From positions 96,001 through 160,000 of IMG/VR virus record IMGVR_UViG_3300037483_000793: DNA of 64,000 nt, one strand, 5' to 3'. Source of the stretch: a virus. The notes beneath the pieces are model-generated. The model did not search any database. It saw only the letters and a list, made by a program, of their open reading frames with translations, and was not told the origin of the DNA. The position numbers were made by a program, and so were the translations under genes. This document shows positions 1 to 64,000 of the stretch, piece by piece. Position 1 is the stretch's first letter. The number at the start of each line of letters is the position of its first letter.

Positions 1-28
1 GTCGACTACGCTGCACAACGACCCGAAC

Positions 29-265
29 ATGGTCGCCATCGATGAGCGTGGCCGTGTTCTGACCGCGCCGAGCCTGATGCGCGTGATGGTCGAGGATCGT
101 CCGGGCATGCCGCAGTTCGGTGTGCTCGTCGGCATGTTGCTCGACGAGCACGGTGACATGCAATCGGTAGTTCGGCTCGATCACTACGGCATGATGCTCA
201 AGACGTTTCATCCGTCGAAGGTCACGCCCGTCACGCCCGAGCAGGAAGAGAACTACAAGCCGTGA
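29..265 (+). CDS. hypothetical protein
   Basis: ORF with typical codon usage; stop overlaps next start (GTGA). Confidence 0.6.
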   Translation: MVAIDERGRVLTAPSLMRVMVEDRPGMPQFGVLVGMLLDEHGDMQSVVRLDHYGMMLKTFHPSKVTPVTPEQEENYKP

Positions 266-513
266 GCCGTTTTCCTGTCGATCACTACTGCCTGGCGCTA
301 CGTGACCGCGAGCGGGTGCCGCCTGGCGGTATGATTCGCGCACTCGCGAAGCGCTGTGTCTGGTTGGAGCAACGTATCGAAATCCACGCTGCACAGGGTA
401 AAGCACACCACTTCTATACGGACGAGCTAGCAGCAATTGTCAGCCTCGTCGAGGCGCAACTGAACGTGCCGTTTTTTCAAGAGCGCTTGATAACGGAACG
501 GAACCGGCCATGA
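262..513 (+). CDS. hypothetical protein
   Basis: Translationally coupled on both sides (GTGA/ATGA overlaps). Confidence 0.65.
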   Translation: MSRFPVDHYCLALRDRERVPPGGMIRALAKRCVWLEQRIEIHAAQGKAHHFYTDELAAIVSLVEAQLNVPFFQERLITERNRP

Positions 514-1037
514 TCTGGCGCGTGCCGATCGACTTGCAGCTCGTACCGACGTCGGACCGCGATCACGTTGTCAAGCCGCACCAGACACACCTACCACTGT
601 CGCCGCATCTTGGCGCCTTCGGCGTCAAGCGCACACACCATACACACGAAGGCGTCGATCTCTACTGCCCGTCGGGTACGTCGGTCTTCGCAGTCGAGTC
701 CGGTACGGTCGTGCTGGTCATGCCGTTCACTGGCTCATGCGCCGATCCACCGTCGCCGTGGTGGCGCGACACCGAGGCGGTGCTCGTTGAGGGCACCAGC
801 GGTGTCGTCGTGTACGGTGAGGTTCGCAGCAGCGTGACCGTCGGAGATCGCATCATACGCGGCGACATGATCGGCTCCGTGGTCCAGGTCTTGACCAAGG
901 ACAAGGGCTATCCGCTATCGATGCTGCATCTCGAACTGCACGCGCACGGTACACGCAGTGCATACGACTGGAACGACGAACGGCCGCCGTCGCTTCTGGA
1001 TCCAACTCCGTTTCTCATGGCGAGCTACCTGGAGTAG
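510..1037 (+). CDS. M23 family peptidase (LytM-like), possibly inactive
   Basis: HEGVD (HxxxD) followed by GTSVFAVESGTV; the HxH motif appears as MLHLE. Confidence 0.85.
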   Translation: MIWRVPIDLQLVPTSDRDHVVKPHQTHLPLSPHLGAFGVKRTHHTHEGVDLYCPSGTSVFAVESGTVVLVMPFTGSCADPPSPWWRDTEAVLVEGTSGVVVYGEVRSSVTVGDRIIRGDMIGSVVQVLTKDKGYPLSMLHLELHAHGTRSAYDWNDERPPSLLDPTPFLMASYLE

Positions 1038-1039
1038 TT

Positions 1040-1417
1040 GTGAGCGACGCACAGAAAATCGCTACGTGGATGCGCAAGACGTTCGGTCACACGATCCGTA
1101 GCGAGGTCTACGACGCGATCGAGCGCGGCGACTGGTGTGAGCCAGAACCAGCGGCGCAGCCGCTCTTGGCCCGCGACCCGAAGGACTTGACGCTGCCGAC
1201 GACGACGAACGAGTTCGCGCAGTGGCTGCGCGACATCGCGACGCAAGTCGATCGCATCCCGGATCGTCCGTTGCAGCTCGATGAAAACGACGTCGAGATT
1301 GGTTTCTACTACGGCAACGTGGTGTTCCCGCGCAAGCCGACGGGTCTGCACTTTGAGGTCAGCTTCGCGACGACCGAGTACGCTGGGCGACGACCACCGA
1401 AAGCGCATGTGAAGTGA
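1040..1417 (+). CDS. hypothetical protein
   Basis: GTG start just after the M23 stop; coupled to next ORF. Confidence 0.6.
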   Translation: MSDAQKIATWMRKTFGHTIRSEVYDAIERGDWCEPEPAAQPLLARDPKDLTLPTTTNEFAQWLRDIATQVDRIPDRPLQLDENDVEIGFYYGNVVFPRKPTGLHFEVSFATTEYAGRRPPKAHVK

Positions 1418-1584
1418 CGAAGGGTAGTGAGGTGCATGACGAGTTGGGTCGGCACGTGAAGGCGTGTCGCGTCTGCTCGAAGGTCGCCGGTCCGATCCGT
1501 GTGGACCCGCAACCGGTCTGGTTGTGCGTGTCCGGGCAGCGCATCTACAATCGCTGGCGCACGTGGTGCCTGTCGAATGACTGA
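1414..1584 (+). CDS. small Cys-containing hypothetical protein (56 aa, not in ORF track)
   Basis: Own translation MTKGSEVHDELGRHVKACRVCSK...WRTWCLSND; GTGA overlap upstream; fills the gap to 1577. Confidence 0.55.
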   Translation: MTKGSEVHDELGRHVKACRVCSKVAGPIRVDPQPVWLCVSGQRIYNRWRTWCLSND

Positions 1585-1798
1585 GATCCACATCTTCCGT
1601 GCTCGTGATCAGCCCGCAACGCGTTACCGGGTTCAGCTCGATCACACGACGTTGACGATCCAGAACCGCCGCCGATCGCAGTTGTGGGCACGGTGCTGCA
1701 AGCGTCGGCGCTACGCGCGGAACCTGTTCGCGCACGTCTACTACGACGGTACGTGGTTCTACTGTCGACCTGGCACGGGTTGCAAGCATGCCCGATGA
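1577..1798 (+). CDS. small hypothetical protein, Cys-rich
   Basis: MTEIHIFRAR... start inside track ORF 1499..1798. Confidence 0.55.
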   Translation: MTEIHIFRARDQPATRYRVQLDHTTLTIQNRRRSQLWARCCKRRRYARNLFAHVYYDGTWFYCRPGTGCKHAR

Positions 1799-1985
1799 TC
1801 TGTCGGGCTGGGGCTACTGCCGGGCGTGTCACACGATTCATGAGCGTGACGTCGACGGTTTCTTGTGCGGCGATACACGACCGCTGCCGATGGCCGTGAT
1901 CGCCGCGTTACCGTCGCGGGTCCAACGGTTCTTGGATTGGATGCGATCCCGGCTGCGACTGCGACGACTGCGACAACGCTCTTGA
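1788..1985 (+). CDS. small hypothetical protein, Zn-ribbon-like
   Basis: CRACH...FLC motif; overlaps upstream gene. Confidence 0.5.
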   Translation: MPDDLSGWGYCRACHTIHERDVDGFLCGDTRPLPMAVIAALPSRVQRFLDWMRSRLRLRRLRQRS

Positions 1986-2010
1986 CTTGTCTGTGCCCGC
2001 ACGGCATCGT
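1978..2010 (+). promoter_or_regulatory. sigma70-type promoter (TTGACT-17-CATCGT)
   Basis: GCTCTTGACTTGTC context shared with 4730 and 57833; 17-nt spacer. Confidence 0.6.
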
Positions 2011-2019
2011 GTGAAAGTT

Positions 2020-2397
2020 ATGTCGAGCACGGACAAGCTCAAGAACGTGAAGTGGCGCAAGATCCACGCGCCCACAACCTGGCGGCCGAGTGATACCGGC
2101 GAGGAGCTGATCGGCTTCTACGCAGGGCGTACCAAACGCGACGGCACCTTCGGTCAGTACGACGTCGTGATCATCGCGGTGCCGTACAAGGGCACGTTCA
2201 TGATCAGTGGTACCAAGCTGATCCAACTGTTCGATTCCGCGATGCTCACACGCGGTGAGGCTGTACGCGTGCGTTTTCTCGGGCGTCAGGACATCTCGAC
2301 CCCGGACGAGAAGCGCGAGATGAAGCTGTTCGAGCTGTTCGTCGGCGAGCTGCCGATCGAGATGGACTTGCCTGTGGAAGAGGCGCAGCCGTCGTAG
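2020..2397 (+). CDS. putative OB-fold single-stranded DNA-binding protein
   Basis: W-R-P-x-x-x-G-E-x-L-x-G...G-x-F-G...beta-rich pattern with acidic C-terminal tail (EMDLPVEEAQPS). Confidence 0.5.
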   Translation: MSSTDKLKNVKWRKIHAPTTWRPSDTGEELIGFYAGRTKRDGTFGQYDVVIIAVPYKGTFMISGTKLIQLFDSAMLTRGEAVRVRFLGRQDISTPDEKREMKLFELFVGELPIEMDLPVEEAQPS

Positions 2398-2401
2398 TGC
2401 G

Positions 2402-2599
2402 ATGCTGGACCTCGACGACAACGCACTGATCGCTCTCGGGTTGCGCGAGCACGCACAGACCTGCGATCACATTGCACAGAAGTACAACTACGGTCACGTG
2501 AACCGTGCGGCATGGACTGCTCGCGCGGTACGGTGTCGCGAGATCGCGGTGCGCTACGAGACAGCGTCGAATGCGAGCAAGCCGAGGAACCTCGCATGA
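2402..2599 (+). CDS. hypothetical protein
   Basis: ORF in co-oriented run, ATGA overlap downstream. Confidence 0.55.
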   Translation: MLDLDDNALIALGLREHAQTCDHIAQKYNYGHVNRAAWTARAVRCREIAVRYETASNASKPRNLA

Positions 2600-2892
2600 A
2601 GCCACAGTGTCCATCCGTCGTCGAGGGCACGTCGCGCTTCGTTCACGAGAACTGTCAAACCGCGGCGTGCCACTGGTGGACGAAGCGCTGTACGGCGGCT
2701 GATACGATTCCAGTCGCCGCGTTGATGCGTGGGCGCCTCCGCAAGAAGCGGTTGGCGTGCGCACTCGCAGAACGCTGTCGATGGATGCTGCAAGCGCCAG
2801 ATGGACTGTGCCCGCCCATGAAGATGGGCGAGATCTGCGAACACCAGGGTGGCACGTACAACACATCGCTGCTCGATGGCTACCCAATGTGA
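2596..2892 (+). CDS. Cys-rich hypothetical protein
   Basis: MKPQCPS... start; about 10 Cys. Confidence 0.55.
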   Translation: MKPQCPSVVEGTSRFVHENCQTAACHWWTKRCTAADTIPVAALMRGRLRKKRLACALAERCRWMLQAPDGLCPPMKMGEICEHQGGTYNTSLLDGYPM

Positions 2893-3092
2893 GAGAGCTG
2901 GGACCGGTGAAGCTCACTGAGAATCAGCGGCAGTGCCTAGAGTACGTCGCACAAGGTGACAACCCATGGTCGTTCCGTACGACGACGAAAGATTCACTCG
3001 CTCGGCACGGTTTGATCGAGCACACGTCGACAGGTTGGCGCATCACGCCAAGCGGCCGGGATTGGCTCGCGGCACACAAGGATGAATTGTGA
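2889..3092 (+). CDS. small winged-helix-like protein
   Basis: LTENQRQCL...SLARHGLIE...WRITPSGR resembles a wHTH wing. Confidence 0.5.
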   Translation: MRELGPVKLTENQRQCLEYVAQGDNPWSFRTTTKDSLARHGLIEHTSTGWRITPSGRDWLAAHKDEL

Positions 3093-3352
3093 CCCGACTG
3101 CAGCACCTGCTCTACGTTCTCGGCGCGTGGCGTTTCAAAGGCTATCGCCGTTGGATCGGTGGCCTGTGGCGCGAGCGGTTCATCGAGGCGACGCCGCACT
3201 CGTCTGAGCGCGACTGCTGGCGATGGGAACCCTGCATGCGATTCGATTCCGGCGGTCCCGCGCGCACGTACGCGTTCGAGTCATGGCCGATCAGGCCGAC
3301 CGAGCTGCCGATCGCCCGCGCGATCGCAACTCGTGATAGGAAAAGCGACTGA
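3089..3352 (+). CDS. hypothetical protein
   Basis: Coupled ORF. Confidence 0.55.
   Translation: MTRLQHLLYVLGAWRFKGYRRWIGGLWRERFIEATPHSSERDCWRWEPCMRFDSGGPARTYAFESWPIRPTELPIARAIATRDRKSD
3310..3325. promoter_or_regulatory. GATCGC-N4-GCGATC palindrome
   Basis: GATCGCCCGCGCGATC, 27 nt upstream of the LuxR gene start (inside 3' end of previous CDS). Confidence 0.7.
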
Positions 3353-3756
3353 TGTTGGACGACAAGACCAACCCACGCGGCTTCGACGACCCCAACGACA
3401 TGGCGTTCATGCACGGCGAACGGTTCTGTGGCGCTTGCCCTGAAGGCGAGGGCAGCTATCCGAACCACTGTTTGCACGGTAGCGGTGAGAACCTTGCATG
3501 CTGCTGGTGCGGCGACATGTTCGTCAGCGATACGCGACACGCGGTCCACGGCGACAACTTCCACCCGCTCACGCCGCGCGAAGTCGATGTCGTGAGGCTG
3601 ATGGCTGACGGACTCTCGAACAAGTTGATCGCGGATCAGCTCGGCATCAGTAATCACACGACGAAGTTCCACATCAGCAACATCGCGCGCAAGCTCAAGA
3701 AGACCACACGCGCGGGTATGGCGGCTGAAGCGGTTCGCCGAGGCATCTCGTCGTGA
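3352..3756 (+). CDS. LuxR-type HTH regulator with Cys/His-rich N-terminal domain
   Basis: LTPREVDVVRLMADGLSNKLIADQLGISNHTTKFHISNIARKL is a textbook LuxR/GerE HTH. Confidence 0.9.
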   Translation: MLDDKTNPRGFDDPNDMAFMHGERFCGACPEGEGSYPNHCLHGSGENLACCWCGDMFVSDTRHAVHGDNFHPLTPREVDVVRLMADGLSNKLIADQLGISNHTTKFHISNIARKLKKTTRAGMAAEAVRRGISS

Positions 3757-3953
3757 GTACGCCGCCTGAGCTTTCCGTGCTCCAAGCGCAACTCCGTGCG
3801 CTCACCGAAAAGTATCCCGGCGAAGCGATGTTCGCGATCATGGAAGTCTTGATCGAGATTGCGTGCGGCGACAATCCCGCGCTGCGCGACATCAAGCGTC
3901 GCTGGCTCTACGTCGGCATTCTCACCAAGCTCAAGGCGAAAGGACTCACGTGA
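3753..3953 (+). CDS. hypothetical protein
   Basis: Coupled ORF. Confidence 0.55.
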   Translation: MSTPPELSVLQAQLRALTEKYPGEAMFAIMEVLIEIACGDNPALRDIKRRWLYVGILTKLKAKGLT

Positions 3954-4696
3954 TCAAGCTCGCAATCGGCCTGCCAGCGTACGGCAGCAAACTCGACGTT
4001 GGTCATGCGGCAATGTGGCTCGGGGTTGGTGCAGCGCTCTGGCAAGCGCACGACAAGATCGAGTTGGCGTGGTTCAGCGAGTACCACGTCAACGGCATTG
4101 ATTTGTGCCGCAACACGATTGTCTACGACGCGATGAAAGCGGGTTGCGACTGGGTACTCATGGTCGATGCCGATACGTTCCACCGCACGACCGGCCAGGA
4201 CGGCGTTTGCGACGCGATCGGTGACGCAGGCGTCGACATCATTCAGATGGTCCGCGACGCGGACCGTGGCCAGTACGCGCACTGGGATGGCGAGAAGCAC
4301 GTGCTGAAGTCCATCGAGATTCCCGGGCCGGAGTATGCCAAGAGCGGTATCGCGTTGATCGGCGCGCCCGTGCGCGGTCGCGGCGTGGGCGACACAGGCG
4401 TCTGCGTGCAGCACAGCGACGGTTCGCAGATTCCGCTCGATCAGCTCGCGGGTAAACTCACTCACGTCTGGCGCATCGGCGGCGCGTGTATCGCCGTGAA
4501 CCTCAAGTGGTTCCGCGAGCATTGGCGCAAGGGACCGTGGTTCGAGATGGAGCACGACTACTCGGAGCGTCCCAAGAACGCGCGCGGTGAGGACTATTCG
4601 ATCTGTGACGGAATCTGGACGCGTCAGGGCGCTGTGATTTGTGATGGCCGCTTCGTGCCCTCGCACGTCGATCGGCGTCGTCTCGTCGGTGAATAG
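3950..4696 (+). CDS. GT-A/GT2-like glycosyltransferase
   Basis: IGLPAY start strand, RNxIV...A...DWVLMVDAD (DxD), C-terminal GEDYSIC. Confidence 0.75.
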   Translation: MIKLAIGLPAYGSKLDVGHAAMWLGVGAALWQAHDKIELAWFSEYHVNGIDLCRNTIVYDAMKAGCDWVLMVDADTFHRTTGQDGVCDAIGDAGVDIIQMVRDADRGQYAHWDGEKHVLKSIEIPGPEYAKSGIALIGAPVRGRGVGDTGVCVQHSDGSQIPLDQLAGKLTHVWRIGGACIAVNLKWFREHWRKGPWFEMEHDYSERPKNARGEDYSICDGIWTRQGAVICDGRFVPSHVDRRRLVGE

Positions 4697-4699
4697 CAC

Positions 4700-4715
4700 G
4701 ATCGCAAGAGCGATC
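4700..4715. promoter_or_regulatory. GATCGC-N4-GCGATC palindrome
   Basis: GATCGCAAGAGCGATC, intergenic, upstream of the recombinase operon promoter. Confidence 0.8.
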
Positions 4716-4729
4716 GCACTTGACAACTA

Positions 4730-4775
4730 GCTCTTGACTTGTCGCAAAGCAAGAGCCATGCTCAATGTCAAGAGC
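4730..4775 (+). promoter_or_regulatory. sigma70-type promoter (TTGACT-17-CATGCT) bracketed by inverted repeat GCTCTTGAC...GTCAAGAGC
   Basis: TTGACT 4734-4739, CATGCT 4757-4762; 9-bp perfect inverted repeat 4730-4738 / 4767-4775. Confidence 0.6.
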
Positions 4776-4833
4776 GGAGAGCCGCCTAGGGACCACATGA
4801 AGACTGTACAGTTGACACCCGGAAACGACTTCT

Positions 4834-5190
4834 ATGTCGGATCCTAAACGCATCCAAAGCATCTTCCAACGGCACGTCGACGCCCTTGCGCGAGAGCTGG
4901 CGCAAGAGCTGACGCAGCCCTTGGCAGATCGCTTTGGAATCTCGCTCACCGAAGCTGTAGCGCCCGTCGTCACAGCGCCGTCCACGGTAGCCACCGCGGT
5001 ACCTCTCACGAACGCGTCGCTGATCTATGATCCGCGTGCGCGCAAGTGGGGGTGTCCGAAGTGTCGCGCGTTCTCGGACCTGCGTCGCAGGGCCGTGACT
5101 ACGCACATGCGGTTCTGCACGAAGACAGCGCTTGTGCCACCGGAGCCACCGCCGAAGGTGCGCCGCAAGCCGAAAAAGACCAAGAAATGA
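4834..5190 (+). CDS. hypothetical protein with C2HC-type zinc finger
   Basis: CPKC...HMRFC; basic C-terminus. Confidence 0.65.
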   Translation: MSDPKRIQSIFQRHVDALARELAQELTQPLADRFGISLTEAVAPVVTAPSTVATAVPLTNASLIYDPRARKWGCPKCRAFSDLRRRAVTTHMRFCTKTALVPPEPPPKVRRKPKKTKK

Positions 5191-6089
5191 CCTCGCTCGA
5201 AAACGCAGTCGATCGCAGCTCCGATCTCCGGCCCCGTACCAAGGAACTTTACCTACAGCATGTTCGCGCGTTCCTCGCCTTCGTCGGTGACACACCTACG
5301 CGTGATGTCACCGAAGAACTGGTGAAGTCATGGTGCGTGAACATGCGGCGCCGTCGGATCAGCCCGCAAAGCGTGAACGTTGCGCTCACGGCGCTTCGTT
5401 ACGCGGCTGTCAACGCCCACCACAAACATCTCGCGGATCACGCACTGAAGCTGCGGCTTCCGGTCGCCGAGAACACAGAAGAGATCGACGAGACTGCGCG
5501 TGCGCTGACGTGGGACGAAGGTCGGCAGCTCGTCGGTGCCTGCAACGGGGTGCGCGGACGCGATCTGCGCGACAATGCACTCATCACACTCGGGCTTCGC
5601 ACCGGCATGCTGCGGTTCTCGATGTGCCAGCTCAAGTTCGACGACATCGATCTTCCGCACCTGACGTTTGTCAAGAAAGGCGGCGTGAAGCACGCGATCC
5701 GCCTCGACACCGTCACGACGCATGCACTGCGCGCGTGGATGCGCTGGCTCAAGGAGCGGGACATCACCAAGGGATGTCTGTTCCGTTCGCTTGGACGGCA
5801 ACGTGTCGGTCCGAGCAGCAACGCCGCAATCGGTGATCAGCTGACGCCGGATGGGCTCTACCGGGCGCTACGCGAGCGGGCACGCAAAGCCGGTCTTGAC
5901 GATCTGCACCCGCACGTGTTCCGCAAGACGTTCCTTGCGTGGGCCAAGGAAGTCGGGGCGCAGCCCAGGCAGGTCGCAGCGGTCACAGGTCACAAATCCG
6001 ACGCGGTCGGTGACGACAGCAACGGCACCGGCATCACAGTTCCGGCCAACATGTTGTTCCCGGCGTGGACGGGAAAGAAGCTCGCCTGA
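5187..6089 (+). CDS. tyrosine recombinase/integrase-fold protein lacking the catalytic Tyr
   Basis: SAM-like N-domain (RTKELY...F), RDNALITLGLRTGMLR, KKGG, HPHVFRKT, TGH; no Tyr after TGH. Confidence 0.85.
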   Translation: MTSLENAVDRSSDLRPRTKELYLQHVRAFLAFVGDTPTRDVTEELVKSWCVNMRRRRISPQSVNVALTALRYAAVNAHHKHLADHALKLRLPVAENTEEIDETARALTWDEGRQLVGACNGVRGRDLRDNALITLGLRTGMLRFSMCQLKFDDIDLPHLTFVKKGGVKHAIRLDTVTTHALRAWMRWLKERDITKGCLFRSLGRQRVGPSSNAAIGDQLTPDGLYRALRERARKAGLDDLHPHVFRKTFLAWAKEVGAQPRQVAAVTGHKSDAVGDDSNGTGITVPANMLFPAWTGKKLA

Positions 6090-6259
6090 TGTGTTGCCCC
6101 GCCTGTGAGTATCGCGCATCTGACAGGTTCGACTACGCCGCGTGGTTACGTGCAGCGGATCGCGCCATCGACAAGGGTCTCAACGCGAACGCGGTGTGGC
6201 GACTGCACGAGAAGTTCACGCGACGCGGCGACGACTGCGAGATCGGTGGTGAAGGATGA
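6089..6259 (+). CDS. small hypothetical protein (CPAC motif)
   Basis: TGATG overlap with upstream stop. Confidence 0.55.
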   Translation: MCCPACEYRASDRFDYAAWLRAADRAIDKGLNANAVWRLHEKFTRRGDDCEIGGEG

Positions 6260-6513
6260 GCTGGGTCGATAACTACTACGCGGCGATCTTCACGTGCGTC
6301 GAGCGCTACCGCACCATGGCAGAAGGGATGCCGGATGTGCTTGCGTTCCTCGACGAGTTCAAGCGCAATGTCCCGATCGTCAAGCTCTCGCGCTGGCTCG
6401 GGTACGTCCAGGGCGTCCTGATCGAACGTGGCAAGACAACGGTCACTGCCGAGCGCGACACGACGCGGTCACTGTTCCGGCCGCTCGACTACCCGCAGTT
6501 AGGCGAAACATGA
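6256..6513 (+). CDS. phage hypothetical protein
   Basis: KLSRWLGYVQGVL...ERDTTR motif that I recall from phage proteins. Confidence 0.65.
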   Translation: MSWVDNYYAAIFTCVERYRTMAEGMPDVLAFLDEFKRNVPIVKLSRWLGYVQGVLIERGKTTVTAERDTTRSLFRPLDYPQLGET

Positions 6514-7097
6514 TGCGTGAGCTAACTAAGCTGCTCGCGAAGATGGCTGAGATCGCGCCGCTGCCGTGGAAGGCTGACATCGACGACGAGAGCATCGAAC
6601 ACGCTGCGATGTGGACCGGCAAGTTCTACACGGCTGCTACGGACGCGCGCTCGACATGGACCAGCTACGACACGCCAGACGAGCGTCTGACACCCATCGC
6701 ACAGTTCATCGAAGCGGCTGTGAACGCAGTGCCGGAACTGATCGGCCGTCTACTGCCAGCGAAGAACGAGAGCCTGCTCGCGATCGAAGCGCAGAAGCTG
6801 GATCGAAGCGCAGAAGCTGATCGACGAGTGGAATCGTGGCGAGTTGAACCGCGCCGAATTCGAGATCATGATGAAAGAGTTGATCAGGGCTGCGTGATGT
6901 CGCGGAAACCGAAACCGCCGAAGACGCTACCGAAGTGGATCAAGTCGTGGTGCTGCCAAGCAGTTGCACTTCGGATGGGTGGCGATCTCCGGTGCCAGTG
7001 CTGCGGCAACATGCTGTTCGACGACTATGCCGAACAGCGGCTGATCATCGACGGTGAACCGTACGACCCCAGCGAAACTATCCCGGACCCGTTCTAG
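6510..7097 (+). CDS. hypothetical protein
   Basis: MMRELTKLL... start with ATGA overlap; C-terminal CQCC. Confidence 0.55.
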   Translation: MMRELTKLLAKMAEIAPLPWKADIDDESIEHAAMWTGKFYTAATDARSTWTSYDTPDERLTPIAQFIEAAVNAVPELIGRLLPAKNESLLAIEAQKLDRSAEADRRVESWRVEPRRIRDHDERVDQGCVMSRKPKPPKTLPKWIKSWCCQAVALRMGGDLRCQCCGNMLFDDYAEQRLIIDGEPYDPSETIPDPF

Positions 7098-7099
7098 AG

Positions 7100-7576
7100 G
7101 TGAAGATGCTGACGATTGAATGTGACGACGACGGTGGCTGTTACCGCTTGCTCGACGATGGTATCGGGCTCTGTGTCAGCAAATCGCGCAACGTGCTCGT
7201 GCGCGTTCGCGATGCACTCAACGCCGTGCGCGAGACGGGACTCGTCGGGTTGACCGTTGCATGTGGCGCGGACACAGGCGTCGTACTCGCGCTATGTAGC
7301 GGGCCGCCACAGCTTGTTGTCCGACGCGCGAACGGACAACTCCATACGTGGCTCGTAGTTGATTGCTGCGTCGTTGAGCCTGCGCGCCCCGACAAGGACA
7401 CGCCGAGCAATGAACCGGGGATTGGCGTCTACGCTGCGTGTGACTTGCTGCATCGTTGGACTGAAGCGTCGACCGGTTACGGTGTCACGCCCGAACGTGT
7501 CGAACGGGTGATGCAGCTCAAGACTGAGACGGCAAACTTCCTCAAGGCGCGTGCCGACGCGGAGCCTGTGCCGTGA
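7100..7576 (+). CDS. hypothetical protein
   Basis: Coupled ORF. Confidence 0.55.
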   Translation: MKMLTIECDDDGGCYRLLDDGIGLCVSKSRNVLVRVRDALNAVRETGLVGLTVACGADTGVVLALCSGPPQLVVRRANGQLHTWLVVDCCVVEPARPDKDTPSNEPGIGVYAACDLLHRWTEASTGYGVTPERVERVMQLKTETANFLKARADAEPVP

Positions 7577-7959
7577 CGTTCGAGAACTTCCTCACGCGCA
7601 TCGTCGACGACGGCATCAAGGCCTGCCAGGAGAATTACAAAGGCGGCGATACGAGACAGCAACAGAAACGGGAAGGTGCGACTGCGGGCTTCGAGTCGTG
7701 TCGTGGCAAGACCGTATTCGAGCTTCGCCAGCAGCTCGACATCGCACGCAAGCTCTCGGATCTGGCGTTCGTCGACAAGCAGAACTACTGGTACCACCGC
7801 TGCTTCTATGCGGAGGTCGAGTGGGTTTGCAACGTCGTCTCGGCGGCGTTAGAGAATCAGAAGCAACCCGGGATCGTCCAGGTGACCGCACGCGGCTTTC
7901 TGAAAGCCGCTGAGATTCTCGGCGTGGCACGTAACATGGAGTTGAAGGAGTTCAACTGA
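7573..7959 (+). CDS. hypothetical protein
   Basis: Strong codon bias, coupled both sides. Confidence 0.65.
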   Translation: MTFENFLTRIVDDGIKACQENYKGGDTRQQQKREGATAGFESCRGKTVFELRQQLDIARKLSDLAFVDKQNYWYHRCFYAEVEWVCNVVSAALENQKQPGIVQVTARGFLKAAEILGVARNMELKEFN

Positions 7960-8174
7960 TGTTGATGTTCGTCATCGCGCTTGTCGTCGTCGGTGTTCTT
8001 GTTTGGGCGTGGACACGTTCGAGCTATCGCGGACACGTCAACGATCTTCGCGAGTCGGTTGCCTACGAGCGGTGTATGCGCCGCCGCGAAGAAGAACGTG
8101 CCGAGGTGTTGAGCGACGCGTTGTTCGGACGCACCAAGACACGGCAACGCAGCGACACGGGGATGCGGAACTGA
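7959..8174 (+). CDS. small membrane protein (N-terminal TM helix)
   Basis: MLMFVIALVVVGVLVWAW. Confidence 0.65.
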   Translation: MLMFVIALVVVGVLVWAWTRSSYRGHVNDLRESVAYERCMRRREEERAEVLSDALFGRTKTRQRSDTGMRN

Positions 8175-8710
8175 TGACACGGAACATCGTCGATGCCCTC
8201 AAGGCCGTCATCGCGGCGCGCAACTGGGATCTCGCTGGCGAGCTGGCAGACAGCAACGACTTCGTCGACTGCCTGCGCTGCTTCAGTGCGCCACGACGAA
8301 TTCTGTACGACAACGAGACGCCGAGCGTCTACATGTGCCTGTTCTGTGCGAGCTGTTGGTACGCGCACGAGAAGCACACAGGCCCGCGTCTGCTAGGAAA
8401 AGATGGTGTGCGCTACCATCGGCGCAAACCACTCTCTGAGTGCGACGTGTGCGACGTCGTCAAGCACCACTCGATGGAAGAGGTCTGTGGCATCCAGGCG
8501 CTACGTCAAGCTGAACGACGCTACTTGGCCGCACATGGTTGGATTCGTCGCGGCGAGTTGTGGGATCCGCCATCGGATCAGCACTTCAAGTACCAGAGCG
8601 GCTACACACATAACCACGCGGTGAACACGCTCAAGAAACGCCAGGGCGAGTCGAGCCAACCGCGGCAACCGCGGAATCCGCGCTGGTCGAAGCCCAACGA
8701 CGATGAGTGA
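8174..8710 (+). CDS. hypothetical protein with CxxC pairs
   Basis: CLRC, CLFCASC, CDVC. Confidence 0.6.
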   Translation: MTRNIVDALKAVIAARNWDLAGELADSNDFVDCLRCFSAPRRILYDNETPSVYMCLFCASCWYAHEKHTGPRLLGKDGVRYHRRKPLSECDVCDVVKHHSMEEVCGIQALRQAERRYLAAHGWIRRGELWDPPSDQHFKYQSGYTHNHAVNTLKKRQGESSQPRQPRNPRWSKPNDDE

Positions 8711-8993
8711 AACTGGCTTCTGCTCGCGCTGCAAGCTCGTTCGTCAAGACGACGAATACGGTTGGCCGGTCACGCCGTGTGCGTGCTTCGTCGAGCACCA
8801 CGCCGACGACTGCCGCTTGCGCGTCGCGATCCGTGCGCCGATCGGCATCCCGTGTGAAGTACACAGCACTGACTCGTGCCCGACATGCTTCTCGTGCACG
8901 TGCGGCGTCGATCCTGCGCGAGCGTTCGTGTGGGCCAAGCACGTGTTCGAGTGGGAAGACAGTGTCGGACTCATGCCAGTGACGAGAATGTGA
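8703..8993 (+). CDS. Cys-rich hypothetical protein
   Basis: 11 Cys in 96 aa; coupled. Confidence 0.6.
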   Translation: MSETGFCSRCKLVRQDDEYGWPVTPCACFVEHHADDCRLRVAIRAPIGIPCEVHSTDSCPTCFSCTCGVDPARAFVWAKHVFEWEDSVGLMPVTRM

Positions 8994-9247
8994 TGCACGA
9001 CGTTCCATCGTTGATCGAGCTACGCTACGGCCGCGCTTGGCCGCGGATCGCTTGTTTGCTCGCGCACAAGACGCGCCCATACGCATTCTATGGCTGTCAC
9101 AAGTCACATGGTCACTACGGCACGTGTGAACACGAACCGCAACGGACGTTGTGTGTGCATCGCGGCGGTTGCTATCCCTGCCTAGGCGTCAACGGAGAGC
9201 ACTGTAACTGCCCACGGCGCGATCAAGATTCCGGTGACGAAACGTGA
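8993..9247 (+). CDS. Cys/His-rich hypothetical protein
   Basis: MHDVPSLIE... start; coupled. Confidence 0.55.
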   Translation: MHDVPSLIELRYGRAWPRIACLLAHKTRPYAFYGCHKSHGHYGTCEHEPQRTLCVHRGGCYPCLGVNGEHCNCPRRDQDSGDET

Positions 9248-9885
9248 GCACAAAGATCTGGGAGGCGTACTGCATCAAGCCTGAACACGACGTCTGGACC
9301 GTCATGTGGGATTTGCGCCGTCGTGCCGAGCAGCGCGTGCGCAAGACACTGACGAAATTTTATCGTGCGCTGATCGAAGACGTGAAGCTACCCGCGAAAG
9401 AACGCGCGTGGCTAATCGGAACTGCAGGCGCTTCGATGGACGCATCGGACTTTACGTACCTGAGCGCGAGTCGGTTTGTTCAGAGCGAGTACAAGCAGAC
9501 CATCGGCCGGTCCGAGCGCAGCATCTGGGACTTGAACGTCAGCGTCGTCGTACGGCGCGCGAGCAGGAAGCGAACGCTGTTGATCCCGTACCCGGGCTCG
9601 GGACTACTCAACGGTTCGCTGGCGTTCATGCGGCGCCACAAGGCACTCGCTGACTACCACTACCAGAATCAGTCCGACCGACCGTCGCACGTGTCAGCCA
9701 GAACGTGGCGCGAACGCGCCCGCACGTGGGATCCGCTACTCGACGACGAGAACTGGCAGGACAAACTCGTGCTCGAAATCGTGTCGATCGACGGTTTCTT
9801 CCGCGTCGACCCGGTGTGGAATCTCATGCGCCGCGAGTTCAGGCGCACCGGCAAACTACCAGAACCACAAGCCGATCGCCCTTGA
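9244..9885 (+). CDS. hypothetical protein
   Basis: 213-aa ORF; LADYHYQNQSDRP...W...W..L motif. Confidence 0.7.
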   Translation: MSTKIWEAYCIKPEHDVWTVMWDLRRRAEQRVRKTLTKFYRALIEDVKLPAKERAWLIGTAGASMDASDFTYLSASRFVQSEYKQTIGRSERSIWDLNVSVVVRRASRKRTLLIPYPGSGLLNGSLAFMRRHKALADYHYQNQSDRPSHVSARTWRERARTWDPLLDDENWQDKLVLEIVSIDGFFRVDPVWNLMRREFRRTGKLPEPQADRP

Positions 9886-9947
9886 TCGCTCTTGCGAGTG
9901 CTTGTAGAGCCGCGTAAGGTCCGCGGTCTTATGTGGACCGGATCACC

Positions 9948-9963
9948 GATCGCACGTGCGATC
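9948..9963. promoter_or_regulatory. GATCGC-N4-GCGATC palindrome
   Basis: GATCGCACGTGCGATC (perfect), intergenic. Confidence 0.75.
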
Positions 9964-10039
9964 GACATCGAAGTGCTAGAGCTGCTCGTCATCGAGATGC
10001 AGCTCAACAGCGCCGAGTCCGTGTATAGTCAAGAGCATC

Positions 10040-10294
10040 ATGATCGCAGCGGTCGAACGAGCAGCAACAAAAACCAAACCGGATCGGTTGTGTGTCGTGC
10101 GTTGGACGGGTCGCGTACGATTGCACGTGGAAGTGTTGACGGTCTGCGGTGAGAGTATCGACGCCGCCGATGGTGTCGTGCAGGTTCCCGAGTTCATCTT
10201 GACCGGCCGCGCAGTGCCGAGCATCAGTAATCTCGGCGGTGAGGGCATCAAGGCTCTGAAAATCTGCGAAGACTGCAAGCGCGCGATCGGCTAG
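10040..10294 (+). CDS. small hypothetical protein
   Basis: VLTVCG...ICEDC. Confidence 0.5.
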   Translation: MIAAVERAATKTKPDRLCVVRWTGRVRLHVEVLTVCGESIDAADGVVQVPEFILTGRAVPSISNLGGEGIKALKICEDCKRAIG

Positions 10295-11055
10295 CGGTGC
10301 TTGATCGCGAACTGCAGTGCTTCGCGGCCGAGCCTGAACGCGAGCGCCTTGCCGCTCGGGCCAAGTCGATACGGGCTCTGCGCAGCCCGCTTGGCGATGC
10401 GTAGCGCGAACCATGAAGCGGCGACGACGCCCACGACACCGAGCGCGCCGAGACCGATCTTGGCGCCCGTTGACATGCCGGTCGAGGCCATCGACGGCTG
10501 GACGCCGAGTGTCGCGAGCGCGGCAGCGATCTGTGGCGCGGCATCGCGTGCACCGTCAGCTGTGAAGTGGATCCCGTCGCCGCTCCGCTGCGCCATCTCG
10601 GTCAGCGGCCGGATGTCGAGCGTGCGGTCGATGCCGTACACGCCTCGGATCGTGTCCAGCATGAGCGGTGCAGCGGTCTCGAACTTGATGGCGTCGTACG
10701 ACGGCGGTCCGAGCGCGACAACTTCGGCGTGCGCGAGCTTGTACGCGTCACGGATTGCTTTCATGGCCGTCGCGGTCCGTGCAAGTTCGGGCGTCGTCAT
10801 GCCGCGATTGATGTCGTTGGTGCCAAGAAAGACGATGACTTTGGTCGGCTTGAACTGCGAGATGTCCGACGCGATTTGCGACAACCCGTTCTCGCCCTGA
10901 ATGAAGCTGATCGCCGAGCGGCCAACGCGCGCATTGATGTGGACGTCCTGTGCGCCAGCACCGTGCAGGAGCTGACCGAGAACGCCGCCCGGCGAGAACG
11001 CGCTCGCCGACAAGCTGTCACCGAGAATCAGAATACGCTCGCCGCGGATGTTCAT
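10291..11055 (-). CDS. SGNH/GDSL hydrolase with C-terminal membrane anchor
   Basis: Blocks GDSLS, NARVGRS, LGTND, DGIHF; TM GLGALGVVGVVAASWFAL followed by basic residues. Confidence 0.9.
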   Translation of the reverse strand: MNIRGERILILGDSLSASAFSPGGVLGQLLHGAGAQDVHINARVGRSAISFIQGENGLSQIASDISQFKPTKVIVFLGTNDINRGMTTPELARTATAMKAIRDAYKLAHAEVVALGPPSYDAIKFETAAPLMLDTIRGVYGIDRTLDIRPLTEMAQRSGDGIHFTADGARDAAPQIAAALATLGVQPSMASTGMSTGAKIGLGALGVVGVVAASWFALRIAKRAAQSPYRLGPSGKALAFRLGREALQFAIKHR

Positions 11056-11993
11056 CGGCGCTTCCGCGTGTAGCCGACGAGTGGGCCGCGCGTCGCCAAG
11101 TTCTTGGCAACGTGGAGCGCGAGCCAACCCGCACCGACCAAGCCGCCAATCGCGGCAATCACCGCGAAGAACCTTTTGACGCTACTGTCAGCGTCGGCGG
11201 ATTCGGATGCCGTCGTCGAGCAGATCGGCATGTTCGGCGACCAGTTCGGAGCTGCTTCATTCGACACGGCCGCGATACCGCGCGCGAGCAGCGTCATGCC
11301 TTGTGGCGACGTCGGCTGCACGCCGTACTGGCGCATGAGAAACGTGCGGCGGTGATCGACACCCGGCAGCGGACCGACCCAGTAGTTGCCGCGCGTCGCA
11401 GTACTCTGCAGTGTCGCGGCCGGGTTGGGGTACGCGTTGCGGTTGAACAGATTAGATTGATCGTCTGCGAGCCGCGCGAAATTGTGGCTGCGGCCTGACG
11501 CGATGAGGTCTCCGAGTAGGAGCGTTAGCACGCTCGGATCGAGACGCGTCGAGGCCCAACGACGATACGGCGCCGTCGTGACACCGGTCGGTCCATGGAT
11601 CGGACCATAGAAGCCGTAGTTCGGATGGCCTACGCCCTGGTTGTAGAGCAGGACGTTGAGCACCGACTTGCCGCGGAGCTTGGCGCGGTTGACGGCCGCT
11701 TCACCGACAGCGACGCGTTCTTCGATCGTGCCGTTGCCGATCTCGGACTGCATGTAGCGGGCAAGCGTGTAGGCTTCGAGTGAGAGCTTGCCACTGAACA
11801 GTCCCGGCGCGAGCTGCTTGAGCCGCGTCTCGGCGTTCGCGCGCATGCTCTCTGGCGAGCACGCGATGTTGCCCTGGTCGTTGAGCGCACAGCCCGAGAA
11901 CACGGTGACCTGCGCGCCCCGCGCGAGCGGCGCAAGCATGGCGTGCCATGGCGGATAGCACGTCGTCGGCGTGTCCAACATCGGAGTCGCCAC
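11052..11993 (-). CDS. SleB/Hydrolase_2-like cell-wall hydrolase with C-terminal membrane anchor
   Basis: YTLARYMQSEIG.G..EE..AVG...VNR motif (catalytic Glu); TM FFAVIAAIGGLVGAGWLAL; tail RKRR. Confidence 0.7.
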   Translation of the reverse strand: MATPMLDTPTTCYPPWHAMLAPLARGAQVTVFSGCALNDQGNIACSPESMRANAETRLKQLAPGLFSGKLSLEAYTLARYMQSEIGNGTIEERVAVGEAAVNRAKLRGKSVLNVLLYNQGVGHPNYGFYGPIHGPTGVTTAPYRRWASTRLDPSVLTLLLGDLIASGRSHNFARLADDQSNLFNRNAYPNPAATLQSTATRGNYWVGPLPGVDHRRTFLMRQYGVQPTSPQGMTLLARGIAAVSNEAAPNWSPNMPICSTTASESADADSSVKRFFAVIAAIGGLVGAGWLALHVAKNLATRGPLVGYTRKRR

Positions 11994-11996
11994 GGG

Positions 11997-12608
11997 CTAC
12001 CTGCTCCGGCGGTTCCGACGGCGATAGGTGCGGCCGAGCCCGTTGCGCTTGGGCTTGCCGAAGCCTTGCGCGAACGCGATGGTCGGCGTGATGACCGGAA
12101 ACACCGCACCCATGACGCCCCACCAGATGCCCCAGCCGAGACTGTCGTTGCGTTTGTAGCCGTGATAAACGCTCGCCGCAAACGAAGCAGTGCTCAGCAC
12201 GCCCCAGATGATCCGGACAGGCATCGACGGCGGTTTCAGGAAATTGGCGCGCCGCTCGAATGCGCGCATGCCCTGCTGTACGAGCAACGGATTGGCGCCA
12301 ATCGCAATCGCGCGAGCCGCGACCTCTTGACGTTCGGCGTCCGTCGAGAGGACTTCGAGAATCGCCTGAACGTCCGCAGCGAACATCGCGCTGCGGATCC
12401 GCTCCGCGAGCTTTTGCAGCTCGGCGTCGGTCAGCGCACCGAGCCCACCGAACACACCACTGTCACCGAAACCGCCCGCACCGATGCGGACGTCGCCATC
12501 GGCGGGCAGATTCCACGGGACGGGCTGGATCCCGCCGCCACCTCCGCGAACGACAAAGGTCTCGTGGCGGTGAATAGGCGAAACGGTCTCGGTACCGAGC
12601 GTCAGCAT
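11997..12608 (-). CDS. membrane protein, putative virion component
   Basis: Two C-terminal hydrophobic segments (IIWGVLSTASFAASVYHG; LGWGIWWGVMGAVFPVI), GGFGD/GGLGA motifs, Arg-rich tail. Confidence 0.75.
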   Translation of the reverse strand: MLTLGTETVSPIHRHETFVVRGGGGGIQPVPWNLPADGDVRIGAGGFGDSGVFGGLGALTDAELQKLAERIRSAMFAADVQAILEVLSTDAERQEVAARAIAIGANPLLVQQGMRAFERRANFLKPPSMPVRIIWGVLSTASFAASVYHGYKRNDSLGWGIWWGVMGAVFPVITPTIAFAQGFGKPKRNGLGRTYRRRNRRSR

Positions 12609-12637
12609 GCATTGATTCTACACCCAAACATTCACTT

Positions 12638-12653
12638 GATCGCGCGAGCGATC
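12638..12653. promoter_or_regulatory. GATCGC-N4-GCGATC palindrome
   Basis: GATCGCGCGAGCGATC between divergent genes, with TAGAAT (minus) and TAGCGT (plus) -10 hexamers on each side. Confidence 0.85.
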
Positions 12654-12673
12654 GCGTTGTAGCGTCCGTCGCG

Positions 12674-12895
12674 ATGCCACGAGGAAAGGCCGTTGACTAC
12701 GCGCAACCGCTCACACCGTACGAGCGTTCCGACGAAGAGTACCGGCAGCTGGCGATCAGTACGAAGTTGCGAACCCTGGCTGACATGTCCGAGCGCGAGA
12801 TCCGCGCGCTGGAGCGGTACTACAAGTGCCCCGTGATCAGACCCGAGGTGCGCAACCGGCGCCGCCGGGCCCCCGGCCACGCCGTAGCAGCCTGA
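12674..12895 (+). CDS. small hypothetical protein
   Basis: ATG 8 nt after TAGCGT. Confidence 0.55.
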   Translation: MPRGKAVDYAQPLTPYERSDEEYRQLAISTKLRTLADMSEREIRALERYYKCPVIRPEVRNRRRRAPGHAVAA

Positions 12896-12919
12896 CCCGG
12901 GGATCGCTCTGGGCGCCTG

Positions 12920-12943
12920 AAATCAGCGAATTCAAGCTGATTT
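12920..12943. repeat. 8-8-8 inverted repeat in an AT-richer intergenic tract
   Basis: AAATCAGC-GAATTCAA-GCTGATTT. Confidence 0.7.
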
Positions 12944-13084
12944 GCGCTGTTTTAGGGTCCTGAAATCGCGTACTTACGAGAAAGTGCGCTTACTCTTGCT
13001 TTGTTTGAATAGCTTGCTGCGTGGGTCGTCTGTAGGGCAGACTCGGTTGTTGCCAAGTCGCTCTCGACAAGGAGACGCCCCCCC

Positions 13085-13522
13085 ATGAAGCTCGCATCCG
13101 GCCCCGACGCACTCAAGTTCGCTCTGGCAGGCAACGCGCGCCTGACGCTTGTGTCCGAGCGCACCGGCACGCGGTTCACGTTCCGCATCAGGGCAAAGGC
13201 CGTCAAGAGCGGCGAGGCTCCGGCACCGCCCTGGTTCGTGTCGGTGCTGACCGGCCGCGAGAACGAGAGCGACTATACGTTCCTCGGCACGATCTTCGAG
13301 GACCGCGTCACCTACCGCCACGGCCGCAAGTCGACCGTGTCGCCCGAGGCGCCGAGCGCCAAGGGCTTCGCGTGGGCCTGGACGTTCATTGCCAAGGGCG
13401 AGCTGCCGCCGGGCTGCGAAGTCTGGCACGAGGGTCGCTGCGGTCGCTGCGGTCGCGCGCTGACCGTGCCTGAGTCGATTGCGTTGGGCATCGGGCCCGA
13501 GTGCGCGAGCGGAGGGTTCTAG
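13085..13522 (+). CDS. DUF6011-like zinc-ribbon protein
   Basis: C-terminal CGRCGRALTVPESIALGIGPEC; AAGGAG RBS. Confidence 0.8.
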   Translation: MKLASGPDALKFALAGNARLTLVSERTGTRFTFRIRAKAVKSGEAPAPPWFVSVLTGRENESDYTFLGTIFEDRVTYRHGRKSTVSPEAPSAKGFAWAWTFIAKGELPPGCEVWHEGRCGRCGRALTVPESIALGIGPECASGGF

Positions 13523-13525
13523 GTC

Positions 13526-13825
13526 ATGTTCGATCTCAATAGTCTCAAGCTCATTCGTCAGCGCTGCGTCGATCCTATGTGCTGCCAGGGCAGCGTTGAT
13601 TGCGAGCGCCCGATTCACGTGTTCACGTACCCCGGTTTCGACGGCTACGTCGAAGCGTGCAGCGAGCACGCCCGCGAGGAACTTGCGACCGCCGTCGATG
13701 AGAACGACTGGCAGATCATCGATGGCAAGCTCGTCGAGCGCACCGACAACCGCTGCCGCGACTGTGGCGTTCTCGGTGAGACGGTCGGACATCAAACCTG
13801 TGCGTACCCGCAGGAGCACCTATGA
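13526..13825 (+). CDS. Cys-rich hypothetical protein
   Basis: CRDC...HQTC. Confidence 0.6.
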   Translation: MFDLNSLKLIRQRCVDPMCCQGSVDCERPIHVFTYPGFDGYVEACSEHAREELATAVDENDWQIIDGKLVERTDNRCRDCGVLGETVGHQTCAYPQEHL

Positions 13826-14727
13826 CGATGTTCTACGTCGAGAAGCCTGAATCCCAGCCGCGTGCATACGAGCTGACGGACACGGTGCCCGCGCCCTCGG
13901 GCCCGTACCGTCGCTACATCACGAAGTTCGAACAGACGCCCGCATTCATCGTGCACAGCAAGATGCACGGCACGCACGAGAAGCCGCAGCCGTATGTCGT
14001 GCGTGGCGTATCCAAGCGCGGAGAGCTGCTCGTGCAGGCGACGGTCGAGACCAAGTACGAGCCGATCGGCCGTTGGCTCGAAGTCGAGTGCGGCGACACG
14101 CAGGAAGGCTACCGGTTCAAGCGCCGCCTGCTCAAGCCGATCGCGACGCTGATCAAGATCGCGGCCGATGCCGCCAAGGCGAACGCGCGTGTGCAGAAGC
14201 AGCAGGCGCATCAGGCGGACCGCGACGAAAAGTGCGGCGAGTGCCCGGCCTGCTTCGGTGACTACGTCGTGGTGCCGACCAATGCAGCGCGGCTCAAGTT
14301 GAGCAACGCGGCGCAGTACAAGATGGTTCATCACGGCTACGAGCGGCCTGGTGACGGCATGATTCACGGTGATTGCTACGGCGTTGGTTACGCGCCGTTC
14401 GAGGTCTCGTGCGAAGGCACCAAGTTCTACCGTGGCATCGTGCAGAACTCACTGCAGATGCGTCAGGACGTACTGACGGCGCTGCCAATGTTGGAGACGG
14501 TCAAGGTCGAGGACGGCTCCAAGTTCGTCGGCGGGCGGTTCTGGCCCGTGTACAAGGAAATCAAGCGTGGCGAGTACGGGTTCGACGCCGAAATCGCGTT
14601 GCGCCGTCGGAAGCTCGAAAGCCAAATCGATTCGGCCAGGCATCACCTCGCCGAGCTGAACAAGAAGATCGCGAACTGGAAGCCGCAGCCGTTTCCACGA
14701 CCGATCAAGAAAGGCAAAACGTCGTGA
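13822..14727 (+). CDS. hypothetical protein with CxxC...HGYxRPG...C motif
   Basis: CPACFG...HHGYERPGDG..HGDCYG, a pattern I recall from phage early proteins. Confidence 0.75.
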   Translation: MTMFYVEKPESQPRAYELTDTVPAPSGPYRRYITKFEQTPAFIVHSKMHGTHEKPQPYVVRGVSKRGELLVQATVETKYEPIGRWLEVECGDTQEGYRFKRRLLKPIATLIKIAADAAKANARVQKQQAHQADRDEKCGECPACFGDYVVVPTNAARLKLSNAAQYKMVHHGYERPGDGMIHGDCYGVGYAPFEVSCEGTKFYRGIVQNSLQMRQDVLTALPMLETVKVEDGSKFVGGRFWPVYKEIKRGEYGFDAEIALRRRKLESQIDSARHHLAELNKKIANWKPQPFPRPIKKGKTS

Positions 14728-15170
14728 CCAAGACCAAGCGTCGTGTTTCCCGTGAACAGCGTCTGCGCGACGACGTTGCGTATGCCGCCTCATGTCTCAA
14801 AGAGGCAGGTGACCCACTTCATCACCTCGGCCCGAGCGGGCAGTACGAGGACGCGTTCCAGCGCTACAGCAAAGCGATGCATGCACTGCTCGCGTTCGAC
14901 TGTCCACTCGGGATCGAGGAGTGGACGTGGGACGGCTATGCCGGGACATTCCACTTCAAGTGGGTGTTCGGTGCGCAGGCGCGCGAGCTGGGATCCGCCA
15001 AGGCGTACGAGACCCGATACATCAACATGACGTCGCACGGGCGCCTCGACGATTCCAAGCTGATCGACGAGGAGCTGGTGCGCCTCCGCGCCGAAGCTGT
15101 GTATCTCGACGAGATGCGCAGGGCCTTGACGCGTTGGTCACACGATCACGTGAAGGGCGCCGCCAAATGA
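14724..15170 (+). CDS. hypothetical protein
   Basis: MTKTKRRVSRE... GTGA overlap. Confidence 0.65.
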   Translation: MTKTKRRVSREQRLRDDVAYAASCLKEAGDPLHHLGPSGQYEDAFQRYSKAMHALLAFDCPLGIEEWTWDGYAGTFHFKWVFGAQARELGSAKAYETRYINMTSHGRLDDSKLIDEELVRLRAEAVYLDEMRRALTRWSHDHVKGAAK

Positions 15171-15700
15171 AGTGGACCAAGGTCCGTGCGGGCCTGTACC
15201 GCAGCGGCAAGTACGAGCTGCGTCAGGCACGGTGGCGCGCGTCCAACGACGGTTGGATGATCACGACCGACGACGAATCGTTCCATGACTCGGCGCGGCT
15301 TCTGGTCAAAGCAAAGCGCCGTTGCGAGACGCACGCTGCAGACGAGATCAAGAAGGAAGAGCAGCGTCTCGGTCCCGATTTCGGGACGCGCCTGTTCAAT
15401 GCGCATGCGAAGGTAGCCGCGACCGCGCCAAAAACAACGGAGCCGGTGATCCCGAAGGTCGATTTGCTCAATGCATCGGCGCAGCTGTTCTGCGAGACGT
15501 TGTTCCTGGCATCGAAGATCGGTGTCACGGACGCGATGCAAAAGGTCACGCGAGACGATCACGCGCTCGCGACATTGCTCTGCAAGCCGAAGTGCTACCG
15601 CTACGAACACGTGCGCATGCTTCACGAAGCATACGAGGCGGGCCAAACGTTCATGGAGCTGCAAGGTCAACCGACGAACATGAAGTGGGACAAGTCATGA
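15167..15700 (+). CDS. hypothetical protein
   Basis: MKWTKVRAG... ATGA overlap. Confidence 0.65.
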   Translation: MKWTKVRAGLYRSGKYELRQARWRASNDGWMITTDDESFHDSARLLVKAKRRCETHAADEIKKEEQRLGPDFGTRLFNAHAKVAATAPKTTEPVIPKVDLLNASAQLFCETLFLASKIGVTDAMQKVTRDDHALATLLCKPKCYRYEHVRMLHEAYEAGQTFMELQGQPTNMKWDKS

Positions 15701-15885
15701 GCGACTCCAGACGCATCACCAACGAGACGAAGTCGATCCGTTCGGTTGAGAAGGGATCGCGCCTCACGCGCGAGTGCCGTTCGCAGCGCTTGTACTGGCG
15801 CGGTGTGCTGTTCTCGTTCGCGACAAAGCACCACGGTCACGACTACTTCATCGCCGAGATCGATTGCCTCGGAAGGATCATGTGA
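15697..15885 (+). CDS. small hypothetical protein
   Basis: MSDSRRITNE... coupled. Confidence 0.55.
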   Translation: MSDSRRITNETKSIRSVEKGSRLTRECRSQRLYWRGVLFSFATKHHGHDYFIAEIDCLGRIM

Positions 15886-16313
15886 TGGGAAAAAACCGCG
15901 TCAACATCAAGGCAATTCTTCGCGACCCTGCACAGTGCCGCGAGCTGATGATCGATACGATCATCGCAACACAAGCACGCGAAGGCATCACGACCACGCG
16001 CAAGCAAGCTGCGGCTGCATGGGACAAGGTGCAGATAGAGAAGGCGCAGTACTCACTCAAGCAGCGCTTGGACGTTTCACCACAGCGGCCGTTGCCCGTT
16101 CCGCCTGGGTATCGTGACATCGCCACCGCGTTCGGCGAAGCCGAGTTGGAAGAGCCTGTGATGCGCGAGATCTTGGAGCGGTACCACTTCACCAAGCGCG
16201 AACGCAGGGCGCTCGTGAAGGCGATTGTCGCGGGCTACCTCGAAGGTTGGGTTCGCGCCAACTGCGAGCGCGATGATCTGGCCAATCCCATCCTGATGAT
16301 CAGCGCGCCATAG
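15885..16313 (+). CDS. hypothetical protein
   Basis: MGKNRVNIKA... coupled. Confidence 0.6.
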   Translation: MGKNRVNIKAILRDPAQCRELMIDTIIATQAREGITTTRKQAAAAWDKVQIEKAQYSLKQRLDVSPQRPLPVPPGYRDIATAFGEAELEEPVMREILERYHFTKRERRALVKAIVAGYLEGWVRANCERDDLANPILMISAP

Positions 16314-16322
16314 GAGCTGACC

Positions 16323-16529
16323 ATGAACGACACCACACGCGAACACCTGATGAATCACCGGCACACGAAGAACGACGGCTCGGAGTGGGCATACGACGCG
16401 CAGGGCATCGAGTTGTGCCGCGTGTGTCCCGAGTGCCGCGACGTCAAGCTGTCGCAGTACCGGCCGGAGATCCTGACCGGTTACGACCAGCACGACGTCA
16501 ACGAACCCATCGAACCCGAACCGGAGTAG
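16323..16529 (+). CDS. small zinc-ribbon-like protein
   Basis: YDAQGIELCRVCPEC..KLSQYRPEIL; GGAG RBS. Confidence 0.7.
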   Translation: MNDTTREHLMNHRHTKNDGSEWAYDAQGIELCRVCPECRDVKLSQYRPEILTGYDQHDVNEPIEPEPE

Positions 16530-16531
16530 CC

Positions 16532-16756
16532 ATGTCACACCAACCGCCGGGATACCCGACCAAGGCCGAGCGTGATGCCGCGCTTCAGGCGCTGAAACAA
16601 ATTCGCGACCACGGCGAGAAGATTTTGATCAACTCGATGCACAGCCAACGTGCACGCAACCTGCTGGTGACACTCTCGACGTGCATCGAGGTTCTGCGAC
16701 GCGATCCGGACATGTACTTCAAGGCGGTGATGGTCGAGATCGAAGGCGAGCCATGA
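16532..16756 (+). CDS. hypothetical protein
   Basis: MSHQPPG... with RBS. Confidence 0.6.
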   Translation: MSHQPPGYPTKAERDAALQALKQIRDHGEKILINSMHSQRARNLLVTLSTCIEVLRRDPDMYFKAVMVEIEGEP

Positions 16757-17187
16757 CACGTAAGCCAGAGCGCGGCAGCGCCAAAGACAAACTCGAAACG
16801 GTCAAGCAGTGCAAGTCATGTCCTTGGCGTGTCGACTGCGTGCCTGAGAAAGACATCCCGAACGGCTACTGCGCGAACATGCACGCTGAGCTGCACGGCA
16901 CGATCAAAAGTGGTCTGGAGTCGTTGCCGCGACCGGGCGGCGTCATCCGTGCGATGGCGTGCCACTACAGCAAACCCGGCGAGGAGTTCGTCTGCGCTGG
17001 TTGGTTGGAGAATCAGCTCGGGCCTGGCAACAACATCGCGGCGCGTCTCAAGGTTATGACAGGCGCGTGGCCGGTGCCCGAGATCGACGGCGAGCAACAC
17101 GAGCGCTTCGAGGACACGCTGCCCAAAACTAGCACTCGGGCGCCCAAGCGAACGCGACGGCCCCGACAGCCGCGCCGGTCGCGGTGA
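16753..17187 (+). CDS. DUF6283-like Cys-rich protein
   Basis: QCKSCPWR...MACH......CAGW. Confidence 0.65.
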   Translation: MTRKPERGSAKDKLETVKQCKSCPWRVDCVPEKDIPNGYCANMHAELHGTIKSGLESLPRPGGVIRAMACHYSKPGEEFVCAGWLENQLGPGNNIAARLKVMTGAWPVPEIDGEQHERFEDTLPKTSTRAPKRTRRPRQPRRSR

Positions 17188-17380
17188 TGCCGACGGCGGT
17201 CGCCAGACCGTCCGAAATCGGTTCGCCGGGCGCCGATCGTGCGAGCCGCCGCAGGGACACGGTCGTGCCCACCACCAGGCCCAAAACGCCACCTACGAGA
17301 CCACCCATGAGCGCCCCAGCTGTGCCGCGGGCGACGCGCGAGCTGCGACTACAGTGCGCGCTGAGCTGACGACGGCGCAT
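17129..17380 (-). CDS. small two-TM membrane protein ending in PEC
   Basis: Gly-rich hydrophobic hairpin; paralogous to the C-terminal half of 17381-17860. Confidence 0.55.
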   Translation of the reverse strand: MRRRQLSAHCSRSSRVARGTAGALMGGLVGGVLGLVVGTTVSLRRLARSAPGEPISDGLATAVGITATGAAVGAVAFAWAPEC

Positions 17381-17860
17381 CTAGCACTCCGGCTTGGCGG
17401 CGCCGATAGCGAGGCCGCTGACAGCGCCCAGGACCGCGATACCGGACCCGATGAGCATCCAGTGCTTGTAGCGGGCGATGCTAGCGATGGGTTCCGTGAT
17501 GTCGGCCTGCGTGGTCGCGACGGCGACAGCTAGGCCGCCGCCAATCATGCTGCCGATCACGCCGCCGATCAGGGCGCCGAGCCCGCCACGAACGACGCGG
17601 GACGTGTTCGAGCAGGAAGAACTGCCCAGATTCTTGCGATTCCGCACACCATCGAAGTGAATCTTCGCGAGCTTCTTGTAGTAGTTTTTGTCTTCGCACA
17701 GGTGATCGAGCGCGATCTGTTGCGCGATCTTGTGATCGGTGGTGTGTTCCAGCTCGACCGCGGTACCTCGATGTAGCTGCGCAGCGTCGAAGTCCTTTGT
17801 GTGGCATCCGTGACGGCGGGCGTAACCGTTAGGTAGACGGACAGATCGTGCGGGCGTCAT
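17381..17860 (-). CDS. DUF5661-like domain fused to a two-TM hairpin
   Basis: GTAVELEHT...AQQIALDHL.ED..YY.KL; C-terminal hydrophobic hairpin ending KPEC. Confidence 0.75.
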   Translation of the reverse strand: MTPARSVRLPNGYARRHGCHTKDFDAAQLHRGTAVELEHTTDHKIAQQIALDHLCEDKNYYKKLAKIHFDGVRNRKNLGSSSCSNTSRVVRGGLGALIGGVIGSMIGGGLAVAVATTQADITEPIASIARYKHWMLIGSGIAVLGAVSGLAIGAAKPEC

Positions 17861-17877
17861 GCGCTCGACGATACCAT

Positions 17878-17893
17878 GATCGCGTGCGCGATC
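17878..17893. promoter_or_regulatory. GATCGC-N4-GCGATC palindrome
   Basis: GATCGCGTGCGCGATC; 4 nt upstream of TATCGT and leaderless ATG of 17860 (minus). Confidence 0.85.
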
Positions 17894-17895
17894 GA

Positions 17896-18126
17896 CTAGA
17901 GGGCGTCGGCGGTCGGCAGGCCGAGACCGCGCCGCATAACGTCACGCGCCGCCGACGAGATGTTGGGCTTGCGCTCGTCGTCCCGGCGGATGCCTTCGAG
18001 CTTGCGCGCGTAGGCTTCGAGGCGGTCGTGCAGTGTATCGTCGACGACAACGTGCAGATGACGAACGTGATCGCTGGCGCGACTGGTGGACCGCTTGGGA
18101 CGTTTTGGCTTCACGCGTGACATCAT
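17896..18126 (-). CDS. ribbon-helix-helix (CopG/Arc-like) DNA-binding protein
   Basis: HLHVVVDDTLHDRLEAYA...NISSAARDVMRRGL; true start may be GTG 18114. Confidence 0.65.
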   Translation of the reverse strand: MMSRVKPKRPKRSTSRASDHVRHLHVVVDDTLHDRLEAYARKLEGIRRDDERKPNISSAARDVMRRGLGLPTADAL

Positions 18127-18147
18127 ACTCGCGCTTTGCGCGCGAGG

Positions 18148-18879
18148 CTAGTGTCGCTTGAGCAGGACCGCTGTGACCAGGCCGAGCACGACTGCGCTGC
18201 CAGTCGCAGCAGCGATCACGATCTTCGTCTTGCGTGACATCGGGGGCTTCGAGACGGCAATCGGCCTTGGCGCAACCGGCGTCACGTCGCCCGACTTGAG
18301 CGCGGTGATCATGTTCTCGATCGCCGCTTTGACGTCGTCGAGTGTCCCGAGCGTCGCGATCGCGATCGTCGGGTCCATCATGCGCGCGTTGTTGATGCGC
18401 GCGGTTACGTCGCTGTTGGGGACCTGTGCCGCGACCGTGCCACCTGCTGCGGCAGTTGCCTGCTGCAGCAGCGCCATCGTCCCGCCGTGGACGACCCACA
18501 ACCGGTTGTTGAAGTCGCTGTACGCGCCGGTCGAAGTGCCGACGTCGAACACGACATCAAAGCTGTGGAACGTGGTCACCATCCCAAGGAAGCGCTCGAA
18601 CACCGCGATCGCATCCTCGGCAGACATGCCTGCAGCACCGAATCCGGGCTGCATGTACATGTTCGGATCGTACATGTAGTGGTACCGCGACGTCTCCGCG
18701 TCGGGGTAGTGCTTGCCGATCACGCCCGAGTAGATGCGGCTCTGATCATAGCGCGCCGCGTGCACGGGAAACTCGGCGGCGTAGAAGTCGGGGAAGCCGT
18801 AGCGGTACGGACCCTTTCCCCACTTCGTGACCAGCTCGTTGGCGCTCTCGCCGAAGGCGCCGTAGTGCGCGATCAGCAC
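18148..18879 (-). CDS. C-terminally membrane-anchored putative virion protein
   Basis: N-terminal MLIAHYGAFG; TM IVIAAATGSAVVLGLVTAVLL + KRH. Confidence 0.75.
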   Translation of the reverse strand: MLIAHYGAFGESANELVTKWGKGPYRYGFPDFYAAEFPVHAARYDQSRIYSGVIGKHYPDAETSRYHYMYDPNMYMQPGFGAAGMSAEDAIAVFERFLGMVTTFHSFDVVFDVGTSTGAYSDFNNRLWVVHGGTMALLQQATAAAGGTVAAQVPNSDVTARINNARMMDPTIAIATLGTLDDVKAAIENMITALKSGDVTPVAPRPIAVSKPPMSRKTKIVIAAATGSAVVLGLVTAVLLKRH

Positions 18880-18882
18880 GGG

Positions 18883-19755
18883 TTACCGGCTCCGCGAACG
18901 GCGCCGACCGAGTGCGGGCGACGTGTAGAGGAAGCCGGGCTTGTGCTTGCCCGCCGCGACCGCACCGACGGTGGTGAGGCCGACCATCGCAGCGGCGCCC
19001 ATGACGATTGGCGCCCACTTGCTGCGCTGTTCGCCTGCCTTGGGCACGACGAACGGAATCGTCGAGACGTCGAGCTGCGTCTGGATCGGAACGTTGCCGC
19101 GCTCGTTGAATTGCGACAACAGCGCCGGGAAGTGATCAGCGACGTCGTTGAGGTAGTCGGCGATCTCCGTCGAATACTTGGCGTAGATGTCCGTGCGTGT
19201 CGGCGACACGAATGCGAGGGCGATGCCCGGGTTCGGGAACTTCTTGAGCATGCCCGCGAGTGTCAGCGCGAGTACCGTGAACTGCATCGTCGAAGCACCG
19301 ACCACACCGTCGTAGCCGCTCTGCGCGCCAACTGGGCTCATGAGGTTCGAGGGCACCGTGAAGATCTGCTCGGATGTCGATCCGTCGCCGGACGGCATCT
19401 GACCTTTCATCTGCCGCCCCGCGAGACCGTTGGTCGGGATGAGGTCGATCACGCGGTCGGCAGCGCGCTGCATGTTGCGAATCGGTGCCTTGCCGCTCTC
19501 GCCAGCCTTGTTGAGCACACACTGCGGACGGTTCGCGTTGTCCTTGGTGCAGTACACGAGCCCGTCATCGGACTTGTACGTGGTGCCCGCACCAGCTGCC
19601 TGGAACACGGAAAAGTCCGATACTGCTGCGCCAAAACCGTAGCCGGTGTTGACCCCGCCGCGCATGCGGGCACGGTCCTGCGCGACCTGGATAAGAACAA
19701 GCGCGGAGGGCGCTTGCGACTGCCCAAATCCGTTGCCGTAGGAGCTGACGATCAT
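18883..19755 (-). CDS. C-terminally anchored putative virion protein with PG-binding-like motif
   Basis: MIVSSYGNGFG leader; YDGVVGAST; TM; tail LGRRRSRSR. Confidence 0.75.
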   Translation of the reverse strand: MIVSSYGNGFGQSQAPSALVLIQVAQDRARMRGGVNTGYGFGAAVSDFSVFQAAGAGTTYKSDDGLVYCTKDNANRPQCVLNKAGESGKAPIRNMQRAADRVIDLIPTNGLAGRQMKGQMPSGDGSTSEQIFTVPSNLMSPVGAQSGYDGVVGASTMQFTVLALTLAGMLKKFPNPGIALAFVSPTRTDIYAKYSTEIADYLNDVADHFPALLSQFNERGNVPIQTQLDVSTIPFVVPKAGEQRSKWAPIVMGAAAMVGLTTVGAVAAGKHKPGFLYTSPALGRRRSRSR

Positions 19756-19795
19756 GTGGTTAGCCTACCACAGAAGCGATCCCAGCAGCGATCGA

Positions 19796-20500
19796 CTACC
19801 GGCGCCGACGACGGCGCGCGAGGTTCGACTTCGACTTCGCTTTCTTGGGCGCGGGCTCACGCAGCACGGCATAACCGACGGCACCGACGACGACGACACC
19901 GGCAACGCCAGCGGTGACCCAGACCCACGTCGGGACCTTGCCCGATGTCGCGATCGGCATGAGCGACGCCGCGGCTGGGTTTGCGCCCGGCATCATGGTG
20001 GGCTGGATCGCTGCGGTCGTCGTTCCTCGTGGCGCCGTCACCATCAGCGACGGTGAAAGCGAAACCGACGTAGGCGGCGTGACGACGGCAATCGGCGTGC
20101 TGGACGGAACCGGCGTCGGCGTCGAGGTCGCAACAGGGAACTGCGATCGCGGCGCGGTCACACCGCCGAGAAACGCTTGCAGCCCGTCCTGAAGGATCTG
20201 TGCGTTCGATGCGATTGCCTCCTTCGTCGAGCCCGGTGACGCGAGCAGCGCTGCCGCCGCGGCCGCGCGTGCGGCCGTGACTGTCTGCGCCCCGATGAAG
20301 CCGTCGACGGTGAGCTGCCCCGTGTACGCAGACAGCCCGAGCTTGGCGTACTGGTTCAGCGTGCCCTGCAGCTGCTGAAGCAGCGCGTGGTTTGCTGCGC
20401 CGATCGCGTAGCAGATGCTGCTGTTGCAGTTGAAGTCGGTGCCTTGCGAGAGCACGCGAGCGGCGCCAAACGCGCCACTGATCGTTGTCGTGAACAGCAC
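19796..20500 (-). CDS. C-terminally anchored protein with PG_binding_1-like domain
   Basis: LQQLQGTLN...VDGFIGAQTVTA; Pro/Thr stalk; TM; RRRRRR tail. Confidence 0.8.
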   Translation of the reverse strand: MLFTTTISGAFGAARVLSQGTDFNCNSSICYAIGAANHALLQQLQGTLNQYAKLGLSAYTGQLTVDGFIGAQTVTAARAAAAAALLASPGSTKEAIASNAQILQDGLQAFLGGVTAPRSQFPVATSTPTPVPSSTPIAVVTPPTSVSLSPSLMVTAPRGTTTAAIQPTMMPGANPAAASLMPIATSGKVPTWVWVTAGVAGVVVVGAVGYAVLREPAPKKAKSKSNLARRRRRR

Positions 20501-20503
20501 GGG

Positions 20504-21082
20504 CTAACCCCGTGCCTTGCGACGGTAGACGACGTAGCCGACGCCGCCGACACCGAGCACGGCCACGACGCCGCCAAGGATCCACCACAGCGTCTTGGAC
20601 TTGACCTTCGGCAGCGCCGCGGCAGCAGGTGACATGCCCGGGATCTGCACAGGTCCGATCGTGGTCGTCTGGTGCACGACTGGCGGCGGCTGGTACGCGA
20701 CAGCAGTACCGGACGGCGACGGCCGCATGCCTCCAGCCTGTTGTACGACGGCGAGGTTCTGAAGCAGGTCGATCAGCATGCCCGCGTTTGCGGCGACGGC
20801 TTCTTTCGTCGATGGCGCCGTCGCGAGACCCAGCCTCTTGATCGCTTGCAGCGCCGTTACCGTAGCGGCGCCGATGAAGCCATCGACGGTGAGCGGCTTG
20901 AAGCCTGCAGCACCGGAGAAGACGTTCGTCTTCATCTGCAGCTGCTTGAACAACGCGTCGTTCGTCGGGCCGATCGCGTAGCAGATGGCGTTGTTGCAGT
21001 TGAAGTCCTTGCCCTGTGTCAGCCCGGCGGCGCTGAAGCCGTAGCCGAAGCCGTTACCGCCGCTGTGAGCCTGAATAAGCAT
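20504..21082 (-). CDS. C-terminally anchored protein with PG_binding_1-like domain (paralog of 19796-20500)
   Basis: QGKDFNCNNAICYAIG vs QGTDFNCNSSICYAIG; VDGFIGAATVTAL; TM + RRKARG. Confidence 0.8.
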   Translation of the reverse strand: MLIQAHSGGNGFGYGFSAAGLTQGKDFNCNNAICYAIGPTNDALFKQLQMKTNVFSGAAGFKPLTVDGFIGAATVTALQAIKRLGLATAPSTKEAVAANAGMLIDLLQNLAVVQQAGGMRPSPSGTAVAYQPPPVVHQTTTIGPVQIPGMSPAAAALPKVKSKTLWWILGGVVAVLGVGGVGYVVYRRKARG

Positions 21083-21130
21083 GGATTCTCCTGTCCAAAC
21101 ATGTATCACGCGAGGTCCGGGACGGGCAAC

Positions 21131-21146
21131 GATCGCGCACGCGATC
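21131..21146. promoter_or_regulatory. GATCGC-N4-GCGATC palindrome
   Basis: GATCGCGCACGCGATC, divergent intergenic region. Confidence 0.85.
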
Positions 21147-21182
21147 GGCCTGCCAAACGCCTGTCAGGCCCTCCGAAACCTC

Positions 21183-21198
21183 GATCGCGTCGGCGATC
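21183..21198. promoter_or_regulatory. GATCGC-N4-GCGATC palindrome
   Basis: GATCGCGTCGGCGATC just upstream of the thioredoxin gene. Confidence 0.8.
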
Positions 21199-21207
21199 CA
21201 GAGTAGG

Positions 21208-21540
21208 ATGAACGTCAACGTCGTGAACCCCGCCGCCAACGCCCGCACCATCGTCGTGCTGTTCACGATCCCCGGATGTGAAGCGTGCGCGGAGTACAAG
21301 CCGCGCTTTCAGCGCATCGCGCAGCAGTATCAAAACGTCGTGCCCATCTACATGCTCAACGCTAACGACACGCGACCGGACGTCGCGGACCTTGCAAGTC
21401 GTTTGCATGTTGCGAACGTACCTGCGACGTTCGTGTTGCGGCGACCGACCGGCGTGATCCGCGTCGAAGGTGCTATCCCTGATTCTCAAATCGCGTGGCT
21501 GCTTGGTGTCGCTGCGCGCGAAGTGTCGAACCCTTACTAG
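21208..21540 (+). CDS. thioredoxin-like protein
   Basis: VVLFTIPGCEAC (CxxC), downstream VPATFVL (cis-Pro loop). Confidence 0.85.
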   Translation: MNVNVVNPAANARTIVVLFTIPGCEACAEYKPRFQRIAQQYQNVVPIYMLNANDTRPDVADLASRLHVANVPATFVLRRPTGVIRVEGAIPDSQIAWLLGVAAREVSNPY

Positions 21541-21553
21541 GAGAGAAACGAGA

Positions 21554-21898
21554 ATGATGTACGCAAACCTTCGCGACGCCAGTGGCAACATGGTCGGCTC
21601 CGTCGCAGTCGATCCCACGCAGGCAGGTGGCCTGCAAGGCGCTCTCAGCGACGCGATGCAGAAGCTGCAGCACGCGCAAGGCCAAGGCGTGCCGCACCAG
21701 GCACGTCCACTGCCGCCCGGTTACCTACCGCCGGGTGCGGGCCAGTCACAGCCGTACTCGCAGTCGCGGCCGTTTGTCTGCCAGATGCGTTACCAGACGC
21801 GCGCGCCGAACGGCCAGGTCGTGTGGGCGACGCAGTCGATCACGTGCCCGCCGGGGATGCCGCCGGGCATCTACATCCACTCGCCCGGCCACCGCTAG
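21554..21898 (+). CDS. Gln/Pro-rich hypothetical protein
   Basis: AGGAG RBS; low-complexity middle; one Cys pair. Confidence 0.65.
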   Translation: MMYANLRDASGNMVGSVAVDPTQAGGLQGALSDAMQKLQHAQGQGVPHQARPLPPGYLPPGAGQSQPYSQSRPFVCQMRYQTRAPNGQVVWATQSITCPPGMPPGIYIHSPGHR

Positions 21899-22200
21899 TT
21901 CTTGGCGGTGGCGGCGGTTCCGCTGCGCGTGTCGGGGAACTTCTTCGACGCGTAGTGGATCGTGGTGTAAAACGTCGCGCACGTGATGACGTCGATCGCG
22001 ACCATCGTTGCGATCGGCCACGACAGCGGCAACGTGGTGGTCAAGTACACCGGCACGTAGATCGCGCGTGTGATCATCACGCAGATGGCGAGGCTGATCG
22101 GGTTACCGCGCGCACGCCACGAGCGGAAGAACCGTAGCAGAACGGGGATCCAGGCCAGAGCGACGACGAGCGTCGCGATGGGTACAGCTTCCTGGTTCAC
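21895..22200 (-). CDS. small multi-pass membrane protein
   Basis: Three hydrophobic segments. Confidence 0.65.
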   Translation of the reverse strand: MNQEAVPIATLVVALAWIPVLLRFFRSWRARGNPISLAICVMITRAIYVPVYLTTTLPLSWPIATMVAIDVITCATFYTTIHYASKKFPDTRSGTAATAKN

Positions 22201-22206
22201 GTTGGT

Positions 22207-22434
22207 TCACGACTTGACGTGCAGGCCAGCGCCGTTGAGGGTGTGCTTGAGGTCGGTGCTGGCCCGACCGAAGCGTTGTACGTGACGCCGCTGGGCGACT
22301 TCAGCCGCCGCGTGGATCTGTTGATCCACTTCGGCTGCAGCGTGCCTGACGGTGCGCCGTGTGCGCCGCTGCCACAGTCCGAGACCGACGACGAGCACGA
22401 TGAAGATCAGAACCGATGTTACGAAGGACCACAT
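22207..22434 (-). CDS. small single-TM protein
   Basis: N-terminal TM followed by RRTRR. Confidence 0.65.
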   Translation of the reverse strand: MWSFVTSVLIFIVLVVGLGLWQRRTRRTVRHAAAEVDQQIHAAAEVAQRRHVQRFGRASTDLKHTLNGAGLHVKS

Positions 22435-22435
22435 G

Positions 22436-22642
22436 TCATTTTCCTTCTTCAGGAGCTGTGCCAGCAGCGAGCGTCACAGCTTCGGGAACATCGAGTGTCT
22501 TCAAGATCACCGCGTTGACGATGGTGAGCTTTTGGATGAGGAGACGAATTTCTCGCAGCTCACGCGTGACGCTCATCATGAGCCACAGCGCAAAGCCGAC
22601 GGGAAATCCCCACCGCTCGATGATGGTTTGGAAGAGATCCAC
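22436..22642 (-). CDS. YvrJ/BhlA-like small membrane protein (holin-like)
   Basis: IIERWGFPVGFALWLM followed by an amphipathic helix. Confidence 0.55.
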   Translation of the reverse strand: MDLFQTIIERWGFPVGFALWLMMSVTRELREIRLLIQKLTIVNAVILKTLDVPEAVTLAAGTAPEEGK

Positions 22643-22658
22643 GAGTAGTTAGTCGTGG

Positions 22659-22943
22659 TTACATCCGAGCGGCGACGCACTTGCGGAACGCCTTGGCACT
22701 CTTGCCCTTGCAGGCACGTGCAGCGGCGGCGAGCTTGCGCTTGTACGGCGCGAGGTGGCGCGTCGATGGCGCGCGACGCGGCGAGCAGCCCGGCCCGGTC
22801 TTGCCCTTGAACGAGATGACCTTGCCACGCTTGGTCTTGAAACGGACGATGCCGCTCCGGCAGCTGGCGCCGCGCGCGCGGCTCCGCTTCTTGCTGCGCT
22901 TCTTCCGTGCACCGAGGGCCTCGAACGTGTTGATACCGAACAT
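22659..22943 (-). CDS. highly basic putative DNA-condensing core protein
   Basis: Very Lys/Arg-rich, four Cys, CAGGAG RBS. Confidence 0.7.
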   Translation of the reverse strand: MFGINTFEALGARKKRSKKRSRARGASCRSGIVRFKTKRGKVISFKGKTGPGCSPRRAPSTRHLAPYKRKLAAAARACKGKSAKAFRKCVAARM

Positions 22944-22971
22944 GCTGCTCTCCTGAAGGTTGTGCGCTGCC

Positions 22972-23127
22972 TTAGCGCTTGACGAACGGGTTCGGACGCT
23001 GCACCGGACGCTGCACCGGACGCTGCACGGGCCGCGCGGGTTGCGCAGGCATCGTACGAACGCAGCAATCCTTGCCGGACTGCGGAGCTTGCCGAACAGG
23101 AGCTTTGGGGCTACGGCGACCGAACAT
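22972..23127 (-). CDS. 51-aa Pro/Gln/Arg-rich protein with 3x VQRP (not in ORF track)
   Basis: Own translation MFGRRSPKAPVRQAPQSGKDCCVRTMPAQPARPVQRPVQRPVQRPNPFVKR; ATG 7 nt after TAGGAT. Confidence 0.65.
   Translation of the reverse strand: MFGRRSPKAPVRQAPQSGKDCCVRTMPAQPARPVQRPVQRPVQRPNPFVKR
22994..23029. repeat. 3 x 12-bp tandem repeat GGACGCTGCACC
   Basis: Direct reading; encodes the VQRP repeats on the minus strand. Confidence 0.9.
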
Positions 23128-23155
23128 GGCGTTCATCCTACCAGAACATTCGGTC

Positions 23156-23171
23156 GATCGCGCAAGCGATC
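23156..23171. promoter_or_regulatory. GATCGC-N4-GCGATC palindrome
   Basis: GATCGCGCAAGCGATC between divergent genes. Confidence 0.85.
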
Positions 23172-23249
23172 GGGTACGCCAACGTGGGCGATCCCTTCAG
23201 GGACTGTTTGACCCGTACTGGCGCTACCCGTACATTCGAGCCCAGCGCC

Positions 23250-24257
23250 ATGACTCAGATCAATCCCCGTTCGTTCGCGGACGCCAAACAGCTCGGCGAT
23301 TCCACCTATGAACTGATCCTGACGAACTGGGGCAACTTCGGCAGTGCGCGCGATCCGAACAACGCCTCCGAGCAGTATCCGCCGATCAAGAGCACTCCGG
23401 CGCCGACACCGCCGGGACCGCTCGCGTTGCCGAACGGCGCAATTCCGATCGTCGGCGAGTGGCTACTGCCGCCGCTTCCCAGCGTCTTCGCGATCGCGAT
23501 TGCACCGCGCAGCGATCTCGATCGTTGCATCTTGAACTTTCCAGCGCTGCCGCAATTTCCAGCGGTCGACACACCAGAGCCGTACGGGCCACGCGGGCTC
23601 ACCGGCAAGAGCATTACGATCGCTGAAGGTTTCGTAAACTACGGCGGCATCCTGGAGACCGAACAGTTTCTGAGCGTGAATGCGCCGTTGATCGGTCAAA
23701 TCAACGGGCCGATCCTCGTTCGTGCTCACACGTTCGCGTGGTTCAAGGACGGTTACACACCGCTCGATCCAGCTGGGACGCAGCGCTTCGGTACTGCCCT
23801 CAACGAACCGTTCAGTACGTCAGGTGTGATCAGCAATTTTCAGGTGCCCGAGCTGCGCCTCTTGCTGTACTTGACCAGCAAGAGCGGGCTGCCGCCACAG
23901 AAGCGTGCGCCACTCCATCGCACCTTCAACATAACGCCAATCTACCCGGCAGCGGGTATCGTCGGCCCGTGGGTCGTACCGATCATGGGACGGCGTCATG
24001 TCGTGATCTCGGCGCGTAGCACCAGCGCCGGACCCGTCACGGTGAACGCAGGCGGTGTCATGAATAGCGAGTTCACCAACTTCGGAAGCACGGCAGACTT
24101 CTCGATGGATGAAGTGCCGCTCGGAACGGTCACGATCGCTGCAAACGGGGGCGGGGTCATCACCATCGACAACCCGGGTTGTCCGTTCCTGACGGTGCAG
24201 GCATCCGGCGGCGGCCTCTTCGATTTCATGACCGTCAACGTCGACGCATTCGACTAA
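23250..24257 (+). CDS. putative structural protein (beta-rich; vertex/penton candidate)
   Basis: 335 aa, alternating beta-strand pattern, located in the structural region. Confidence 0.65.
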   Translation: MTQINPRSFADAKQLGDSTYELILTNWGNFGSARDPNNASEQYPPIKSTPAPTPPGPLALPNGAIPIVGEWLLPPLPSVFAIAIAPRSDLDRCILNFPALPQFPAVDTPEPYGPRGLTGKSITIAEGFVNYGGILETEQFLSVNAPLIGQINGPILVRAHTFAWFKDGYTPLDPAGTQRFGTALNEPFSTSGVISNFQVPELRLLLYLTSKSGLPPQKRAPLHRTFNITPIYPAAGIVGPWVVPIMGRRHVVISARSTSAGPVTVNAGGVMNSEFTNFGSTADFSMDEVPLGTVTIAANGGGVITIDNPGCPFLTVQASGGGLFDFMTVNVDAFD

Positions 24258-24691
24258 AAGCAAAGCCCGTACGCGTTCCGGCCGGGTGGCGCCGGGCTCA
24301 CCTCGCAGTGGTGGTTAACGCTCGTCGCGCAGTCTGCATCGGTCACGCAGTACGGTTGACACTGTCCGTAAAAGCACATCGTGCCTGCCACGCAGTCGGT
24401 GTTGTTGAGACAAAACGAGTACACCTGACCTGTCCCGGCCGGTTCACAGGACGTGCTGGTGCTGCTGTTCGTGTAGCAGGCCTGCGTCGCGCCGCAGTCC
24501 TGCGCGATTGGGTCACAGCACGTGTCACACGGCGCGTATGAGATCGGCGGGCCGTCGATGCTACCGTCACCGAGTGCGTTGCCGTCGCCGTCGCTGTTAC
24601 CGGCGTCAATGACGTCGTCGTCGTCGCCTGTTCCTGTACTACCGCAACCACACCACGCGACGACTGCCGCGACCCAAATCATGTTTCGCAT
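24254..24691 (-). CDS. myxobacterial-type Cys-rich lipoprotein
   Basis: Short signal peptide ending AWCGC, Asp/Gly linker (DAG, DG repeats), C-terminal CxxDADC-type repeats. Confidence 0.75.
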   Translation of the reverse strand: MRNMIWVAAVVAWCGCGSTGTGDDDDVIDAGNSDGDGNALGDGSIDGPPISYAPCDTCCDPIAQDCGATQACYTNSSTSTSCEPAGTGQVYSFCLNNTDCVAGTMCFYGQCQPYCVTDADCATSVNHHCEVSPAPPGRNAYGLCF

Positions 24692-24774
24692 GTTTCTCTC
24701 GACTTGTTGTACTGCAGAGAGACGCGCGAACCGGCTGAATGTTCACGCAGCAATTTCGCTGCGACTTCAACTTG

Positions 24775-25125
24775 TTACAGGTCCGACGACGACAGGATGT
24801 ACCAGGCGACGCCGTCCGAAACTACGTGCATGACGTCGTACTGGTCGGGTAGTGACTGCGTCGGCGCGCCGTCGATCGTGTCGACGCCTGTCGGGTTGAT
24901 CGTCACGGCGAAGGCAGCACTGATGTTCTTGATCCAGTACGCCTTGCCCTTGTTGTCGGCCGCGAGTGGCAGTGTCACCGTGGCGAGCGCATTGACGAGA
25001 ATGACACTGGCGGGTGCATCGACACCGGCAGCGAACGCAGCGGTCACCGTGATGACGCCGTAGTGCAAGTACGGTGCGTTCATCAGCGGATAGCGGTCGT
25101 CCCAGGTCTCCTGATTTTTGCTCAT
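24775..25125 (-). CDS. fibre/spike-type module protein
   Basis: TVTLPLA...G..YWIKN...VTI.P.G.DTIDG...L..QY....VSDG..W pattern typical of virion fibre domains. Confidence 0.7.
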   Translation of the reverse strand: MSKNQETWDDRYPLMNAPYLHYGVITVTAAFAAGVDAPASVILVNALATVTLPLAADNKGKAYWIKNISAAFAVTINPTGVDTIDGAPTQSLPDQYDVMHVVSDGVAWYILSSSDL

Positions 25126-25136
25126 GGCGGTCTCCT

Positions 25137-25439
25137 TTACGGAACGGGCAGTGCCTCGGAAGCCGAGACGGAAAGTAGACCGCTGACCGCCGCGCCGACG
25201 GCGTAGAGGCCCTGCTTCGGTGCGAGCACGAACGCGTGCTGTTCGCCGGGAAACACACGGTACGACGCGGTTGTCGGCGCAGGGAACAGATCGGTCGTCG
25301 TCAAGCTGACGAAGATCAGCACAGGGCCGACGTTGTTGACGAGAACACGCAACGGCTTGGTGCTGGCCGCTTTCGCGATCGTCGTCGGCTGCGTGCCGAC
25401 GGCTTGGACGGTGTACGTCTCGAAGTTTGTGTTCTGCAT
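25137..25439 (-). CDS. small beta-sandwich (jelly-roll-like) structural protein
   Basis: 100 aa, beta-rich; LAPKQGLYAVG matches MNPKQVLYAKG of 26547-27446. Confidence 0.65.
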   Translation of the reverse strand: MQNTNFETYTVQAVGTQPTTIAKAASTKPLRVLVNNVGPVLIFVSLTTTDLFPAPTTASYRVFPGEQHAFVLAPKQGLYAVGAAVSGLLSVSASEALPVP

Positions 25440-25456
25440 CGCGAACAGCTACCGCG

Positions 25457-25993
25457 TTAGCGGACCTCGCTCGGGGGGCCGATGATGTCGAGGTAACCCT
25501 GGAAGTTGACCTCGATGCGCACGAACTGCACGTCGACGCGCTCGGGCTCGATGTTGGCGTCAAGGATCACGACCGCCGGGTAATCCTGCGTGTCGATCTG
25601 CACCTGGAAGCCCTCGCTGCGGACGATCGTGTAGGGCTCTTCGAGATCCCACGCGCCTGTGTTCTTCTGCAGCAGCTGGCTGACGAGCGTTGCGCTCTTG
25701 GTCAGGTTCTCGTTCTTCGCGAAATCGAGGATGCGCATACGCACCCGCTTCTCCAGCGTGGTCGGTTGCGGTTCGAGCACCGTTGGCGTTGAAAAGCCGT
25801 CGGGCGTGCCCTTGGCCGTCAGGCCGATCCGGACGCGGTGGATCTCGAACGGCTTGTCGACGTTGTGGAGAAACGACGCTTCGGGGAACACGACGCCCGA
25901 CAGGTTCGGACCGACGTCCAGCTCTGCGGCGACGTTGTACGGAATGCGAAACGTGATGTCCTTGCCCGCAAAAGCTACTGGCAGACGGCCCAT
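25457..25993 (-). CDS. putative single jelly-roll capsid protein (minor or second capsid protein)
   Basis: 178 aa, beta-rich, strong codon bias, GAGGAG RBS; ends ...VNFQGYL. Confidence 0.55.
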   Translation of the reverse strand: MGRLPVAFAGKDITFRIPYNVAAELDVGPNLSGVVFPEASFLHNVDKPFEIHRVRIGLTAKGTPDGFSTPTVLEPQPTTLEKRVRMRILDFAKNENLTKSATLVSQLLQKNTGAWDLEEPYTIVRSEGFQVQIDTQDYPAVVILDANIEPERVDVQFVRIEVNFQGYLDIIGPPSEVR

Positions 25994-26114
25994 GGGTGTT
26001 CTCCTCGAAGGTCGATCGCTGCTGCGACTGGTGTAGGGTCACCATCGCGCACGCACTGGATCTCCGCAAGGTTGTTCGCGTTTTTTCAGATACGAGCAGT
26101 GGTAAGTTCTACAA

Positions 26115-26519
26115 GTGCCTCAACGAATCGTGAAGACCGTCCTGCCGGTCGACGGTGTGTTTCGTTTCGAGGCGACGGTACGCGCCGAGGGCAACGCACG
26201 TAGCTTGCGCGTCGCAGTCCCGGCCGCGATCGTGCGCGGGCTCGTGCACGTCGGTTGGACCGGCCGCTGGCTCAGCGTGATGCTCGACGCCGCCCCGTGC
26301 TGCCTGTCCGAAGAACCGCGATTTCGCGTTGCTGTTCGCCCGCATCCGACGAGCGTGATGTTCGCGTTACCGCAGCGTGCCCGTGGCGAGCTACGCGCGG
26401 GTGATCGCGTGGCGTTGACGATCGCGGCTGTCGACGGCCCACGTGCGCCAAGGAGCCGCCGCGTACGCGGCGAGATTCGCCGTGCAAACTCGTCGCTGAC
26501 GCTGCCGTGGCTACGCTGA
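26115..26519 (+). CDS. AbrB-like (swapped hairpin) tandem-domain protein
   Basis: EGNARSLRVAVPAAIVRGL and ...FALPQRARGELRAGDRVALTI. Confidence 0.45.
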   Translation: MPQRIVKTVLPVDGVFRFEATVRAEGNARSLRVAVPAAIVRGLVHVGWTGRWLSVMLDAAPCCLSEEPRFRVAVRPHPTSVMFALPQRARGELRAGDRVALTIAAVDGPRAPRSRRVRGEIRRANSSLTLPWLR

Positions 26520-26546
26520 GGTTGCCGCTCGGGCAGTTCTGTTAGT

Positions 26547-27446
26547 ATGGTGGCTGCGATGGCGCGCGTGCACGGTCGACGGCCACCTCGGCTCGAAGCG
26601 AGAGACCGCGTATGGATTGCGCGGATGCGGCAGCTTGCAGCGGCCGAGGCACGCGCCAACGCCGAAGACGCCGAGTTCGAAGATCGTCCGGTTCGCGCGC
26701 TCGCGCAGCGTGAGCAAGAACTGGCTGCGCCCGCCGTACGCGAGATCATCCGCGAGCGTGCATCGTCATGGATGCCGCTCGCGATTGGCCTGGGCATCGT
26801 TGCCGTGATCGGTGTCGCGGGCGTGGTGATCTACTTGCTCGTGCGGCGCAAGGACGGCCAGACAGCGGTGCTCGGCGAAGTCGATCCGCGCTTCGTGCCG
26901 ACACACATGCAGCAGCAACAGCCGCAGGTCTACCTGATCAACGCAGGCGGCGGTCAAGCGCAGGTCACGCGTGCCGAGCCTGCAAATGCGTCGGCACCCG
27001 CAAACGACGGTGCGATGTTGTCATTGCTCGGCCGCATCGAGGCAGGCATTGGCTCGCTCGTGAATCACAACAAGGTGCCCTACAACCAATCGACGATGCG
27101 AACGTACCGACTGCCGTGGCTTGCCGATGCAGGCAACTCGGCAGTCCGGATCGCGACCGCTGGCAATTCGTCGATGGAAGCTGTCGTGCGCGTCGTTTCG
27201 CCACCGGGCGGTCTTGCAGCATTCTCGTTCTCGCCGAACGAGTTGAATCTCGCGCAGACCGTCGTCGCGCCCGGACTGTCGACGGTACCAGCTGGTGAAA
27301 CGCTCGTGGTGCCCTCGGGGCAGCAACAGCCAATCCATATGAACCCGAAGCAGGTGCTGTACGCCAAGGGCAACCTGTCGAACTCGAACCCGACGGGCGC
27401 CGTCGTCATCTCGATCAGCACCGTTGACAACTACGTCTCGCGATGA
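26547..27446 (+). CDS. membrane-anchored protein with C-terminal beta-sandwich domain
   Basis: TM LAIGLGIVAVIGVAGVVIYLLV-RRK; C-terminal domain related to 25137-25439. Confidence 0.75.
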   Translation: MVAAMARVHGRRPPRLEARDRVWIARMRQLAAAEARANAEDAEFEDRPVRALAQREQELAAPAVREIIRERASSWMPLAIGLGIVAVIGVAGVVIYLLVRRKDGQTAVLGEVDPRFVPTHMQQQQPQVYLINAGGGQAQVTRAEPANASAPANDGAMLSLLGRIEAGIGSLVNHNKVPYNQSTMRTYRLPWLADAGNSAVRIATAGNSSMEAVVRVVSPPGGLAAFSFSPNELNLAQTVVAPGLSTVPAGETLVVPSGQQQPIHMNPKQVLYAKGNLSNSNPTGAVVISISTVDNYVSR

Positions 27447-27475
27447 GCGGACGTAGGCACATGATAGGCTGAGCC

Positions 27476-27886
27476 ATGGACCCGGCTCGGGCGCTCGTCA
27501 CATCGCCCACGATCCGTAACGACACGCCCGCCGCGCCAGACGACTGGGCGATGGTCGTGTTGATCAAAGGCGGTGGTGGTATTCCCATCATCGTCACGGT
27601 CGTCGGGCCGACGACCGGTGTCACGACGACGATTCCTGTCTCGGTGGTTCCGGTCGTTTTTTTAGCCGCGAATCCAGCACGGCTCGGCGCGACGATCGTC
27701 AATGACTCACCGAATCGGTTCCTCTACGTCAAGTTGGGTGCGGGTGTCGGACTCGCAAGTTACTCGGTGCGGATCGGGCCGCACAGTTACTATGAGTTGC
27801 CGTTCCCGGCATATACAGGCGTGATCGAAGGCGTCTGGAACGCTGTGACACCAGGAACATTCGCGACCGTCACCGAGTTGACGTAG
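27476..27886 (+). CDS. small beta-sandwich structural protein
   Basis: ANPARLGATIVND...KLG...PFPAYTGVIEG...TELT; paralog of 29186-29743. Confidence 0.75.
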   Translation: MDPARALVTSPTIRNDTPAAPDDWAMVVLIKGGGGIPIIVTVVGPTTGVTTTIPVSVVPVVFLAANPARLGATIVNDSPNRFLYVKLGAGVGLASYSVRIGPHSYYELPFPAYTGVIEGVWNAVTPGTFATVTELT

Positions 27887-27894
27887 GATGAGGT

Positions 27895-28188
27895 ATGCCC
27901 GTTCAAGCCCTCATCCGTAAGCTGACCCGTGCGCAGATCGACAAGGTCGTCGCTGACTCCAAAGCGAAGCTCACCGTCCAGGATCAGAGCGGCGCAACGC
28001 TCGTCATCGTGACCGCTACGATGGACGGCGAGGGTAAGGATCCCGTCGCCAACCTCGCGCTGCAGAAGATCTGCGACATGGATGCTGCCGTTGTGCAGAA
28101 GGAGCGCGAGGAAGAGGCGGCCAAGATTGCGGCCGAGAAGCGGGCCAAGCTCGCTGCAGAAGCGGCGAAGGCCGCCAACAACGGCTAG
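27895..28188 (+). CDS. hypothetical protein
   Basis: GAGG RBS; Ala/Glu/Lys-rich C-terminal helix. Confidence 0.65.
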   Translation: MPVQALIRKLTRAQIDKVVADSKAKLTVQDQSGATLVIVTATMDGEGKDPVANLALQKICDMDAAVVQKEREEEAAKIAAEKRAKLAAEAAKAANNG

Positions 28189-29102
28189 GCAACACGCCGA
28201 CGCTTCGGCGGTCTGCGCGACTTGGTCTTTTTCGTTTGTACCTTCGCACGCGCTTTCGCTGCTGCCTCGACAAGACTCGGCGGGTTCTCAGGCAACGGTT
28301 CCGGTGGCGGCGCTGGGGGTGCCGTGTTGAACTTCGCGAGCGCGATGATCTGTTGCACCATGACGATCAGTGGCTTGGGTGGATTTTCGGCGTCAAACCA
28401 GCCGACGCTTTCCCACATCGCGTCGATCGGTTGTGGTTCGCCGCCGACGTACTCGCAGGACATCACCAGCGTCAGGAAGTGCTGACCCGCTTTCTCGACA
28501 AACGTCGAGACGTATGGCGCGAACTTCGAGACCGCTATCCGACCGACGTCGAGACCGGTTGTGACCTTCACGGCACGCTGTACCGCGCTCTCGACGGACT
28601 CGCCGACTTCGAGTGCACCTTCGGGCAGCACATAGACGCCGCTCTTCTTGAGCTTGCCCATGAGGACGTTGCCCTCGTGGATCATGAGCGCTGTGACAGC
28701 GACGCGAACGACGGGCCTGTCGGTGGCGTCGATCTCGCCGATTTTGAAATCGGTCGATACCGGACACGCAGGATCGACTGGCCAGCGCCCCAATGCCCAC
28801 TTCTTGGCGTCGTTGCGATCGAAGAACGTCGCTAGCGGTTCCTGTGAATCGGGCGGCGCGAAGACCGCGGACACACGGCGACCGCCGATTGCCAGCTCGG
28901 GCGGTTTCGAGCCGATTGTCAAGTAGACTGGCTTGCCGTCTTTGCCCTGGTCAAGTACGAGCAGTGCCTCGTCACCCAGCTCGGCGCGCCGCGTCGAATA
29001 CGCCTCGGCCAACATCCGAACTGCCAGTGGCGGCAGCTTTTCAGCAGCGATTCGTTCAGGTGAATCGGCAGCGTGCGGACTGATGCGGATGATCGTCTTC
29101 AC
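28185..29102 (-). CDS. Nudix-fold protein with degenerate Nudix box
   Basis: RVAVTALMIHEGNVLMGK...VLPEGALEVGESVESAVQRAVKVTTGL; GTG start 6 nt after TACGGT. Confidence 0.75.
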   Translation of the reverse strand: MKTIIRISPHAADSPERIAAEKLPPLAVRMLAEAYSTRRAELGDEALLVLDQGKDGKPVYLTIGSKPPELAIGGRRVSAVFAPPDSQEPLATFFDRNDAKKWALGRWPVDPACPVSTDFKIGEIDATDRPVVRVAVTALMIHEGNVLMGKLKKSGVYVLPEGALEVGESVESAVQRAVKVTTGLDVGRIAVSKFAPYVSTFVEKAGQHFLTLVMSCEYVGGEPQPIDAMWESVGWFDAENPPKPLIVMVQQIIALAKFNTAPPAPPPEPLPENPPSLVEAAAKARAKVQTKKTKSRRPPKRRRVA

Positions 29103-29155
29103 GGACGGACCGTAACACGACACGAAGATGGCCCTGATCGGGTAGACTAGAGGTC

Positions 29156-29171
29156 GATCGCTGCTGCGATC
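29156..29171. promoter_or_regulatory. GATCGC-N4-GCGATC palindrome
   Basis: GATCGCTGCTGCGATC between TAGACT and the GAGGAG RBS. Confidence 0.85.
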
Positions 29172-29185
29172 GAGGAGCACCCAGG

Positions 29186-29743
29186 ATGTCGTTAACCAAC
29201 GCCTACACCGTTCTCTACGATTCAGCTGACGTCGAGACCGGTACAGCCACGAACCCGCTGCGTATCGACCCGACCGGTACGACAACGCAGCCTGTCAGCG
29301 GCACGGTAACGGCCAATCAGGGTACACCTGCAATCGTCGCGAACGCGTGGCCGATCCTGGTCACCGACGGCGTTGACACAGCCGAAGTCGTGAACGCCGC
29401 ACCGGGTGCAGGTGCGTTCGGTCTCGTGGTTCGCATTGCCGGTACGATTACGACGTCGATCGCGCAGCCCGCGACGTCGACGGTCACAAGTGTGGCCGTC
29501 GACGACACCGTTGATACGATTCTCGCTTCAAACGCGAACCGTCTCGGGGCGATTCTGTGGAACGATGGCCCCAACAACGCGTTCGCCAAGCTCGGTGCAG
29601 CCGCGACCACGGCGAGCTTCACGGTTCGTCTGGCGAACAAGAGTGAGTGGGAAATCCCGTTCCCTGTCTACACAGGAATCATCACGGGCATCTGCGCGGC
29701 GACGCAGACCGCGACCGTGCTCGCAACCGAGCTGACGCCGTAG
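29186..29743 (+). CDS. structural protein (fibre/spike-like N-part plus beta-sandwich)
   Basis: SNANRLGAILWND...KLG...PFPVYTGIITG...TELT. Confidence 0.8.
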   Translation: MSLTNAYTVLYDSADVETGTATNPLRIDPTGTTTQPVSGTVTANQGTPAIVANAWPILVTDGVDTAEVVNAAPGAGAFGLVVRIAGTITTSIAQPATSTVTSVAVDDTVDTILASNANRLGAILWNDGPNNAFAKLGAAATTASFTVRLANKSEWEIPFPVYTGIITGICAATQTATVLATELTP

Positions 29744-29763
29744 TGGTAACGTCGGGCTGAACG

Positions 29764-30138
29764 ATGCCCGTTAACGACCAGACCCCCGACGTAACGCTGG
29801 TTGACCCCAACGGGGGCGAGGTTGGCACCCTCGCCAGCCCGCTGTTCACCCAAGAGGCGACGGTCGGTACGCTTAACGCGGGCGCACAGGTCGCCTTCGG
29901 CGCGGCACAGGGCTCTATCCTCGCCGCGAACGCCAACCGCAAAGCCGTCATCGTTCAGAACATCAGCGCCACTGCGGCGTGTCGCGTCGGCGTGACCGGC
30001 GTGACCAATGCGACTGGCATCCAGGTCGTGGCCGGTGCAACCCTGATCCTTGAGATGCCGTATTGTCCGACCGCGGAGCTGTTCGCGATCCGCGAGGCCG
30101 CGGTCAGCGGCACCGTTCTGGTCACGGAGATCACATGA
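29764..30138 (+). CDS. small beta-sandwich structural protein
   Basis: ANANRKAVIVQN...TEIT; distant paralog of the two above. Confidence 0.75.
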   Translation: MPVNDQTPDVTLVDPNGGEVGTLASPLFTQEATVGTLNAGAQVAFGAAQGSILAANANRKAVIVQNISATAACRVGVTGVTNATGIQVVAGATLILEMPYCPTAELFAIREAAVSGTVLVTEIT

Positions 30139-30326
30139 GCGTACGCATCATCCTTCCGTCTTCGGGCAGCAGCCCCCCATCGGGCCCGCCTTTCCTCAAC
30201 GACCACGTGCTCACGGCAGACACGACCATCACCGCGGGCACCGCCCTCACGGTCAATCGCTACGTTGAAATCGCGGCGGGCGTGACGCTGCGTATCGAAG
30301 CAGATGCCGATCTGGAGATTTCATGA
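30135..30326 (+). CDS. small structural protein
   Basis: MSVRIILP... ATGA overlaps on both sides. Confidence 0.6.
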   Translation: MSVRIILPSSGSSPPSGPPFLNDHVLTADTTITAGTALTVNRYVEIAAGVTLRIEADADLEIS

Positions 30327-31522
30327 GCTACGTGACGCAGATGGAGGGTGCTGCACCTGCAACACCCGCTGCTGGCGAAGGCACCTGGTACATCGACACC
30401 AACGGAGAGCCCAAGTTCATCGACGACAACGGCGTCAATGTTTTCCTCGCGCCCAAGTGGAAGTACAACTGGGTGCGCAACGGCGGGATGTGGTTCGCGC
30501 AGCGGCAAGCGCCCGGCACGCTGACCACGTACAGCAACACGACTGGTCGGTCATGCGGAGCGGATGGGTGGTGCATCACCAACGAGAACGCGAGCGTTCA
30601 ATACCAACGCACTGACACGATCACGGCGCCCGAGACCGGGTTGGTCGCGCGCTATTACGGCAAGTTCACCAAGATCACGTCGGCGGGCAAGCTAGTCGTC
30701 TCGCAAGTTATCGAGGGCCTCGACACCGCGAACCTGCGCGGCAGCACGGTGCGCGTTCAGGTGAAGATGAAGAGCATCGTCAATGACCTGACGGTGCGTC
30801 TGGGGCTCGCGTATCTGACCACCGGCACGCCAGACACCGGCATGCCAGCGGTGTTCGTCACTGCGTTTGGTGCCAACACCGTCGATCCGACACTGGGCAC
30901 AAACCTTTCGTACATCGCGCCCAAGGCCGGTGTGAATGCCGATGGCGGAACCGTCGATGGCAACTGCGTCGACTGCGCACTCACCACAACGACATGGACT
31001 CGCTACGGTGCGGTGTTCGATGTGCCGTCGGGCGCGCGCAACCTCGTGCTCTTGATTTTCTCCGACAGCCAGCTCGCTACCACCAACGGCATCGCGATGT
31101 CCGAGGCCACCTTGACCGATGGCCAAGCGATCCAAGACTGGGCGCCGCAGGCGTATCAACAAGAGCTGGCCCGTGTGCAGCGCTTCTACGCCAAGAGCTT
31201 CGACATCGACACGCTGCCCGCACAGAACGTCGGCATCGCCGGATCGGTTCGTGGACACGTGAACGTCGCGGGTGCGACCGCGGGTCAGGTCATGGGCGCT
31301 CGGTTTCCAGTTGCGATGCGCATCGCACCGACAACAGTTACGTTCTTCAACCCGAGCGCGGCCAACGCCTTTGTTCGCAATACGACAGCGGGAACCGACG
31401 CCACCGCAACCAGCTTCGCAAATGCTGCGGAGCAAGCGATGGACATCACGTTCACCGGCATCGCAGCGTGGGCAGTCGGCGCCGCAACCGCCGTTCATTA
31501 CACGGCCGACGCCGAGATCTAA
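30323..31522 (+). CDS. fibre/receptor-binding protein
   Basis: APATPAAG..WYID linker, NWVRNGGMWFAQR (carbohydrate-binding-like), QQELARVQRFYAKS. Confidence 0.7.
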   Translation: MSYVTQMEGAAPATPAAGEGTWYIDTNGEPKFIDDNGVNVFLAPKWKYNWVRNGGMWFAQRQAPGTLTTYSNTTGRSCGADGWCITNENASVQYQRTDTITAPETGLVARYYGKFTKITSAGKLVVSQVIEGLDTANLRGSTVRVQVKMKSIVNDLTVRLGLAYLTTGTPDTGMPAVFVTAFGANTVDPTLGTNLSYIAPKAGVNADGGTVDGNCVDCALTTTTWTRYGAVFDVPSGARNLVLLIFSDSQLATTNGIAMSEATLTDGQAIQDWAPQAYQQELARVQRFYAKSFDIDTLPAQNVGIAGSVRGHVNVAGATAGQVMGARFPVAMRIAPTTVTFFNPSAANAFVRNTTAGTDATATSFANAAEQAMDITFTGIAAWAVGAATAVHYTADAEI

Positions 31523-31524
31523 AG

Positions 31525-32880
31525 ATGCAGTCGTTCAGGTTCAGGCAGCCGCCCGGAGCGAAGCCTGGGGCGACGCATCGCTACGTCGAGCGTAACCGCG
31601 GGGTGAGTGACCTCGCGACGCTGTCTCAACCGCCAACGCTCTTGCCGTTCGCGCAGGAAGACAGCGGCGCGCGCTACGCGCTGTCACGTGGCAGCTACTA
31701 CAACTACCTCCGCAACTCGGGGTTCTGGTCCACGCAAGTGCGGTCACTCAACAGCACCGCCGGTCTCGGCTTTACGATCCCAGTCAACGAACGCGTGTTG
31801 ACCTACGACGGCTGGTCCATGTGCTCGTCAGATAACGGAGTGAACCAAACCTTCCTCGAAGGGTTAGTGTCACGACAGCCGCTGTACCGATCGCCGTATT
31901 ACTGGGGCGCGTTCGGTATCGACGGCGGTGGTCGCGCGATGGTCTCTCAGGTCATCGAGGCGCAAGACGTGTTCGCATTGCGCGGCAGGATCGTCCGCGC
32001 CCAGGCCGTCGTTGCTTTCTGCGCCCAATCATCAGCAATCACGACGCCGTTCGCGCGGGTACGTATCGCACTGGCGAAGCTGTCTGGTGGGACGACCGAC
32101 GTGATCCCGACGACGTTCATGACCGGCTTCGCAAATTCTGGAACCGTCCCGATCCTCGGCGCGAATCTTTCATTCATACCGCCGTTGACGTATGGCGCAG
32201 ACGGCGGTGTCGCAGAAGTCTCGTCGATTGTCGGAACAGGTTTCGGACCTCGAAACGGTATCTCGACGGCGTCGGCAACGGTAAATTCTCGAACCGGCGT
32301 TTCGTTTTTCCCCGCGTTCCCGCGAGGCCAGCGGCTCGGAGGTCTTTGGCAGATCCCGTCCGATGCGCAAAATCTGATCTTCATGATCTGGAACGATCAG
32401 AACATGAACAGCTCCAGTTTGGCTACGTTCCTCGCGGTGTCCCAGCCGAGCTTGACTGTGGGAGAGGCAATTCAGGAGTGGCGTTGTCTTTCGATGGCCG
32501 CTGAGATCGCGCGCTCACAGCGCTTCCTGAGCAGTAGTTTCAGTCCAACGAGTCCAACAGGTGCCGGTGCTCGTCAGCTCGCTGGACTCGCCGGATCTGT
32601 TAGAGGCTACGTCAATGCCGGTGGCACCGCCTCGGGGCAAATCCTGCCGATTCGGTTTCCCGTTGAGATGCGCGCAGCACCCACGATCACGCTCTACAAT
32701 CCGAGCGCCGCCAACGCCTTTGTTCGCAATACGCAAGAGGCCACAGATGCTACAGCTTCTGCCACTGCAAACATCGGCACAACGGGGGCTGATGTGACGT
32801 TTACGGGTCGTGGTGGCGGTGGGTCGTGGGACATCGGAGATCCCGTCGCTGTTCACTATCTCGCCAACGCTGAGATCTGA
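31525..32880 (+). CDS. fibre/receptor-binding protein, paralog of 30323-31522
   Basis: NYLRNSGFW...DGW...SQVIE..D...LRG...FPVEMRAAPT.TLYNPSAANAFVRNT...HYLANAEI. Confidence 0.75.
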   Translation: MQSFRFRQPPGAKPGATHRYVERNRGVSDLATLSQPPTLLPFAQEDSGARYALSRGSYYNYLRNSGFWSTQVRSLNSTAGLGFTIPVNERVLTYDGWSMCSSDNGVNQTFLEGLVSRQPLYRSPYYWGAFGIDGGGRAMVSQVIEAQDVFALRGRIVRAQAVVAFCAQSSAITTPFARVRIALAKLSGGTTDVIPTTFMTGFANSGTVPILGANLSFIPPLTYGADGGVAEVSSIVGTGFGPRNGISTASATVNSRTGVSFFPAFPRGQRLGGLWQIPSDAQNLIFMIWNDQNMNSSSLATFLAVSQPSLTVGEAIQEWRCLSMAAEIARSQRFLSSSFSPTSPTGAGARQLAGLAGSVRGYVNAGGTASGQILPIRFPVEMRAAPTITLYNPSAANAFVRNTQEATDATASATANIGTTGADVTFTGRGGGGSWDIGDPVAVHYLANAEI

Positions 32881-32927
32881 TCTTGAATTCTGTGCTTTAG
32901 TCGCCGGACACCAACAGGAGAAATCAC

Positions 32928-33746
32928 ATGAAGAAGATTGCACTCAGTTTGCTGCTCTTGCTCTCACTCACGACCGTTGCACACGCCACCGACGTCCCTG
33001 CGTACCGCGCCAGCTGGACGGCAAGTGGCACCAATCCACAGGTCACGTTCACGCCCGCGGTCGGCGACTCGATCTTCGTGTTCGTCGCGGCTGCTGATCT
33101 CGGCACCAACGTCATCCCTGGCGTATCGGACAACGCGAGCGGGACCTACTGGGACCAGTATTGCGTGCCGAGCTGGTACTACACGTCGAACAAGAAAAAC
33201 ATGGGGTTCGCGTTTACGCGCACGCAGCAGATCAGCAGTGCGTCGTCTACTACGATCTCCTTCGACACGAGCGGCAAGCGCGCTGCCGCGATCGTGATCG
33301 CAGTCAGCGGCCTCACCTTGTGGGATGCGGTCCCGAAGATCAACGGGTGCGGTTCGACGGTGAATCCGATGGGTATCACGAACGGCAATGTGCGCCAGGT
33401 GAAGGCGCTGGTCTATTGTATCAGCAGTCCACCGGAGCTTTGCGGCACCAACCCGATCGTAGCGGGTGCTACGCCAGCGGTTCCGCGCTACTTCCAGCAG
33501 CAGACTGCGTTTCTGTCGACGAGCCTCACGCTCGCGGTCGTCATGACCGAAGAGTCATCGCCGGGCATCACAGCGCCGAGTGGTTGGACACAGCGCTCGA
33601 CGGTCAGCACGACGTCACAAGGAAAGACGATCGGGCTCAACCTGTCGACACGGGATAGCGGTTTCTCGGACATCACCGTGACCTGGGGATCGACCTCGCC
33701 GACGGATGGCACTGCCATGGTCATCGAGGTCATTCCGCTCCAGTAG
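32928..33746 (+). CDS. secreted beta-rich protein
   Basis: Sec signal peptide MKKIALSLLLLLSLTTVAHA; AGGAG RBS. Confidence 0.75.
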   Translation: MKKIALSLLLLLSLTTVAHATDVPAYRASWTASGTNPQVTFTPAVGDSIFVFVAAADLGTNVIPGVSDNASGTYWDQYCVPSWYYTSNKKNMGFAFTRTQQISSASSTTISFDTSGKRAAAIVIAVSGLTLWDAVPKINGCGSTVNPMGITNGNVRQVKALVYCISSPPELCGTNPIVAGATPAVPRYFQQQTAFLSTSLTLAVVMTEESSPGITAPSGWTQRSTVSTTSQGKTIGLNLSTRDSGFSDITVTWGSTSPTDGTAMVIEVIPLQ

Positions 33747-33771
33747 CGGCCGAGACGCGCTACTATGTAGC

Positions 33772-34089
33772 GTGAAGTTGATTATCGAACGTGTCACGAG
33801 CGTGACGCTAAAAGCTGTAACGAAAGAGCCCGTCGCGGTTCTCGCTGTCGACCTTCTTCCTGCATTTCCCGGTGATGACTTCTGGGTCATCGCCGACGGC
33901 AAGCGCGAGAGGCACACGATCTTGACGCTTCGTATGGGCGTTGAGAACGGGCAAGTTATCGCGATGATCGAGATCGCAGTGGCCGCGCGCTACCCCGAGA
34001 TCGATCTCGCGATGCTCGTAAAGGCCCGTGGTGACGTCGAGCTACCACCTGATGCTAGCCAGCACGGCGGCGCGCCGCCGCCGAGTTGA
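33772..34089 (+). CDS. hypothetical protein
   Basis: GTG 5 nt after TACTAT. Confidence 0.55.
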   Translation: MKLIIERVTSVTLKAVTKEPVAVLAVDLLPAFPGDDFWVIADGKRERHTILTLRMGVENGQVIAMIEIAVAARYPEIDLAMLVKARGDVELPPDASQHGGAPPPS

Positions 34090-34435
34090 ACTGCTTCGCG
34101 CGAACCTGCGCACGCCAGTCATCGCCGCGTCGCTGTCGCTGCGTCCACGCGCCTTTGTGGACGAGCCTGAGTGCGGCTTCGACAGCGCCACGCCAACCGA
34201 CCGGCTCGCGAGGTGCGGGACCGTTGAGCTTGCGCCGGAATAGCCCGAGCGCGATGGCGACAAGCGCGTCAGTGCCGTTCTCATCGTCGAAGTCACAAGG
34301 CAGGAGGCCCTGACTTGCCGCCTGCAGCGCGACTTCGGTGATCGAGATCTCGCGATTCGTTGCGCAGACTGCTACAGCCAGTAGGTGTCCGACGCGCTTA
34401 TCGCGCATCGTGATCTTGACCGTTGTACTATTCAC
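34055..34435 (-). CDS. hypothetical protein
   Basis: Coupled to the upstream small ORF. Confidence 0.55.
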   Translation of the reverse strand: MNSTTVKITMRDKRVGHLLAVAVCATNREISITEVALQAASQGLLPCDFDDENGTDALVAIALGLFRRKLNGPAPREPVGWRGAVEAALRLVHKGAWTQRQRRGDDWRAQVRAKQFNSAAARRRAG

Positions 34436-34533
34436 CGTCGGCGCTCATCGAGACGCATCTGCCGCCGCCAGAGTACTCCAGCGGTACCGAACCCGAGCAC
34501 GAATCCGATGAAGAGGAATATACCGTCGGACAT
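34432..34533 (-). CDS. 33-aa single-TM peptide
   Basis: MSDGIFLFIGFVLGFGTAGVLWRRQMRLDERRR; TGATG overlap with the vWA gene stop. Confidence 0.55.
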   Translation of the reverse strand: MSDGIFLFIGFVLGFGTAGVLWRRQMRLDERRR

Positions 34534-36866
34534 CAGACCTTGATTTCGACCTCGCGCATCTCGCAGATGCCCGTGACGTCTTGGCCATCGAGCTTCAAGG
34601 TCAGTGTGTTCTCGTCGAGCGACTTGAACTCGGTGAACCACACCTGCCCGACGATGACACTGAACTTGATCTGTGCCGTCTGGTAGATCAGGCCGCGTGT
34701 CTTCGCGATCTGCGCCTGTGTCTGCCCGGTGAGCCACTTCTCGTGGAGGTTCTTCGGGTTCTTCTTGATGAAGTCATCGACCTCGGTGATCGCGTTCGAC
34801 ATGAACGTGTCGCACGGGTTGAGCTTCTTCTTGGCAGTGATCTTCTCGCGCACGGCCTTCACCGAGTCGAGCTTGCTGCAGCCCTTGAGCTTGATCTCCA
34901 GCTCCTTGCCCATGATGAAGTCCTTGCTGTCAGCCTGCGTAGACTTCGGCGAGAAACCGTTGTTTGTCAGGCCCTGGTCCTTCAGCCACACCGCGCCGTC
35001 GGCGGTGTAAAGGTCGATGTAGCCCTTGAGCTTGACGCCCGGGAACAGCTCGTCTTGGTACGCCTTGTAGACCTTCTGCGCGGCGCGAGCCTTGAGCAGC
35101 TCCCACTCCAGCTCGATGATCGTCTTGGCGCTGACGGCCTTGACCATCTTGCGGTTGATGATCGGCAGCGGCTTGACGTTGATGACGGTCGTACCAAAGC
35201 CTGAGATTGGCGGGTTCATTTCGACGCCCGCTTCCTTGAGCTTCTCGTACGTCGCCTCCGTGATGTTGACTGGTAGCTTCTCGACGTTCACGAGACCGTG
35301 GCTGACGATCGCGTAGTTGCGCCAGATGTGCGTCTTGAACGCGGCGGGGATCGTGTACTTCGCGTGGTCGGGCCGCGACACGAGATCGACGATGCCTGTC
35401 TTCTTGACGAGCACACTGATGTTGGGACTGCACTCGTTGTACGTCAGGTTCGCGATCGGATAACCCGTCGGCGCCTCATCAGCCACGAACTTGAGCGCGT
35501 CGCGCTTGCTGGCGAGAATCGTATCGATCTCGACCTGCAGGGCCTTGAGCTTCACGGCGTTCTTCTCACCGGACATCTTCTCGCGGATCACTTCGAGCTG
35601 TTCCTGCTCGTCGGCTGTCAGGTTCTCGTCAGCGTCGAGGCGACCGCGACCGATGCGCGAGTACTTGAACTCGGGATGGCTGAGCATCACCCGTGTGTGC
35701 TCATCGTCAGCCAAGGTGCGTAGCAGATCGAGCACCGTGAACGCGTCGTCGGGCGGGACCTTGTTGGGGTCGTAGCCATCCTGCCAGCGCGACTTCTCAC
35801 TGAATGCGGCGAGCTTCGCCGAATCCATGAACTCGGAGTACTTCTGTTTGCCGAAGCAGGCGCTGAACATGTTGATGAAGCGCACGTCGCCGGTCGCCTT
35901 GAGGATCGGGTAGACGATCTCGGGTTTCATACGGACGGCGTAGAGCGACATCGCGGCGTAGACGGCAGCAGCGGCGGGCGTTGCGTCGTCGCCGAATACA
36001 CCACGACGGCTCTGCGAGCTGACCGGCGGCGCGGCGTCACCCACCTTCGAAGGCGACAGGTACCAGATCTCGGTTGTCTGCTCGGGCACAACAACCTTGC
36101 CGGTAGACGCCTCGAACGTCGTGATCTCGAAGTCGGCAAGCGCGTACGCGAAACCGCCAATTGGATCACCGCCGACAGCGACCTCGATACGCTTGCTCGC
36201 GACTGGATGCTTCTGCAGCGCCGTCTCGAACACGGGATCGAACTTGTCGAACGCGTCGGCGTGGATGTGGACACCGCCTGCCTTCGCGGCCATGGCAGCC
36301 AGAAGCGGCCGGTCGGCGTAGTAGCCGTACTCGACGAACGTCGAGCTGCTGATGCAGGGTGTGCTGTTGGTGCCGCCTGTAACGACACCGACGACGCGAA
36401 GGATGTCTTCACGCGGCCACTGGTTGTCGCAGCCGTCACTCATGAAGAACAGCGCGAACGGATTCTTGTTCTTCTTGCTGACCTCTTGCATGGTCGCTTC
36501 GACCTGCTGCAGCGGCTCCTTGAAGCCGGTGAGGCCGACCGGGCGCAGCCAGCGATCGAGCTGCTTGTTGACGTCGCCGAGATCCTTGAGCGTCGCGATC
36601 GGTTCGCCTTCCAGCAACGCACCGTACTGGCCCTTGCCCGAGAACCAGATAATCGACAGCGTGTCGCCTTCCCGGAGTAGCTTGGGCAGCTTCTTCTTGA
36701 GCTGCTCGCGAATGCGTGGCAGGTCGTAGGCCATGCTGCCGCTGCAGTCGATGACAGCGATGTGGTTGGTCGGTGTCTCGACAGTCTTCGCGGTCGGTGC
36801 GCTGTTGTTGGTGACCTGACGAACCAGGTAGAGGCCCTTCTCGATCTCGTACGATGTCGTGCTCAT
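34533..36866 (-). CDS. large vWA-domain protein
   Basis: MIDAS AVIDCSGSM, GLTGF, FMSDGCDN; about 777 aa; strong codon bias. Confidence 0.85.
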   Translation of the reverse strand: MSTTSYEIEKGLYLVRQVTNNSAPTAKTVETPTNHIAVIDCSGSMAYDLPRIREQLKKKLPKLLREGDTLSIIWFSGKGQYGALLEGEPIATLKDLGDVNKQLDRWLRPVGLTGFKEPLQQVEATMQEVSKKNKNPFALFFMSDGCDNQWPREDILRVVGVVTGGTNSTPCISSSTFVEYGYYADRPLLAAMAAKAGGVHIHADAFDKFDPVFETALQKHPVASKRIEVAVGGDPIGGFAYALADFEITTFEASTGKVVVPEQTTEIWYLSPSKVGDAAPPVSSQSRRGVFGDDATPAAAAVYAAMSLYAVRMKPEIVYPILKATGDVRFINMFSACFGKQKYSEFMDSAKLAAFSEKSRWQDGYDPNKVPPDDAFTVLDLLRTLADDEHTRVMLSHPEFKYSRIGRGRLDADENLTADEQEQLEVIREKMSGEKNAVKLKALQVEIDTILASKRDALKFVADEAPTGYPIANLTYNECSPNISVLVKKTGIVDLVSRPDHAKYTIPAAFKTHIWRNYAIVSHGLVNVEKLPVNITEATYEKLKEAGVEMNPPISGFGTTVINVKPLPIINRKMVKAVSAKTIIELEWELLKARAAQKVYKAYQDELFPGVKLKGYIDLYTADGAVWLKDQGLTNNGFSPKSTQADSKDFIMGKELEIKLKGCSKLDSVKAVREKITAKKKLNPCDTFMSNAITEVDDFIKKNPKNLHEKWLTGQTQAQIAKTRGLIYQTAQIKFSVIVGQVWFTEFKSLDENTLTLKLDGQDVTGICEMREVEIKV

Positions 36867-37010
36867 GTGCTCCGTTCCTTCCCTATTGGGTACGGGGAAC
36901 ATCCTCTCAGAGCACTCTGACAGTCAAGTCACGAGTGACCTCACAACGAAGGAGATCGCATGCTTGGAACGTTTCTGTGCTACTCGGCATCACAAACGTA
37001 GGAGGCCCAC

Positions 37011-37229
37011 ATGTCCAAACGTCTGAAGAGCAACGCCCCGTCCCGTGATGTCACCCAAGTCGGTCCTGGCGATTACGTCAAGATCGGTTCGCAGTGGCAG
37101 AAGATCTCGTCGAACACGGCCCACGGCGCCGACCGCACGCCGCGGTCGTGGTCTGTACGCACCGAAAGCGGTAGCGAGCACGGGATGTTCGGCATCAATC
37201 GTTACGCGAAGGCGGAAGACCTCGAATGA
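37011..37229 (+). CDS. small hypothetical protein
   Basis: GGAGG RBS. Confidence 0.7.
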   Translation: MSKRLKSNAPSRDVTQVGPGDYVKIGSQWQKISSNTAHGADRTPRSWSVRTESGSEHGMFGINRYAKAEDLE

Positions 37230-37243
37230 TCGCGGACGCGATC
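37228..37243. promoter_or_regulatory. GATCGC-N4-GCGATC palindrome
   Basis: GATCGCGGACGCGATC exactly filling the gap between two convergent stop codons. Confidence 0.75.
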
Positions 37244-37889
37244 AGAGCTTCACGAGCGACGCTGCGTGATCGAATACGGCGTCGATTGTTGGATCGGCAC
37301 GGAACGAACGCGCACGGCCGCGCATACTGCGATCCGGGATCGGGCAATGCGGCGCGTCGCCGGGCGTGATCGGCACGCCACGCGGTCGACCGACGAGAAC
37401 CTTGGTGACCTCGCCAACGTTCTTGATCTTGCGCCGGTAGTGCACGCCGTCGTTCGCAAACTCGACGGGCTTGTTCAAGACCTCGGGTGCATACATCGCG
37501 CAGACCACGGGTGCGCCAGCATCGAGCGCCAGCTCTTCCATGCGGTGTGAGACCTCGCCGTAGTGGCCAGGCTCCTTGTACCACTCGGCGGCGTAGCTCT
37601 TGACGGCCGTGCGGCCGAGCTTCGATCCATCGGAGCCGACGAGACCGCCTTTGATGCCGTACACCGTCGTCTTGCCGAGACGAAACGCGCGTAGTTCACC
37701 GTCGACTGCCTGGAAGACGTCCCAGACGTCGTACTCGTCCAGTTCACTCGGATGATCGAGGATGAGGCCGATCTTGGCGTAGGTCGACTGCACCATGTCC
37801 CAGACCGCGGGTCGGATCAGCTCCTCGAAGCTGTTGGACTGCGGCGAGACACGAAGCCATCGGCCGTCGGCGTCAGCGAAACGAATCAC
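37242..37889 (-). CDS. hypothetical protein (GNAT-like fold possible)
   Basis: VWDMVQSTYAKIG...GSDGS...YGEVS...DGVHYRRKI...KVLVGRP, pattern I recall from large-phage proteins. Confidence 0.65.
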   Translation of the reverse strand: MIRFADADGRWLRVSPQSNSFEELIRPAVWDMVQSTYAKIGLILDHPSELDEYDVWDVFQAVDGELRAFRLGKTTVYGIKGGLVGSDGSKLGRTAVKSYAAEWYKEPGHYGEVSHRMEELALDAGAPVVCAMYAPEVLNKPVEFANDGVHYRRKIKNVGEVTKVLVGRPRGVPITPGDAPHCPIPDRSMRGRARSFRADPTIDAVFDHAASLVKL

Positions 37890-37904
37890 GGACGTCGACG
37901 TGCG

Positions 37905-38114
37905 TTACGCGTACTGCGCGGTTGCCGCTGCGAGCACCTCGGCTGTCGTGCCGCGCAGACGCGCGATGCGGCCGAGCGTGTCGTCGGTGATCGTCTCGTG
38001 CTCCAGACACTCCTGATCGAGTCCGATCATCGAGATCGCTGCGGACAGCGACGTGTGCTGGGCCTTGAGATAGGCGCTGAGCGCCTTGGTGGTAACGGGG
38101 CGCTTGGTGGTCAT
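37905..38114 (-). CDS. small hypothetical protein
   Basis: ATG 5 nt after TACCGT. Confidence 0.55.
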   Translation of the reverse strand: MTTKRPVTTKALSAYLKAQHTSLSAAISMIGLDQECLEHETITDDTLGRIARLRGTTAEVLAAATAQYA

Positions 38115-38154
38115 GCCTGACGGTACCACGTGATCGGGTGCGTGATTGCATCCC

Positions 38155-38191
38155 GAAAACAGAAACGGCCTACTCCAAGGAGTTGGCCGTT
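38155..38191 (-). terminator. intrinsic terminator
   Basis: Minus strand: AACGGCCAACTCC-TT-GGAGTAGGCCGTT hairpin then TCTGTTTT. Confidence 0.75.
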
Positions 38192-38210
38192 CGATAGGCA
38201 GTGGGTAGGA

Positions 38211-39113
38211 CTAACCGAGCAGCTTGATCGAGAGGTTCGGTGCCTGTGCATGCGTCAGCGCGCCGTCAGACGGCGTCACGGTCAGTGCCGTGGAGTTGCC
38301 CGCCGGGTTGATGACCGTGACGATGTCGCCTGCGGTCAGCGCAACGAGCACCGTGTTGGTGTTCTGCTGCGTGCCTGCGCCGCTGGTCGTACAGGTGTTG
38401 GCGACAGGCGCGGCGTTGACTGCAAGCTGCAGCTGCGACGCCTCGGAGAACCCAACCTGCCACGACACTTCGTAGACGCCCGTCGCGTCGACGACGAAGT
38501 CGGTGGTCGAGACGCCGCTGCGGATGGCGTGACCGTTCACGGTGGGCCCGTTGCGCGGGAACGGAACCGGTGCACCGACGGCGACAGTCGCCGCATAGTC
38601 GTTGCCCTCGGAGCCGGTGCCCGTCGTCGTGCCGTAGAACATCGCGCCGTTCTGCGGAGTGCCGCCACCTGGGATCGTGACATCGACCTGTCCACCGCCC
38701 GCATCCGTGGCGGTAACACCCGCGCCCGTGAAGTTGAGGATGGAATGTGGGCCGCCCGGGACAACAACGTCCTCGTCCTCGATGGACGTGATCGCACCGC
38801 TGCCACTGCCACCATCACCGCTCGCGATGATGAACGGCGTGAGGCCGATGAACGTCGGCGTGGGCGTCTTCGGGATAACGTCTTCGACCGTGTGCCAGTG
38901 CTCGACGTAGATGTCGACGAGGGCGGCGGCGGACGCCGTACGTGTCACCGTAATGTCGGTCGCGGTCGCGACGATGGTGAAGTTCGGTCCGTTTCCTGCG
39001 ACGAGGTCAGGGAGAACGGGAATGCCGTTGACGTTGAGTCGGTGCGGAAGCACGGCCGGAACGCCGATGGCCAACCCGGTGAAGGACAGAACGTTCTTGA
39101 GAATCGTGCCCAT
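38211..39113 (-). CDS. spike protein with BclA/C1q-like C-terminal domain
   Basis: GVYEVSWQV...QLQLAVN...VLVALTAGDIVTVIN...SIKLLG; start may alternatively be 39152. Confidence 0.7.
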   Translation of the reverse strand: MGTILKNVLSFTGLAIGVPAVLPHRLNVNGIPVLPDLVAGNGPNFTIVATATDITVTRTASAAALVDIYVEHWHTVEDVIPKTPTPTFIGLTPFIIASGDGGSGSGAITSIEDEDVVVPGGPHSILNFTGAGVTATDAGGGQVDVTIPGGGTPQNGAMFYGTTTGTGSEGNDYAATVAVGAPVPFPRNGPTVNGHAIRSGVSTTDFVVDATGVYEVSWQVGFSEASQLQLAVNAAPVANTCTTSGAGTQQNTNTVLVALTAGDIVTVINPAGNSTALTVTPSDGALTHAQAPNLSIKLLG

Positions 39114-39131
39114 GCCCAAAAAGATAACACC

Positions 39132-39147
39132 GATCGCTCGCGCGATC
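39132..39147. promoter_or_regulatory. GATCGC-N4-GCGATC palindrome
   Basis: GATCGCTCGCGCGATC upstream of the spike gene. Confidence 0.8.
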
Positions 39148-39177
39148 ATCAATTTGGCCGCGCCTAGAAACGTCCCC

Positions 39178-39216
39178 GAAAACAGAAACGGCCCGGTCCG
39201 AGAAGACCGAGCCGTT
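39178..39216 (-). terminator. intrinsic terminator after the capsid candidate
   Basis: Minus strand: AACGGCTCGGTC-TTCTCG-GACCGGGCCGTT hairpin then TCTGTTTT. Confidence 0.8.
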
Positions 39217-39254
39217 GCCGTGGTTTTGCCGCTTCGTCGAAGCGACCGTCGTGG

Positions 39255-40004
39255 TTAGACGACGGTGCGCTTGATCAGGCCGTACTTGTACAGCTTGACG
39301 TCGGCGAAGTTGAGCGCGGTCGCGCCGTCGCTCGCCGCCTGCGCGATGCGGATCGGCGCCTCGGGCTGGAACACGCCCTTGTAGCCGAGGTTCTCACGCT
39401 CGTGCACGGGAAGCACGAGAGCGACGCGGTCACGCGGGCTCGGGACGCCGTTCTGCGCCAGCTCGAACGCGGTGTTCGTCGAGAACACGTTGTAGCCGTG
39501 TCCCTGCGGGTAGTCCTGCAGAATGCCCTGCGAGTAGAACTTCGCGTTGTACTCGTACTGGAAGAACGTCACGCGGTCCATCTGGAACAGCGTGGTCAGC
39601 GTCGGCGGATCCGACAGCGCGAACGGGGCAACGCCCGCGCCCGCACCCGGAACTGCCGCGTTGAAGTCGTCCTTCAGCGTCGGCGCGAGCGGCGAGGTGT
39701 CCGGCGCGCGCATGACGCGCGAGACCATGATGCCCCAGCCGTAGACCAGCATCTCCCAGTCCTTCGGCAGACCGGTGTCGCCGTTGCGGGGAACGTTGGT
39801 GTCGACGCGCGTCTGCACGCGCGTGCCGCCGGGGATCGGCTGCGAGCGGCCGGTCGAGAACGCTTCGAGCGGCGTGGTGATGCCGTTCGAGAACTGGACG
39901 GAGCCGTACAGCTTGTCGTCGATCCAGTCCGCGAGGGCGATCGTGCTGCCGTCGGGCAGCGTGAGGGTTGTGGTGGATGGTGCTACGCCAACTGCTCCGG
40001 CCAT
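39255..40004 (-). CDS. putative major capsid protein (jelly-roll-like)
   Basis: 249 aa, extreme GC3 bias, AAGGA RBS, own terminator; DTNxPxxGxxGLPxxWEMLVYGWGI motif; beta-rich; no TM. Confidence 0.6.
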   Translation of the reverse strand: MAGAVGVAPSTTTLTLPDGSTIALADWIDDKLYGSVQFSNGITTPLEAFSTGRSQPIPGGTRVQTRVDTNVPRNGDTGLPKDWEMLVYGWGIMVSRVMRAPDTSPLAPTLKDDFNAAVPGAGAGVAPFALSDPPTLTTLFQMDRVTFFQYEYNAKFYSQGILQDYPQGHGYNVFSTNTAFELAQNGVPSPRDRVALVLPVHERENLGYKGVFQPEAPIRIAQAASDGATALNFADVKLYKYGLIKRTVV

Positions 40005-40169
40005 GGTCTTGTCCTTGTCGCGAGAGAAACGGCTCAACGCCGTCTGTTGTGGGTGCGCCGAAGAATTCGACACGACCCTGATCGCCTGACCAGCGATCGC
40101 TGCTGCGACTCAGCCCGAAGACTCAGTCGCAAGAGCGAGCGCTGGGCGCCTTGCGCCCAACGCGCGTTA

Positions 40170-40988
40170 CTAGTTCGAGCCTCCGAACAGGGTCGCGCCG
40201 AAGTGCGTGCCCATCGCCGAGACGCTCGGACCGCCGAGCAGCTTGGTCTGAGCGGCACCCGGGTTGTCGCCCATGCCGTAGCTACCGGCACCGACGAGCG
40301 TCGGCGGGCCCACCAGCTCGGGGCGATCCGCGCCGAAGCCTGCACCGCCACCGCTGATCGAACCCGGCACCGGGTACGCGGGCTCGATTGCCGCGGCACC
40401 GAAGCCGTTGTTCATCATCGAGGGCAGGTTCGCCGGAACGACGTAGCCCGGCTCGATGGAGTGGATGCCGAACCCGCCCTGGTACGGCTGGATGACCGCC
40501 GTCGGGTCGATCGTCACGCCGCCCCAGCCCGAGCCGACGAGCTTCGCCGCGTCCGCGAACGAAGCCTTCTGGTCCGCCGAAGACGCTGCGGCCGTCACGA
40601 GCGCCTGTGCCTCGGCTGCAGTCGCCTTGGGCATGAACACCGACTGCTCCAGCTGACGGAGACCGTTGGTGACGAGCGCGGTTGCTGCTGCAGCCCAGCC
40701 CATGCGACGCGTGCCCGGGAACGCCATCATGACGCCGCCCGCGATGCCGCCCGCGAGGAGACCCGCCAGCTCGGAGTACTGATGGAACTTCGACGTCGGC
40801 TTCGACATCGCGCGCGCGATGATCGCGGCGCCGGTACCGACGCCACCGCCGATGACCGCGCCCCACATCGAGTCACCGCCAGCGGGCTGGCCGAACTCGT
40901 CGAGACCGAACATGTCGACCTCGCCCATGTTGTCGTTGTCGTACTCGCCGAAGTTGCCAGCGAGCGCGCCGTTGATTTCGTTCTTCAT
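40170..40988 (-). CDS. membrane protein with repeated GFG units, co-expressed with the capsid candidate
   Basis: Hydrophobic Gly-rich segments, then GGFGIHSIEP / NGFGAAAIEP / AGFGADRPE / YGMGD / HFGATLFGG. Confidence 0.8.
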   Translation of the reverse strand: MKNEINGALAGNFGEYDNDNMGEVDMFGLDEFGQPAGGDSMWGAVIGGGVGTGAAIIARAMSKPTSKFHQYSELAGLLAGGIAGGVMMAFPGTRRMGWAAAATALVTNGLRQLEQSVFMPKATAAEAQALVTAAASSADQKASFADAAKLVGSGWGGVTIDPTAVIQPYQGGFGIHSIEPGYVVPANLPSMMNNGFGAAAIEPAYPVPGSISGGGAGFGADRPELVGPPTLVGAGSYGMGDNPGAAQTKLLGGPSVSAMGTHFGATLFGGSN

Positions 40989-41037
40989 TGTCCTTGTCCT
41001 CTCTGTCTAGTGCGGGGAAAAAATGCTGCTGGCGCGC

Positions 41038-41226
41038 TCAGCGCGGGCAGCGGGAAGAGCCTTGCTTGAACTCCCAACCGGTCCGGCTCTTCTTGCCGGA
41101 CTTGGTACGGGAACCGCGACCGACGTAGCAGAGCTGCATCGTGCAGCCCGTACGCGGGTTCTTGACGTCTTTGCAGAAGCCGACAACCGGCGTGTCGCCG
41201 AGCTGCGCGCGCTTCCGCTTCGACAT
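41038..41226 (-). CDS. small basic Cys-containing protein (62 aa)
   Basis: MSKRKRAQLGDTPVVGFCK...RCPR, 3' end of track ORF 41038..42111. Confidence 0.6.
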   Translation of the reverse strand: MSKRKRAQLGDTPVVGFCKDVKNPRTGCTMQLCYVGRGSRTKSGKKSRTGWEFKQGSSRCPR

Positions 41227-41264
41227 CTTCGGTTCGGCACCGGAGATAGTGAATACGCTCGGCA

Positions 41265-42104
41265 CTACCGCTGCTCCTTGCGAACGTTGACGCTCGTGTT
41301 GCCGGGCCACACGGCTTGTGGGTGTGGCCAGCGCCCTTGGACCATCGGTGCGCGCGTCATGAGTGGCGGGCGCGCCTGCGCATGCGCGTAGTTGATCGGC
41401 ACGTTGTTCGCCGCATGCATCTGCATGACCGGATGCGGTGCGAACTTCCCAGCGAGCTTCGCTTGGAAATTGCGACGAGCCCAAACGTTGTCGTTGTAGT
41501 TGAGGTTCCGGTACGCCTGTGCGTAGTCGAAGTACGGGAACGCGGGCACGTGACCGGCGCGGTTCTGCTTGGGCAGTACCGTGGTCGCCATCATCGGCGC
41601 GCCGAACTGCGCGGGCTTCGTCTGCTGTTCGGCGCGAACCGGGATCGATGCTGCGGGTGCGCCACCTGCAGGCGCGACTTGCGGTTCGCCGCCGGGGCCG
41701 CTGTTGCAGACAATCACGCGGCGCGCGCCGATCTGGATCGTGACGGTGCCGCCGCGCGCGAGTTCCTGCGCGGCCTGTGTGATCGTGCCGACGATGCCAC
41801 CACCAGGTGGCGTGTTCGGGCCGACCGTGATCTTCGAGGTGCCCATGCACACGGTGCCGGTCTTGCCGCGCGCGAACAACTGCGCGAGCTTGCCAGCCGC
41901 GTACGCGACGTCTTCGGGCGACGGATACGGCGAGACGGCCGGTCCGGCACCACGAACGCTCGCGATGAACGGGTCGATCGTGTGCCGCGCCATGTCCACC
42001 GGGCTCACCTGGCGGATCCACATCGGCTCGATGACACCCGTGCGCGTGATTGCGTCGGGACGCCAATGCGCCTGCGCGTGCATCTCGCGGGTCATGTGGA
42101 ACAT
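41265..42104 (-). CDS. hypothetical protein, putative virion component
   Basis: ATG 6 nt after TAGCTT; Gly/Pro/Ala-rich. Confidence 0.7.
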   Translation of the reverse strand: MFHMTREMHAQAHWRPDAITRTGVIEPMWIRQVSPVDMARHTIDPFIASVRGAGPAVSPYPSPEDVAYAAGKLAQLFARGKTGTVCMGTSKITVGPNTPPGGGIVGTITQAAQELARGGTVTIQIGARRVIVCNSGPGGEPQVAPAGGAPAASIPVRAEQQTKPAQFGAPMMATTVLPKQNRAGHVPAFPYFDYAQAYRNLNYNDNVWARRNFQAKLAGKFAPHPVMQMHAANNVPINYAHAQARPPLMTRAPMVQGRWPHPQAVWPGNTSVNVRKEQR

Positions 42105-42121
42105 GCATCAAAGCTACTGTC

Positions 42122-42137
42122 GATCGCGCGCGCGATC
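42122..42137. promoter_or_regulatory. GATCGC-N4-GCGATC palindrome
   Basis: GATCGCGCGCGCGATC (perfect), 5 nt upstream of TAGCTT on minus. Confidence 0.85.
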
Positions 42138-42257
42138 AAGTCGAAAGCAGTGTGATTTCGCTGAGTTAGCCTGACTATCGCTGCACACTTCTGATCATCC
42201 ATGATCACGTTGGCGCCTTGATCGCGCCCGCGACTACGCGTACGTTTGGCGAACACG

Positions 42258-42488
42258 ATGGCGAAACGGCGACGTTCACGACCGTCTTTGGGAGACGCGG
42301 CAGCAGTCCCACAGTCTGTTGAACGACCGATCACGCCGCGCGAGCTTGCGACGTGGCTCAAGGTCAGCCCAGCAACCGTTCGGCGCCGCCTCGGTGAGCT
42401 ACCGCACTTCCGTATCGGCAACCGCGTGCGGTTCATGCCGAGCGAAGTGATCGCGCATTACCGTCGCAAGCCTGACAGCGAATCGTAG
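42258..42488 (+). CDS. HTH_17/excisionase-like DNA-binding protein
   Basis: ITPRELATWLKVSPATVRRR..ELPHFRIGNRVRF. Confidence 0.8.
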   Translation: MAKRRRSRPSLGDAAAVPQSVERPITPRELATWLKVSPATVRRRLGELPHFRIGNRVRFMPSEVIAHYRRKPDSES

Positions 42489-42818
42489 CTACGCGATCGC
42501 GTCGATGCGCGCGACGATGCCCTGCAGATCTTCGATCGTCGTCAGCAGATCTAGATAGTCGTCGCCGTCGATGCTGGCACCGCTCTTGTCGGCGACATCG
42601 CGCGCGTGCTGCAGTTCCGCGAGCGCCGCGCGCAGGTTGCGGTACGAGAAGTCTTCGTCGACGAGGCGGTAGCACGGGCTGTTTTGTCCGCCGTGCCAGT
42701 CGGTGCAGACTTCCATCGCTTCTTCGAGATCGCCATCCCACACGCGAACGCTCGCGCCGGTCTCCGTGTTCACGTAGACCAGATAGCCGTTGTCGTCCTC
42801 GTGGTAGCGAATCGCCAC
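42489..42818 (-). CDS. acidic hypothetical protein
   Basis: Good codon bias; start uncertain. Confidence 0.6.
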   Translation of the reverse strand: MAIRYHEDDNGYLVYVNTETGASVRVWDGDLEEAMEVCTDWHGGQNSPCYRLVDEDFSYRNLRAALAELQHARDVADKSGASIDGDDYLDLLTTIEDLQGIVARIDAIA

Positions 42819-42822
42819 GGTG

Positions 42823-43029
42823 TTACCGGCGGCGGCCTGTGAAGGACCGCTTGCTACGTCGCTTGATCTTACCTTCGCAGATCTCGACGGGGCGAATCTT
42901 CCAACGCGTATCACGACGTTCGGCCTGAAACTCGCGCGCGAATTTCTTGTCGCGGAAGATGACACCAGAAGTCGTGGGCTTCTTCGTTTTTACGTCGAAG
43001 AACACCTCGTACATGATCTTGCAGGTCAT
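42823..43029 (-). CDS. small basic protein (paralog of 43447-43659)
   Basis: MTCKIMYEV...VEICEGKIKRR...FTGRRR. Confidence 0.7.
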   Translation of the reverse strand: MTCKIMYEVFFDVKTKKPTTSGVIFRDKKFAREFQAERRDTRWKIRPVEICEGKIKRRSKRSFTGRRR

Positions 43030-43042
43030 TGGGTCTCCGACG

Positions 43043-43444
43043 TTACCGACGACGACGTTTCGTGCGGCGACGGCGCCGCTGATCCAGTGGACTGCGTGAG
43101 ACCTGCGAACACGGTGTGACCTTCGTGGCGCCAGCGTCCTTGAGCGCTTGGCTGGCGCTCAGGCTGCCGCGCCCACCGCCCCACAGCTGGATCAAGTTGC
43201 CTTCGGCGTTGCGCAAAGGCTCACCGTTCGCGCGCGCGGCGAACAGACTCACTTCGGGTTTCTCGCCGTGTTTCACCCATCGTGATGACGCCGAGACGAG
43301 AACGTTCTTGTAGTGCTTCTTGCTGTAGGCCGACATCACGGGGATGCCTTTACCGGTGACGCGGTAGTGTGTCCACGCAAGCTCGGATTCCGCGTGCACA
43401 CGCCGAACGCATGTCGCGGTGAACTGTTCGCGTTGCTTCGCCAT
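43043..43444 (-). CDS. basic protein with poly-Arg tail
   Basis: GAGGAG RBS; ends PLDQRRRRRTKRRRR. Confidence 0.7.
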   Translation of the reverse strand: MAKQREQFTATCVRRVHAESELAWTHYRVTGKGIPVMSAYSKKHYKNVLVSASSRWVKHGEKPEVSLFAARANGEPLRNAEGNLIQLWGGGRGSLSASQALKDAGATKVTPCSQVSRSPLDQRRRRRTKRRRR

Positions 43445-43446
43445 GA

Positions 43447-43659
43447 TCATCTCCTCTTGCGGCGACGGCCCCGGAACACCTGCTTGCCGTGGCGCTTGAT
43501 CTTGCCGTTCTCGCACAGTTCGACGACGCGAAGCTCCGCGCCGGGCCACGCCTTCTGAAATTTGCGTGCGGCGTATTTGGCCGTGAACACGACCGAACGC
43601 TTCGTCTTGACTACGTTCCCAACCGTTGCCGAAACCTCGTAGCCGATCTGACAGCTCAC
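43447..43659 (-). CDS. small basic protein (paralog of 42823-43029)
   Basis: MSCQIGYEV...VELCENGKIKRH...FRGRRRKRR; GTGA overlap with protease stop. Confidence 0.7.
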   Translation of the reverse strand: MSCQIGYEVSATVGNVVKTKRSVVFTAKYAARKFQKAWPGAELRVVELCENGKIKRHGKQVFRGRRRKRR

Positions 43660-44459
43660 GCGACGTAGTCCTTGAACTTGCCGTTGGGTGCCTCGCGGCC
43701 GAACATGTTGCCCGGCAGCGTCGTATCGAGCGCGACCCAGCGCGTTGGGCGCGTCTTCGGCAAACCGGCCATGCCGTAGATGTGCGCCCAGTCGCTGCTC
43801 TTGCTCGGCGCCGTGATCCGGAACTTCGCCGGGATGCCGTTGAGAGCGAGCAGCGTCGTCGTCACGACGGTGTGTCCGTCGCAGTCCTCGCCGCCGAATT
43901 CGACGGTGCGCATCGCGCTCTGGAACAGATCGACGCCTTCGACGTCGCCGCCGGGCATCTTCACCGGAGCAACGTCGCCCGTGTAGCGGATGTTCTGCTT
44001 CGTCCAGTTGTAGATCGACTCGGATTCGCACAGCCCGTCACGCGCTGGACAGTTCGCGCCCTTGACACGGAAGTGCCGTTTACCGACGGTGACATCACGA
44101 ACACCGTTGCCGGTGATCGCAAGTGCCAGCTCGCGCATCTGCGGGTTCTGGACACCCTTCCACACCAGATCCTGCAGGATGCTGACGCGCTGATCGATCG
44201 GCATCTCGGGATCGTAGTGATGGGTCAGCGTCATGCCGCCCTTCTGCACGCGTGCTTGTACGCGACCGAGCGTTGCACGCAGCACGTAGGTGCGCCGCTT
44301 TGCGGCAACACCGTAGGCGATCGCGCCACCGATCACGGCGATTCCGCCCACGATGATCGCGCCGATCGCGACTTTCTCGTGCTTGGTCGTCTTGAGACCT
44401 TCGGTTGCTGCACCGAACGCTCCGTCGGGACGTTTGCGCACAAGCGCATGACTACGCAT
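43656..44459 (-). CDS. transglutaminase-like cysteine protease with N-terminal membrane anchor
   Basis: Triad EDCDGH (Cys), WAHIY (His), ALDTT (Asp); IRYTGD; N-terminal TM. Confidence 0.85.
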   Translation of the reverse strand: MRSHALVRKRPDGAFGAATEGLKTTKHEKVAIGAIIVGGIAVIGGAIAYGVAAKRRTYVLRATLGRVQARVQKGGMTLTHHYDPEMPIDQRVSILQDLVWKGVQNPQMRELALAITGNGVRDVTVGKRHFRVKGANCPARDGLCESESIYNWTKQNIRYTGDVAPVKMPGGDVEGVDLFQSAMRTVEFGGEDCDGHTVVTTTLLALNGIPAKFRITAPSKSSDWAHIYGMAGLPKTRPTRWVALDTTLPGNMFGREAPNGKFKDYVA

Positions 44460-44559
44460 GCCCAAAAGCTAACACGGCTACGGGCTGATGGAATAGATCG
44501 CTCCTGCGATCACCGCGACTTGAACTTCGCGGGGTACACGAGTAGCTTGAAGACGTACC

Positions 44560-44575
44560 GATCGCGCGCGCGATC
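44560..44575. promoter_or_regulatory. GATCGC-N4-GCGATC palindrome
   Basis: GATCGCGCGCGCGATC between the divergent protease and paralog-array genes. Confidence 0.85.
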
Positions 44576-44589
44576 GCCCGGAGCCCACA

Positions 44590-45306
44590 ATGCTTTTCAC
44601 GCAGCACAACGGTCTCGCACACGCCGCCGCGGACCAGTCCGAGATCGAAGTTCTGCAGAACATGGCCTGCTCGATCGGACCGCGAGTCGACGGTATCGCC
44701 GCGAGTCTGACACTACCGCAAGCCATGGGTGCGTTCAGCACGGCGGGTGCCGCGGGTGCCTGCGGCGGTCGTTCACAGCAAGCCGAACAGCACACGCCGA
44801 CGACAATGTCACGCGGGCTCGGTGCGGATACGCCCTGGTACTCGCCAACGATCACCAAGACGCCGACCACGACGACCACGACAACGAAGACCGCGTACGA
44901 GACGTTCATCGCACCGCTTCGCGAGATGAAAATCGCAGCGATGGACGCGAATGCAGCAGCGACCGCACCGGTCTCGCCCGCAGCGACGCCTGCAAATCCG
45001 ATGGCGACGACGTACCCGGCGGGGACGATTACGGCGTTCGACGTGACCACGAACATGTGGCGTGTCGCGGTGCCGTCGATCGCGTCGGGACTCGGCATCT
45101 TCGGTTCGACGGCGCCGTTCACCGAGATCGCGCCGCTGCCTGCACCTGCACCGGGTGCGACACAGGTGAGTGTGACGCAGCTGCAGAAGCAGACCGGTCA
45201 GCTGCCGATCTACAAGAAGTGGCAGTTCTGGGCGGCGGCAGGCGGCGGCGCCCTCGTGCTGGGCACCGTCACCGCGCTGTTGTTCCGGCGCAAGCGCGCG
45301 GCGTAA
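44590..45306 (+). CDS. tail-anchored virion membrane protein, paralog 1
   Basis: YPAGTITAF...QKQTGQLPIYKKWQFW + TM + RRKRAA. Confidence 0.8.
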   Translation: MLFTQHNGLAHAAADQSEIEVLQNMACSIGPRVDGIAASLTLPQAMGAFSTAGAAGACGGRSQQAEQHTPTTMSRGLGADTPWYSPTITKTPTTTTTTTKTAYETFIAPLREMKIAAMDANAAATAPVSPAATPANPMATTYPAGTITAFDVTTNMWRVAVPSIASGLGIFGSTAPFTEIAPLPAPAPGATQVSVTQLQKQTGQLPIYKKWQFWAAAGGGALVLGTVTALLFRRKRAA

Positions 45307-45316
45307 GTACCGCGCC

Positions 45317-47209
45317 ATGGGTCACCTCACGCAGCTCCACGGCCAGAGTCTGCTCGGCGGGGCAACGACCGCCGTCGGCGGCTACGTTGGCGTGAAGCAG
45401 CTGCAGGAACAGCTACGTCGGATCGCGTACGAGTTCGGCAAGCCAAGCGCCGACCCAGCACAGTATGACGGGACGTTGACGCTCGGAACGGTCATCGCGC
45501 TCGCAAACGCGGCACCGATCGTCGGCGACAAGATTCACGCAGGTGTCGGACAAGCGCTCGATGTCGTGAAGCTGATCAAGGCGCCGATCAGCAAGCTGCC
45601 GTACGGCTCGACGATCATCAACTTCATCTTGTCACCGTGGATTGTCGACAAGGCATTCAGTGCCGTGCTCGGGATCATTCGATTGATTCCTGGTGGCGGT
45701 GGCGTTGCGACGACGATCGACAACGCTATGAAGGCCGTGAAGGCAACGCTCGCGAGTGCAGCCGCACCGATTGCGGCGTCATTGCTCGTCGTCAAGAAGT
45801 CATCGGCGGCGGGGCTCGGCGAAGAAACGCGCGCGGGATTCTGCTGGATCCCGCAATACGTTCGAACCACCGACGGTGTGACCGTGCCAGGTCACTGGGA
45901 GCGTGCGCGCAGCGGTGTTCCGTGTGCGTCACCGCTACCGCCGGGCGTAGTGGCACCAACACCGACGGTCCTGAGGGTCTGTTCAGCGACCGATCAGAGT
46001 GGCTGTCCTGGTGGTGTGTTTGTCTCGAACGCTGCAACTGGCGCAATCGTACCGACGCGCGTCGCACCGCCACCACCGGCAGGAACCGTCTCGACGAGCG
46101 GCGCCGTCGTCCGCGATCACCGTACATGGCCCGCCGGTAAACTGATCGTCCCGACGGATTGGAGCCGCACGCGTACGTACAGCGGCACGGTACCGTTCGC
46201 GAGTCTTGCACCGGCCGATCAACAAGCCTGGAACGCACACAAGAACGACGGACCGTTCGGGCTGAGTACGAGCCTGATCCCGGGCAGCAGCTCGGCGTTC
46301 GGTGATCTCACCGTTCGTCGTGGTGCCATCGCGTTCAAGACGTTTCGCGGTTTCGATAACGCACGCATGGGTGCGTTCTGGGATGAGCGCAATCAAACGC
46401 TCAAGATCATCGTTGTCCCCGAGCCGTCGTCGTCGAAGTACCCATGGGACTACGCGGCAGATGCTGTGAAAGCAGCTGCTGGTGTCATTGGAGATGCCGC
46501 CAGTGCGGTTGGTGGCGCGATTGCGGACATTGCGACGTCGACGTGGAACTGGATCGCCGAGAACGCTGATGACGTGTACGAGGCCGTCAAGAAGTACGGC
46601 TGCGCGCTCGTCAACAACGACATCGTCGTCGGGTTGACAGCGGCAGGTGCAGGTATCGTCGCGTCACCGGCTGCTAGTGCCACGGTCGTGTCTGCGGCGG
46701 GTGCAGGCAAGGCTGCGTGCGCAGCTATGGAAGTCGCCGAGGTGCTCTACGCGATCTACCAGTTGATGACGATGGAGGTGCCCAAGCCGCCTCCACTCAC
46801 GACACCGACACCACCGACGACGACGGTCACGACCGCGGGTGTGCGTCTTCTGCTGCCGACGACCAAGCCGGTGGTTCCGCTCGCCAAGCCACGTTACCCG
46901 GCGGGTGCAATCACGTCGTGGGACGCCAAGCTGCGGCGCTACCGCATCGCAATCCCCGTCGGTACGCAGCTCAATGTCACCGGGTTCGGTGAAGCGCTCG
47001 GCGCCGCGGCATCGCACTTCGAAGTTGAAACGGCCGAGGTTGCGCCGCCAATCGTTTCGACGGTGCCGCTGACCGTGTTTCAGAAGCAAACGGGCACGTT
47101 GCCGCTCTACAAGAACCCGATGTTCTGGATCGCCCTCGGAACGGGCGCAGCGGCAGTCGGTGGCGGTAGTTACGTGCTGTACCGACGTCGACGTGGTTTG
47201 ACAAGGTAG
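45317..47209 (+). CDS. tail-anchored virion membrane protein, paralog 2 (630 aa)
   Basis: PG-binding-like N-domain, VPGHWER, amphipathic helices, YPAGAITSW...QKQTGTLPLYKNPMFW + TM + RRRR. Confidence 0.85.
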   Translation: MGHLTQLHGQSLLGGATTAVGGYVGVKQLQEQLRRIAYEFGKPSADPAQYDGTLTLGTVIALANAAPIVGDKIHAGVGQALDVVKLIKAPISKLPYGSTIINFILSPWIVDKAFSAVLGIIRLIPGGGGVATTIDNAMKAVKATLASAAAPIAASLLVVKKSSAAGLGEETRAGFCWIPQYVRTTDGVTVPGHWERARSGVPCASPLPPGVVAPTPTVLRVCSATDQSGCPGGVFVSNAATGAIVPTRVAPPPPAGTVSTSGAVVRDHRTWPAGKLIVPTDWSRTRTYSGTVPFASLAPADQQAWNAHKNDGPFGLSTSLIPGSSSAFGDLTVRRGAIAFKTFRGFDNARMGAFWDERNQTLKIIVVPEPSSSKYPWDYAADAVKAAAGVIGDAASAVGGAIADIATSTWNWIAENADDVYEAVKKYGCALVNNDIVVGLTAAGAGIVASPAASATVVSAAGAGKAACAAMEVAEVLYAIYQLMTMEVPKPPPLTTPTPPTTTVTTAGVRLLLPTTKPVVPLAKPRYPAGAITSWDAKLRRYRIAIPVGTQLNVTGFGEALGAAASHFEVETAEVAPPIVSTVPLTVFQKQTGTLPLYKNPMFWIALGTGAAAVGGGSYVLYRRRRGLTR

Positions 47210-47227
47210 CAACAGACCGCGTAGCTT
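47198..47227 (+). promoter_or_regulatory. sigma70-type promoter TTGACA-18-TAGCTT
   Basis: Direct reading; palindrome follows 10 nt downstream. Confidence 0.55.
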
Positions 47228-47237
47228 GAAGGAGTTG

Positions 47238-47253
47238 GATCGCGCACGCGATC
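47238..47253. promoter_or_regulatory. GATCGC-N4-GCGATC palindrome
   Basis: GATCGCGCACGCGATC between promoter and AAGGAG RBS. Confidence 0.85.
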
Positions 47254-47276
47254 GCCCTTCCAAGGAGCCCACGCAG

Positions 47277-48197
47277 ATGTTGCAAACCCAGTACTACGGC
47301 AACGGATTTGGCGGGTTCGGCGCGCTGACGTCCAGCGCCGCGACCGCCGATCTCCAACGCTACCTCGTCAGCATCGGCAAGCTCGGTTCGTCCAACGTGA
47401 CGGGCGTGATGAACGACGCGACGATGGGTGTCATCTACAACTTGCTCGTCGCGAGCGCATCGACGGTTTCGAAGATCCCGTTGCTGCCCAGCGACGTTCG
47501 TAGTGGCATCAGCAGCGTGGTCAGCGCGTTGCAGTCTGCAGACAGCAAGATCAAGAGTGTCTCATTCGGGATGGCGACCTTGTCGTCGGTGCTCAGCAAC
47601 TGGGCCACGATCAATGCGGCGGTCCGCGCGGTGAGTAGCTCGGCAGCAAACTCGTTGGCAGCGGCACGTGAGGCCGTCTACAACGCCGTCGGCGGCTACG
47701 CGAGCTACATCCTGAGGGCCGTCAAGATCTTCTTTCCGCCGACGACGCCGACCTCGACGGCGATCCAACCCGCGATTCCGGTACTCACGTCGTCGCTGAC
47801 ATCGCTCTTGAAGACGAACTCGGCCGTGACAGCAACGGCGACGTCCTCGGCCGCGTCGCAATCGTACCCGGCCGGAACGATCTACGCGTTCAGTCAGAAA
47901 CTCGGGCGCTATCGCATCGCGATTCCGAACCCGGGCGGTGTTGCGGGTCTCGGCGTGCAGACTGCCGTCGGTAACTGCATCTTCGGTGACTGCGGTTTCG
48001 GCGCTGCGTATACCGAAGTTGCTCCGTCGACGACAGCTCCGGCCAACGGTGTCCCGACGACGGAAACCGAACTGGAGAAGCGGGCGGGTGCGTTGCCGCT
48101 CTACAAGAAGTGGCAGTTCTGGACCGCGATCGGCGGCGGTGTTGCAGTCGTGGGTACGGGTGCAGCACTTCTCATCCGGCGTAAGCGGAGCGCGTAA
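47277..48197 (+). CDS. tail-anchored virion membrane protein, paralog 3
   Basis: MLQTQYYGNGFGGFGA leader; YPAGTIYAF...LPLYKKWQFW + TM + RRKRSA. Confidence 0.85.
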   Translation: MLQTQYYGNGFGGFGALTSSAATADLQRYLVSIGKLGSSNVTGVMNDATMGVIYNLLVASASTVSKIPLLPSDVRSGISSVVSALQSADSKIKSVSFGMATLSSVLSNWATINAAVRAVSSSAANSLAAAREAVYNAVGGYASYILRAVKIFFPPTTPTSTAIQPAIPVLTSSLTSLLKTNSAVTATATSSAASQSYPAGTIYAFSQKLGRYRIAIPNPGGVAGLGVQTAVGNCIFGDCGFGAAYTEVAPSTTAPANGVPTTETELEKRAGALPLYKKWQFWTAIGGGVAVVGTGAALLIRRKRSA

Positions 48198-49375
48198 TGC
48201 TGCACGCGACCCTCTCGCCGTTGACGACAACTCGGACAACGGAACCTGCGCCGACGACAACGACGACGTCGTACAAGACGGCAACGACGGCGTTGTACCC
48301 GTCGCGTACGACCGAGACCAAAACGGTCGCGCCTGCATTCACATGCGTCAGCAACATCTGTACGGCAGCCGGACAAGTCGGTTTCACGTTCCAGACGCTG
48401 CAGCTGCTGATCAACAACGCGAACGCCAAGATCGGCAGCGGCGCGACACCAATCGCAGTTGATGGTCGTATCGATGCGCGAACCGTCAACGCATTCATGC
48501 CGGTGTCACGCGCCGTTGGCGGAACGCTCGCGATCTTCGATCAGGCTGCGACGCCGCAGCTGCTCGCGACCAACGCGAACGCATACGCGTTGGGCATCGC
48601 GAAGTACCTCGGCATGACGTGGGTCGAAGCGACTGCGACCGTGCCAGGTCACTGGGAGCGGATGCGCGTCGGTCAGACGACACCCAATCTACCGACCCTG
48701 CCCACGGGCACGACGATGCCCGCGCCGACGACAACGACGGCGCCCCCACCACCGTCTGCGCCGATCGCGCCGGGCGTCGTGCCGACACGAACGGAGACTG
48801 CGACGCCGACGCCGATGTACGCGTGTCCCGACGGCTCGCGCGTGACGGATCCGGCGATGTGTCCCAAGCCTGCGCCGCAGCCGACGGCACCGGCACCGGC
48901 ACCGGCACCGGCACCCGCGCCACAACCGGCGCAGCCCGCACCGACGCCGTCTACGCAGCCGACGACACCTGCATCGACGGCGATCGTCTCGACGGCGGCC
49001 GTCGAAACCGAAGGTCGTTTCCAGGGCTGCCTCGCGCGCTACAACAGGACGCGCAAGATCTACTCGATCTACTGCCCGGTCGGTTCGCAAGGTGCGGCGC
49101 CGGGCCTCGGCTACTACGACGGCGAGTACTTCCGTTGTCTGCACGACAACTGTACAGGGCTCGGTGCCGACGCGGTGACGCCGCCGCCGCCCGACGGTTT
49201 CGTCAAGGCCGCTGAGGTCACGACGCTGCCGCGCGCAGGCGAGACACCGGCAGGTGAAGAGCGCGACAAGTTCTTCCGCCTCGACAACCCGCTCATGTGG
49301 GCAGCGTTCGCGGGCGCTGTAGCGGTCGTCGGCGGTGGTGGCTACGTGCTTTACCGACGGAAGCGCGCTGCGTAA
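48197..49375 (+). CDS. tail-anchored virion membrane protein, paralog 4
   Basis: CVSNIC, VDGRIDART, VPGHWER, Pro/Thr stalk, TM + RRKRAA. Confidence 0.85.
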   Translation: MLHATLSPLTTTRTTEPAPTTTTTSYKTATTALYPSRTTETKTVAPAFTCVSNICTAAGQVGFTFQTLQLLINNANAKIGSGATPIAVDGRIDARTVNAFMPVSRAVGGTLAIFDQAATPQLLATNANAYALGIAKYLGMTWVEATATVPGHWERMRVGQTTPNLPTLPTGTTMPAPTTTTAPPPPSAPIAPGVVPTRTETATPTPMYACPDGSRVTDPAMCPKPAPQPTAPAPAPAPAPAPQPAQPAPTPSTQPTTPASTAIVSTAAVETEGRFQGCLARYNRTRKIYSIYCPVGSQGAAPGLGYYDGEYFRCLHDNCTGLGADAVTPPPPDGFVKAAEVTTLPRAGETPAGEERDKFFRLDNPLMWAAFAGAVAVVGGGGYVLYRRKRAA

Positions 49376-49587
49376 TGCGCGATCCTGTCACGGGGCATTG
49401 TGTTGCAGGGTTTCATGAAACCTCGTGGGGCTGCGCGAAAAATAGACGTACCGGATTCGGCGCCGACGACAGCGGCAACCGCAAGGCCGTGTGGCTCGGC
49501 GCCGTCGGTCTCGGTATCTCAGCCGCGATCATGATCGCGATGGGCTTTCACAAGCCGCCACCGCCAGTTCGCCGTCGGCGTACGTAA
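49375..49587 (+). CDS. small single-TM protein with basic tail
   Basis: MRDPVTGHC...TGFGAD...TM...RRRRT. Confidence 0.65.
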   Translation: MRDPVTGHCVAGFHETSWGCAKNRRTGFGADDSGNRKAVWLGAVGLGISAAIMIAMGFHKPPPPVRRRRT

Positions 49588-49589
49588 GC

Positions 49590-49605
49590 GATCGCTCGCG
49601 CGATC
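49590..49605. promoter_or_regulatory. GATCGC-N4-GCGATC palindrome
   Basis: GATCGCTCGCGCGATC, 5 nt before TAGAGT. Confidence 0.85.
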
Positions 49606-49625
49606 CATGATAGAGTTTGGGTCGC

Positions 49626-50141
49626 ATGCTCATGGCGACCCAAAACTCAGTGCGGTTCGCGCACAACGTTGGTGTGGCGCCAGCCACCACGACGATGCGG
49701 CTCGGCGGACCGTCATTGCCGCCGCTACCGTCTGTGATGCAGTCGGTGCTGCCGGGTCGAACGGCGCCGAACCCTGTTGCTGTGACCCAACCGAGGTATT
49801 TCATGCCCTACGCATCGCTCGAAGATCTCCGCTCTGCGAATGCCGGGTTCGGCATCGTGAACGAGTCGGACGCGTGGCTGACCGGTCGGCCGTATGGCTT
49901 GCCGGGCACGGCGACGATCCAGCTCATGCAGCGGCCGGGCGGCTACAAGAGCCCCAACGGCACGCACTACGACGCGCGGATGTTCGGTGACGCCGACGCA
50001 ACGTTGCAGTTGATCCTCGCGCAGCAGCAGGCGCAGGCAGCTCACCTCAAACGCATCGCGTTTTGGCAGGCGTTCGCAGGCGGTGTCACGATCGCGGGTG
50101 TCGCTGCGGGCATCGCTATCGGGCTCATGCGGGGGCGCTAA
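49626..50141 (+). CDS. tail-anchored membrane protein
   Basis: AGFG and MFGD motifs; C-terminal TM + RGR. Confidence 0.75.
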   Translation: MLMATQNSVRFAHNVGVAPATTTMRLGGPSLPPLPSVMQSVLPGRTAPNPVAVTQPRYFMPYASLEDLRSANAGFGIVNESDAWLTGRPYGLPGTATIQLMQRPGGYKSPNGTHYDARMFGDADATLQLILAQQQAQAAHLKRIAFWQAFAGGVTIAGVAAGIAIGLMRGR

Positions 50142-50143
50142 CC

Positions 50144-50575
50144 ATGTACGTCAACGAGATGCAGCGCACGATCAACGGCTTCGGTCAGGCACCCGGCGGC
50201 AAACCGAACAGCATCATCCCGTATGGCCACTGGCAGCCGTACCGGCCGGGTGCGATCACGCGCGGATTCGGCGATGTTCCGAACGACTTCGAGGCGTCGG
50301 TCGATCTGCAGTACATCCCGGTCCGTCAGGGCTGGTACTACGGTCAGCCCGTCAACGGTGGCAGCTACCCGGATGCGGGACTGCCTCGTCGGGGATTCGG
50401 TGATGCGACATCGGAAGCGGCGCTACAGCAGCTTGCGAAGACGGAGAAGCTGCAAACGATCTTGCAGGTTGTCTCGACGCTCTCGATCGCGACCGTCGCG
50501 ACGCTCGCGATCCTGCGCGCGATCAGATCCCGCCGCGGTGGCGGGGACGCACGGTTCTTCGGCGACGACGACTAG
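50144..50575 (+). CDS. membrane protein with three GFG motifs
   Basis: NGFGQ, RGFGD, RGFGD; TM; RSRR. Confidence 0.75.
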   Translation: MYVNEMQRTINGFGQAPGGKPNSIIPYGHWQPYRPGAITRGFGDVPNDFEASVDLQYIPVRQGWYYGQPVNGGSYPDAGLPRRGFGDATSEAALQQLAKTEKLQTILQVVSTLSIATVATLAILRAIRSRRGGGDARFFGDDD

Positions 50576-50605
50576 CCCACAGGTGGTGTACGCTGCGCGC
50601 TGGGA

Positions 50606-51064
50606 ATGTCGCGCACGCTCCGTAACCCGCCCATCGACGCCAACTTGGTGGCGCCGCGGCTGTACATCGGCTCGCGTCCACCGCCGGGGCGCTACCGCTG
50701 GTTCAACACGGTCGTGCTCTGCGCCAAAGAGTTTCAGCCGCCGAGCTACGCGTACCCCGGGCTCACGGTGATGCGCATCCCACTCGTCGATGACCACGTA
50801 CATCCACTGTCAGATCTCGACGCGGCGCTCGTGACGTCGAACGCACGCTCGATCGCGCGTTACCTACAGGCAGGTTCGTGCGTGCTCGTGACATGCCGCA
50901 TGGGCATCAATCGATCGGCGCTTGTTGCGGCCATCGCAATGCAGGTCGCGTTTGAAATGCCCGCTGACGAAGCCATCGAGCAGATTCGCGACACGCGATC
51001 GCCGCAAGCGTTATCGAATCCGCGCTTCGAGCAATTCGTGCGGCGGTTCGAACGGGCGCACTAG
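50606..51064 (+). CDS. dual-specificity (CX5R) protein phosphatase
   Basis: LYIGS, IPLVDD general-acid loop, VLVTCRMGINRSA P-loop. Confidence 0.9.
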   Translation: MSRTLRNPPIDANLVAPRLYIGSRPPPGRYRWFNTVVLCAKEFQPPSYAYPGLTVMRIPLVDDHVHPLSDLDAALVTSNARSIARYLQAGSCVLVTCRMGINRSALVAAIAMQVAFEMPADEAIEQIRDTRSPQALSNPRFEQFVRRFERAH

Positions 51065-51633
51065 CAGCCGCGTGCGATGCGCAGAATCTTGACGCCGCGG
51101 CTGCTGTCCTGAACAAGCGCCGTTGCTGCTGCTTTGTTGGCGGCCGAAACGCAGAGGCTCGTCTGGCCGGGCAGCTTGCGGTGTCGAACAGTGACGCGAT
51201 AGGTCGCGCCGAGCTTGCCGTTACCGGCGAGGCGATTGCGCCCACGGCCGCGGAGCTTCTTGTACTCGGCGGTACGATGATCGAGTTCGACGACGTCGCC
51301 GGTCTCCGGATCGACGAAGAAGACGGGTTCGCTTTCTTTCGTCGGGCGCTTGTACGGTTTGCGGTGTCCTTGCAGTGACCGCTTGTGACGGCTGGGACGA
51401 CGACGTTCGAAGCCGGTGTACGCGATCAGAAACAGCGACACGAACGTCGAGCTGAGCAGCGCGCCCGTGACGAGGCGCTTGTCACGCACGCCCGCGAGCG
51501 CGAGCCCTGGCATCATGAGTGCCGAGCGCAACATCCAGTGGCCGATGACCTTCGGCACCGCACCCGGCTCGCCGTTGAACATCCCGCATACGGATGCCGA
51601 GGAGGGTGCGGTAGGACAACTGCGGCTCGCCAC
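51061..51633 (-). CDS. membrane protein with basic C-terminal domain
   Basis: Two hydrophobic segments then Arg/Lys-rich region; GTG 6 nt after TACGTT. Confidence 0.65.
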   Translation of the reverse strand: MASRSCPTAPSSASVCGMFNGEPGAVPKVIGHWMLRSALMMPGLALAGVRDKRLVTGALLSSTFVSLFLIAYTGFERRRPSRHKRSLQGHRKPYKRPTKESEPVFFVDPETGDVVELDHRTAEYKKLRGRGRNRLAGNGKLGATYRVTVRHRKLPGQTSLCVSAANKAAATALVQDSSRGVKILRIARGC

Positions 51634-51669
51634 GGTGTGAACGTACCACGCTGTCCTACCGCCGGGCTA

Positions 51670-51685
51670 GATCGCGCGCGCGATC
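51670..51685. promoter_or_regulatory. GATCGC-N4-GCGATC palindrome
   Basis: GATCGCGCGCGCGATC, intergenic. Confidence 0.85.
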
Positions 51686-51688
51686 GAC

Positions 51689-54070
51689 TTACGCCTGCGT
51701 GTCGTCGTCGCGCTCGGGATCGCCGGTATCCTTCTCGATGTCTTCGATCAGGAGGCGTACGCACTCGGCGCGGAACGCGTCCGGCGCCTTCGGCAGCATG
51801 ACGTCGATGAAGTCAGCCCACCGCGCCTGTTCGAACAGTACGAACGCGGGGATGACGAGCTGGTTCGACACGACGAAGTTGACGCCCTGCAGAATCGCAT
51901 CGACGGTCTTGTCCGGCGTGAGCTTGCCGTCGGCGATGCCGCGGCGCAGCCGATGTACGCTCTCCAGTGCCTGACCGAAGACTTCCTCTTCGCTCGGGCC
52001 CGTGCTGTTCGGCGGCGGCGCCGGGGGCGGATACGGATCGATCGCGCCAGTGCTCACCACGGGCTCGGGCGCGGGGGGCAGATCGATCGGGCCGACTTTC
52101 CGCGGTTGCGGTTGCGGCTGCGGCTGCGCGCCGTTCAGACCGCCACCTGCATCGGGCTGCTGCTGCCGCGCCTGCTGTGGCGCCTGCTGCGCAACCGGAG
52201 GCGGCGGGGACCAACCCTGAACGGGCCGACCCTGCTGCACTGCGATGTTCTGCGCGCGGATCGCGACCTCGGCCTGCATGCGCGTCTGATCACGCGCTGC
52301 TTCGGCCTGCTTCACCTTGCCTTCGCTGATCACCTGGTCGCGCTTGACGGCGAGGAACCGCTCGGCGACTTCGCTCGCGCGGCCAATGCCTTCCTGGATC
52401 AGGCGTGCCGCGGGCGGGTCACCGCCGCCACCGGACATGTTCATGATCGTCTCGGCGGCGTTCTTGTAGAGGTTGCCGATCTCGCCGACCGTGCCAACGA
52501 TACTGCGCAGCATGCCGTCGCTGCCAGACGCGTTGTCCTTCATCAGCTGCGCGACCTGAACCGGCGACACCATGAACTGCGCCATCCGATTGGCACCCTC
52601 GTTCTGCATGCGCGCGATCTCACGCTGGTTGTCAGCCTGCATCCGCGCAGACTCCTTCATCATCTCGACGACAGGATCCTGGCGGTTGGTCGCTGCTGCG
52701 GCCTGCATCTGCTCGAAGCGACGCTCGCTCGCTTCGCGAGTCTCCTTCATTTCACGCTGCAGCATCTCATCGCGGCGGATCTGCTCGTAGCGCTCACGTT
52801 CGCGCTCGCGATCGGCACGTTCGGCTTCGAGGCGGCGATCCTGTTCCTGGCGTTGGCGATCGAACTCGCGCGCCTGACGTTCCTGCTCCTCGCGAATGCG
52901 ACGGAACTCGTCGGTTTCACCCTTGGGGGTCTCGGCCATGCGCGCGAGGTCGGCGCGTAGATGTAGCATCGACTGCTCGCTCTGCTGACGGATCGCGAGC
53001 AGCTGCTGTTGCATCAGCTCGCGCTGAGTGTTCTCGTGCTGTGCACGGGCGCGCTCGCGCTCCTGTTCGCGCTCTTCGCGGAGACGCCGCACTTCGTCGT
53101 CTTCGCTCTTGTTGCGGCCCTCGCCGAGGCGACGGATCTCTTCGCGCATCGCGGCCATCGCCTGTTCGTGCGCGGTCGTCTGCCGTTCAAGCTGCTGCTT
53201 GTATTCCAGCTCCTTGCGATCGAGATCAGCCTGCTGGAGCTTGCGCTCCAACTCCTTCTTCTCGTTGTCGTCCTGATCGAAGGGCGAGCGGCCGCGACGC
53301 GAGCGATCCTCGTCGTCGTAGCTGAAACGCGTGCGGCCGTTGTACGGTGGCGGCGGCTGCGTACCCCACGGACCTTGCTGTGGCCCCCACTGGCCGTTCC
53401 AGCCCTGCTGCGGGTACGGCTGCTGCGGGTACGGCTGCTGCCAGCCCCACGGGCCGGGCTGTGGCGCGCCGACGTTGCCGGGCCACTGCTGCGGCGTCGG
53501 GTTCCACATCGGCGGCGCCTGATTCATCTGCGGCTGCGGAGCGGCCTGCTGTTGCGGCTGCGGCAAGCTACCCATGATGGGACCGGTGTGCGGCGGGTTG
53601 TTGTAGCCGAGCTGCGAGCCCGACGGCGGCCAGCCGGACGCCTGCTGCATGCCGAACGGCTGCACGTTGGCGGGCACAGCTTGTGGGCCCGAGATGGGCG
53701 CGACGTTCGTGGCAGCGTTGACGAGCGCAGCTTCCTGCGTGTTCGGTGGGACCTTCTCGGGATACAGGCGCGGATCCCACACACCCTGCCACGTCATGCG
53801 CTCGCCTTTGGCGTCGGTGACGGTGAACTCGTAGTAGCCGCCACCAGCCCACTTCGTGAGGATGAAGTTTTCCAGTCCGAGCACTTCATCGCGCGTCCAG
53901 TTCACGCCGGGCGGCGAGAAACCCTGCTGCTCACTGCCCTTGGCGGGAAGTTCGATTGGTTGGCGCACATTACCGCGCATTTTTTCGACGCGTACGGTCA
54001 GTGGTTCGTGCATCGCTTGCAGCTTCACCTGATCGAAGCGCTGCTCCTTCTCGGACTTGGGCGCGGCCAT
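51689..54070 (-). CDS. large protein with Gln/Pro/Trp low-complexity region and long coiled coil
   Basis: 793 aa; QQPYP/PWG repeats; E/R/Q heptads; GAGGAG RBS. Confidence 0.85.
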   Translation of the reverse strand: MAAPKSEKEQRFDQVKLQAMHEPLTVRVEKMRGNVRQPIELPAKGSEQQGFSPPGVNWTRDEVLGLENFILTKWAGGGYYEFTVTDAKGERMTWQGVWDPRLYPEKVPPNTQEAALVNAATNVAPISGPQAVPANVQPFGMQQASGWPPSGSQLGYNNPPHTGPIMGSLPQPQQQAAPQPQMNQAPPMWNPTPQQWPGNVGAPQPGPWGWQQPYPQQPYPQQGWNGQWGPQQGPWGTQPPPPYNGRTRFSYDDEDRSRRGRSPFDQDDNEKKELERKLQQADLDRKELEYKQQLERQTTAHEQAMAAMREEIRRLGEGRNKSEDDEVRRLREEREQERERARAQHENTQRELMQQQLLAIRQQSEQSMLHLRADLARMAETPKGETDEFRRIREEQERQAREFDRQRQEQDRRLEAERADRERERERYEQIRRDEMLQREMKETREASERRFEQMQAAAATNRQDPVVEMMKESARMQADNQREIARMQNEGANRMAQFMVSPVQVAQLMKDNASGSDGMLRSIVGTVGEIGNLYKNAAETIMNMSGGGGDPPAARLIQEGIGRASEVAERFLAVKRDQVISEGKVKQAEAARDQTRMQAEVAIRAQNIAVQQGRPVQGWSPPPPVAQQAPQQARQQQPDAGGGLNGAQPQPQPQPRKVGPIDLPPAPEPVVSTGAIDPYPPPAPPPNSTGPSEEEVFGQALESVHRLRRGIADGKLTPDKTVDAILQGVNFVVSNQLVIPAFVLFEQARWADFIDVMLPKAPDAFRAECVRLLIEDIEKDTGDPERDDDTQA

Positions 54071-54092
54071 GTAGAGTCTCCTCAGCTGGGTC

Positions 54093-54108
54093 GATCGCTC
54101 GCGCGATC
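54093..54108. promoter_or_regulatory. GATCGC-N4-GCGATC palindrome (plus variant at 54116-54131)
   Basis: GATCGCTCGCGCGATC and GATCGCGGACGCGACT, both downstream of TATAAC on the minus strand. Confidence 0.85.
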
Positions 54109-54274
54109 GATCTTCGATCGCGGACGCGACTGGTTATAGGACGAGGCCACTCTAAGGGTGTGATACATCGTTGTCAACGCAGGTTCACTACGGTATGAGG
54201 ACGAACCTCACCGGTCGAAGTGCAGTTCGTTACCTGCAACAGTCGCATGAGCGATTGACGCCGCGCGATGCGGT

Positions 54275-54736
54275 GTGTACGACAACGAGATGACGCAAAA
54301 CATCAGTGCGCCCGAGCGTACGTTCACGCGCGCGCGCCGCTGCGCGAACTGCACCGCGTTTGAAACCGGTCCGATGTCCCACCAGCAGTGGGCCATCCAC
54401 CGCAAGGCGCGTCAGGATGACTACCTCCGCACGATTCCTGTGTCGCGTCTCGCGGACATGGAAAAGCCGGGTTGGTCACCCGCCGAGAAGAACGACGCGC
54501 GTCTGCAGCAACTGATGCAGATGGATCAGATGATCGCCCACGGTCAAGCGGGCTTGTGCATGAAAGGCGCACGTTCCGCGGCCGACGGCGGACCGTCCGG
54601 GGACTTCGTGCACGCGGAGTTCCTGTGCGATCGCTGGAACGGCAAAGAGGGTGTCGGTGAGATGACACGCGGTCACGAGGACAAACTCGGCGATGAGTTG
54701 CGCGAGATCGCTGACGGTCGCGCGAAGAAGTCGTAG
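54275..54736 (+). CDS. four-Cys protein (HiPIP-like spacing)
   Basis: CANCTAF...GLC...FLCDRW. Confidence 0.65.
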   Translation: MYDNEMTQNISAPERTFTRARRCANCTAFETGPMSHQQWAIHRKARQDDYLRTIPVSRLADMEKPGWSPAEKNDARLQQLMQMDQMIAHGQAGLCMKGARSAADGGPSGDFVHAEFLCDRWNGKEGVGEMTRGHEDKLGDELREIADGRAKKS

Positions 54737-54744
54737 GTTCGCGC

Positions 54745-55113
54745 GTGAGCACGCTCATCCTCTACATGCTCCTGACGACAGCCCAGTTCTACCTGCTGTC
54801 GCGGGCCATGATCACGAAATCGTTGTGGTCACGCTACCCGGCGTGGCTCGACTACTACACCTCGTGCGCGGCCTGCTCGGGCTTCCTCTACGGCGGTGCA
54901 GTCGCACTTGCGATCGGATGGACCCAAGACCTACCGTTTTTGGGGCTATCCGGTCGTTTTTGGGTCACACCCATCATTGTCGGGCTGGGATCTATGGTGT
55001 GGACGCCAATTATGGGTGATTTCCACGTACGTGCCCTGTTACAGCTCGGTGTAGCCGGTCCGCGCAGTGATTCATCGACCGATCAACCCGATCCACCCCC
55101 AGAGAGTGTGTGA
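54745..55113 (+). CDS. membrane protein with CxxC (DUF1360-like)
   Basis: Three hydrophobic segments; TSCAACSGF at the start of a TM helix. Confidence 0.6.
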   Translation: MSTLILYMLLTTAQFYLLSRAMITKSLWSRYPAWLDYYTSCAACSGFLYGGAVALAIGWTQDLPFLGLSGRFWVTPIIVGLGSMVWTPIMGDFHVRALLQLGVAGPRSDSSTDQPDPPPESV

Positions 55114-55595
55114 TGGCCAAACGCCGTGATGAAAATGCCCCGTACTGGCAACAGTTGCGTGTCGCTGAGCGCGGAATCATCGAATTTGCGCTCCAACACG
55201 GAGAAACCATCCGTGGGACGGCTGCGATCCTAGGAGTTAGCCCCAACTTCCTGAGCGAACGTCTGCGCGAACTCGGGATTCCGGCGCCAGATGTTCGTCC
55301 TGGTCCCAAACCGGGTACGCCGAGGCCCCCGCGGCCGCAGCTGCGGGTCGTATCTGGCAACGCACCAGCGATCCCGGACACGCTTGACGAGGACGATCCG
55401 GAGAACGAAGACGACGACGATGTGATCGAAGCCGATCTGGACGATGACGGGGATGACGGGGACGATGACGACGAAGACGAGCGAGACATAGAGGACGAGG
55501 ACGAAGCCGCCCCCGAGGACCCCCACCACGATGCCCCGAACGACGAACCCGACGAAGACGGCGAAGACAGCGAAGCCAGCTCGCAAGGGAACTAG
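55113..55595 (+). CDS. Fis-like HTH protein with long Asp/Glu tail
   Basis: IIEFALQHGETIRGTAAILGVSPNFLSERLRELGI; about 65-aa acidic tail. Confidence 0.8.
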   Translation: MAKRRDENAPYWQQLRVAERGIIEFALQHGETIRGTAAILGVSPNFLSERLRELGIPAPDVRPGPKPGTPRPPRPQLRVVSGNAPAIPDTLDEDDPENEDDDDVIEADLDDDGDDGDDDDEDERDIEDEDEAAPEDPHHDAPNDEPDEDGEDSEASSQGN

Positions 55596-55635
55596 CCAGC
55601 TGTACCGGCGCCGCAAGCGCCCGTGGCGTCGCCCG

Positions 55636-55935
55636 ATGGCGGGGCTGTTACAACCGGGCGAGGCAGTCGTGCTTGTGCTCGAACCTCCACTCGGCCCGAA
55701 CGAGCTGCCGGTCGCGCTTACACCGAACGGGGGTGACATCCTTCTACGTGACGCCGAACACGATCGGGTGACGATCCAGAACCAAACCGATCGCGTGGTC
55801 GCATACATGGTGACGGCGGTTCCGCGTGTGCTCGTGACGGCTGCAACCGTGCCATGGAAGCGGATCGCCAACGACCTCGGGCGCGCCGTGCGCGCGAGCG
55901 GCCTACTCGATCGGTTCGCAGCACTGCTTCGCTGA
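55636..55935 (+). CDS. hypothetical protein
   Basis: MAGLLQPG... start inside track ORF. Confidence 0.55.
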   Translation: MAGLLQPGEAVVLVLEPPLGPNELPVALTPNGGDILLRDAEHDRVTIQNQTDRVVAYMVTAVPRVLVTAATVPWKRIANDLGRAVRASGLLDRFAALLR

Positions 55936-55968
55936 TCGCGGCCGCGATCACTGATCGCGCGCGCGATC
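55934..55968. promoter_or_regulatory. tandem pair of GATCGC-N4-GCGATC palindromes
   Basis: GATCGCGGCCGCGATC (55934-55949) and GATCGCGCGCGCGATC (55953-55968), then GTGG-TAGGCT, upstream of the lysis genes. Confidence 0.9.
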
Positions 55969-55991
55969 GTGGTAGGCTTTCAGGCGTGAAC

Positions 55992-56285
55992 ATGGGTGCC
56001 ATCACGGATTTGTTCAAGAGCGAACGCGGCCTGTACGCGCTCGCGCTGACGGCCGCCTCGACCGTCCTCACTGCGCTCGGTCACATGACGATCGACATGT
56101 GGCAGGAGTTCAACCTCTACATCTTCGGCATCTACGTCCTCGGCAAGACGACGACGGGCACCGCTGCACTGCTCGCGAAAAAGACCGCGCCCGCGGCCGG
56201 TAGCTCGGTGTCGGTGACGATGACCGAGACTGCGACCTCGACCACACCGGCCGCGCCAGCTGAGACCGTGACGGAACCCAAGTAG
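55992..56285 (+). CDS. putative holin
   Basis: Two TM segments, hydrophilic tail, upstream of the endolysin. Confidence 0.6.
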   Translation: MGAITDLFKSERGLYALALTAASTVLTALGHMTIDMWQEFNLYIFGIYVLGKTTTGTAALLAKKTAPAAGSSVSVTMTETATSTTPAAPAETVTEPK

Positions 56286-56293
56286 GAGGCGCG

Positions 56294-56575
56294 ATGCGCG
56301 CGACGAACAAGCGGGCCCGGTCAACGAAGGGATGGCGCCGTCGCGCCCCTAAGACGAAGCGCGAACGCGACGCGCTGTACACGCGCTGTGGTGCGAAGGC
56401 CTTCCTCGATCCGCAGCGCCGCAAGTTCCCCGTCATGGCGAAGTTGGGACCATGCGTACCCGACTGCGAAGGCGTACGTGCTGCGTATGCACGCGCAAAG
56501 CAGTACAAGTACGGCAAAGCAGCGGGTAAGGCGAAGCGGCTCGGCGTGCGCGCGGCGTGCCGGTGGGCACCGTGA
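56294..56575 (+). CDS. small basic Cys protein resembling a family I recall from giant DNA viruses
   Basis: GW...P....R..L...CG.K.FL.P....FP......C...C.G..AAY.RA.QY; AGGAGG RBS. Confidence 0.75.
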   Translation: MRATNKRARSTKGWRRRAPKTKRERDALYTRCGAKAFLDPQRRKFPVMAKLGPCVPDCEGVRAAYARAKQYKYGKAAGKAKRLGVRAACRWAP

Positions 56576-56862
56576 TCGCGGCTCGACGCCGTAAACGTCA
56601 GCGCCGTCGCGGGCTCGGTCGCGAGACACGGACATCGAAGATCGACTGGTTCTACGAGACGCGTCGTCAGATTCGCGAAGCAAGTCTCGCGTTGGACAAG
56701 AAGCGTTGCATGGACGCCGCGATGCACCTGACGGAGGCACGCGACATCATCGACACGAAGGTCCAGCCGGGACGTGAGACGCGTGAGTGGTATGACGACG
56801 AAGTTGACCGGCTGAAGACGACCTGCAAGTTGAATCTCGGCGCGTCGCGGCGCCGTCGTTAG
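56572..56862 (+). CDS. basic protein with Arg-rich termini
   Basis: RRRGLGR... NLGASRRRR. Confidence 0.7.
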   Translation: MIAARRRKRQRRRGLGRETRTSKIDWFYETRRQIREASLALDKKRCMDAAMHLTEARDIIDTKVQPGRETREWYDDEVDRLKTTCKLNLGASRRRR

Positions 56863-56876
56863 CGCGAGGAGACACC

Positions 56877-57770
56877 ATGCCGATCGATCGCACTGCGGCT
56901 GAAGCGTTCAACACCAAGCAGCTCGCCAACAGCAAGCTGACCGCGAAGCACATCACAGCGCTCATCGAGTACTGGCAAGAAGGTCACGGGCTGCGCGTCG
57001 ACGGATTTGCGGGCGATCGCGAGACGATTCCATCGATCGACTGGGAACTGAGCGACGAAGCGCTGCCACCCGAAGTGCCGACGCCGTCACCCGCACACCT
57101 GCCAGCTAAGCCAACAAGGCGCGGCACGGTTGTCCCGCTGACGGATGATCAGATCGTCGCACGCGCGATGTACCTCGCGGGCAAGGCATCGATCGACACG
57201 CTCGACACGTACGTTCGCAAGGACGGCGCGCCGGAAATGTGCCCGACGATCTACTACCTGCTCAAGGGCTACAACGGCGGCAAGGACCCGACGGCAAGTG
57301 ATCCAGCTGACCGTTGGAGCAAGCAGGGCTCGACGTTCATCAACGTTACGTGTGATTGCTCGGGCGGCAATTCATGGATGGGTGGCCACGACCGATTCCT
57401 CGAAGATCTCATGCGGCCGAGCGTCGGCTACGGCGGCTGGTTCAACACCGACAGCAAGATCCTCGACGCGACATTGCCGCTCAAGCCGGGTGAGAAGCGC
57501 TGTTTCGAAGCGGACTCGCTACCGAACCGTGGACGCATCATCGTCTGCAAGTCGGGATCGCCCGGTCACAAGGTCGGCCACGAAGGGCGCATCACCGGCT
57601 ATCGCGGCGACATCACCAAGTTCGATCCGAAGAACCCACTGCACTGGGATCTGATCGACGTCGTCGATGTCTCGTCGCGGGGCGCAGGCAAACGCGCCAA
57701 CAACCTGCGAACCGGCCGTGGTTGGTCCGGGACCGGCGCGTTGTTCCTCAAGTTCGTCGGCAAGCACTGA
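56877..57770 (+). CDS. endolysin: PG-binding domain plus NlpC/P60-like amidase/peptidase
   Basis: WQEGHGLRVDGFAG; CDCSG (Cys) and GHEG (His). Confidence 0.8.
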   Translation: MPIDRTAAEAFNTKQLANSKLTAKHITALIEYWQEGHGLRVDGFAGDRETIPSIDWELSDEALPPEVPTPSPAHLPAKPTRRGTVVPLTDDQIVARAMYLAGKASIDTLDTYVRKDGAPEMCPTIYYLLKGYNGGKDPTASDPADRWSKQGSTFINVTCDCSGGNSWMGGHDRFLEDLMRPSVGYGGWFNTDSKILDATLPLKPGEKRCFEADSLPNRGRIIVCKSGSPGHKVGHEGRITGYRGDITKFDPKNPLHWDLIDVVDVSSRGAGKRANNLRTGRGWSGTGALFLKFVGKH

Positions 57771-57784
57771 TCGCTCACGCGATC
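57769..57784. promoter_or_regulatory. GATCGC-N4-GCGATC palindrome
   Basis: GATCGCTCACGCGATC at the endolysin stop. Confidence 0.8.
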
Positions 57785-57832
57785 GGTGTGAAGGGTTGCG
57801 AATCTCGACGGAGATCGCGTTGCGCACAAGTC

Positions 57833-57866
57833 GCTCTTGACTTGTCGATGGCGTGGCGCTAGAGAT
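57833..57866 (+). promoter_or_regulatory. sigma70-type promoter (TTGACT-17-TAGAGA)
   Basis: Same GCTCTTGACTTGTC context as 1978 and 4730. Confidence 0.55.
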
Positions 57867-57952
57867 GGCATTGCCGCGAGTTTTGTGGATGTTGTGCCAC
57901 ACCGCTCGCAAACGAGGCGCGACGGATACGTGCGCCGTTAGGAGCAGCTGCC

Positions 57953-59896
57953 ATGGTCAACGTTAACCGCGAGAATCTGGGTCCGGCCGAGCGCATCATC
58001 AACTCGGTCCTTACCTACACCGATCACCTCTATCACGGCCGTCCTGGCATCGTTGTCACGGACGCGCGCACCAACGTCGGTGTGCGGTGGGAAGCTGTTA
58101 CGCACAAGATCGAGGACATCAACGGTGTCAAGCGCAAGGTCGTCTACCAGCTCAGCAAGGTCGGCAAGAAGACGATCAAGACGAAGGTCGGCGTGGTCAC
58201 TGAAGCTGTCGCAGCGGGTGGTCGTGTCATTCAACATGTGCGCACGGACGCGAGCCCGAACCATCCGATCCTCGGTGAGTACCGCGAGGCAGGACTGTTC
58301 CCCGAGGTCGCGACGTGGATGTACCGCCAGGTCGCCGAAGTCTGGAAGCTCGACAACGAGTTCGCGGCGAAGTGGGCTTCGTACGCATTTGCTCAGGAGC
58401 ACCGCGACCTCAAGGTCGTGCTCGCAGCGTTCATGCTCGTGCAGTCACGCAAGGGTGATCCCGTACGTGACGGTGGTGCTGTCGCGTTCTACGACGACGA
58501 CTTCCGTGACATCGGTGAGGCAATGACACTGATCCGTCGCAAGGACGACAAGGATCTGAACCCCAAGCTCCTGCTGCGCATCCGTAGCGTACTCGCGCTG
58601 CCGGAGATCGCTGCGATCAACAACGAACTGGGCTTCGGTGTGTCGACGCGCAAGCCAGCGTTCGGCCGTTGGCCCAAGGTCGTCGAGAAGTGGCTGCGTC
58701 ACCGCGAGGAGAACCCCAAGCTCCTCGAAAGCGGTGTGCGCGCAGGTTTCCGCAAGACAATCATCAAGCTCGCGAAGCACGTCGGCTACAAGCCAGAGAC
58801 GGTGAAGTTCTTCGAGACGTTGCGCTGGAAGCAGGCGCAGGCGAACGACGGTCGGCGTCAGCTCATGATCGGTGTCGATCTCGCAAAGGTCGAGTCGTGG
58901 GCTGAGCTAACCGAGATGCAGATCTGCGAGCGCATCGTCAAGGAGAAGCCGGACTGGAAGCGCCTCGTCGGCATGCTGCCCAAGGGCAACATCACACGCG
59001 CCGTCGTCGCTGCTGCTGTCGAAGCAAAGGCGCTGTCGGAGCGCGATCTCATCATCGCGACACCGACACTGGAAGAGCTGGGTCTGCTCGACGTACCTGC
59101 GATCAAGGCGGCGTGGGAGAAGGCAATCCAGAACGCAGACAACTCGCGTGCGGCGAACATTGCAAAGAACGTCAACGCGAAGGCGGTCAAGGACAAGCTC
59201 GTCGAGGCAGCCGACACGGCGATCAAGAAGGCCGTCGAGGAAGTCGTCAAGAACATCCGGGTGTACTTCATGGTCGACATCTCGGGCTCGATGAAGAACG
59301 CGATCGAGGCCGCGAAGGGCCACATCGCGAAGTTCCTGCAGGGCTTTCCGGTCGACAAGACGCACGTGGCCGTGTTCAACACGACGGGTCGCGAGATCAC
59401 GCTCAAGCATGCATCGGCAGTTGGTGTCGAGAACGCGTTTCGCGGCATCACGGCCGGTGGTGGTACGGACTACGGCGCTGGCGTTCGTGCGCTCATGCAT
59501 CACAAGCCGAAGGATGACGAAGACGTCCTGTTCATCTTCGTCGGCGATGAGGAAGCACACGCGTTCGATGGCCAGATCACGGCGTCGGGTCTCAAGCCGT
59601 TGGCGTTCGGCTTCGTCAAGACGGTCCCCGATGGCGGTGCTGCAGGTTATCGGCACGCGCAGTTCGGCGGCGAGAACAACATCGCTGTGCGCGAGACGGC
59701 CAAGCGGCTCGGCGTCCCGTGTTTCATGATCGACGAGAAGACGTTCGACGATGTGTACGCGATCCCGCGGACGATTCGGAACCTGATCGCGGCGACGCCG
59801 GTCGGTCCAGCTGCGCGTGCTGTCGCCGCGCCGCGCATGACGTTCGTTGATCAGATCCTGAAGACAGAGCTGTTGCGCAAGCCTGTGTGGGCCTGA
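57953..59896 (+). CDS. vWA-domain protein with TROVE-like helical N-terminal region
   Basis: C-terminal MIDAS VDISGSM, GGTDY, FVGDEE (clear); helical N-part resembles TROVE/Ro60 architecture (tentative). Confidence 0.75.
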   Translation: MVNVNRENLGPAERIINSVLTYTDHLYHGRPGIVVTDARTNVGVRWEAVTHKIEDINGVKRKVVYQLSKVGKKTIKTKVGVVTEAVAAGGRVIQHVRTDASPNHPILGEYREAGLFPEVATWMYRQVAEVWKLDNEFAAKWASYAFAQEHRDLKVVLAAFMLVQSRKGDPVRDGGAVAFYDDDFRDIGEAMTLIRRKDDKDLNPKLLLRIRSVLALPEIAAINNELGFGVSTRKPAFGRWPKVVEKWLRHREENPKLLESGVRAGFRKTIIKLAKHVGYKPETVKFFETLRWKQAQANDGRRQLMIGVDLAKVESWAELTEMQICERIVKEKPDWKRLVGMLPKGNITRAVVAAAVEAKALSERDLIIATPTLEELGLLDVPAIKAAWEKAIQNADNSRAANIAKNVNAKAVKDKLVEAADTAIKKAVEEVVKNIRVYFMVDISGSMKNAIEAAKGHIAKFLQGFPVDKTHVAVFNTTGREITLKHASAVGVENAFRGITAGGGTDYGAGVRALMHHKPKDDEDVLFIFVGDEEAHAFDGQITASGLKPLAFGFVKTVPDGGAAGYRHAQFGGENNIAVRETAKRLGVPCFMIDEKTFDDVYAIPRTIRNLIAATPVGPAARAVAAPRMTFVDQILKTELLRKPVWA

Positions 59897-59902
59897 TTCG
59901 TT

Positions 59903-60853
59903 ATGTCCTGGCGTGAGCTTCTACAGAACGACAACGAGACAATCACGCTGCCGTGGATCGGCAGTCGTGAGCTGCGCTCGTTCTCGCGTAAGTGGACGAT
60001 CGCTGGAGATCTGCCACACGAACATGGCTGGTACGTGTTCAAGCTGCTCAAGGGCCGTACCGCGGTCGTCGACAGTGGTCCCGTTGAGCCGCTGATCACG
60101 ACGCTCGGGAACGTCTACTTTGGCTATCTCGTCGGTGATCGTTTCGCGACGGGCATCGTCGATCAAGCCGTCGTCACGCAGCCACTTGAAGCTGCGAAGC
60201 GCTTGTCACGTGTGCATTTGATCAACGACGACGTTGACCGCTTTGCGCGTGTCAGCGTTGGCAGTGTCGCGACACGTGGACCGCTGTTCTTTCGACAGGT
60301 CGAGATGCCGCTCGGGCCCGAGGACGATGTCCTGCGTGCATACGAGGACCGTGCTGAGACCATCAACGACATCAAGGGCGTCACGCCTGCACTCGACGCC
60401 GCGTTTCGGATGGCATTGTGGCAGCGTACCGAAGCTGAACGTCGCCGTGCCGAACTGGAACGGTTGCGCGCCGAAGAAGAAGCGCGACTCGTGGCTGAGA
60501 TGAAACGCCAGGAGCTGATCAAGCAGCTCGGTGACGGTGCAGGTCGTCGTGCGATGGCGCAAGTCGACTTCGAGGCTGCTGCACGTGCAGCGCTCGCAAT
60601 CGGTGGTGCCGAGCTGCTCGACTGGAAGGCAGTACGCGGCCGTCCCGAGTACACCGTGCGTTATCGCCTGAATCGTCGGCGGTTCGAGTGCGTCTGCGAT
60701 GCGAACCTGCACATCATCGATGCGGGGGTGTGCTTGCAGGATCACAGGACGGGAATCAAAGGCGACGATCGATTCACGCTTGAATCGTTGCCAGGCGTGA
60801 TTCAACAGGCCGAACGTGAGGACAAGCTCGTCGTGTTCAGGAACGTCGTTTAG
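59903..60853 (+). CDS. conserved hypothetical partner of the vWA protein
   Basis: LPWIG..., central coiled coil, C-terminal ECVCD...DAGVCL...GDDRFTLESLPGVI. Confidence 0.8.
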   Translation: MSWRELLQNDNETITLPWIGSRELRSFSRKWTIAGDLPHEHGWYVFKLLKGRTAVVDSGPVEPLITTLGNVYFGYLVGDRFATGIVDQAVVTQPLEAAKRLSRVHLINDDVDRFARVSVGSVATRGPLFFRQVEMPLGPEDDVLRAYEDRAETINDIKGVTPALDAAFRMALWQRTEAERRRAELERLRAEEEARLVAEMKRQELIKQLGDGAGRRAMAQVDFEAAARAALAIGGAELLDWKAVRGRPEYTVRYRLNRRRFECVCDANLHIIDAGVCLQDHRTGIKGDDRFTLESLPGVIQQAEREDKLVVFRNVV

Positions 60854-60862
60854 GAGTCTACG

Positions 60863-61309
60863 ATGAATGTGAACGGTCTACGTGCCGTGTTGCGACGCTT
60901 CGAGCAGCACCACGACAAAGTCATCTACACCGAAGAACTGCAGTGGTACAACGCGGAGACTGACATCGCGATCACGATCGCGTGTGATCCGCCTGTGCCT
61001 GTGCGTGTCGAAGGAATTTTCGACATTCAAACGATGGACGGTTACACCATCTGCTGTTGGGTGATCCGGATACTCAACGAAGGCAATTTCAACAACGTCG
61101 AGACGCTTTACGTCAAAGGTCTGAGCAGTGACGAAAACCGCCGACCTGAGTGGCGAAGCGCTGCAGACACCGTTGACGAAAAAAACATACCACCGCGTCA
61201 TCGGATCGATACAGATCCACGCATTGCTACCTCCAAGTGGCGTTACTGGACCGATTCTGACGACAGTGGATGGCGTACGGGCATCGCACCTGCGGACGAA
61301 AGCGAATGA
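60863..61309 (+). CDS. hypothetical protein (AT-richer codons)
   Basis: AGGAG RBS. Confidence 0.65.
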   Translation: MNVNGLRAVLRRFEQHHDKVIYTEELQWYNAETDIAITIACDPPVPVRVEGIFDIQTMDGYTICCWVIRILNEGNFNNVETLYVKGLSSDENRRPEWRSAADTVDEKNIPPRHRIDTDPRIATSKWRYWTDSDDSGWRTGIAPADESE

Positions 61310-61310
61310 C

Positions 61311-61646
61311 GTGAACGAAGAAGACAAACGTGCTGCTGTACAGGCGTCGCTGAAAGCGGACGCGGCCAAGGTGCGCGCGAAGATTGCACAGCGCGGTGGG
61401 CCGATTTTGTTCGACGCTCTCAAATCGATCGGCGCGACGATGGATCCGATGTGGGAAGGCGAGTGGGAAGGCCCGGTATTGTTCAACGATCCAAAGGGTG
61501 CCTCGCGGATGATTCTCGTTGCGCCGAACGACCACGACGATTTCCTGGCATGGGCCAAGGCACACCCTAACTTCACCGACGAGGAGTTACAGGATCAGGG
61601 TCGTATGCTTCTCGTGCGCATGTGCGCGAGGCCGATCAGTCCGTGA
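61311..61646 (+). CDS. hypothetical protein
   Basis: GTG start MNEEDKRA... in track ORF 61128..61646. Confidence 0.6.
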   Translation: MNEEDKRAAVQASLKADAAKVRAKIAQRGGPILFDALKSIGATMDPMWEGEWEGPVLFNDPKGASRMILVAPNDHDDFLAWAKAHPNFTDEELQDQGRMLLVRMCARPISP

Positions 61647-62089
61647 GCGTCGAGTGGACCAGTGAACAAGTCGCGGAGCAATTCCGGCTTGAAGTGCGTC
61701 AAGCGTTCGAGCGTGAGAACGCTGCACATCGCACTGAAGAAGAAGCAGACCTCGAACGCGTGAGAGCAGATCCAGAACACGCTGCGCGTATCGCACATAA
61801 TCCACGTTTCGCCGAAGCGCTCGCGGTCCGTGACAGCGTGCTGTGGGAGATCTACAGCGGTGCTGACATTCAAGTCGATTGCAACGCCGTCAAGGTTGTC
61901 CTGCCACGCGGGTTCGCGATCTTCCCGGACCTCATCACGATGTTCGAAGGAACGTCGGTCGGTTGGGGCAACGCGCACGTCGACGCTGAGATTGTCAACG
62001 GCGAACCGCGCGTCGTCGTCGAGCTGATCTTGATCGACTACTGGGACGATGATCGTGCGGCGAAGTGGATCGCGGAGCATACGCCATGA
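61643..62089 (+). CDS. hypothetical protein
   Basis: GTGA/ATGA coupling. Confidence 0.65.
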   Translation: MSVEWTSEQVAEQFRLEVRQAFERENAAHRTEEEADLERVRADPEHAARIAHNPRFAEALAVRDSVLWEIYSGADIQVDCNAVKVVLPRGFAIFPDLITMFEGTSVGWGNAHVDAEIVNGEPRVVVELILIDYWDDDRAAKWIAEHTP

Positions 62090-62295
62090 ACGTCCAGCTC
62101 TATTGCCAGACGTGCGGTGTCGAAGCCAAGCGCGCGTTACTCGACCAGCCGGGATGCCGCGGCGCTCACGAGACCGCGTGCGAACCTGCGTCGTGCCCCA
62201 ACGGTCATGGCTTGATGGCGCGGCGCGACGGTGTCGTGCAGGAATTTCTCGATCATGGCTGGGTTGTGACCGGCCGCCTAACAGAGACACGGTAA
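62086..62295 (+). CDS. small zinc-ribbon-like protein
   Basis: CQTC...CPNGH. Confidence 0.55.
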   Translation: MNVQLYCQTCGVEAKRALLDQPGCRGAHETACEPASCPNGHGLMARRDGVVQEFLDHGWVVTGRLTETR

Positions 62296-62305
62296 AGGGA
62301 TCAAC

Positions 62306-63061
62306 ATGACGGCGCCTCGCTACTATTTCGACACGGAATTTCTTGACGACGGTGACAACCAACGCATCGTGCTGATCTCGATCGCACTTGTCTGCGACGA
62401 TGGCCGCGAGCTGTATCTCGTGAGCAACGAGTTCGACTACGACGAGGTCAAGCGTGACGACTGGATGCGCGAGAACGTGCTCAAGCAGTTGCCGCCAACC
62501 CTCGACATGACCGTCAGCAGTTTTCCGTACCCGCCCTCGCCGCTGTGGCGTACGCGCGAACAGATTCGTGACGCGATCATCGAGTTCGTGAAAGACCCCG
62601 GCAACGACGAGAAGGTCGAGTTCTGGGCGTTCTTCGCGAGCTACGACTGGGTCCTGTTCGCGCAGCTGTTCGGCAAGATGATCAATATGCCAAAACACTT
62701 CCCGTGGCTCGTCAACGATCTCAAGACGTGGGCCAAACACACGGGCTTCACCGGCAAGTTTAAGGAGCTGCTACCCAACACGGGCCATCACGACGCGCTT
62801 TGTGACGCGCGCTGGAACCGCGACGTGCACAAGATCCTACTCGAACGGCAACCACTTGCTGCACTCGCCGATGCACTCGTCGATGCAACCGAAGGCGCGC
62901 ACGAGGCAACACCGCTAGCGACGGTTCTGCATCTTGGATCAGAGCTGATCCGTGACTACGTGTCGACGAAGGGTCAGCTGCGCGACATCGAGCAACGCAA
63001 AGGGAGTGATCCGATCATCGACGAGATCCTGTCACGGACGAAGGAAGTCGAAATCGTATGA
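62306..63061 (+). CDS. DEDDh 3'-5' exoribonuclease (Rv2179c-like)
   Basis: YFDTEF, LISIALV, ASYDWV, HDALCDARW. Confidence 0.9.
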   Translation: MTAPRYYFDTEFLDDGDNQRIVLISIALVCDDGRELYLVSNEFDYDEVKRDDWMRENVLKQLPPTLDMTVSSFPYPPSPLWRTREQIRDAIIEFVKDPGNDEKVEFWAFFASYDWVLFAQLFGKMINMPKHFPWLVNDLKTWAKHTGFTGKFKELLPNTGHHDALCDARWNRDVHKILLERQPLAALADALVDATEGAHEATPLATVLHLGSELIRDYVSTKGQLRDIEQRKGSDPIIDEILSRTKEVEIV

Positions 63062-63447
63062 GTCCATCGAAGTACATCCTGCCGAAGAACATCGTTGCGC
63101 TCGCGCGCGATGCAATCAACGACGAGAATGTCGCGACCCGTCAGCGCGAGTGGCGCGCGTTCGCGCGCGAGAAACACCTCGCCAAGCGCGTGCTCGACGA
63201 CGATAAGGCCAAGCGCAAGCTGCGCGAGCGTGTCCGGGCACTGGAAGAGGGCCTGGTGCGCGCGTGTGACCTCGCGATCGATTCAGCGGACGTGATCGAT
63301 AGCGAGAACATCGCTGACCCTGAAGAGAGCGAGGATTTCCGGTACAGCGTCGGCAAGATTCGCACACTCGTGAAGCGGCCTGAAGCTGCACGTCACGTGA
63401 TGCGCAAACTACAGGAGCAGGAAGCAGCTGCTCAGGTGACGCCGTGA
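63058..63447 (+). CDS. hypothetical coiled-coil protein
   Basis: Coupled ORF. Confidence 0.65.
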   Translation: MSPSKYILPKNIVALARDAINDENVATRQREWRAFAREKHLAKRVLDDDKAKRKLRERVRALEEGLVRACDLAIDSADVIDSENIADPEESEDFRYSVGKIRTLVKRPEAARHVMRKLQEQEAAAQVTP

Positions 63448-63728
63448 ACGCGTACGATCCAAAAAACGCGTACACGATCGGCGCGCTGCTTCGCTACGTA
63501 CAACACAAATACGACTGCGACTGGTTACAGCCGATGTGGCACAAGGGTCCATGCGACTGCGGACTCACGGCGCTGATCCAACAGCTGCCTGAAGATTTGC
63601 TGAAGCTGCTCGTCGAAACGAACGATCACGTGCGTGCAACCGTCGAAGAGATCAAACAACGCGAAGAGCGAGCCGAACGTGAAGCGCGTGAAGCGGTCGC
63701 ACAGCGATTCCAGCAGGAGCCTAAATGA
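63444..63728 (+). CDS. hypothetical protein
   Basis: KYDCDW...CDCGL; coupled. Confidence 0.6.
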   Translation: MNAYDPKNAYTIGALLRYVQHKYDCDWLQPMWHKGPCDCGLTALIQQLPEDLLKLLVETNDHVRATVEEIKQREERAEREAREAVAQRFQQEPK

Positions 63729-64000
63729 TCGAGACCGGCGTCGTCATCAACACCAACGGTGAGCCCATCCACTGGCATGAACCTGCAGGACGCTCGGGCG
63801 GTAACTTGCCCGATAGCCGCTCGCTGTGGGATGTGCTGTGGCAGGCGCAACAGCACGGCTGGCTCGCAGGCTTCGCACATACGCATCCGGGCAGCGGTGT
63901 TCCCGGTCCATCGAGCACGGACATCTCGACGTTCGTCGCGATCGAGAACGCGCTCGGTCGGTCACTCGCGTGGTGGATCGCGAGCGCCGATCGGATGGTG
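63725..64000 (+). CDS. JAB/MPN (Mov34) metallo-isopeptidase-like protein, truncated by window end (not in ORF track)
   Basis: Own translation MIETGVVI...GFAHTHPGSGVPGPSSTDISTF...; HxH-x7-S-x2-D JAMM motif with N-terminal Glu. Confidence 0.8.
   Translation, partial: MIETGVVINTNGEPIHWHEPAGRSGGNLPDSRSLWDVLWQAQQHGWLAGFAHTHPGSGVPGPSSTDISTFVAIENALGRSLAWWIASADRMV

Follow-up and report, generated by a model that had tools for sequence, protein, structure and literature searches.

About a dozen membrane-anchored particle proteins of this virus begin with one common short tag. This leader is position-specific, conserved across the clade and found on otherwise unrelated proteins of the virion module (Table 1), and it is very probably a functional signal. 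Its opening, M-L-x-[TA]-x-aromatic, is uncharged and nearly invariant; a Gly/aromatic linker of 5-45 residues follows and ends in [FL]-G where the domain starts. Judging by sequence, the leader most likely steers its carriers into the particle and may later be cut off by a putative processor, a conserved viral cysteine enzyme; leader and enzyme, the latter with an intact triad, co-occur across the clade.

The window, that is, the whole stretch of DNA analysed, spans 64,000 nucleotides of a 195.8 kb genome. The virus is apparently a large, tail-less, membrane-containing jelly-roll virus of bacteria. Searches here for S77 and S78 proteases found none. No gene of the module is better conserved than that of the candidate capsid protein (438 homologues). 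Among named atlas clusters, those of the capsid proteins PM2 P2 and PRD1 P3 lie nearest to this protein (0.77, a lead only), and its model (pLDDT 65) matches HCIV-1 (Z 5.7), SPV1 (Z 5.1) and PRD1 P3 (Z 4.9). The product of the adjoining gene conserves D-[ML]-[FL]-G-L-x-x-[FY]-G close to its N-terminus.

Table 1. Leader-bearing proteins, candidate processing enzyme and associated genes, by position in the window.
Protein	Coordinates	Strand	Remarks
Membrane protein, 203 aa	11997..12608	-	ML start; Q-G-F-G-K ahead of basic tail
F1, C-tail-anchored, 243 aa	18148..18879	-	Leader residues 1-10 (18850-18879), ML then G-A-F-G
F2, C-tail-anchored, 290 aa	18883..19755	-	Leader residues 1-11, G-N-G-F-G then Q
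F3a, C-tail-anchored, 234 aa	19796..20500	-	Leader residues 1-12; weak peptidoglycan-binding match
F3b, C-tail-anchored, 192 aa	20504..21082	-	Leader residues 1-16, two aromatic-Gly repeats
Highly basic protein, 94 aa	22659..22943	-	Short neutral N-terminal piece, L-G, then A-R-K-K-R
Candidate jelly-roll major capsid protein, 249 aa	39255..40004	-	Possible docking partner of leaders
Conserved protein, 272 aa, adjoins capsid gene	40170..40988	-	FG-rich C-terminus
Basic, Cys-rich, core-like protein, 75 aa	41038..41265	-	Second leader type, M-P-S-V-F-T-I-x-G
Transglutaminase-fold Cys-His-Asp protein	43656..44459	-	N-terminal membrane anchor; candidate leader processor
F4a, C-tail-anchored paralogue, 238 aa	44590..45306	+	Start ML-F-T-Q; leader without FG
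F4b, paralogue, 630 aa	45317..47209	+	Weak leader M-G-H..L-L-G-G; orthologues start ML
F4c, C-tail-anchored paralogue, 306 aa	47277..48197	+	Best leader example
F4d, paralogue, 392 aa	48197..49375	+	ML start; internal T-G-L-G-A-D
F5, C-tail-anchored, 171 aa	49626..50141	+	ML leader, capsid-arm copy, then L-G
F6, C-tail-anchored, 143 aa	50144..50575	+	Leader end N-G-F-G then Q

Within residues 2-25, G-x(0,1)-[FL]-G occurs in 9 of the 36 C-tail-anchored (CTA) proteins of this genome, including one false positive due to a Rossmann GxGxxG, against 1.45 +/- 1.2 expected from per-protein shuffles that preserve composition; a count of 9 was reached in none of 1000 shuffles. The 290 other proteins show no excess (10 observed, 7.2 expected), and counted by family the motif is found in 8/33 CTA families versus 10/290 other proteins (p 1e-4). 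An ML start is likewise concentrated in CTA proteins (12/36 versus 16/290, p 5e-6). From residue 26 onward G-[FL]-G is again over-represented in CTA proteins (22 versus 6.1 expected, z 7), only two copies falling in hydrophobic segments, and non-CTA proteins carry 31 where 31.4 are expected. Gly occupies P3 at 31-33% of the CTA-protein [FL]-G sites versus 9-11% of others, and P1' in CTA proteins is A, D or Q. Since the carriers include only two paralogue groups, at least eight families unrelated by BLAST bear the leader, and codon usage differs from leader to leader, so conservation acts at the protein level.

The signal was replicated in three further genomes (G001-G003) and in 17 distant related loci, where enzyme identity is 34-52%. 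Across these loci [FL]G lies in residues 2-25 of 84/160 anchored versus 88/381 other proteins (p 5e-11), and 38/160 versus 29/381 start with ML (p 1e-6). The density of [FL]G peaks at residues 6-15, at 3.6-7.1 per 100 residues versus about 1, and is back at baseline past residue 25. The leader persists in homologues as low as about 30% identity, and in one further family it is 5-18 residues long, always ends in L-G and abuts [FILM]-[IV]-P-x-W-Q-F. The motif of the preliminary description is real and lies well above chance. The N-termini it quoted are all present at the starts it gave; the GTG starts at 18879 and 20500 are the first start codons past an in-frame stop, 3 nt after the stop of the upstream gene, and orthologues of the quoted genes use the same starts.

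The two-part architecture is clearest in F4c, which reads M-L-x-T-Q, then a Gly/aromatic linker, and enters the domain with [FL]-G-A; its internal C-G-[FL]-G-A is conserved. Among 22 homologues down to 36% identity (alignment A3), M1, L2, T4, Q5 and G15 are each at least 90% conserved while the linker varies from 5 to 45 residues, and conservation averages 0.78 over residues 1-6 versus 0.63 over residues 61-306. Distant F2 homologues keep ML and a G-L-G-[ADE] directly before the conserved domain although every intervening residue has changed; in alignment A4 of the family, M1 and G40 are conserved at 100% and G11 at 94%. The invariant Gly40 belongs to a second site, G-[FL]-G-A, and there is a third, P-A-L-G, ahead of the poly-Arg tail; one conserved F2 site is C-terminal to the membrane anchor, on the side opposite the N-terminal sites. 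F1 orthologues retain ML and the Gly ahead of E-S-A-N-E-L, with Phe replaced by Asn in G003. F3a and F3b are paralogues, and F3b orthologues in G002 have G-L-G-A. The M-L-x-[TA]-x-aromatic start, under-weighted in the preliminary description, is the most conserved element of all.

That description also placed internal copies at domain borders, which holds in single cases such as F6, where indels lie immediately upstream of two conserved internal [FL]-G-D sites, but not in a systematic test: conservation and gaps upstream versus downstream of conserved sites show no difference from other proteins (n = 15, p 0.76). Nor is [FL]G conserved relative to other dipeptides beyond what is seen elsewhere (odds ratio 2.76 in CTA proteins versus 2.82 in others). 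Further copies are R-G-L-G-A-D in F4a, the F4d site of Table 1, which had been read as TGFGAD, and G-G-F-G-D and G-G-L-G-A in the 203-residue membrane protein, of which G003 retains only the latter. Small basic, core-like proteins have conserved [FL]-G sites immediately ahead of their poly-basic part, which counts in favour of the earlier interpretation. In the 94-residue protein the arrangement is kept in G001 and G003 and its layout is like that of adenovirus pVII. In the 75-residue protein a conserved L-G abuts D-T-P-V-V-G; its gene starts at GTG 41265, overlapping the upstream TAG by 1 nt, and not at ATG 41226 as proposed.

What, then, might act on the leader? The enzyme gene is a single-copy, clade-wide core gene (296 homologues found) that adjoins the putative substrates and is transcribed divergently from their array. 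Its product is the sole PF01841 match in the genome (24.8 bits, cut-off 23), and C193, H226 and D245 are invariant across 32 homologues. Triad and core-gene status support the earlier designation as the viral Cys protease, but the fold is not peptidase-specific. The best match of the model (pLDDT 83) is a putative protease (Z 12.1, with 138 residues superposed at rmsd 3.0 A) and another scores Z 11.4, but the fold is about as close to true transglutaminases (Z about 11), with factor XIII, TG2 and TG3 at Z about 10-11 (about 155 residues at rmsd 3.7 A), to PNGase (Z 10), to PeiP, a pseudomurein isopeptidase of phage (Z 9.4), and to LapG structures (Z 8.6-9.0); uncharacterised putative proteases (3kd4, 3isr) are nearer neighbours than LapG. 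The fold does not discriminate between a peptidase, a crosslinker and a wall isopeptidase, and the enzyme may not be the maturation protease; because its neighbouring genes encode wall-acting enzymes it could be an entry lysin. The D-G-A-F-G claimed for the enzyme itself is present, but in a non-conserved stretch (alignment A2).

At this point the reading I tentatively prefer is a targeting leader like the capsid targeting sequence (CTS) of T4, probably trimmed at [FL]-G; targeting, cleavage and the identity of the cleaving enzyme are what I infer. The uncharged, strand-prone start, whose last position may be His in place of an aromatic residue, would be the recognition element that draws membrane proteins with a tail anchor to the shell or scaffold as it assembles. 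The flexible tether of highly variable length would end at [FL]-Gly plus a small or acidic residue, where the folded domain begins; the motif would be the closing end of a leader marking proteins for incorporation. The membrane-anchored enzyme would then trim the leader there during maturation, as well as cutting at internal [FL]-G copies and removing the neutral pro-pieces of the small basic proteins. Putative cleavage at [FL]-G is itself somewhat less than an even bet. Two options were offered earlier, a Gly-directed processing signal or a capsid-docking motif. The signal is indeed real, position-specific and clade-conserved, and its most conserved element, the ML start with a variable linker behind it, speaks for the second, a peptide for targeting or docking, whether or not it is trimmed later. 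Several observations count against trimming, namely a strictness of conservation in the first residues that a bare cleavage site would not require, the Phe to Asn change in F1, the F2 site beyond the membrane anchor, and the negative dipeptide-conservation and site-boundary tests.

Permanent docking is nearly as likely, if rather unlikely taken by itself. Here start and [FL]-Gly "hooks" would bind the inner jelly-roll shell or a scaffold and never be cut, stapling the tail-anchored proteins, and hence the membrane, to the capsid, and the enzyme would be otherwise employed, for example as an entry lysin, as its likeness to PeiP and its wall-acting neighbours suggest. Cargo-loading peptides of encapsulins and microcompartments have just such an architecture: short, conserved and terminal, they sit on a Gly-rich, flexible tether whose length varies, dock inside the shell and are common to unrelated cargo; they are uncleaved, those of encapsulins mostly C-terminal and those of microcompartments amphipathic helices, whereas shell-binding here is putative. 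The leader's first 5-6 residues are its most conserved part, its tether length is free, and the negative dipeptide-conservation and site-boundary tests fit. Furthermore, the F5 N-terminus copies the N-terminal arm of the capsid protein, V-G-V-A-P-x-T-T-T (here V-G-V-A-P-G-T-T-T), which suggests docking by arm mimicry; in distant loci the arm lies 0-13 residues from the start with [LF]-G after it. However, non-membrane basic proteins carry the motif too, immediately ahead of their poly-basic parts, several copies per protein occur, some distant from the N-terminus, and the capsid candidate is only a possible partner whose model is too poor for docking.

The remaining explanations fare worse. 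It is improbable that other machinery reads the leader, such as a tail-anchored insertion or chaperone pathway or an export or ejection route at entry, unrelated to capsid docking and to the transglutaminase-fold protein. Uncharged and with much Q, T, S, H and G, the leaders resemble many non-cleaved N-terminal secretion signals, and they are very tightly tied to a C-terminal anchor and basic tail. However, the leaders show no Sec, Tat or lipoprotein features (13 of 15 lack Lys/Arg in residues 1-8; apolar runs are at most 5), tail-anchor pathways normally read the C-terminal segment, and basic non-membrane proteins have the [FL]-G boundary as well. Less probable still is that leaders are glutamine-donor tags that the enzyme crosslinks covalently to Lys of capsid or scaffold. 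The model is as near to transglutaminases as to putative proteases, Gln is the residue most enriched in leaders (1.8-2.0 fold) and commoner at residues 3-8 of CTA proteins (13/36 versus 49/290, p 0.011; in G003, 20/49 versus 55/282, p 0.003), and F4c Q5 is conserved at 90%, but bacterial Transglut_core proteins with a G-x-D-C-D-x-H type motif are generally taken as peptidases, several leaders, F1 among them, have no Gln in their first 12 residues, and the conserved [FL]-G is left unexplained. Finally, absence of function (Gly-rich composition, a small N-terminal module inherited in common, or miscalled starts) is strongly disfavoured and the least probable of all: some carriers are paralogues and CTA proteins are Gly-rich, with the motif in 7.1% of internal 19-residue windows versus 3.3% in all proteins, but the shuffles, the diversity of carrier families, the sharp positional peak, the conservation and replication at distance, and starts pinned by upstream stops and orthologues all contradict it.

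Returning to a targeting leader that is probably trimmed, Gly-directed maturation is familiar from jelly-roll, membrane- or core-containing dsDNA viruses with clan-CE proteases (adenovirus AVP, ASFV pS273R, poxvirus I7), which process many virion precursors at short Gly sites, including basic core proteins with neutral pro-pieces and a poxvirus membrane protein. The candidate here is transglutaminase-fold (clan-CA-like) and membrane-anchored, and the host is bacterial. AVP sites are (M/I/L)XGG-X and (M/I/L)XGX-G (PMC4246237), with the hydrophobic residue at P4 and not at P2 as here. This consensus, invoked previously, fits only 3 of 15 leaders, one of those the Rossmann false positive, and adenovirus-like processing lacks its enzyme, a clan-CE gene having been searched for here and not found. 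Closer in fold is LapG, a Cys-His-Asp enzyme of the bacterial transglutaminase-like cysteine proteinases (BTLCP) that makes a single specific cut between two small residues near the N-terminus, at a site conserved among substrates encoded nearby (PMC3032545). LapG, however, is soluble and periplasmic, depends on Ca, regulates the release of an adhesin and cuts A-A around residue 108, whereas the viral candidate is membrane-anchored with many putative substrates and an [FL]-G motif. The Prp/L27-type motif of staphylococci, on the capsid and scaffold proteins of phage 80alpha, is likewise a short leader, conserved at its end, that unrelated proteins bear at the N-terminus and a dedicated cysteine protease removes, but that protease is the host's, the motif ends F-F then A, and the phage is tailed with soluble proteins.

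The nearest parallel is the T4 CTS, a peptide of ~10 residues at the N-terminus of unrelated particle-bound proteins (IPI-III, Alt) that is removed by the prohead protease gp21, in which targeting depends on residues 4 and 7 and processing on residues 8 and 10 (PMC9026906). T4 differs in being a tailed HK97-fold phage, and HK97 capsid, terminase and sheath genes were searched for here and not found; its protease, a serine-type enzyme (S77), recognises [LI]-x-E and cuts behind the Glu, not at [FL]-Gly; and its carriers are soluble internal proteins, whereas those here are tail-anchored membrane proteins whose targeting and cleavage are putative. The likeness lies in the two parts, targeting first and processing last, and such a scheme would let a very large, tail-less bacterial virus, from a group about which little is known, load varied cargo into its particle.

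A short leader is over-represented at the N-termini of C-tail-anchored (CTA) proteins of this virus; it starts M-L-x-[TA]-x-aromatic and runs through a Gly/aromatic linker to an [FL]-G at the beginning of the domain. The codon model yields 326 genes, 36 of which were classed as CTA by a hydrophobic segment within the last 45 residues, leaving 290 others. The preliminary description proposed, as a check, a test for motif enrichment in structural versus early ORFs; between CTA and other proteins, an enrichment is indeed found: within residues 2-25, G-x(0,1)-[FL]-G occurs nine times in the CTA proteins versus 1.45 in shuffled sequences (one of the nine being a Rossmann motif, and none of 1000 shuffles reaching nine), and 10 times versus 7.2 in the others. 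An ML start is found in 12 of 36 CTA proteins versus 16 of 290 others (p 5e-6). Internal copies of G-[FL]-G (residue 26 or later) number 22 in the CTA proteins against 6.1 expected (z 7), only two of them within hydrophobic segments, versus 31 observed and 31.4 expected in the other proteins. The residue at P3 of these [FL]-G sites is Gly in about one third, and P1' is A, D or Q. When the first 25 residues are cut off, an all-against-all BLAST links only proteins 19796 and 20504 with each other, and likewise 44590, 45317 and 47277 (each named by its lower coordinate); therefore, the leader is present in at least eight unrelated families. Counted by family, it occurs in 8 of 33 CTA families versus 10 of 290 other proteins (p 1e-4), and very probably the N-terminal signal is functional.

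All of the N-termini quoted in the preliminary description are present in the sequence. No earlier start is possible for the two GTG-initiated genes, at 18879 and 20500, which have a stop 3 nt upstream, and the starts of the leader genes are the same in the orthologues of three related IMG/VR genomes (G001-G003). Two readings had to be corrected: the site in 48197-49375 that was taken for TGFGAD is actually T-G-L-G-A-D, and a small basic gene starts not at ATG 41226 but at GTG 41265. A DNA-level element is ruled out because codon choice varies among the leaders. A Sec, Tat or lipoprotein signal peptide is likewise ruled out, since signal peptides have a basic n-region and a hydrophobic h-region of about 7-15 residues, whereas 13 of 15 leaders lack Lys and Arg among their first eight residues and the longest apolar run is at most 5. 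In composition, the leaders are uncharged, with an excess of Q, H, T, S, G and aromatic residues.

The same pattern is found in G001-G003 and in four further DNA records (L035, L037-L039). At 17 additional loci, retrieved through the candidate leader-processing enzyme (34-52% identity), an ML start occurs in 38 of 160 CTA proteins versus 29 of 381 others (p 1e-6), and an [FL]G within residues 2-25 in 84 of 160 versus 88 of 381 (p 5e-11), with a positional peak at residues 2-20 that is down to baseline by residue 25 and with Leu mostly in place of Phe. Deep alignments resolve the leader into two conserved elements with a free spacer between them. Among 22 sequences of the 47277 family, with identities down to 36%, conservation is at least 90% at M1, L2, T4, Q5 and G15, the Gly/aromatic linker ranges from 5 to about 45 residues, and the last [FL]-G-A adjoins the conserved domain. 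The 18883 family has an invariant M1 and G40 and a G11 conserved at 94%; two [FL]-G sites flank a basic spacer of poor conservation, and P-A-[LF]-G forms a third such site before a poly-Arg tail. Its homologues at about 30% identity do without the spacer, running from ML to G-L-G-[ADE] and then directly into the domain. Another family has leaders of 5-18 residues that end in L-G without exception and are followed by [FILM]-[IV]-P-x-W-Q-F, and in small basic proteins an [FL]-G directly before poly-basic or Cys-rich parts is kept in all relatives. The asymmetry of identity and gaps upstream and downstream of conserved [FL]G sites was not significant. A column-wise comparison of [FL]G conservation with that of other dipeptides gave odds ratios of 2.76 in anchored and 2.82 in other proteins, and carries no information, in part owing to misalignment of the variable linkers.

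A second N-terminal leader is carried by two unrelated proteins (see table) and is kept in G001-G003, L035 and L037; both proteins have a conserved L-G 10-25 residues downstream. The arm copy in F5 consists of V-G-V-A-P-G-T-T-T plus two hydrophobic positions, and in distant relatives lies 0-13 residues from the start. The C-terminal motif shared by the L036 paralogues may be a different terminal tag in a low-GC branch of the clade. A palindrome lies 15-40 nt upstream of several leader-bearing operons, which fits a common late regulon.

Coordinates of the features discussed (window positions unless marked otherwise)
Coordinates	Strand	Feature	Details
18883		Leader carrier, family F2 (18883-19755, minus strand)	
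47277		Start of leader carrier, family F4c	
34533-36902	-	vWA protein, 789 aa	phrog_2426 match, E 4e-170; 33-34% identity to Ackermannviridae-type tailed phages, e.g. Dickeya LIMEstone1, Salmonella SKML-39
38211-39149	-	Likely surface fibre or spike	N-terminal hydrophobic segment, collagen-like middle, BclA-C/C1q-like C-terminal domain (PF18573, E 2e-11)
39255-40004	-	Capsid candidate, 249 aa	Beta-rich; most conserved gene of the structural module
41038-41265	-	Basic Cys-rich protein, 75 aa	Second leader, M-P-[SH]-V-F-T-[LI]-x-G
Genome 25935-26360 (L002:5935-6360)	+	Tail-anchored protein, 141 aa	Second leader, M-P-[SH]-V-F-T-[LI]-x-G
43656-44459	-	Candidate leader-processing enzyme	N-terminal membrane anchor
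49626-50141	+	F5, tail-anchored membrane protein	The N-terminal arm of the capsid candidate is copied after the leader
50606-51064	+	Dual-specificity phosphatase	PF00782, E 6e-10; inside the virion module; same place in relatives L008-L010 and L037
51689-54070	-	Candidate scaffold or tape-measure protein, 793 aa	Gln/Pro-rich, charged coiled coil; kept in relatives; weak Microvirus H pilot protein match under the cut-off (E 8e-4)
About 19770, 44560, 47245, 49595		Palindrome GATCGC-N4-GCGATC or near copies	Precedes some genes beyond the window too
Genome 1-177 and 195616-195792		Direct repeat, 177 bp, 3 mismatches	Start of the record repeated at its end
L036:787-4581		Six adjacent paralogues on a Logan contig (relative of 45% G+C)	Common C-terminal P-[ES]-H-[LM]-[RK]-P-x-[RK]-F

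What kind of virus carries this leader? The window covers bases 96001-160000 of a record of 195,792 bp (62% G+C). This record probably represents the complete genome, despite being annotated as linear without end repeats. It encodes a HerA/FtsK-type (DUF87) ATPase, and profile searches of the genome found no terminase-6N, HK97 capsid or tail sheath. A DNA similarity search gave no match among GenBank phages, and the literature search found no described large tail-less bacterial jelly-roll virus. The vWA gene links the virus to tailed phages, as it is common to both. Homologues of the capsid candidate number 438, on metagenomic contigs that reach 232 kb. It has no match among GenBank phages in a protein search, and none in the PDB by sequence and profile searches; of the named atlas clusters, it comes closest to those of the capsid proteins PM2 P2 and PRD1 P3 (0.77, a lead only). 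The best alignments of its model (pLDDT 65) are with capsid proteins of membrane-containing viruses, namely HCIV-1 (Z 5.7, rmsd 3.7 A over 128 residues), SPV1 (Z 5.1) and PRD1 P3 (Z 4.9), all below the noise guide of Z 8. Foldseek against the PDB returned only weak papilloma/polyoma jelly-roll rows. A tail-less, membrane-containing, jelly-roll bacterial virus is taken as the probable context.

The leader resembles the T4 capsid targeting sequence (CTS), which is also a short N-terminal peptide common to otherwise unrelated virion proteins. In T4, the start of the peptide targets and its end directs processing (PMC9026906), and the two separately conserved elements seen here, with their free spacer, may follow a similar two-part logic. 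However, T4 relies on an S77/S78 prohead protease that cuts after Glu, whereas profile searches with PF03420 and PF04586 found no match in this genome, and the boundary is [FL]-Gly here but [LI]-x-Glu in T4.

PF01841 matches a single protein of the genome, the candidate processing enzyme (24.8 bits in a six-frame search against a curated cut-off of 23; 22.9 bits in the protein-level scan); its 296 homologues, most of them with PF01841, lie on the same kinds of contigs as those of the capsid candidate. The triad C193, H226 and D245 does not vary across 32 sequences, with identities down to 48%. A PDB sequence search gave a chance match only; judged by its model (pLDDT 83), the enzyme certainly has a transglutaminase core fold. 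The top matches, 3kd4 (Z 12.1, rmsd 3.0 A over 138 residues) and 3isr (Z 11.4), are uncharacterised 'putative proteases', followed by factor XIII, TG2 and TG3 (Z about 10-11), PNGase (Z 10), the pseudomurein isopeptidase PeiP (Z 9.4) and LapG (Z 8.6-9.0), so that neighbours with peptidase, crosslinking, deamidating and wall isopeptidase activities fall within about 3 Z units of one another. LapG illustrates that a transglutaminase fold can cut specifically between small residues near an N-terminus (PMC3032545). The enzyme's own G-A-F-G, listed in the preliminary description among the leader sites, lies in a variable stretch, and autoprocessing there is ruled out because the motif is not conserved.

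Gly-directed precursor processing is known from adenoviruses, asfarviruses and poxviruses. The adenovirus protease consensus, (M/I/L)XGG-X or (M/I/L)XGX-G (PMC4246237), which had been set beside the present motifs, does not describe them: it fits 3 of 15 leaders, one of these a Rossmann false positive, versus 18 of 290 other proteins. Searches with the profiles PF02902 and PF00770 for a clan-CE protease, the group of adenain C5, Ulp1-like C48 and pox I7, gave nothing at E <= 1 anywhere in the 195.8-kb genome. By consensus and, as searched with these two profiles, by protease clan, membership in an adenovirus-type system is ruled out; the leader system may nevertheless work like one.

At this point, the best candidate, though a tentative one, is a leader analogous to the T4 CTS, whose first residues would target the carrier protein and which the transglutaminase-fold enzyme would trim at [FL]-Gly. 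Somewhat more doubtful is the wider proposal that the [FL]-Gly sites form a virus-wide maturation code of a membrane-anchored transglutaminase-fold cysteine peptidase, in which a giant tail-less jelly-roll bacterial virus would have independently invented Gly-directed processing and fused it to a T4-CTS-like targeting peptide by which tail-anchored membrane proteins and basic core proteins would enter the particle. Permanent docking by the leader is almost as likely as a trimmed leader while being improbable in itself, a docking motif being the other option in the preliminary description; a conserved start, a freely varying tether and the mimicry of the capsid arm in F5 all fit it. It is rather unlikely that the leader is read by another recognition pathway. 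Gln is over-represented at residues 3-8 of the CTA proteins, and crosslinking enzymes are among the structural neighbours; a Gln tag for crosslinking is nevertheless less probable still. Chance or ancestry alone is the least credible source of a pattern shared by families that BLAST does not connect.

Propeptides and a maturation protease are textbook traits of tailed phages and of the eukaryotic relatives of PRD1 and PM2. PRD1, PM2 and similar membrane-containing jelly-roll bacterial viruses are not known to use either. If true, such a leader, both conserved and portable and shared by about a dozen unrelated particle proteins, would be the first handle on how membrane and core proteins are sorted into the particle of a tail-less bacterial virus of 70-220 kb, would test whether Gly-directed maturation in this virus realm is ancient or convergent, and would offer a short candidate tag with which foreign proteins could be loaded into such particles, a use that the T4 CTS already has. 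Finally, the leader is a practical sequence marker for virion proteins in a clade whose genes are nearly all orphans.

What the first reader, a model, noticed from the sequence alone, without database searches (positions are those of the whole stretch)
39255..40004. Major capsid protein candidate of an unrecognised jelly-roll type
Seen: strongest codon bias in the window, strong RBS, dedicated terminator, palindrome variants upstream (40095), no TM, beta-strand periodicity, DTN...G.LP..W...V.G motif. At 249 aa it is short for a double jelly roll and unlike HK97. Inference: single jelly-roll capsid protein, possibly pairing with the 178-aa protein (25457) as in two-MCP sphaerolipoviruses.
Basis: inference. 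Interest (0 to 1): 0.8.

Follow-up and report, generated by a model that had tools for sequence, protein, structure and literature searches.

The report
Jelly-roll capsid protein, large tailless phage
This gene most likely encodes the main shell protein of an uncultured group of large (78-230 kb) bacterial viruses that have no detectable tailed-phage head, portal or DNA-packaging genes and appear to build their particle like a 20-kb archaeal virus (SPV1) with a genome four to ten times smaller.

The parts
39255..40004 (-). 249-aa single jelly-roll protein, probable major capsid (hexon) protein
40012..40016 (-). Shine-Dalgarno element AAGGA, 7 nt before the ATG
   Evidence: sequence; conserved in relatives
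39187..39216 (-). intrinsic terminator, 13-bp stem plus U-rich tail
40095..40110 (.). two-mismatch copy of the genome-wide GATCGC-N4-GCGATC palindrome (perfect copy at 39132-39147); specific to the 196-221 kb members
40170..40988 (-). 272-aa Gly-rich protein with a moderately hydrophobic segment; core gene directly upstream of the capsid gene, third-highest codon bias; candidate major membrane or sub-capsomer protein (inferred)
41038..41226 (-). 62-aa basic protein (net +13), matched in 11 related loci; candidate DNA-condensing protein (inferred)
41265..42104 (-). 279-aa basic protein of the same gene run, matched in 6 related loci
43656..44441 (-). membrane-anchored transglutaminase-like protein with invariant Cys187, His220, Asp239; candidate maturation protease or cross-linker
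25457..25993 (-). 178-aa second single jelly-roll protein; penton (preferred) or second capsid protein
25137..25439 (-). 100-aa protein that lies just after the 178-aa gene in most relatives; candidate vertex component (inferred)
38211..39149 (-). fibre/spike protein with BclA_C/C1q head; N-terminal domain shared with three paralogues in the genome
21208..21540 (+). thioredoxin-like CxxC protein that travels with the module
51689..54070 (-). 793-aa protein of unknown function, core in all eight complete or near-complete genomes; no Walker A motif

Best explanation
The protein is the major capsid protein of a large, tailless, probably membrane-containing bacterial dsDNA virus. Shown: the gene, its strong expression signals, its conservation, a predicted single jelly roll with about 100 residues of insertions, and the lack of detectable terminase, portal, HK97 capsid and core packaging ATPase genes in complete genomes. 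Inferred, by analogy with SPV1: six copies stand upright and form the hexameric capsomers of an icosahedral shell; the 178-aa jelly roll forms the pentons that carry fibres; the shell sits on a lipid vesicle lined by the many membrane proteins; the DNA is condensed by small basic proteins and enclosed during assembly rather than pumped in. Odds: jelly-roll fold 0.95; major capsid protein 0.8; SPV1-like split into one hexon and one penton protein about 0.55; motor-free packaging about 0.5. Scaling SPV1 (87 nm, 20 kb) by volume would give roughly 180 nm for 196 kb (my estimate).
Confidence: 0.78

Rival explanations
1. Two-major-capsid-protein build: the 249-aa and 178-aa jelly rolls form heterodimers and pseudo-hexamers as in SH1, HCIV-1 and P23-77. 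Same role for the 249-aa protein, different architecture.
Against: Profile-profile probability 3%. Codon-bias rank 7-57 against 1-8 in the same seven genomes. Pentameric nucleoplasmins and a probable HHIV-2 penton chain score equally well. The genes are 13.8 kb apart here. Where several capsid genes occur, they are tandem paralogues of the 249-aa protein itself.
Confidence: 0.25
2. An abundant structural protein that is not the shell: a cement or decoration protein of a tailed phage whose head genes are too divergent to detect, or the subunit of a fibre or appendage.
Against: The 574-aa protein is DUF87/HerA by Pfam, sits among replication genes and is missing from all six relatives with terminal repeats. 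In the complete 78-86 kb genomes the large Walker A proteins are the primase-helicase, other helicases and AAA proteins. A decoration protein is not expected to be the most conserved gene of a lineage (inference).
Confidence: 0.12
3. A non-virion protein (for example a nucleoplasmin-like chaperone or the wall of an intracellular compartment) of a large plasmid-like element.
For: Jelly rolls are common in cellular proteins; every complete genome has a tyrosine recombinase.
Against: The gene sits with fibre, membrane, basic and lysis genes; its top fold matches are capsid proteins; no other capsid candidate was found.
Confidence: 0.05

Closest known systems
Sulfolobus polyhedral virus 1, VP4 (Portogloboviridae; PDB 6OJ0; PMC8459092)
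   Different: Bacterial rather than Saccharolobus host; 78-221 kb rather than about 20 kb; encodes DNA polymerase, primase-helicase, ribonucleotide reductase and lysis enzymes; capsid protein 249 aa against about 180 aa, 9-10% identity.
Singelaviria / Helvetiavirae / Halopanivirales (SH1, HCIV-1, HHIV-2, P23-77; PMC6414509, PMC8812541, PMC12714852)
   Different: No evidence of a heterodimer of two major capsid proteins; no core FtsK-HerA ATPase; genomes 3-12 times larger than 17-30 kb; no sequence similarity to P23-77 VP16 or VP17.
[quoted passage not shown]
   Same: Bacterial, tailless, membrane-containing, circular genome (PMC6356626).
   Different: Encodes a Walker A protein (gp40) with no counterpart here; no profile match to its structural proteins.
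Double jelly-roll viruses (PRD1, PM2, STIV, FLiP)
   Different: One barrel, not two.

Membership tests
Single jelly-roll capsid proteins (fold class) | one eight-stranded jelly-roll barrel | tested here: met
   model with eight core strands; aligns over residues 14-249 to single jelly rolls
Single jelly-roll capsid proteins (fold class) | most abundant protein of the particle; barrels vertical to the surface | not testable with these tools
   only proxies: codon bias and conservation; complex prediction unavailable
Portogloboviridae | single-jelly-roll hexon (VP4) and penton (VP10) | tested here: inconclusive
   two jelly rolls predicted, VP4 is the best match at moderate Z; oligomeric states untested
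Portogloboviridae | no packaging ATPase | tested here: met
   no core ATPase of A32, FtsK or HerA type; HerA in 4 of 16 records only
Portogloboviridae | about 20-kb genome without DNA polymerase | tested here: not met
   196 kb with family A DNA polymerase and ribonucleotide reductase
Portogloboviridae | hyperthermophilic archaeal host | tested here: not met
   peptidoglycan-binding, M23 and bacterial release-factor domains
Portogloboviridae | inner membrane and nucleoprotein coil | not testable with these tools
   membrane-like and basic proteins present
Halopanivirales (Singelaviria) | two single-jelly-roll major capsid proteins forming heterodimers | tested here: inconclusive
   second jelly roll in 15/15 relatives, no homology, binding not testable
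Halopanivirales (Singelaviria) | FtsK-HerA packaging ATPase in the morphogenetic module | tested here: not met
   DUF87 and FtsK absent from six complete relatives; P23-77 ATPase finds only the non-core HerA, E 0.011
Double jelly-roll viruses (Varidnaviria) | two fused jelly-roll barrels in the major capsid protein | tested here: not met
   one barrel; aligns to a single domain of PRD1 P3, PBCV-1 and faustovirus capsid proteins
Caudoviricetes | terminase large subunit, portal and HK97-fold capsid protein | tested here: not met
   six profiles negative in 16 records with positive controls; limited to profile sensitivity; phrog_2 and phrog_10 taken as terminase and head protein from my own knowledge

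The most novel reading that the evidence does not exclude
A widespread, undescribed high-rank lineage of bacterial viruses with self-replicating genomes up to at least 230 kb builds very large icosahedral, membrane-lined shells from one vertical single-jelly-roll protein and encloses its DNA with no ATP-driven motor. These would be the largest known tailless viruses of bacteria, a bacterial giant counterpart of SPV1, currently filed as tailed phages in databases.
Probability: 0.45. Interest if true: 0.9.

Novelty: new variant of a known kind. Interest (0 to 1): 0.74.

Why it matters
Viruses with vertical single-jelly-roll capsids are known only as a small group with 17-30 kb genomes from hot or salty sites (PMC10848233, PMC8812541), and large phages are assumed to be tailed. 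A conserved family with 438 close homologues and 115 clusters at 50% identity, on genomes of 78-230 kb, would enlarge that group greatly, give a marker gene to pull these genomes out of the tailed-phage bins, and make two questions testable: how large a shell one jelly roll can build, and whether 200 kb of DNA can be packaged without a motor. Tandem triplications of the gene in some relatives also bear on the proposed route from one capsid protein (SPV1) to two (Halopanivirales).

Tried and rejected
Pfam, PHROG and PDB sequence searches: nothing for the protein, its alignment or ten distant homologues. tblastn against 50,697 cultured phages: no match. BFVD Foldseek: only weak rows. No HK97-fold chain appears in the fold lists, which does not by itself exclude one. 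Profile comparison with SSIP-1 and P23-77 proteins: negative; the SPV1 genome was not held. Provirus in a Gemmatimonadota chromosome (CP070815.1): considered after and rejected as host evidence, because the virus stretch 3,658,441-3,719,593 is bounded by 100-N gaps and another core gene lies 1.4 Mb away; it is a binned contig. The other MAG hits span unrelated phyla and were not used. The phrog_2666 'terminase' label was rejected (see rivals). The antisense 555-aa ORF was rejected as a shadow. The palindrome was rejected as a capsid-module feature. Nine completed literature searches found no description of this lineage; most subscription papers are not in the library.

Full report
Observation. 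The window is bases 96,001-160,000 of a 195,792-bp virus record. Its ends share a 177-bp repeat with 174 identical bases, so the genome is probably complete although labelled linear. The finding is a minus-strand ORF, 40004-39255, 249 aa. It ranks first in codon bias in the window and in the whole genome by three measures, has an AAGGA ribosome-binding element that is conserved in relatives but not unusual in strength, is followed by a 13-bp-stem terminator and has no membrane helix. The palindrome variant at 40095 exists, but the motif is confined to the 196-221 kb members. The long plus-strand ORF across the gene is an antisense shadow.

Family. No Pfam, PHROG or PDB sequence match and no match in cultured phages. 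There are 438 homologues in metagenomes, the best 120 at 62-90% identity, and 115 clusters at 50% identity. Fifteen IMG/VR records carry the gene; six have terminal repeats (77.5, 81.5, 85.2, 85.3, 85.7 and 137.9 kb) and one is 221 kb; another contig reaches 232 kb. Across the six complete smaller genomes it is the most conserved gene by a wide margin and is single-copy, with codon-bias rank 1-12 in all eight genomes.

Genome context. Relatives keep a module: transglutaminase-like protein with a Cys-His-Asp triad, a small basic protein, a Gly-rich 272-aa protein, the capsid candidate, then within 0.8-2.6 kb the 178-aa protein, a 100-aa protein, a thioredoxin-like protein and fibre genes. In this larger genome the module is spread over about 45 kb. 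Six tailed-phage hallmark profiles are negative in all 16 records while control genomes ring. A32 is negative in this genome and FtsK has no match over its cut-off. A 574-aa HerA/DUF87 ATPase lies among the replication genes; PHROG labels its family 'terminase', but Pfam calls it HerA and it is missing from all six relatives with terminal repeats. It may still act in packaging in the largest members; it cannot be the lineage's motor. Walker A scans of the complete genomes show helicases, primase-helicase, AAA proteins and kinases only. Peptidoglycan-binding, M23 and release-factor domains indicate a bacterial host. The apparent provirus in a Gemmatimonadota chromosome is a binned contig between N gaps, so the host stays unknown.

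The 178-aa protein. It folds as a second jelly roll (pLDDT 90.5) whose best matches are tied between pentameric nucleoplasmins, HCIV-1, HHIV-2, SPV1 and cellular proteins. It is in 15/15 relatives, shows no significant profile similarity to the 249-aa protein and has weaker codon bias in each genome ranked. I prefer penton (about 0.55) to stoichiometric partner (about 0.25). Where a lineage has several capsid genes they are tandem copies of the 249-aa protein: a recent triplication in one contig and three divergent copies in another element.

Mechanism. Most likely the protein forms upright hexameric capsomers on a membrane vesicle around protein-condensed DNA, with pentons of the 178-aa protein carrying fibres and the transglutaminase-like enzyme maturing or cross-linking the particle. 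The fold and gene content are shown; the particle is inferred from SPV1 (PMC8459092), which also lacks a packaging ATPase (PMC8812541).

Comparison and novelty. It works like Portogloboviridae but fails that family's genome and host features; it lacks the core ATPase of Halopanivirales and a heterodimer is not shown; it is neither a double-jelly-roll virus nor, at profile sensitivity, a tailed phage. No similarity to SSIP-1 or P23-77 proteins was found. I found no paper on this lineage. Earlier reports of this scan reached the same reading on other genomes; these are not independent evidence, and I looked at those after my own fold and genome tests, although a same-genome first-reader note on the tailless reading was seen earlier. 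Verdict: new variant of a known kind, interest 0.74.

Noticed in passing
L075:6763-7084 (G002:86763-87084): The 221-kb relative's copy of the 178-aa jelly-roll gene is interrupted by a group I intron (Rfam RF00028, 71.8 bits); the only in-frame junction I could see has C, not U, at the 5' splice site.
   Followed up: partly
L024:10001-12343; L069:7196-9345 (G001:1187196-1189345): Three tandem paralogues of the capsid candidate: a recent triplication in L024, and three divergent copies on a 13-kb binned contig.
   Followed up: partly
window 3310-57784 and genome-wide: GATCGC-N4-GCGATC occurs 21 times perfectly in the window, 44 times in the genome and 36 times in G002, but 0-1 times in the 78-138 kb relatives; the genome also encodes a D12-class adenine methyltransferase.
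   Followed up: partly
window 51689-54070, 54275-54736, 54745-55113; L022:8300-8827: A block of unknown genes (793, 153, 122 and 175 aa) is core in seven or eight of eight complete genomes and clusters together in the smaller ones; the 793-aa protein has no family or fold match. Candidate for a packaging, scaffold or transcription function.
   Followed up: partly
L017:11730-13454: 574-aa HerA/DUF87 ATPase between ribonucleotide reductase and DNA polymerase, labelled terminase by phrog_2666; in 4 of 16 records.
   Followed up: yes
G001 (CP070815.1) 3,658,441-3,719,593 and 2.26 Mb: A MAG deposited as a Gemmatimonadota chromosome is a chain of contigs joined by 100-N gaps and holds pieces of a related virus and of other phages.
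   Followed up: yes
window 38211-39149; L019:18087-19346; L020:261-881; L022:12058-12756: Four fibre-like genes share an N-terminal domain of about 100 aa that is present in seven of eight complete genomes, a likely attachment module.
   Followed up: no
window 34533-36902: Large vWA-like protein (phrog_2426) near the capsid gene in several of the largest relatives.
   Followed up: no
L097, L099: Two distant homologues come from an assembly whose record names contain '01um', suggesting a 0.1-um filter fraction.
   Followed up: no
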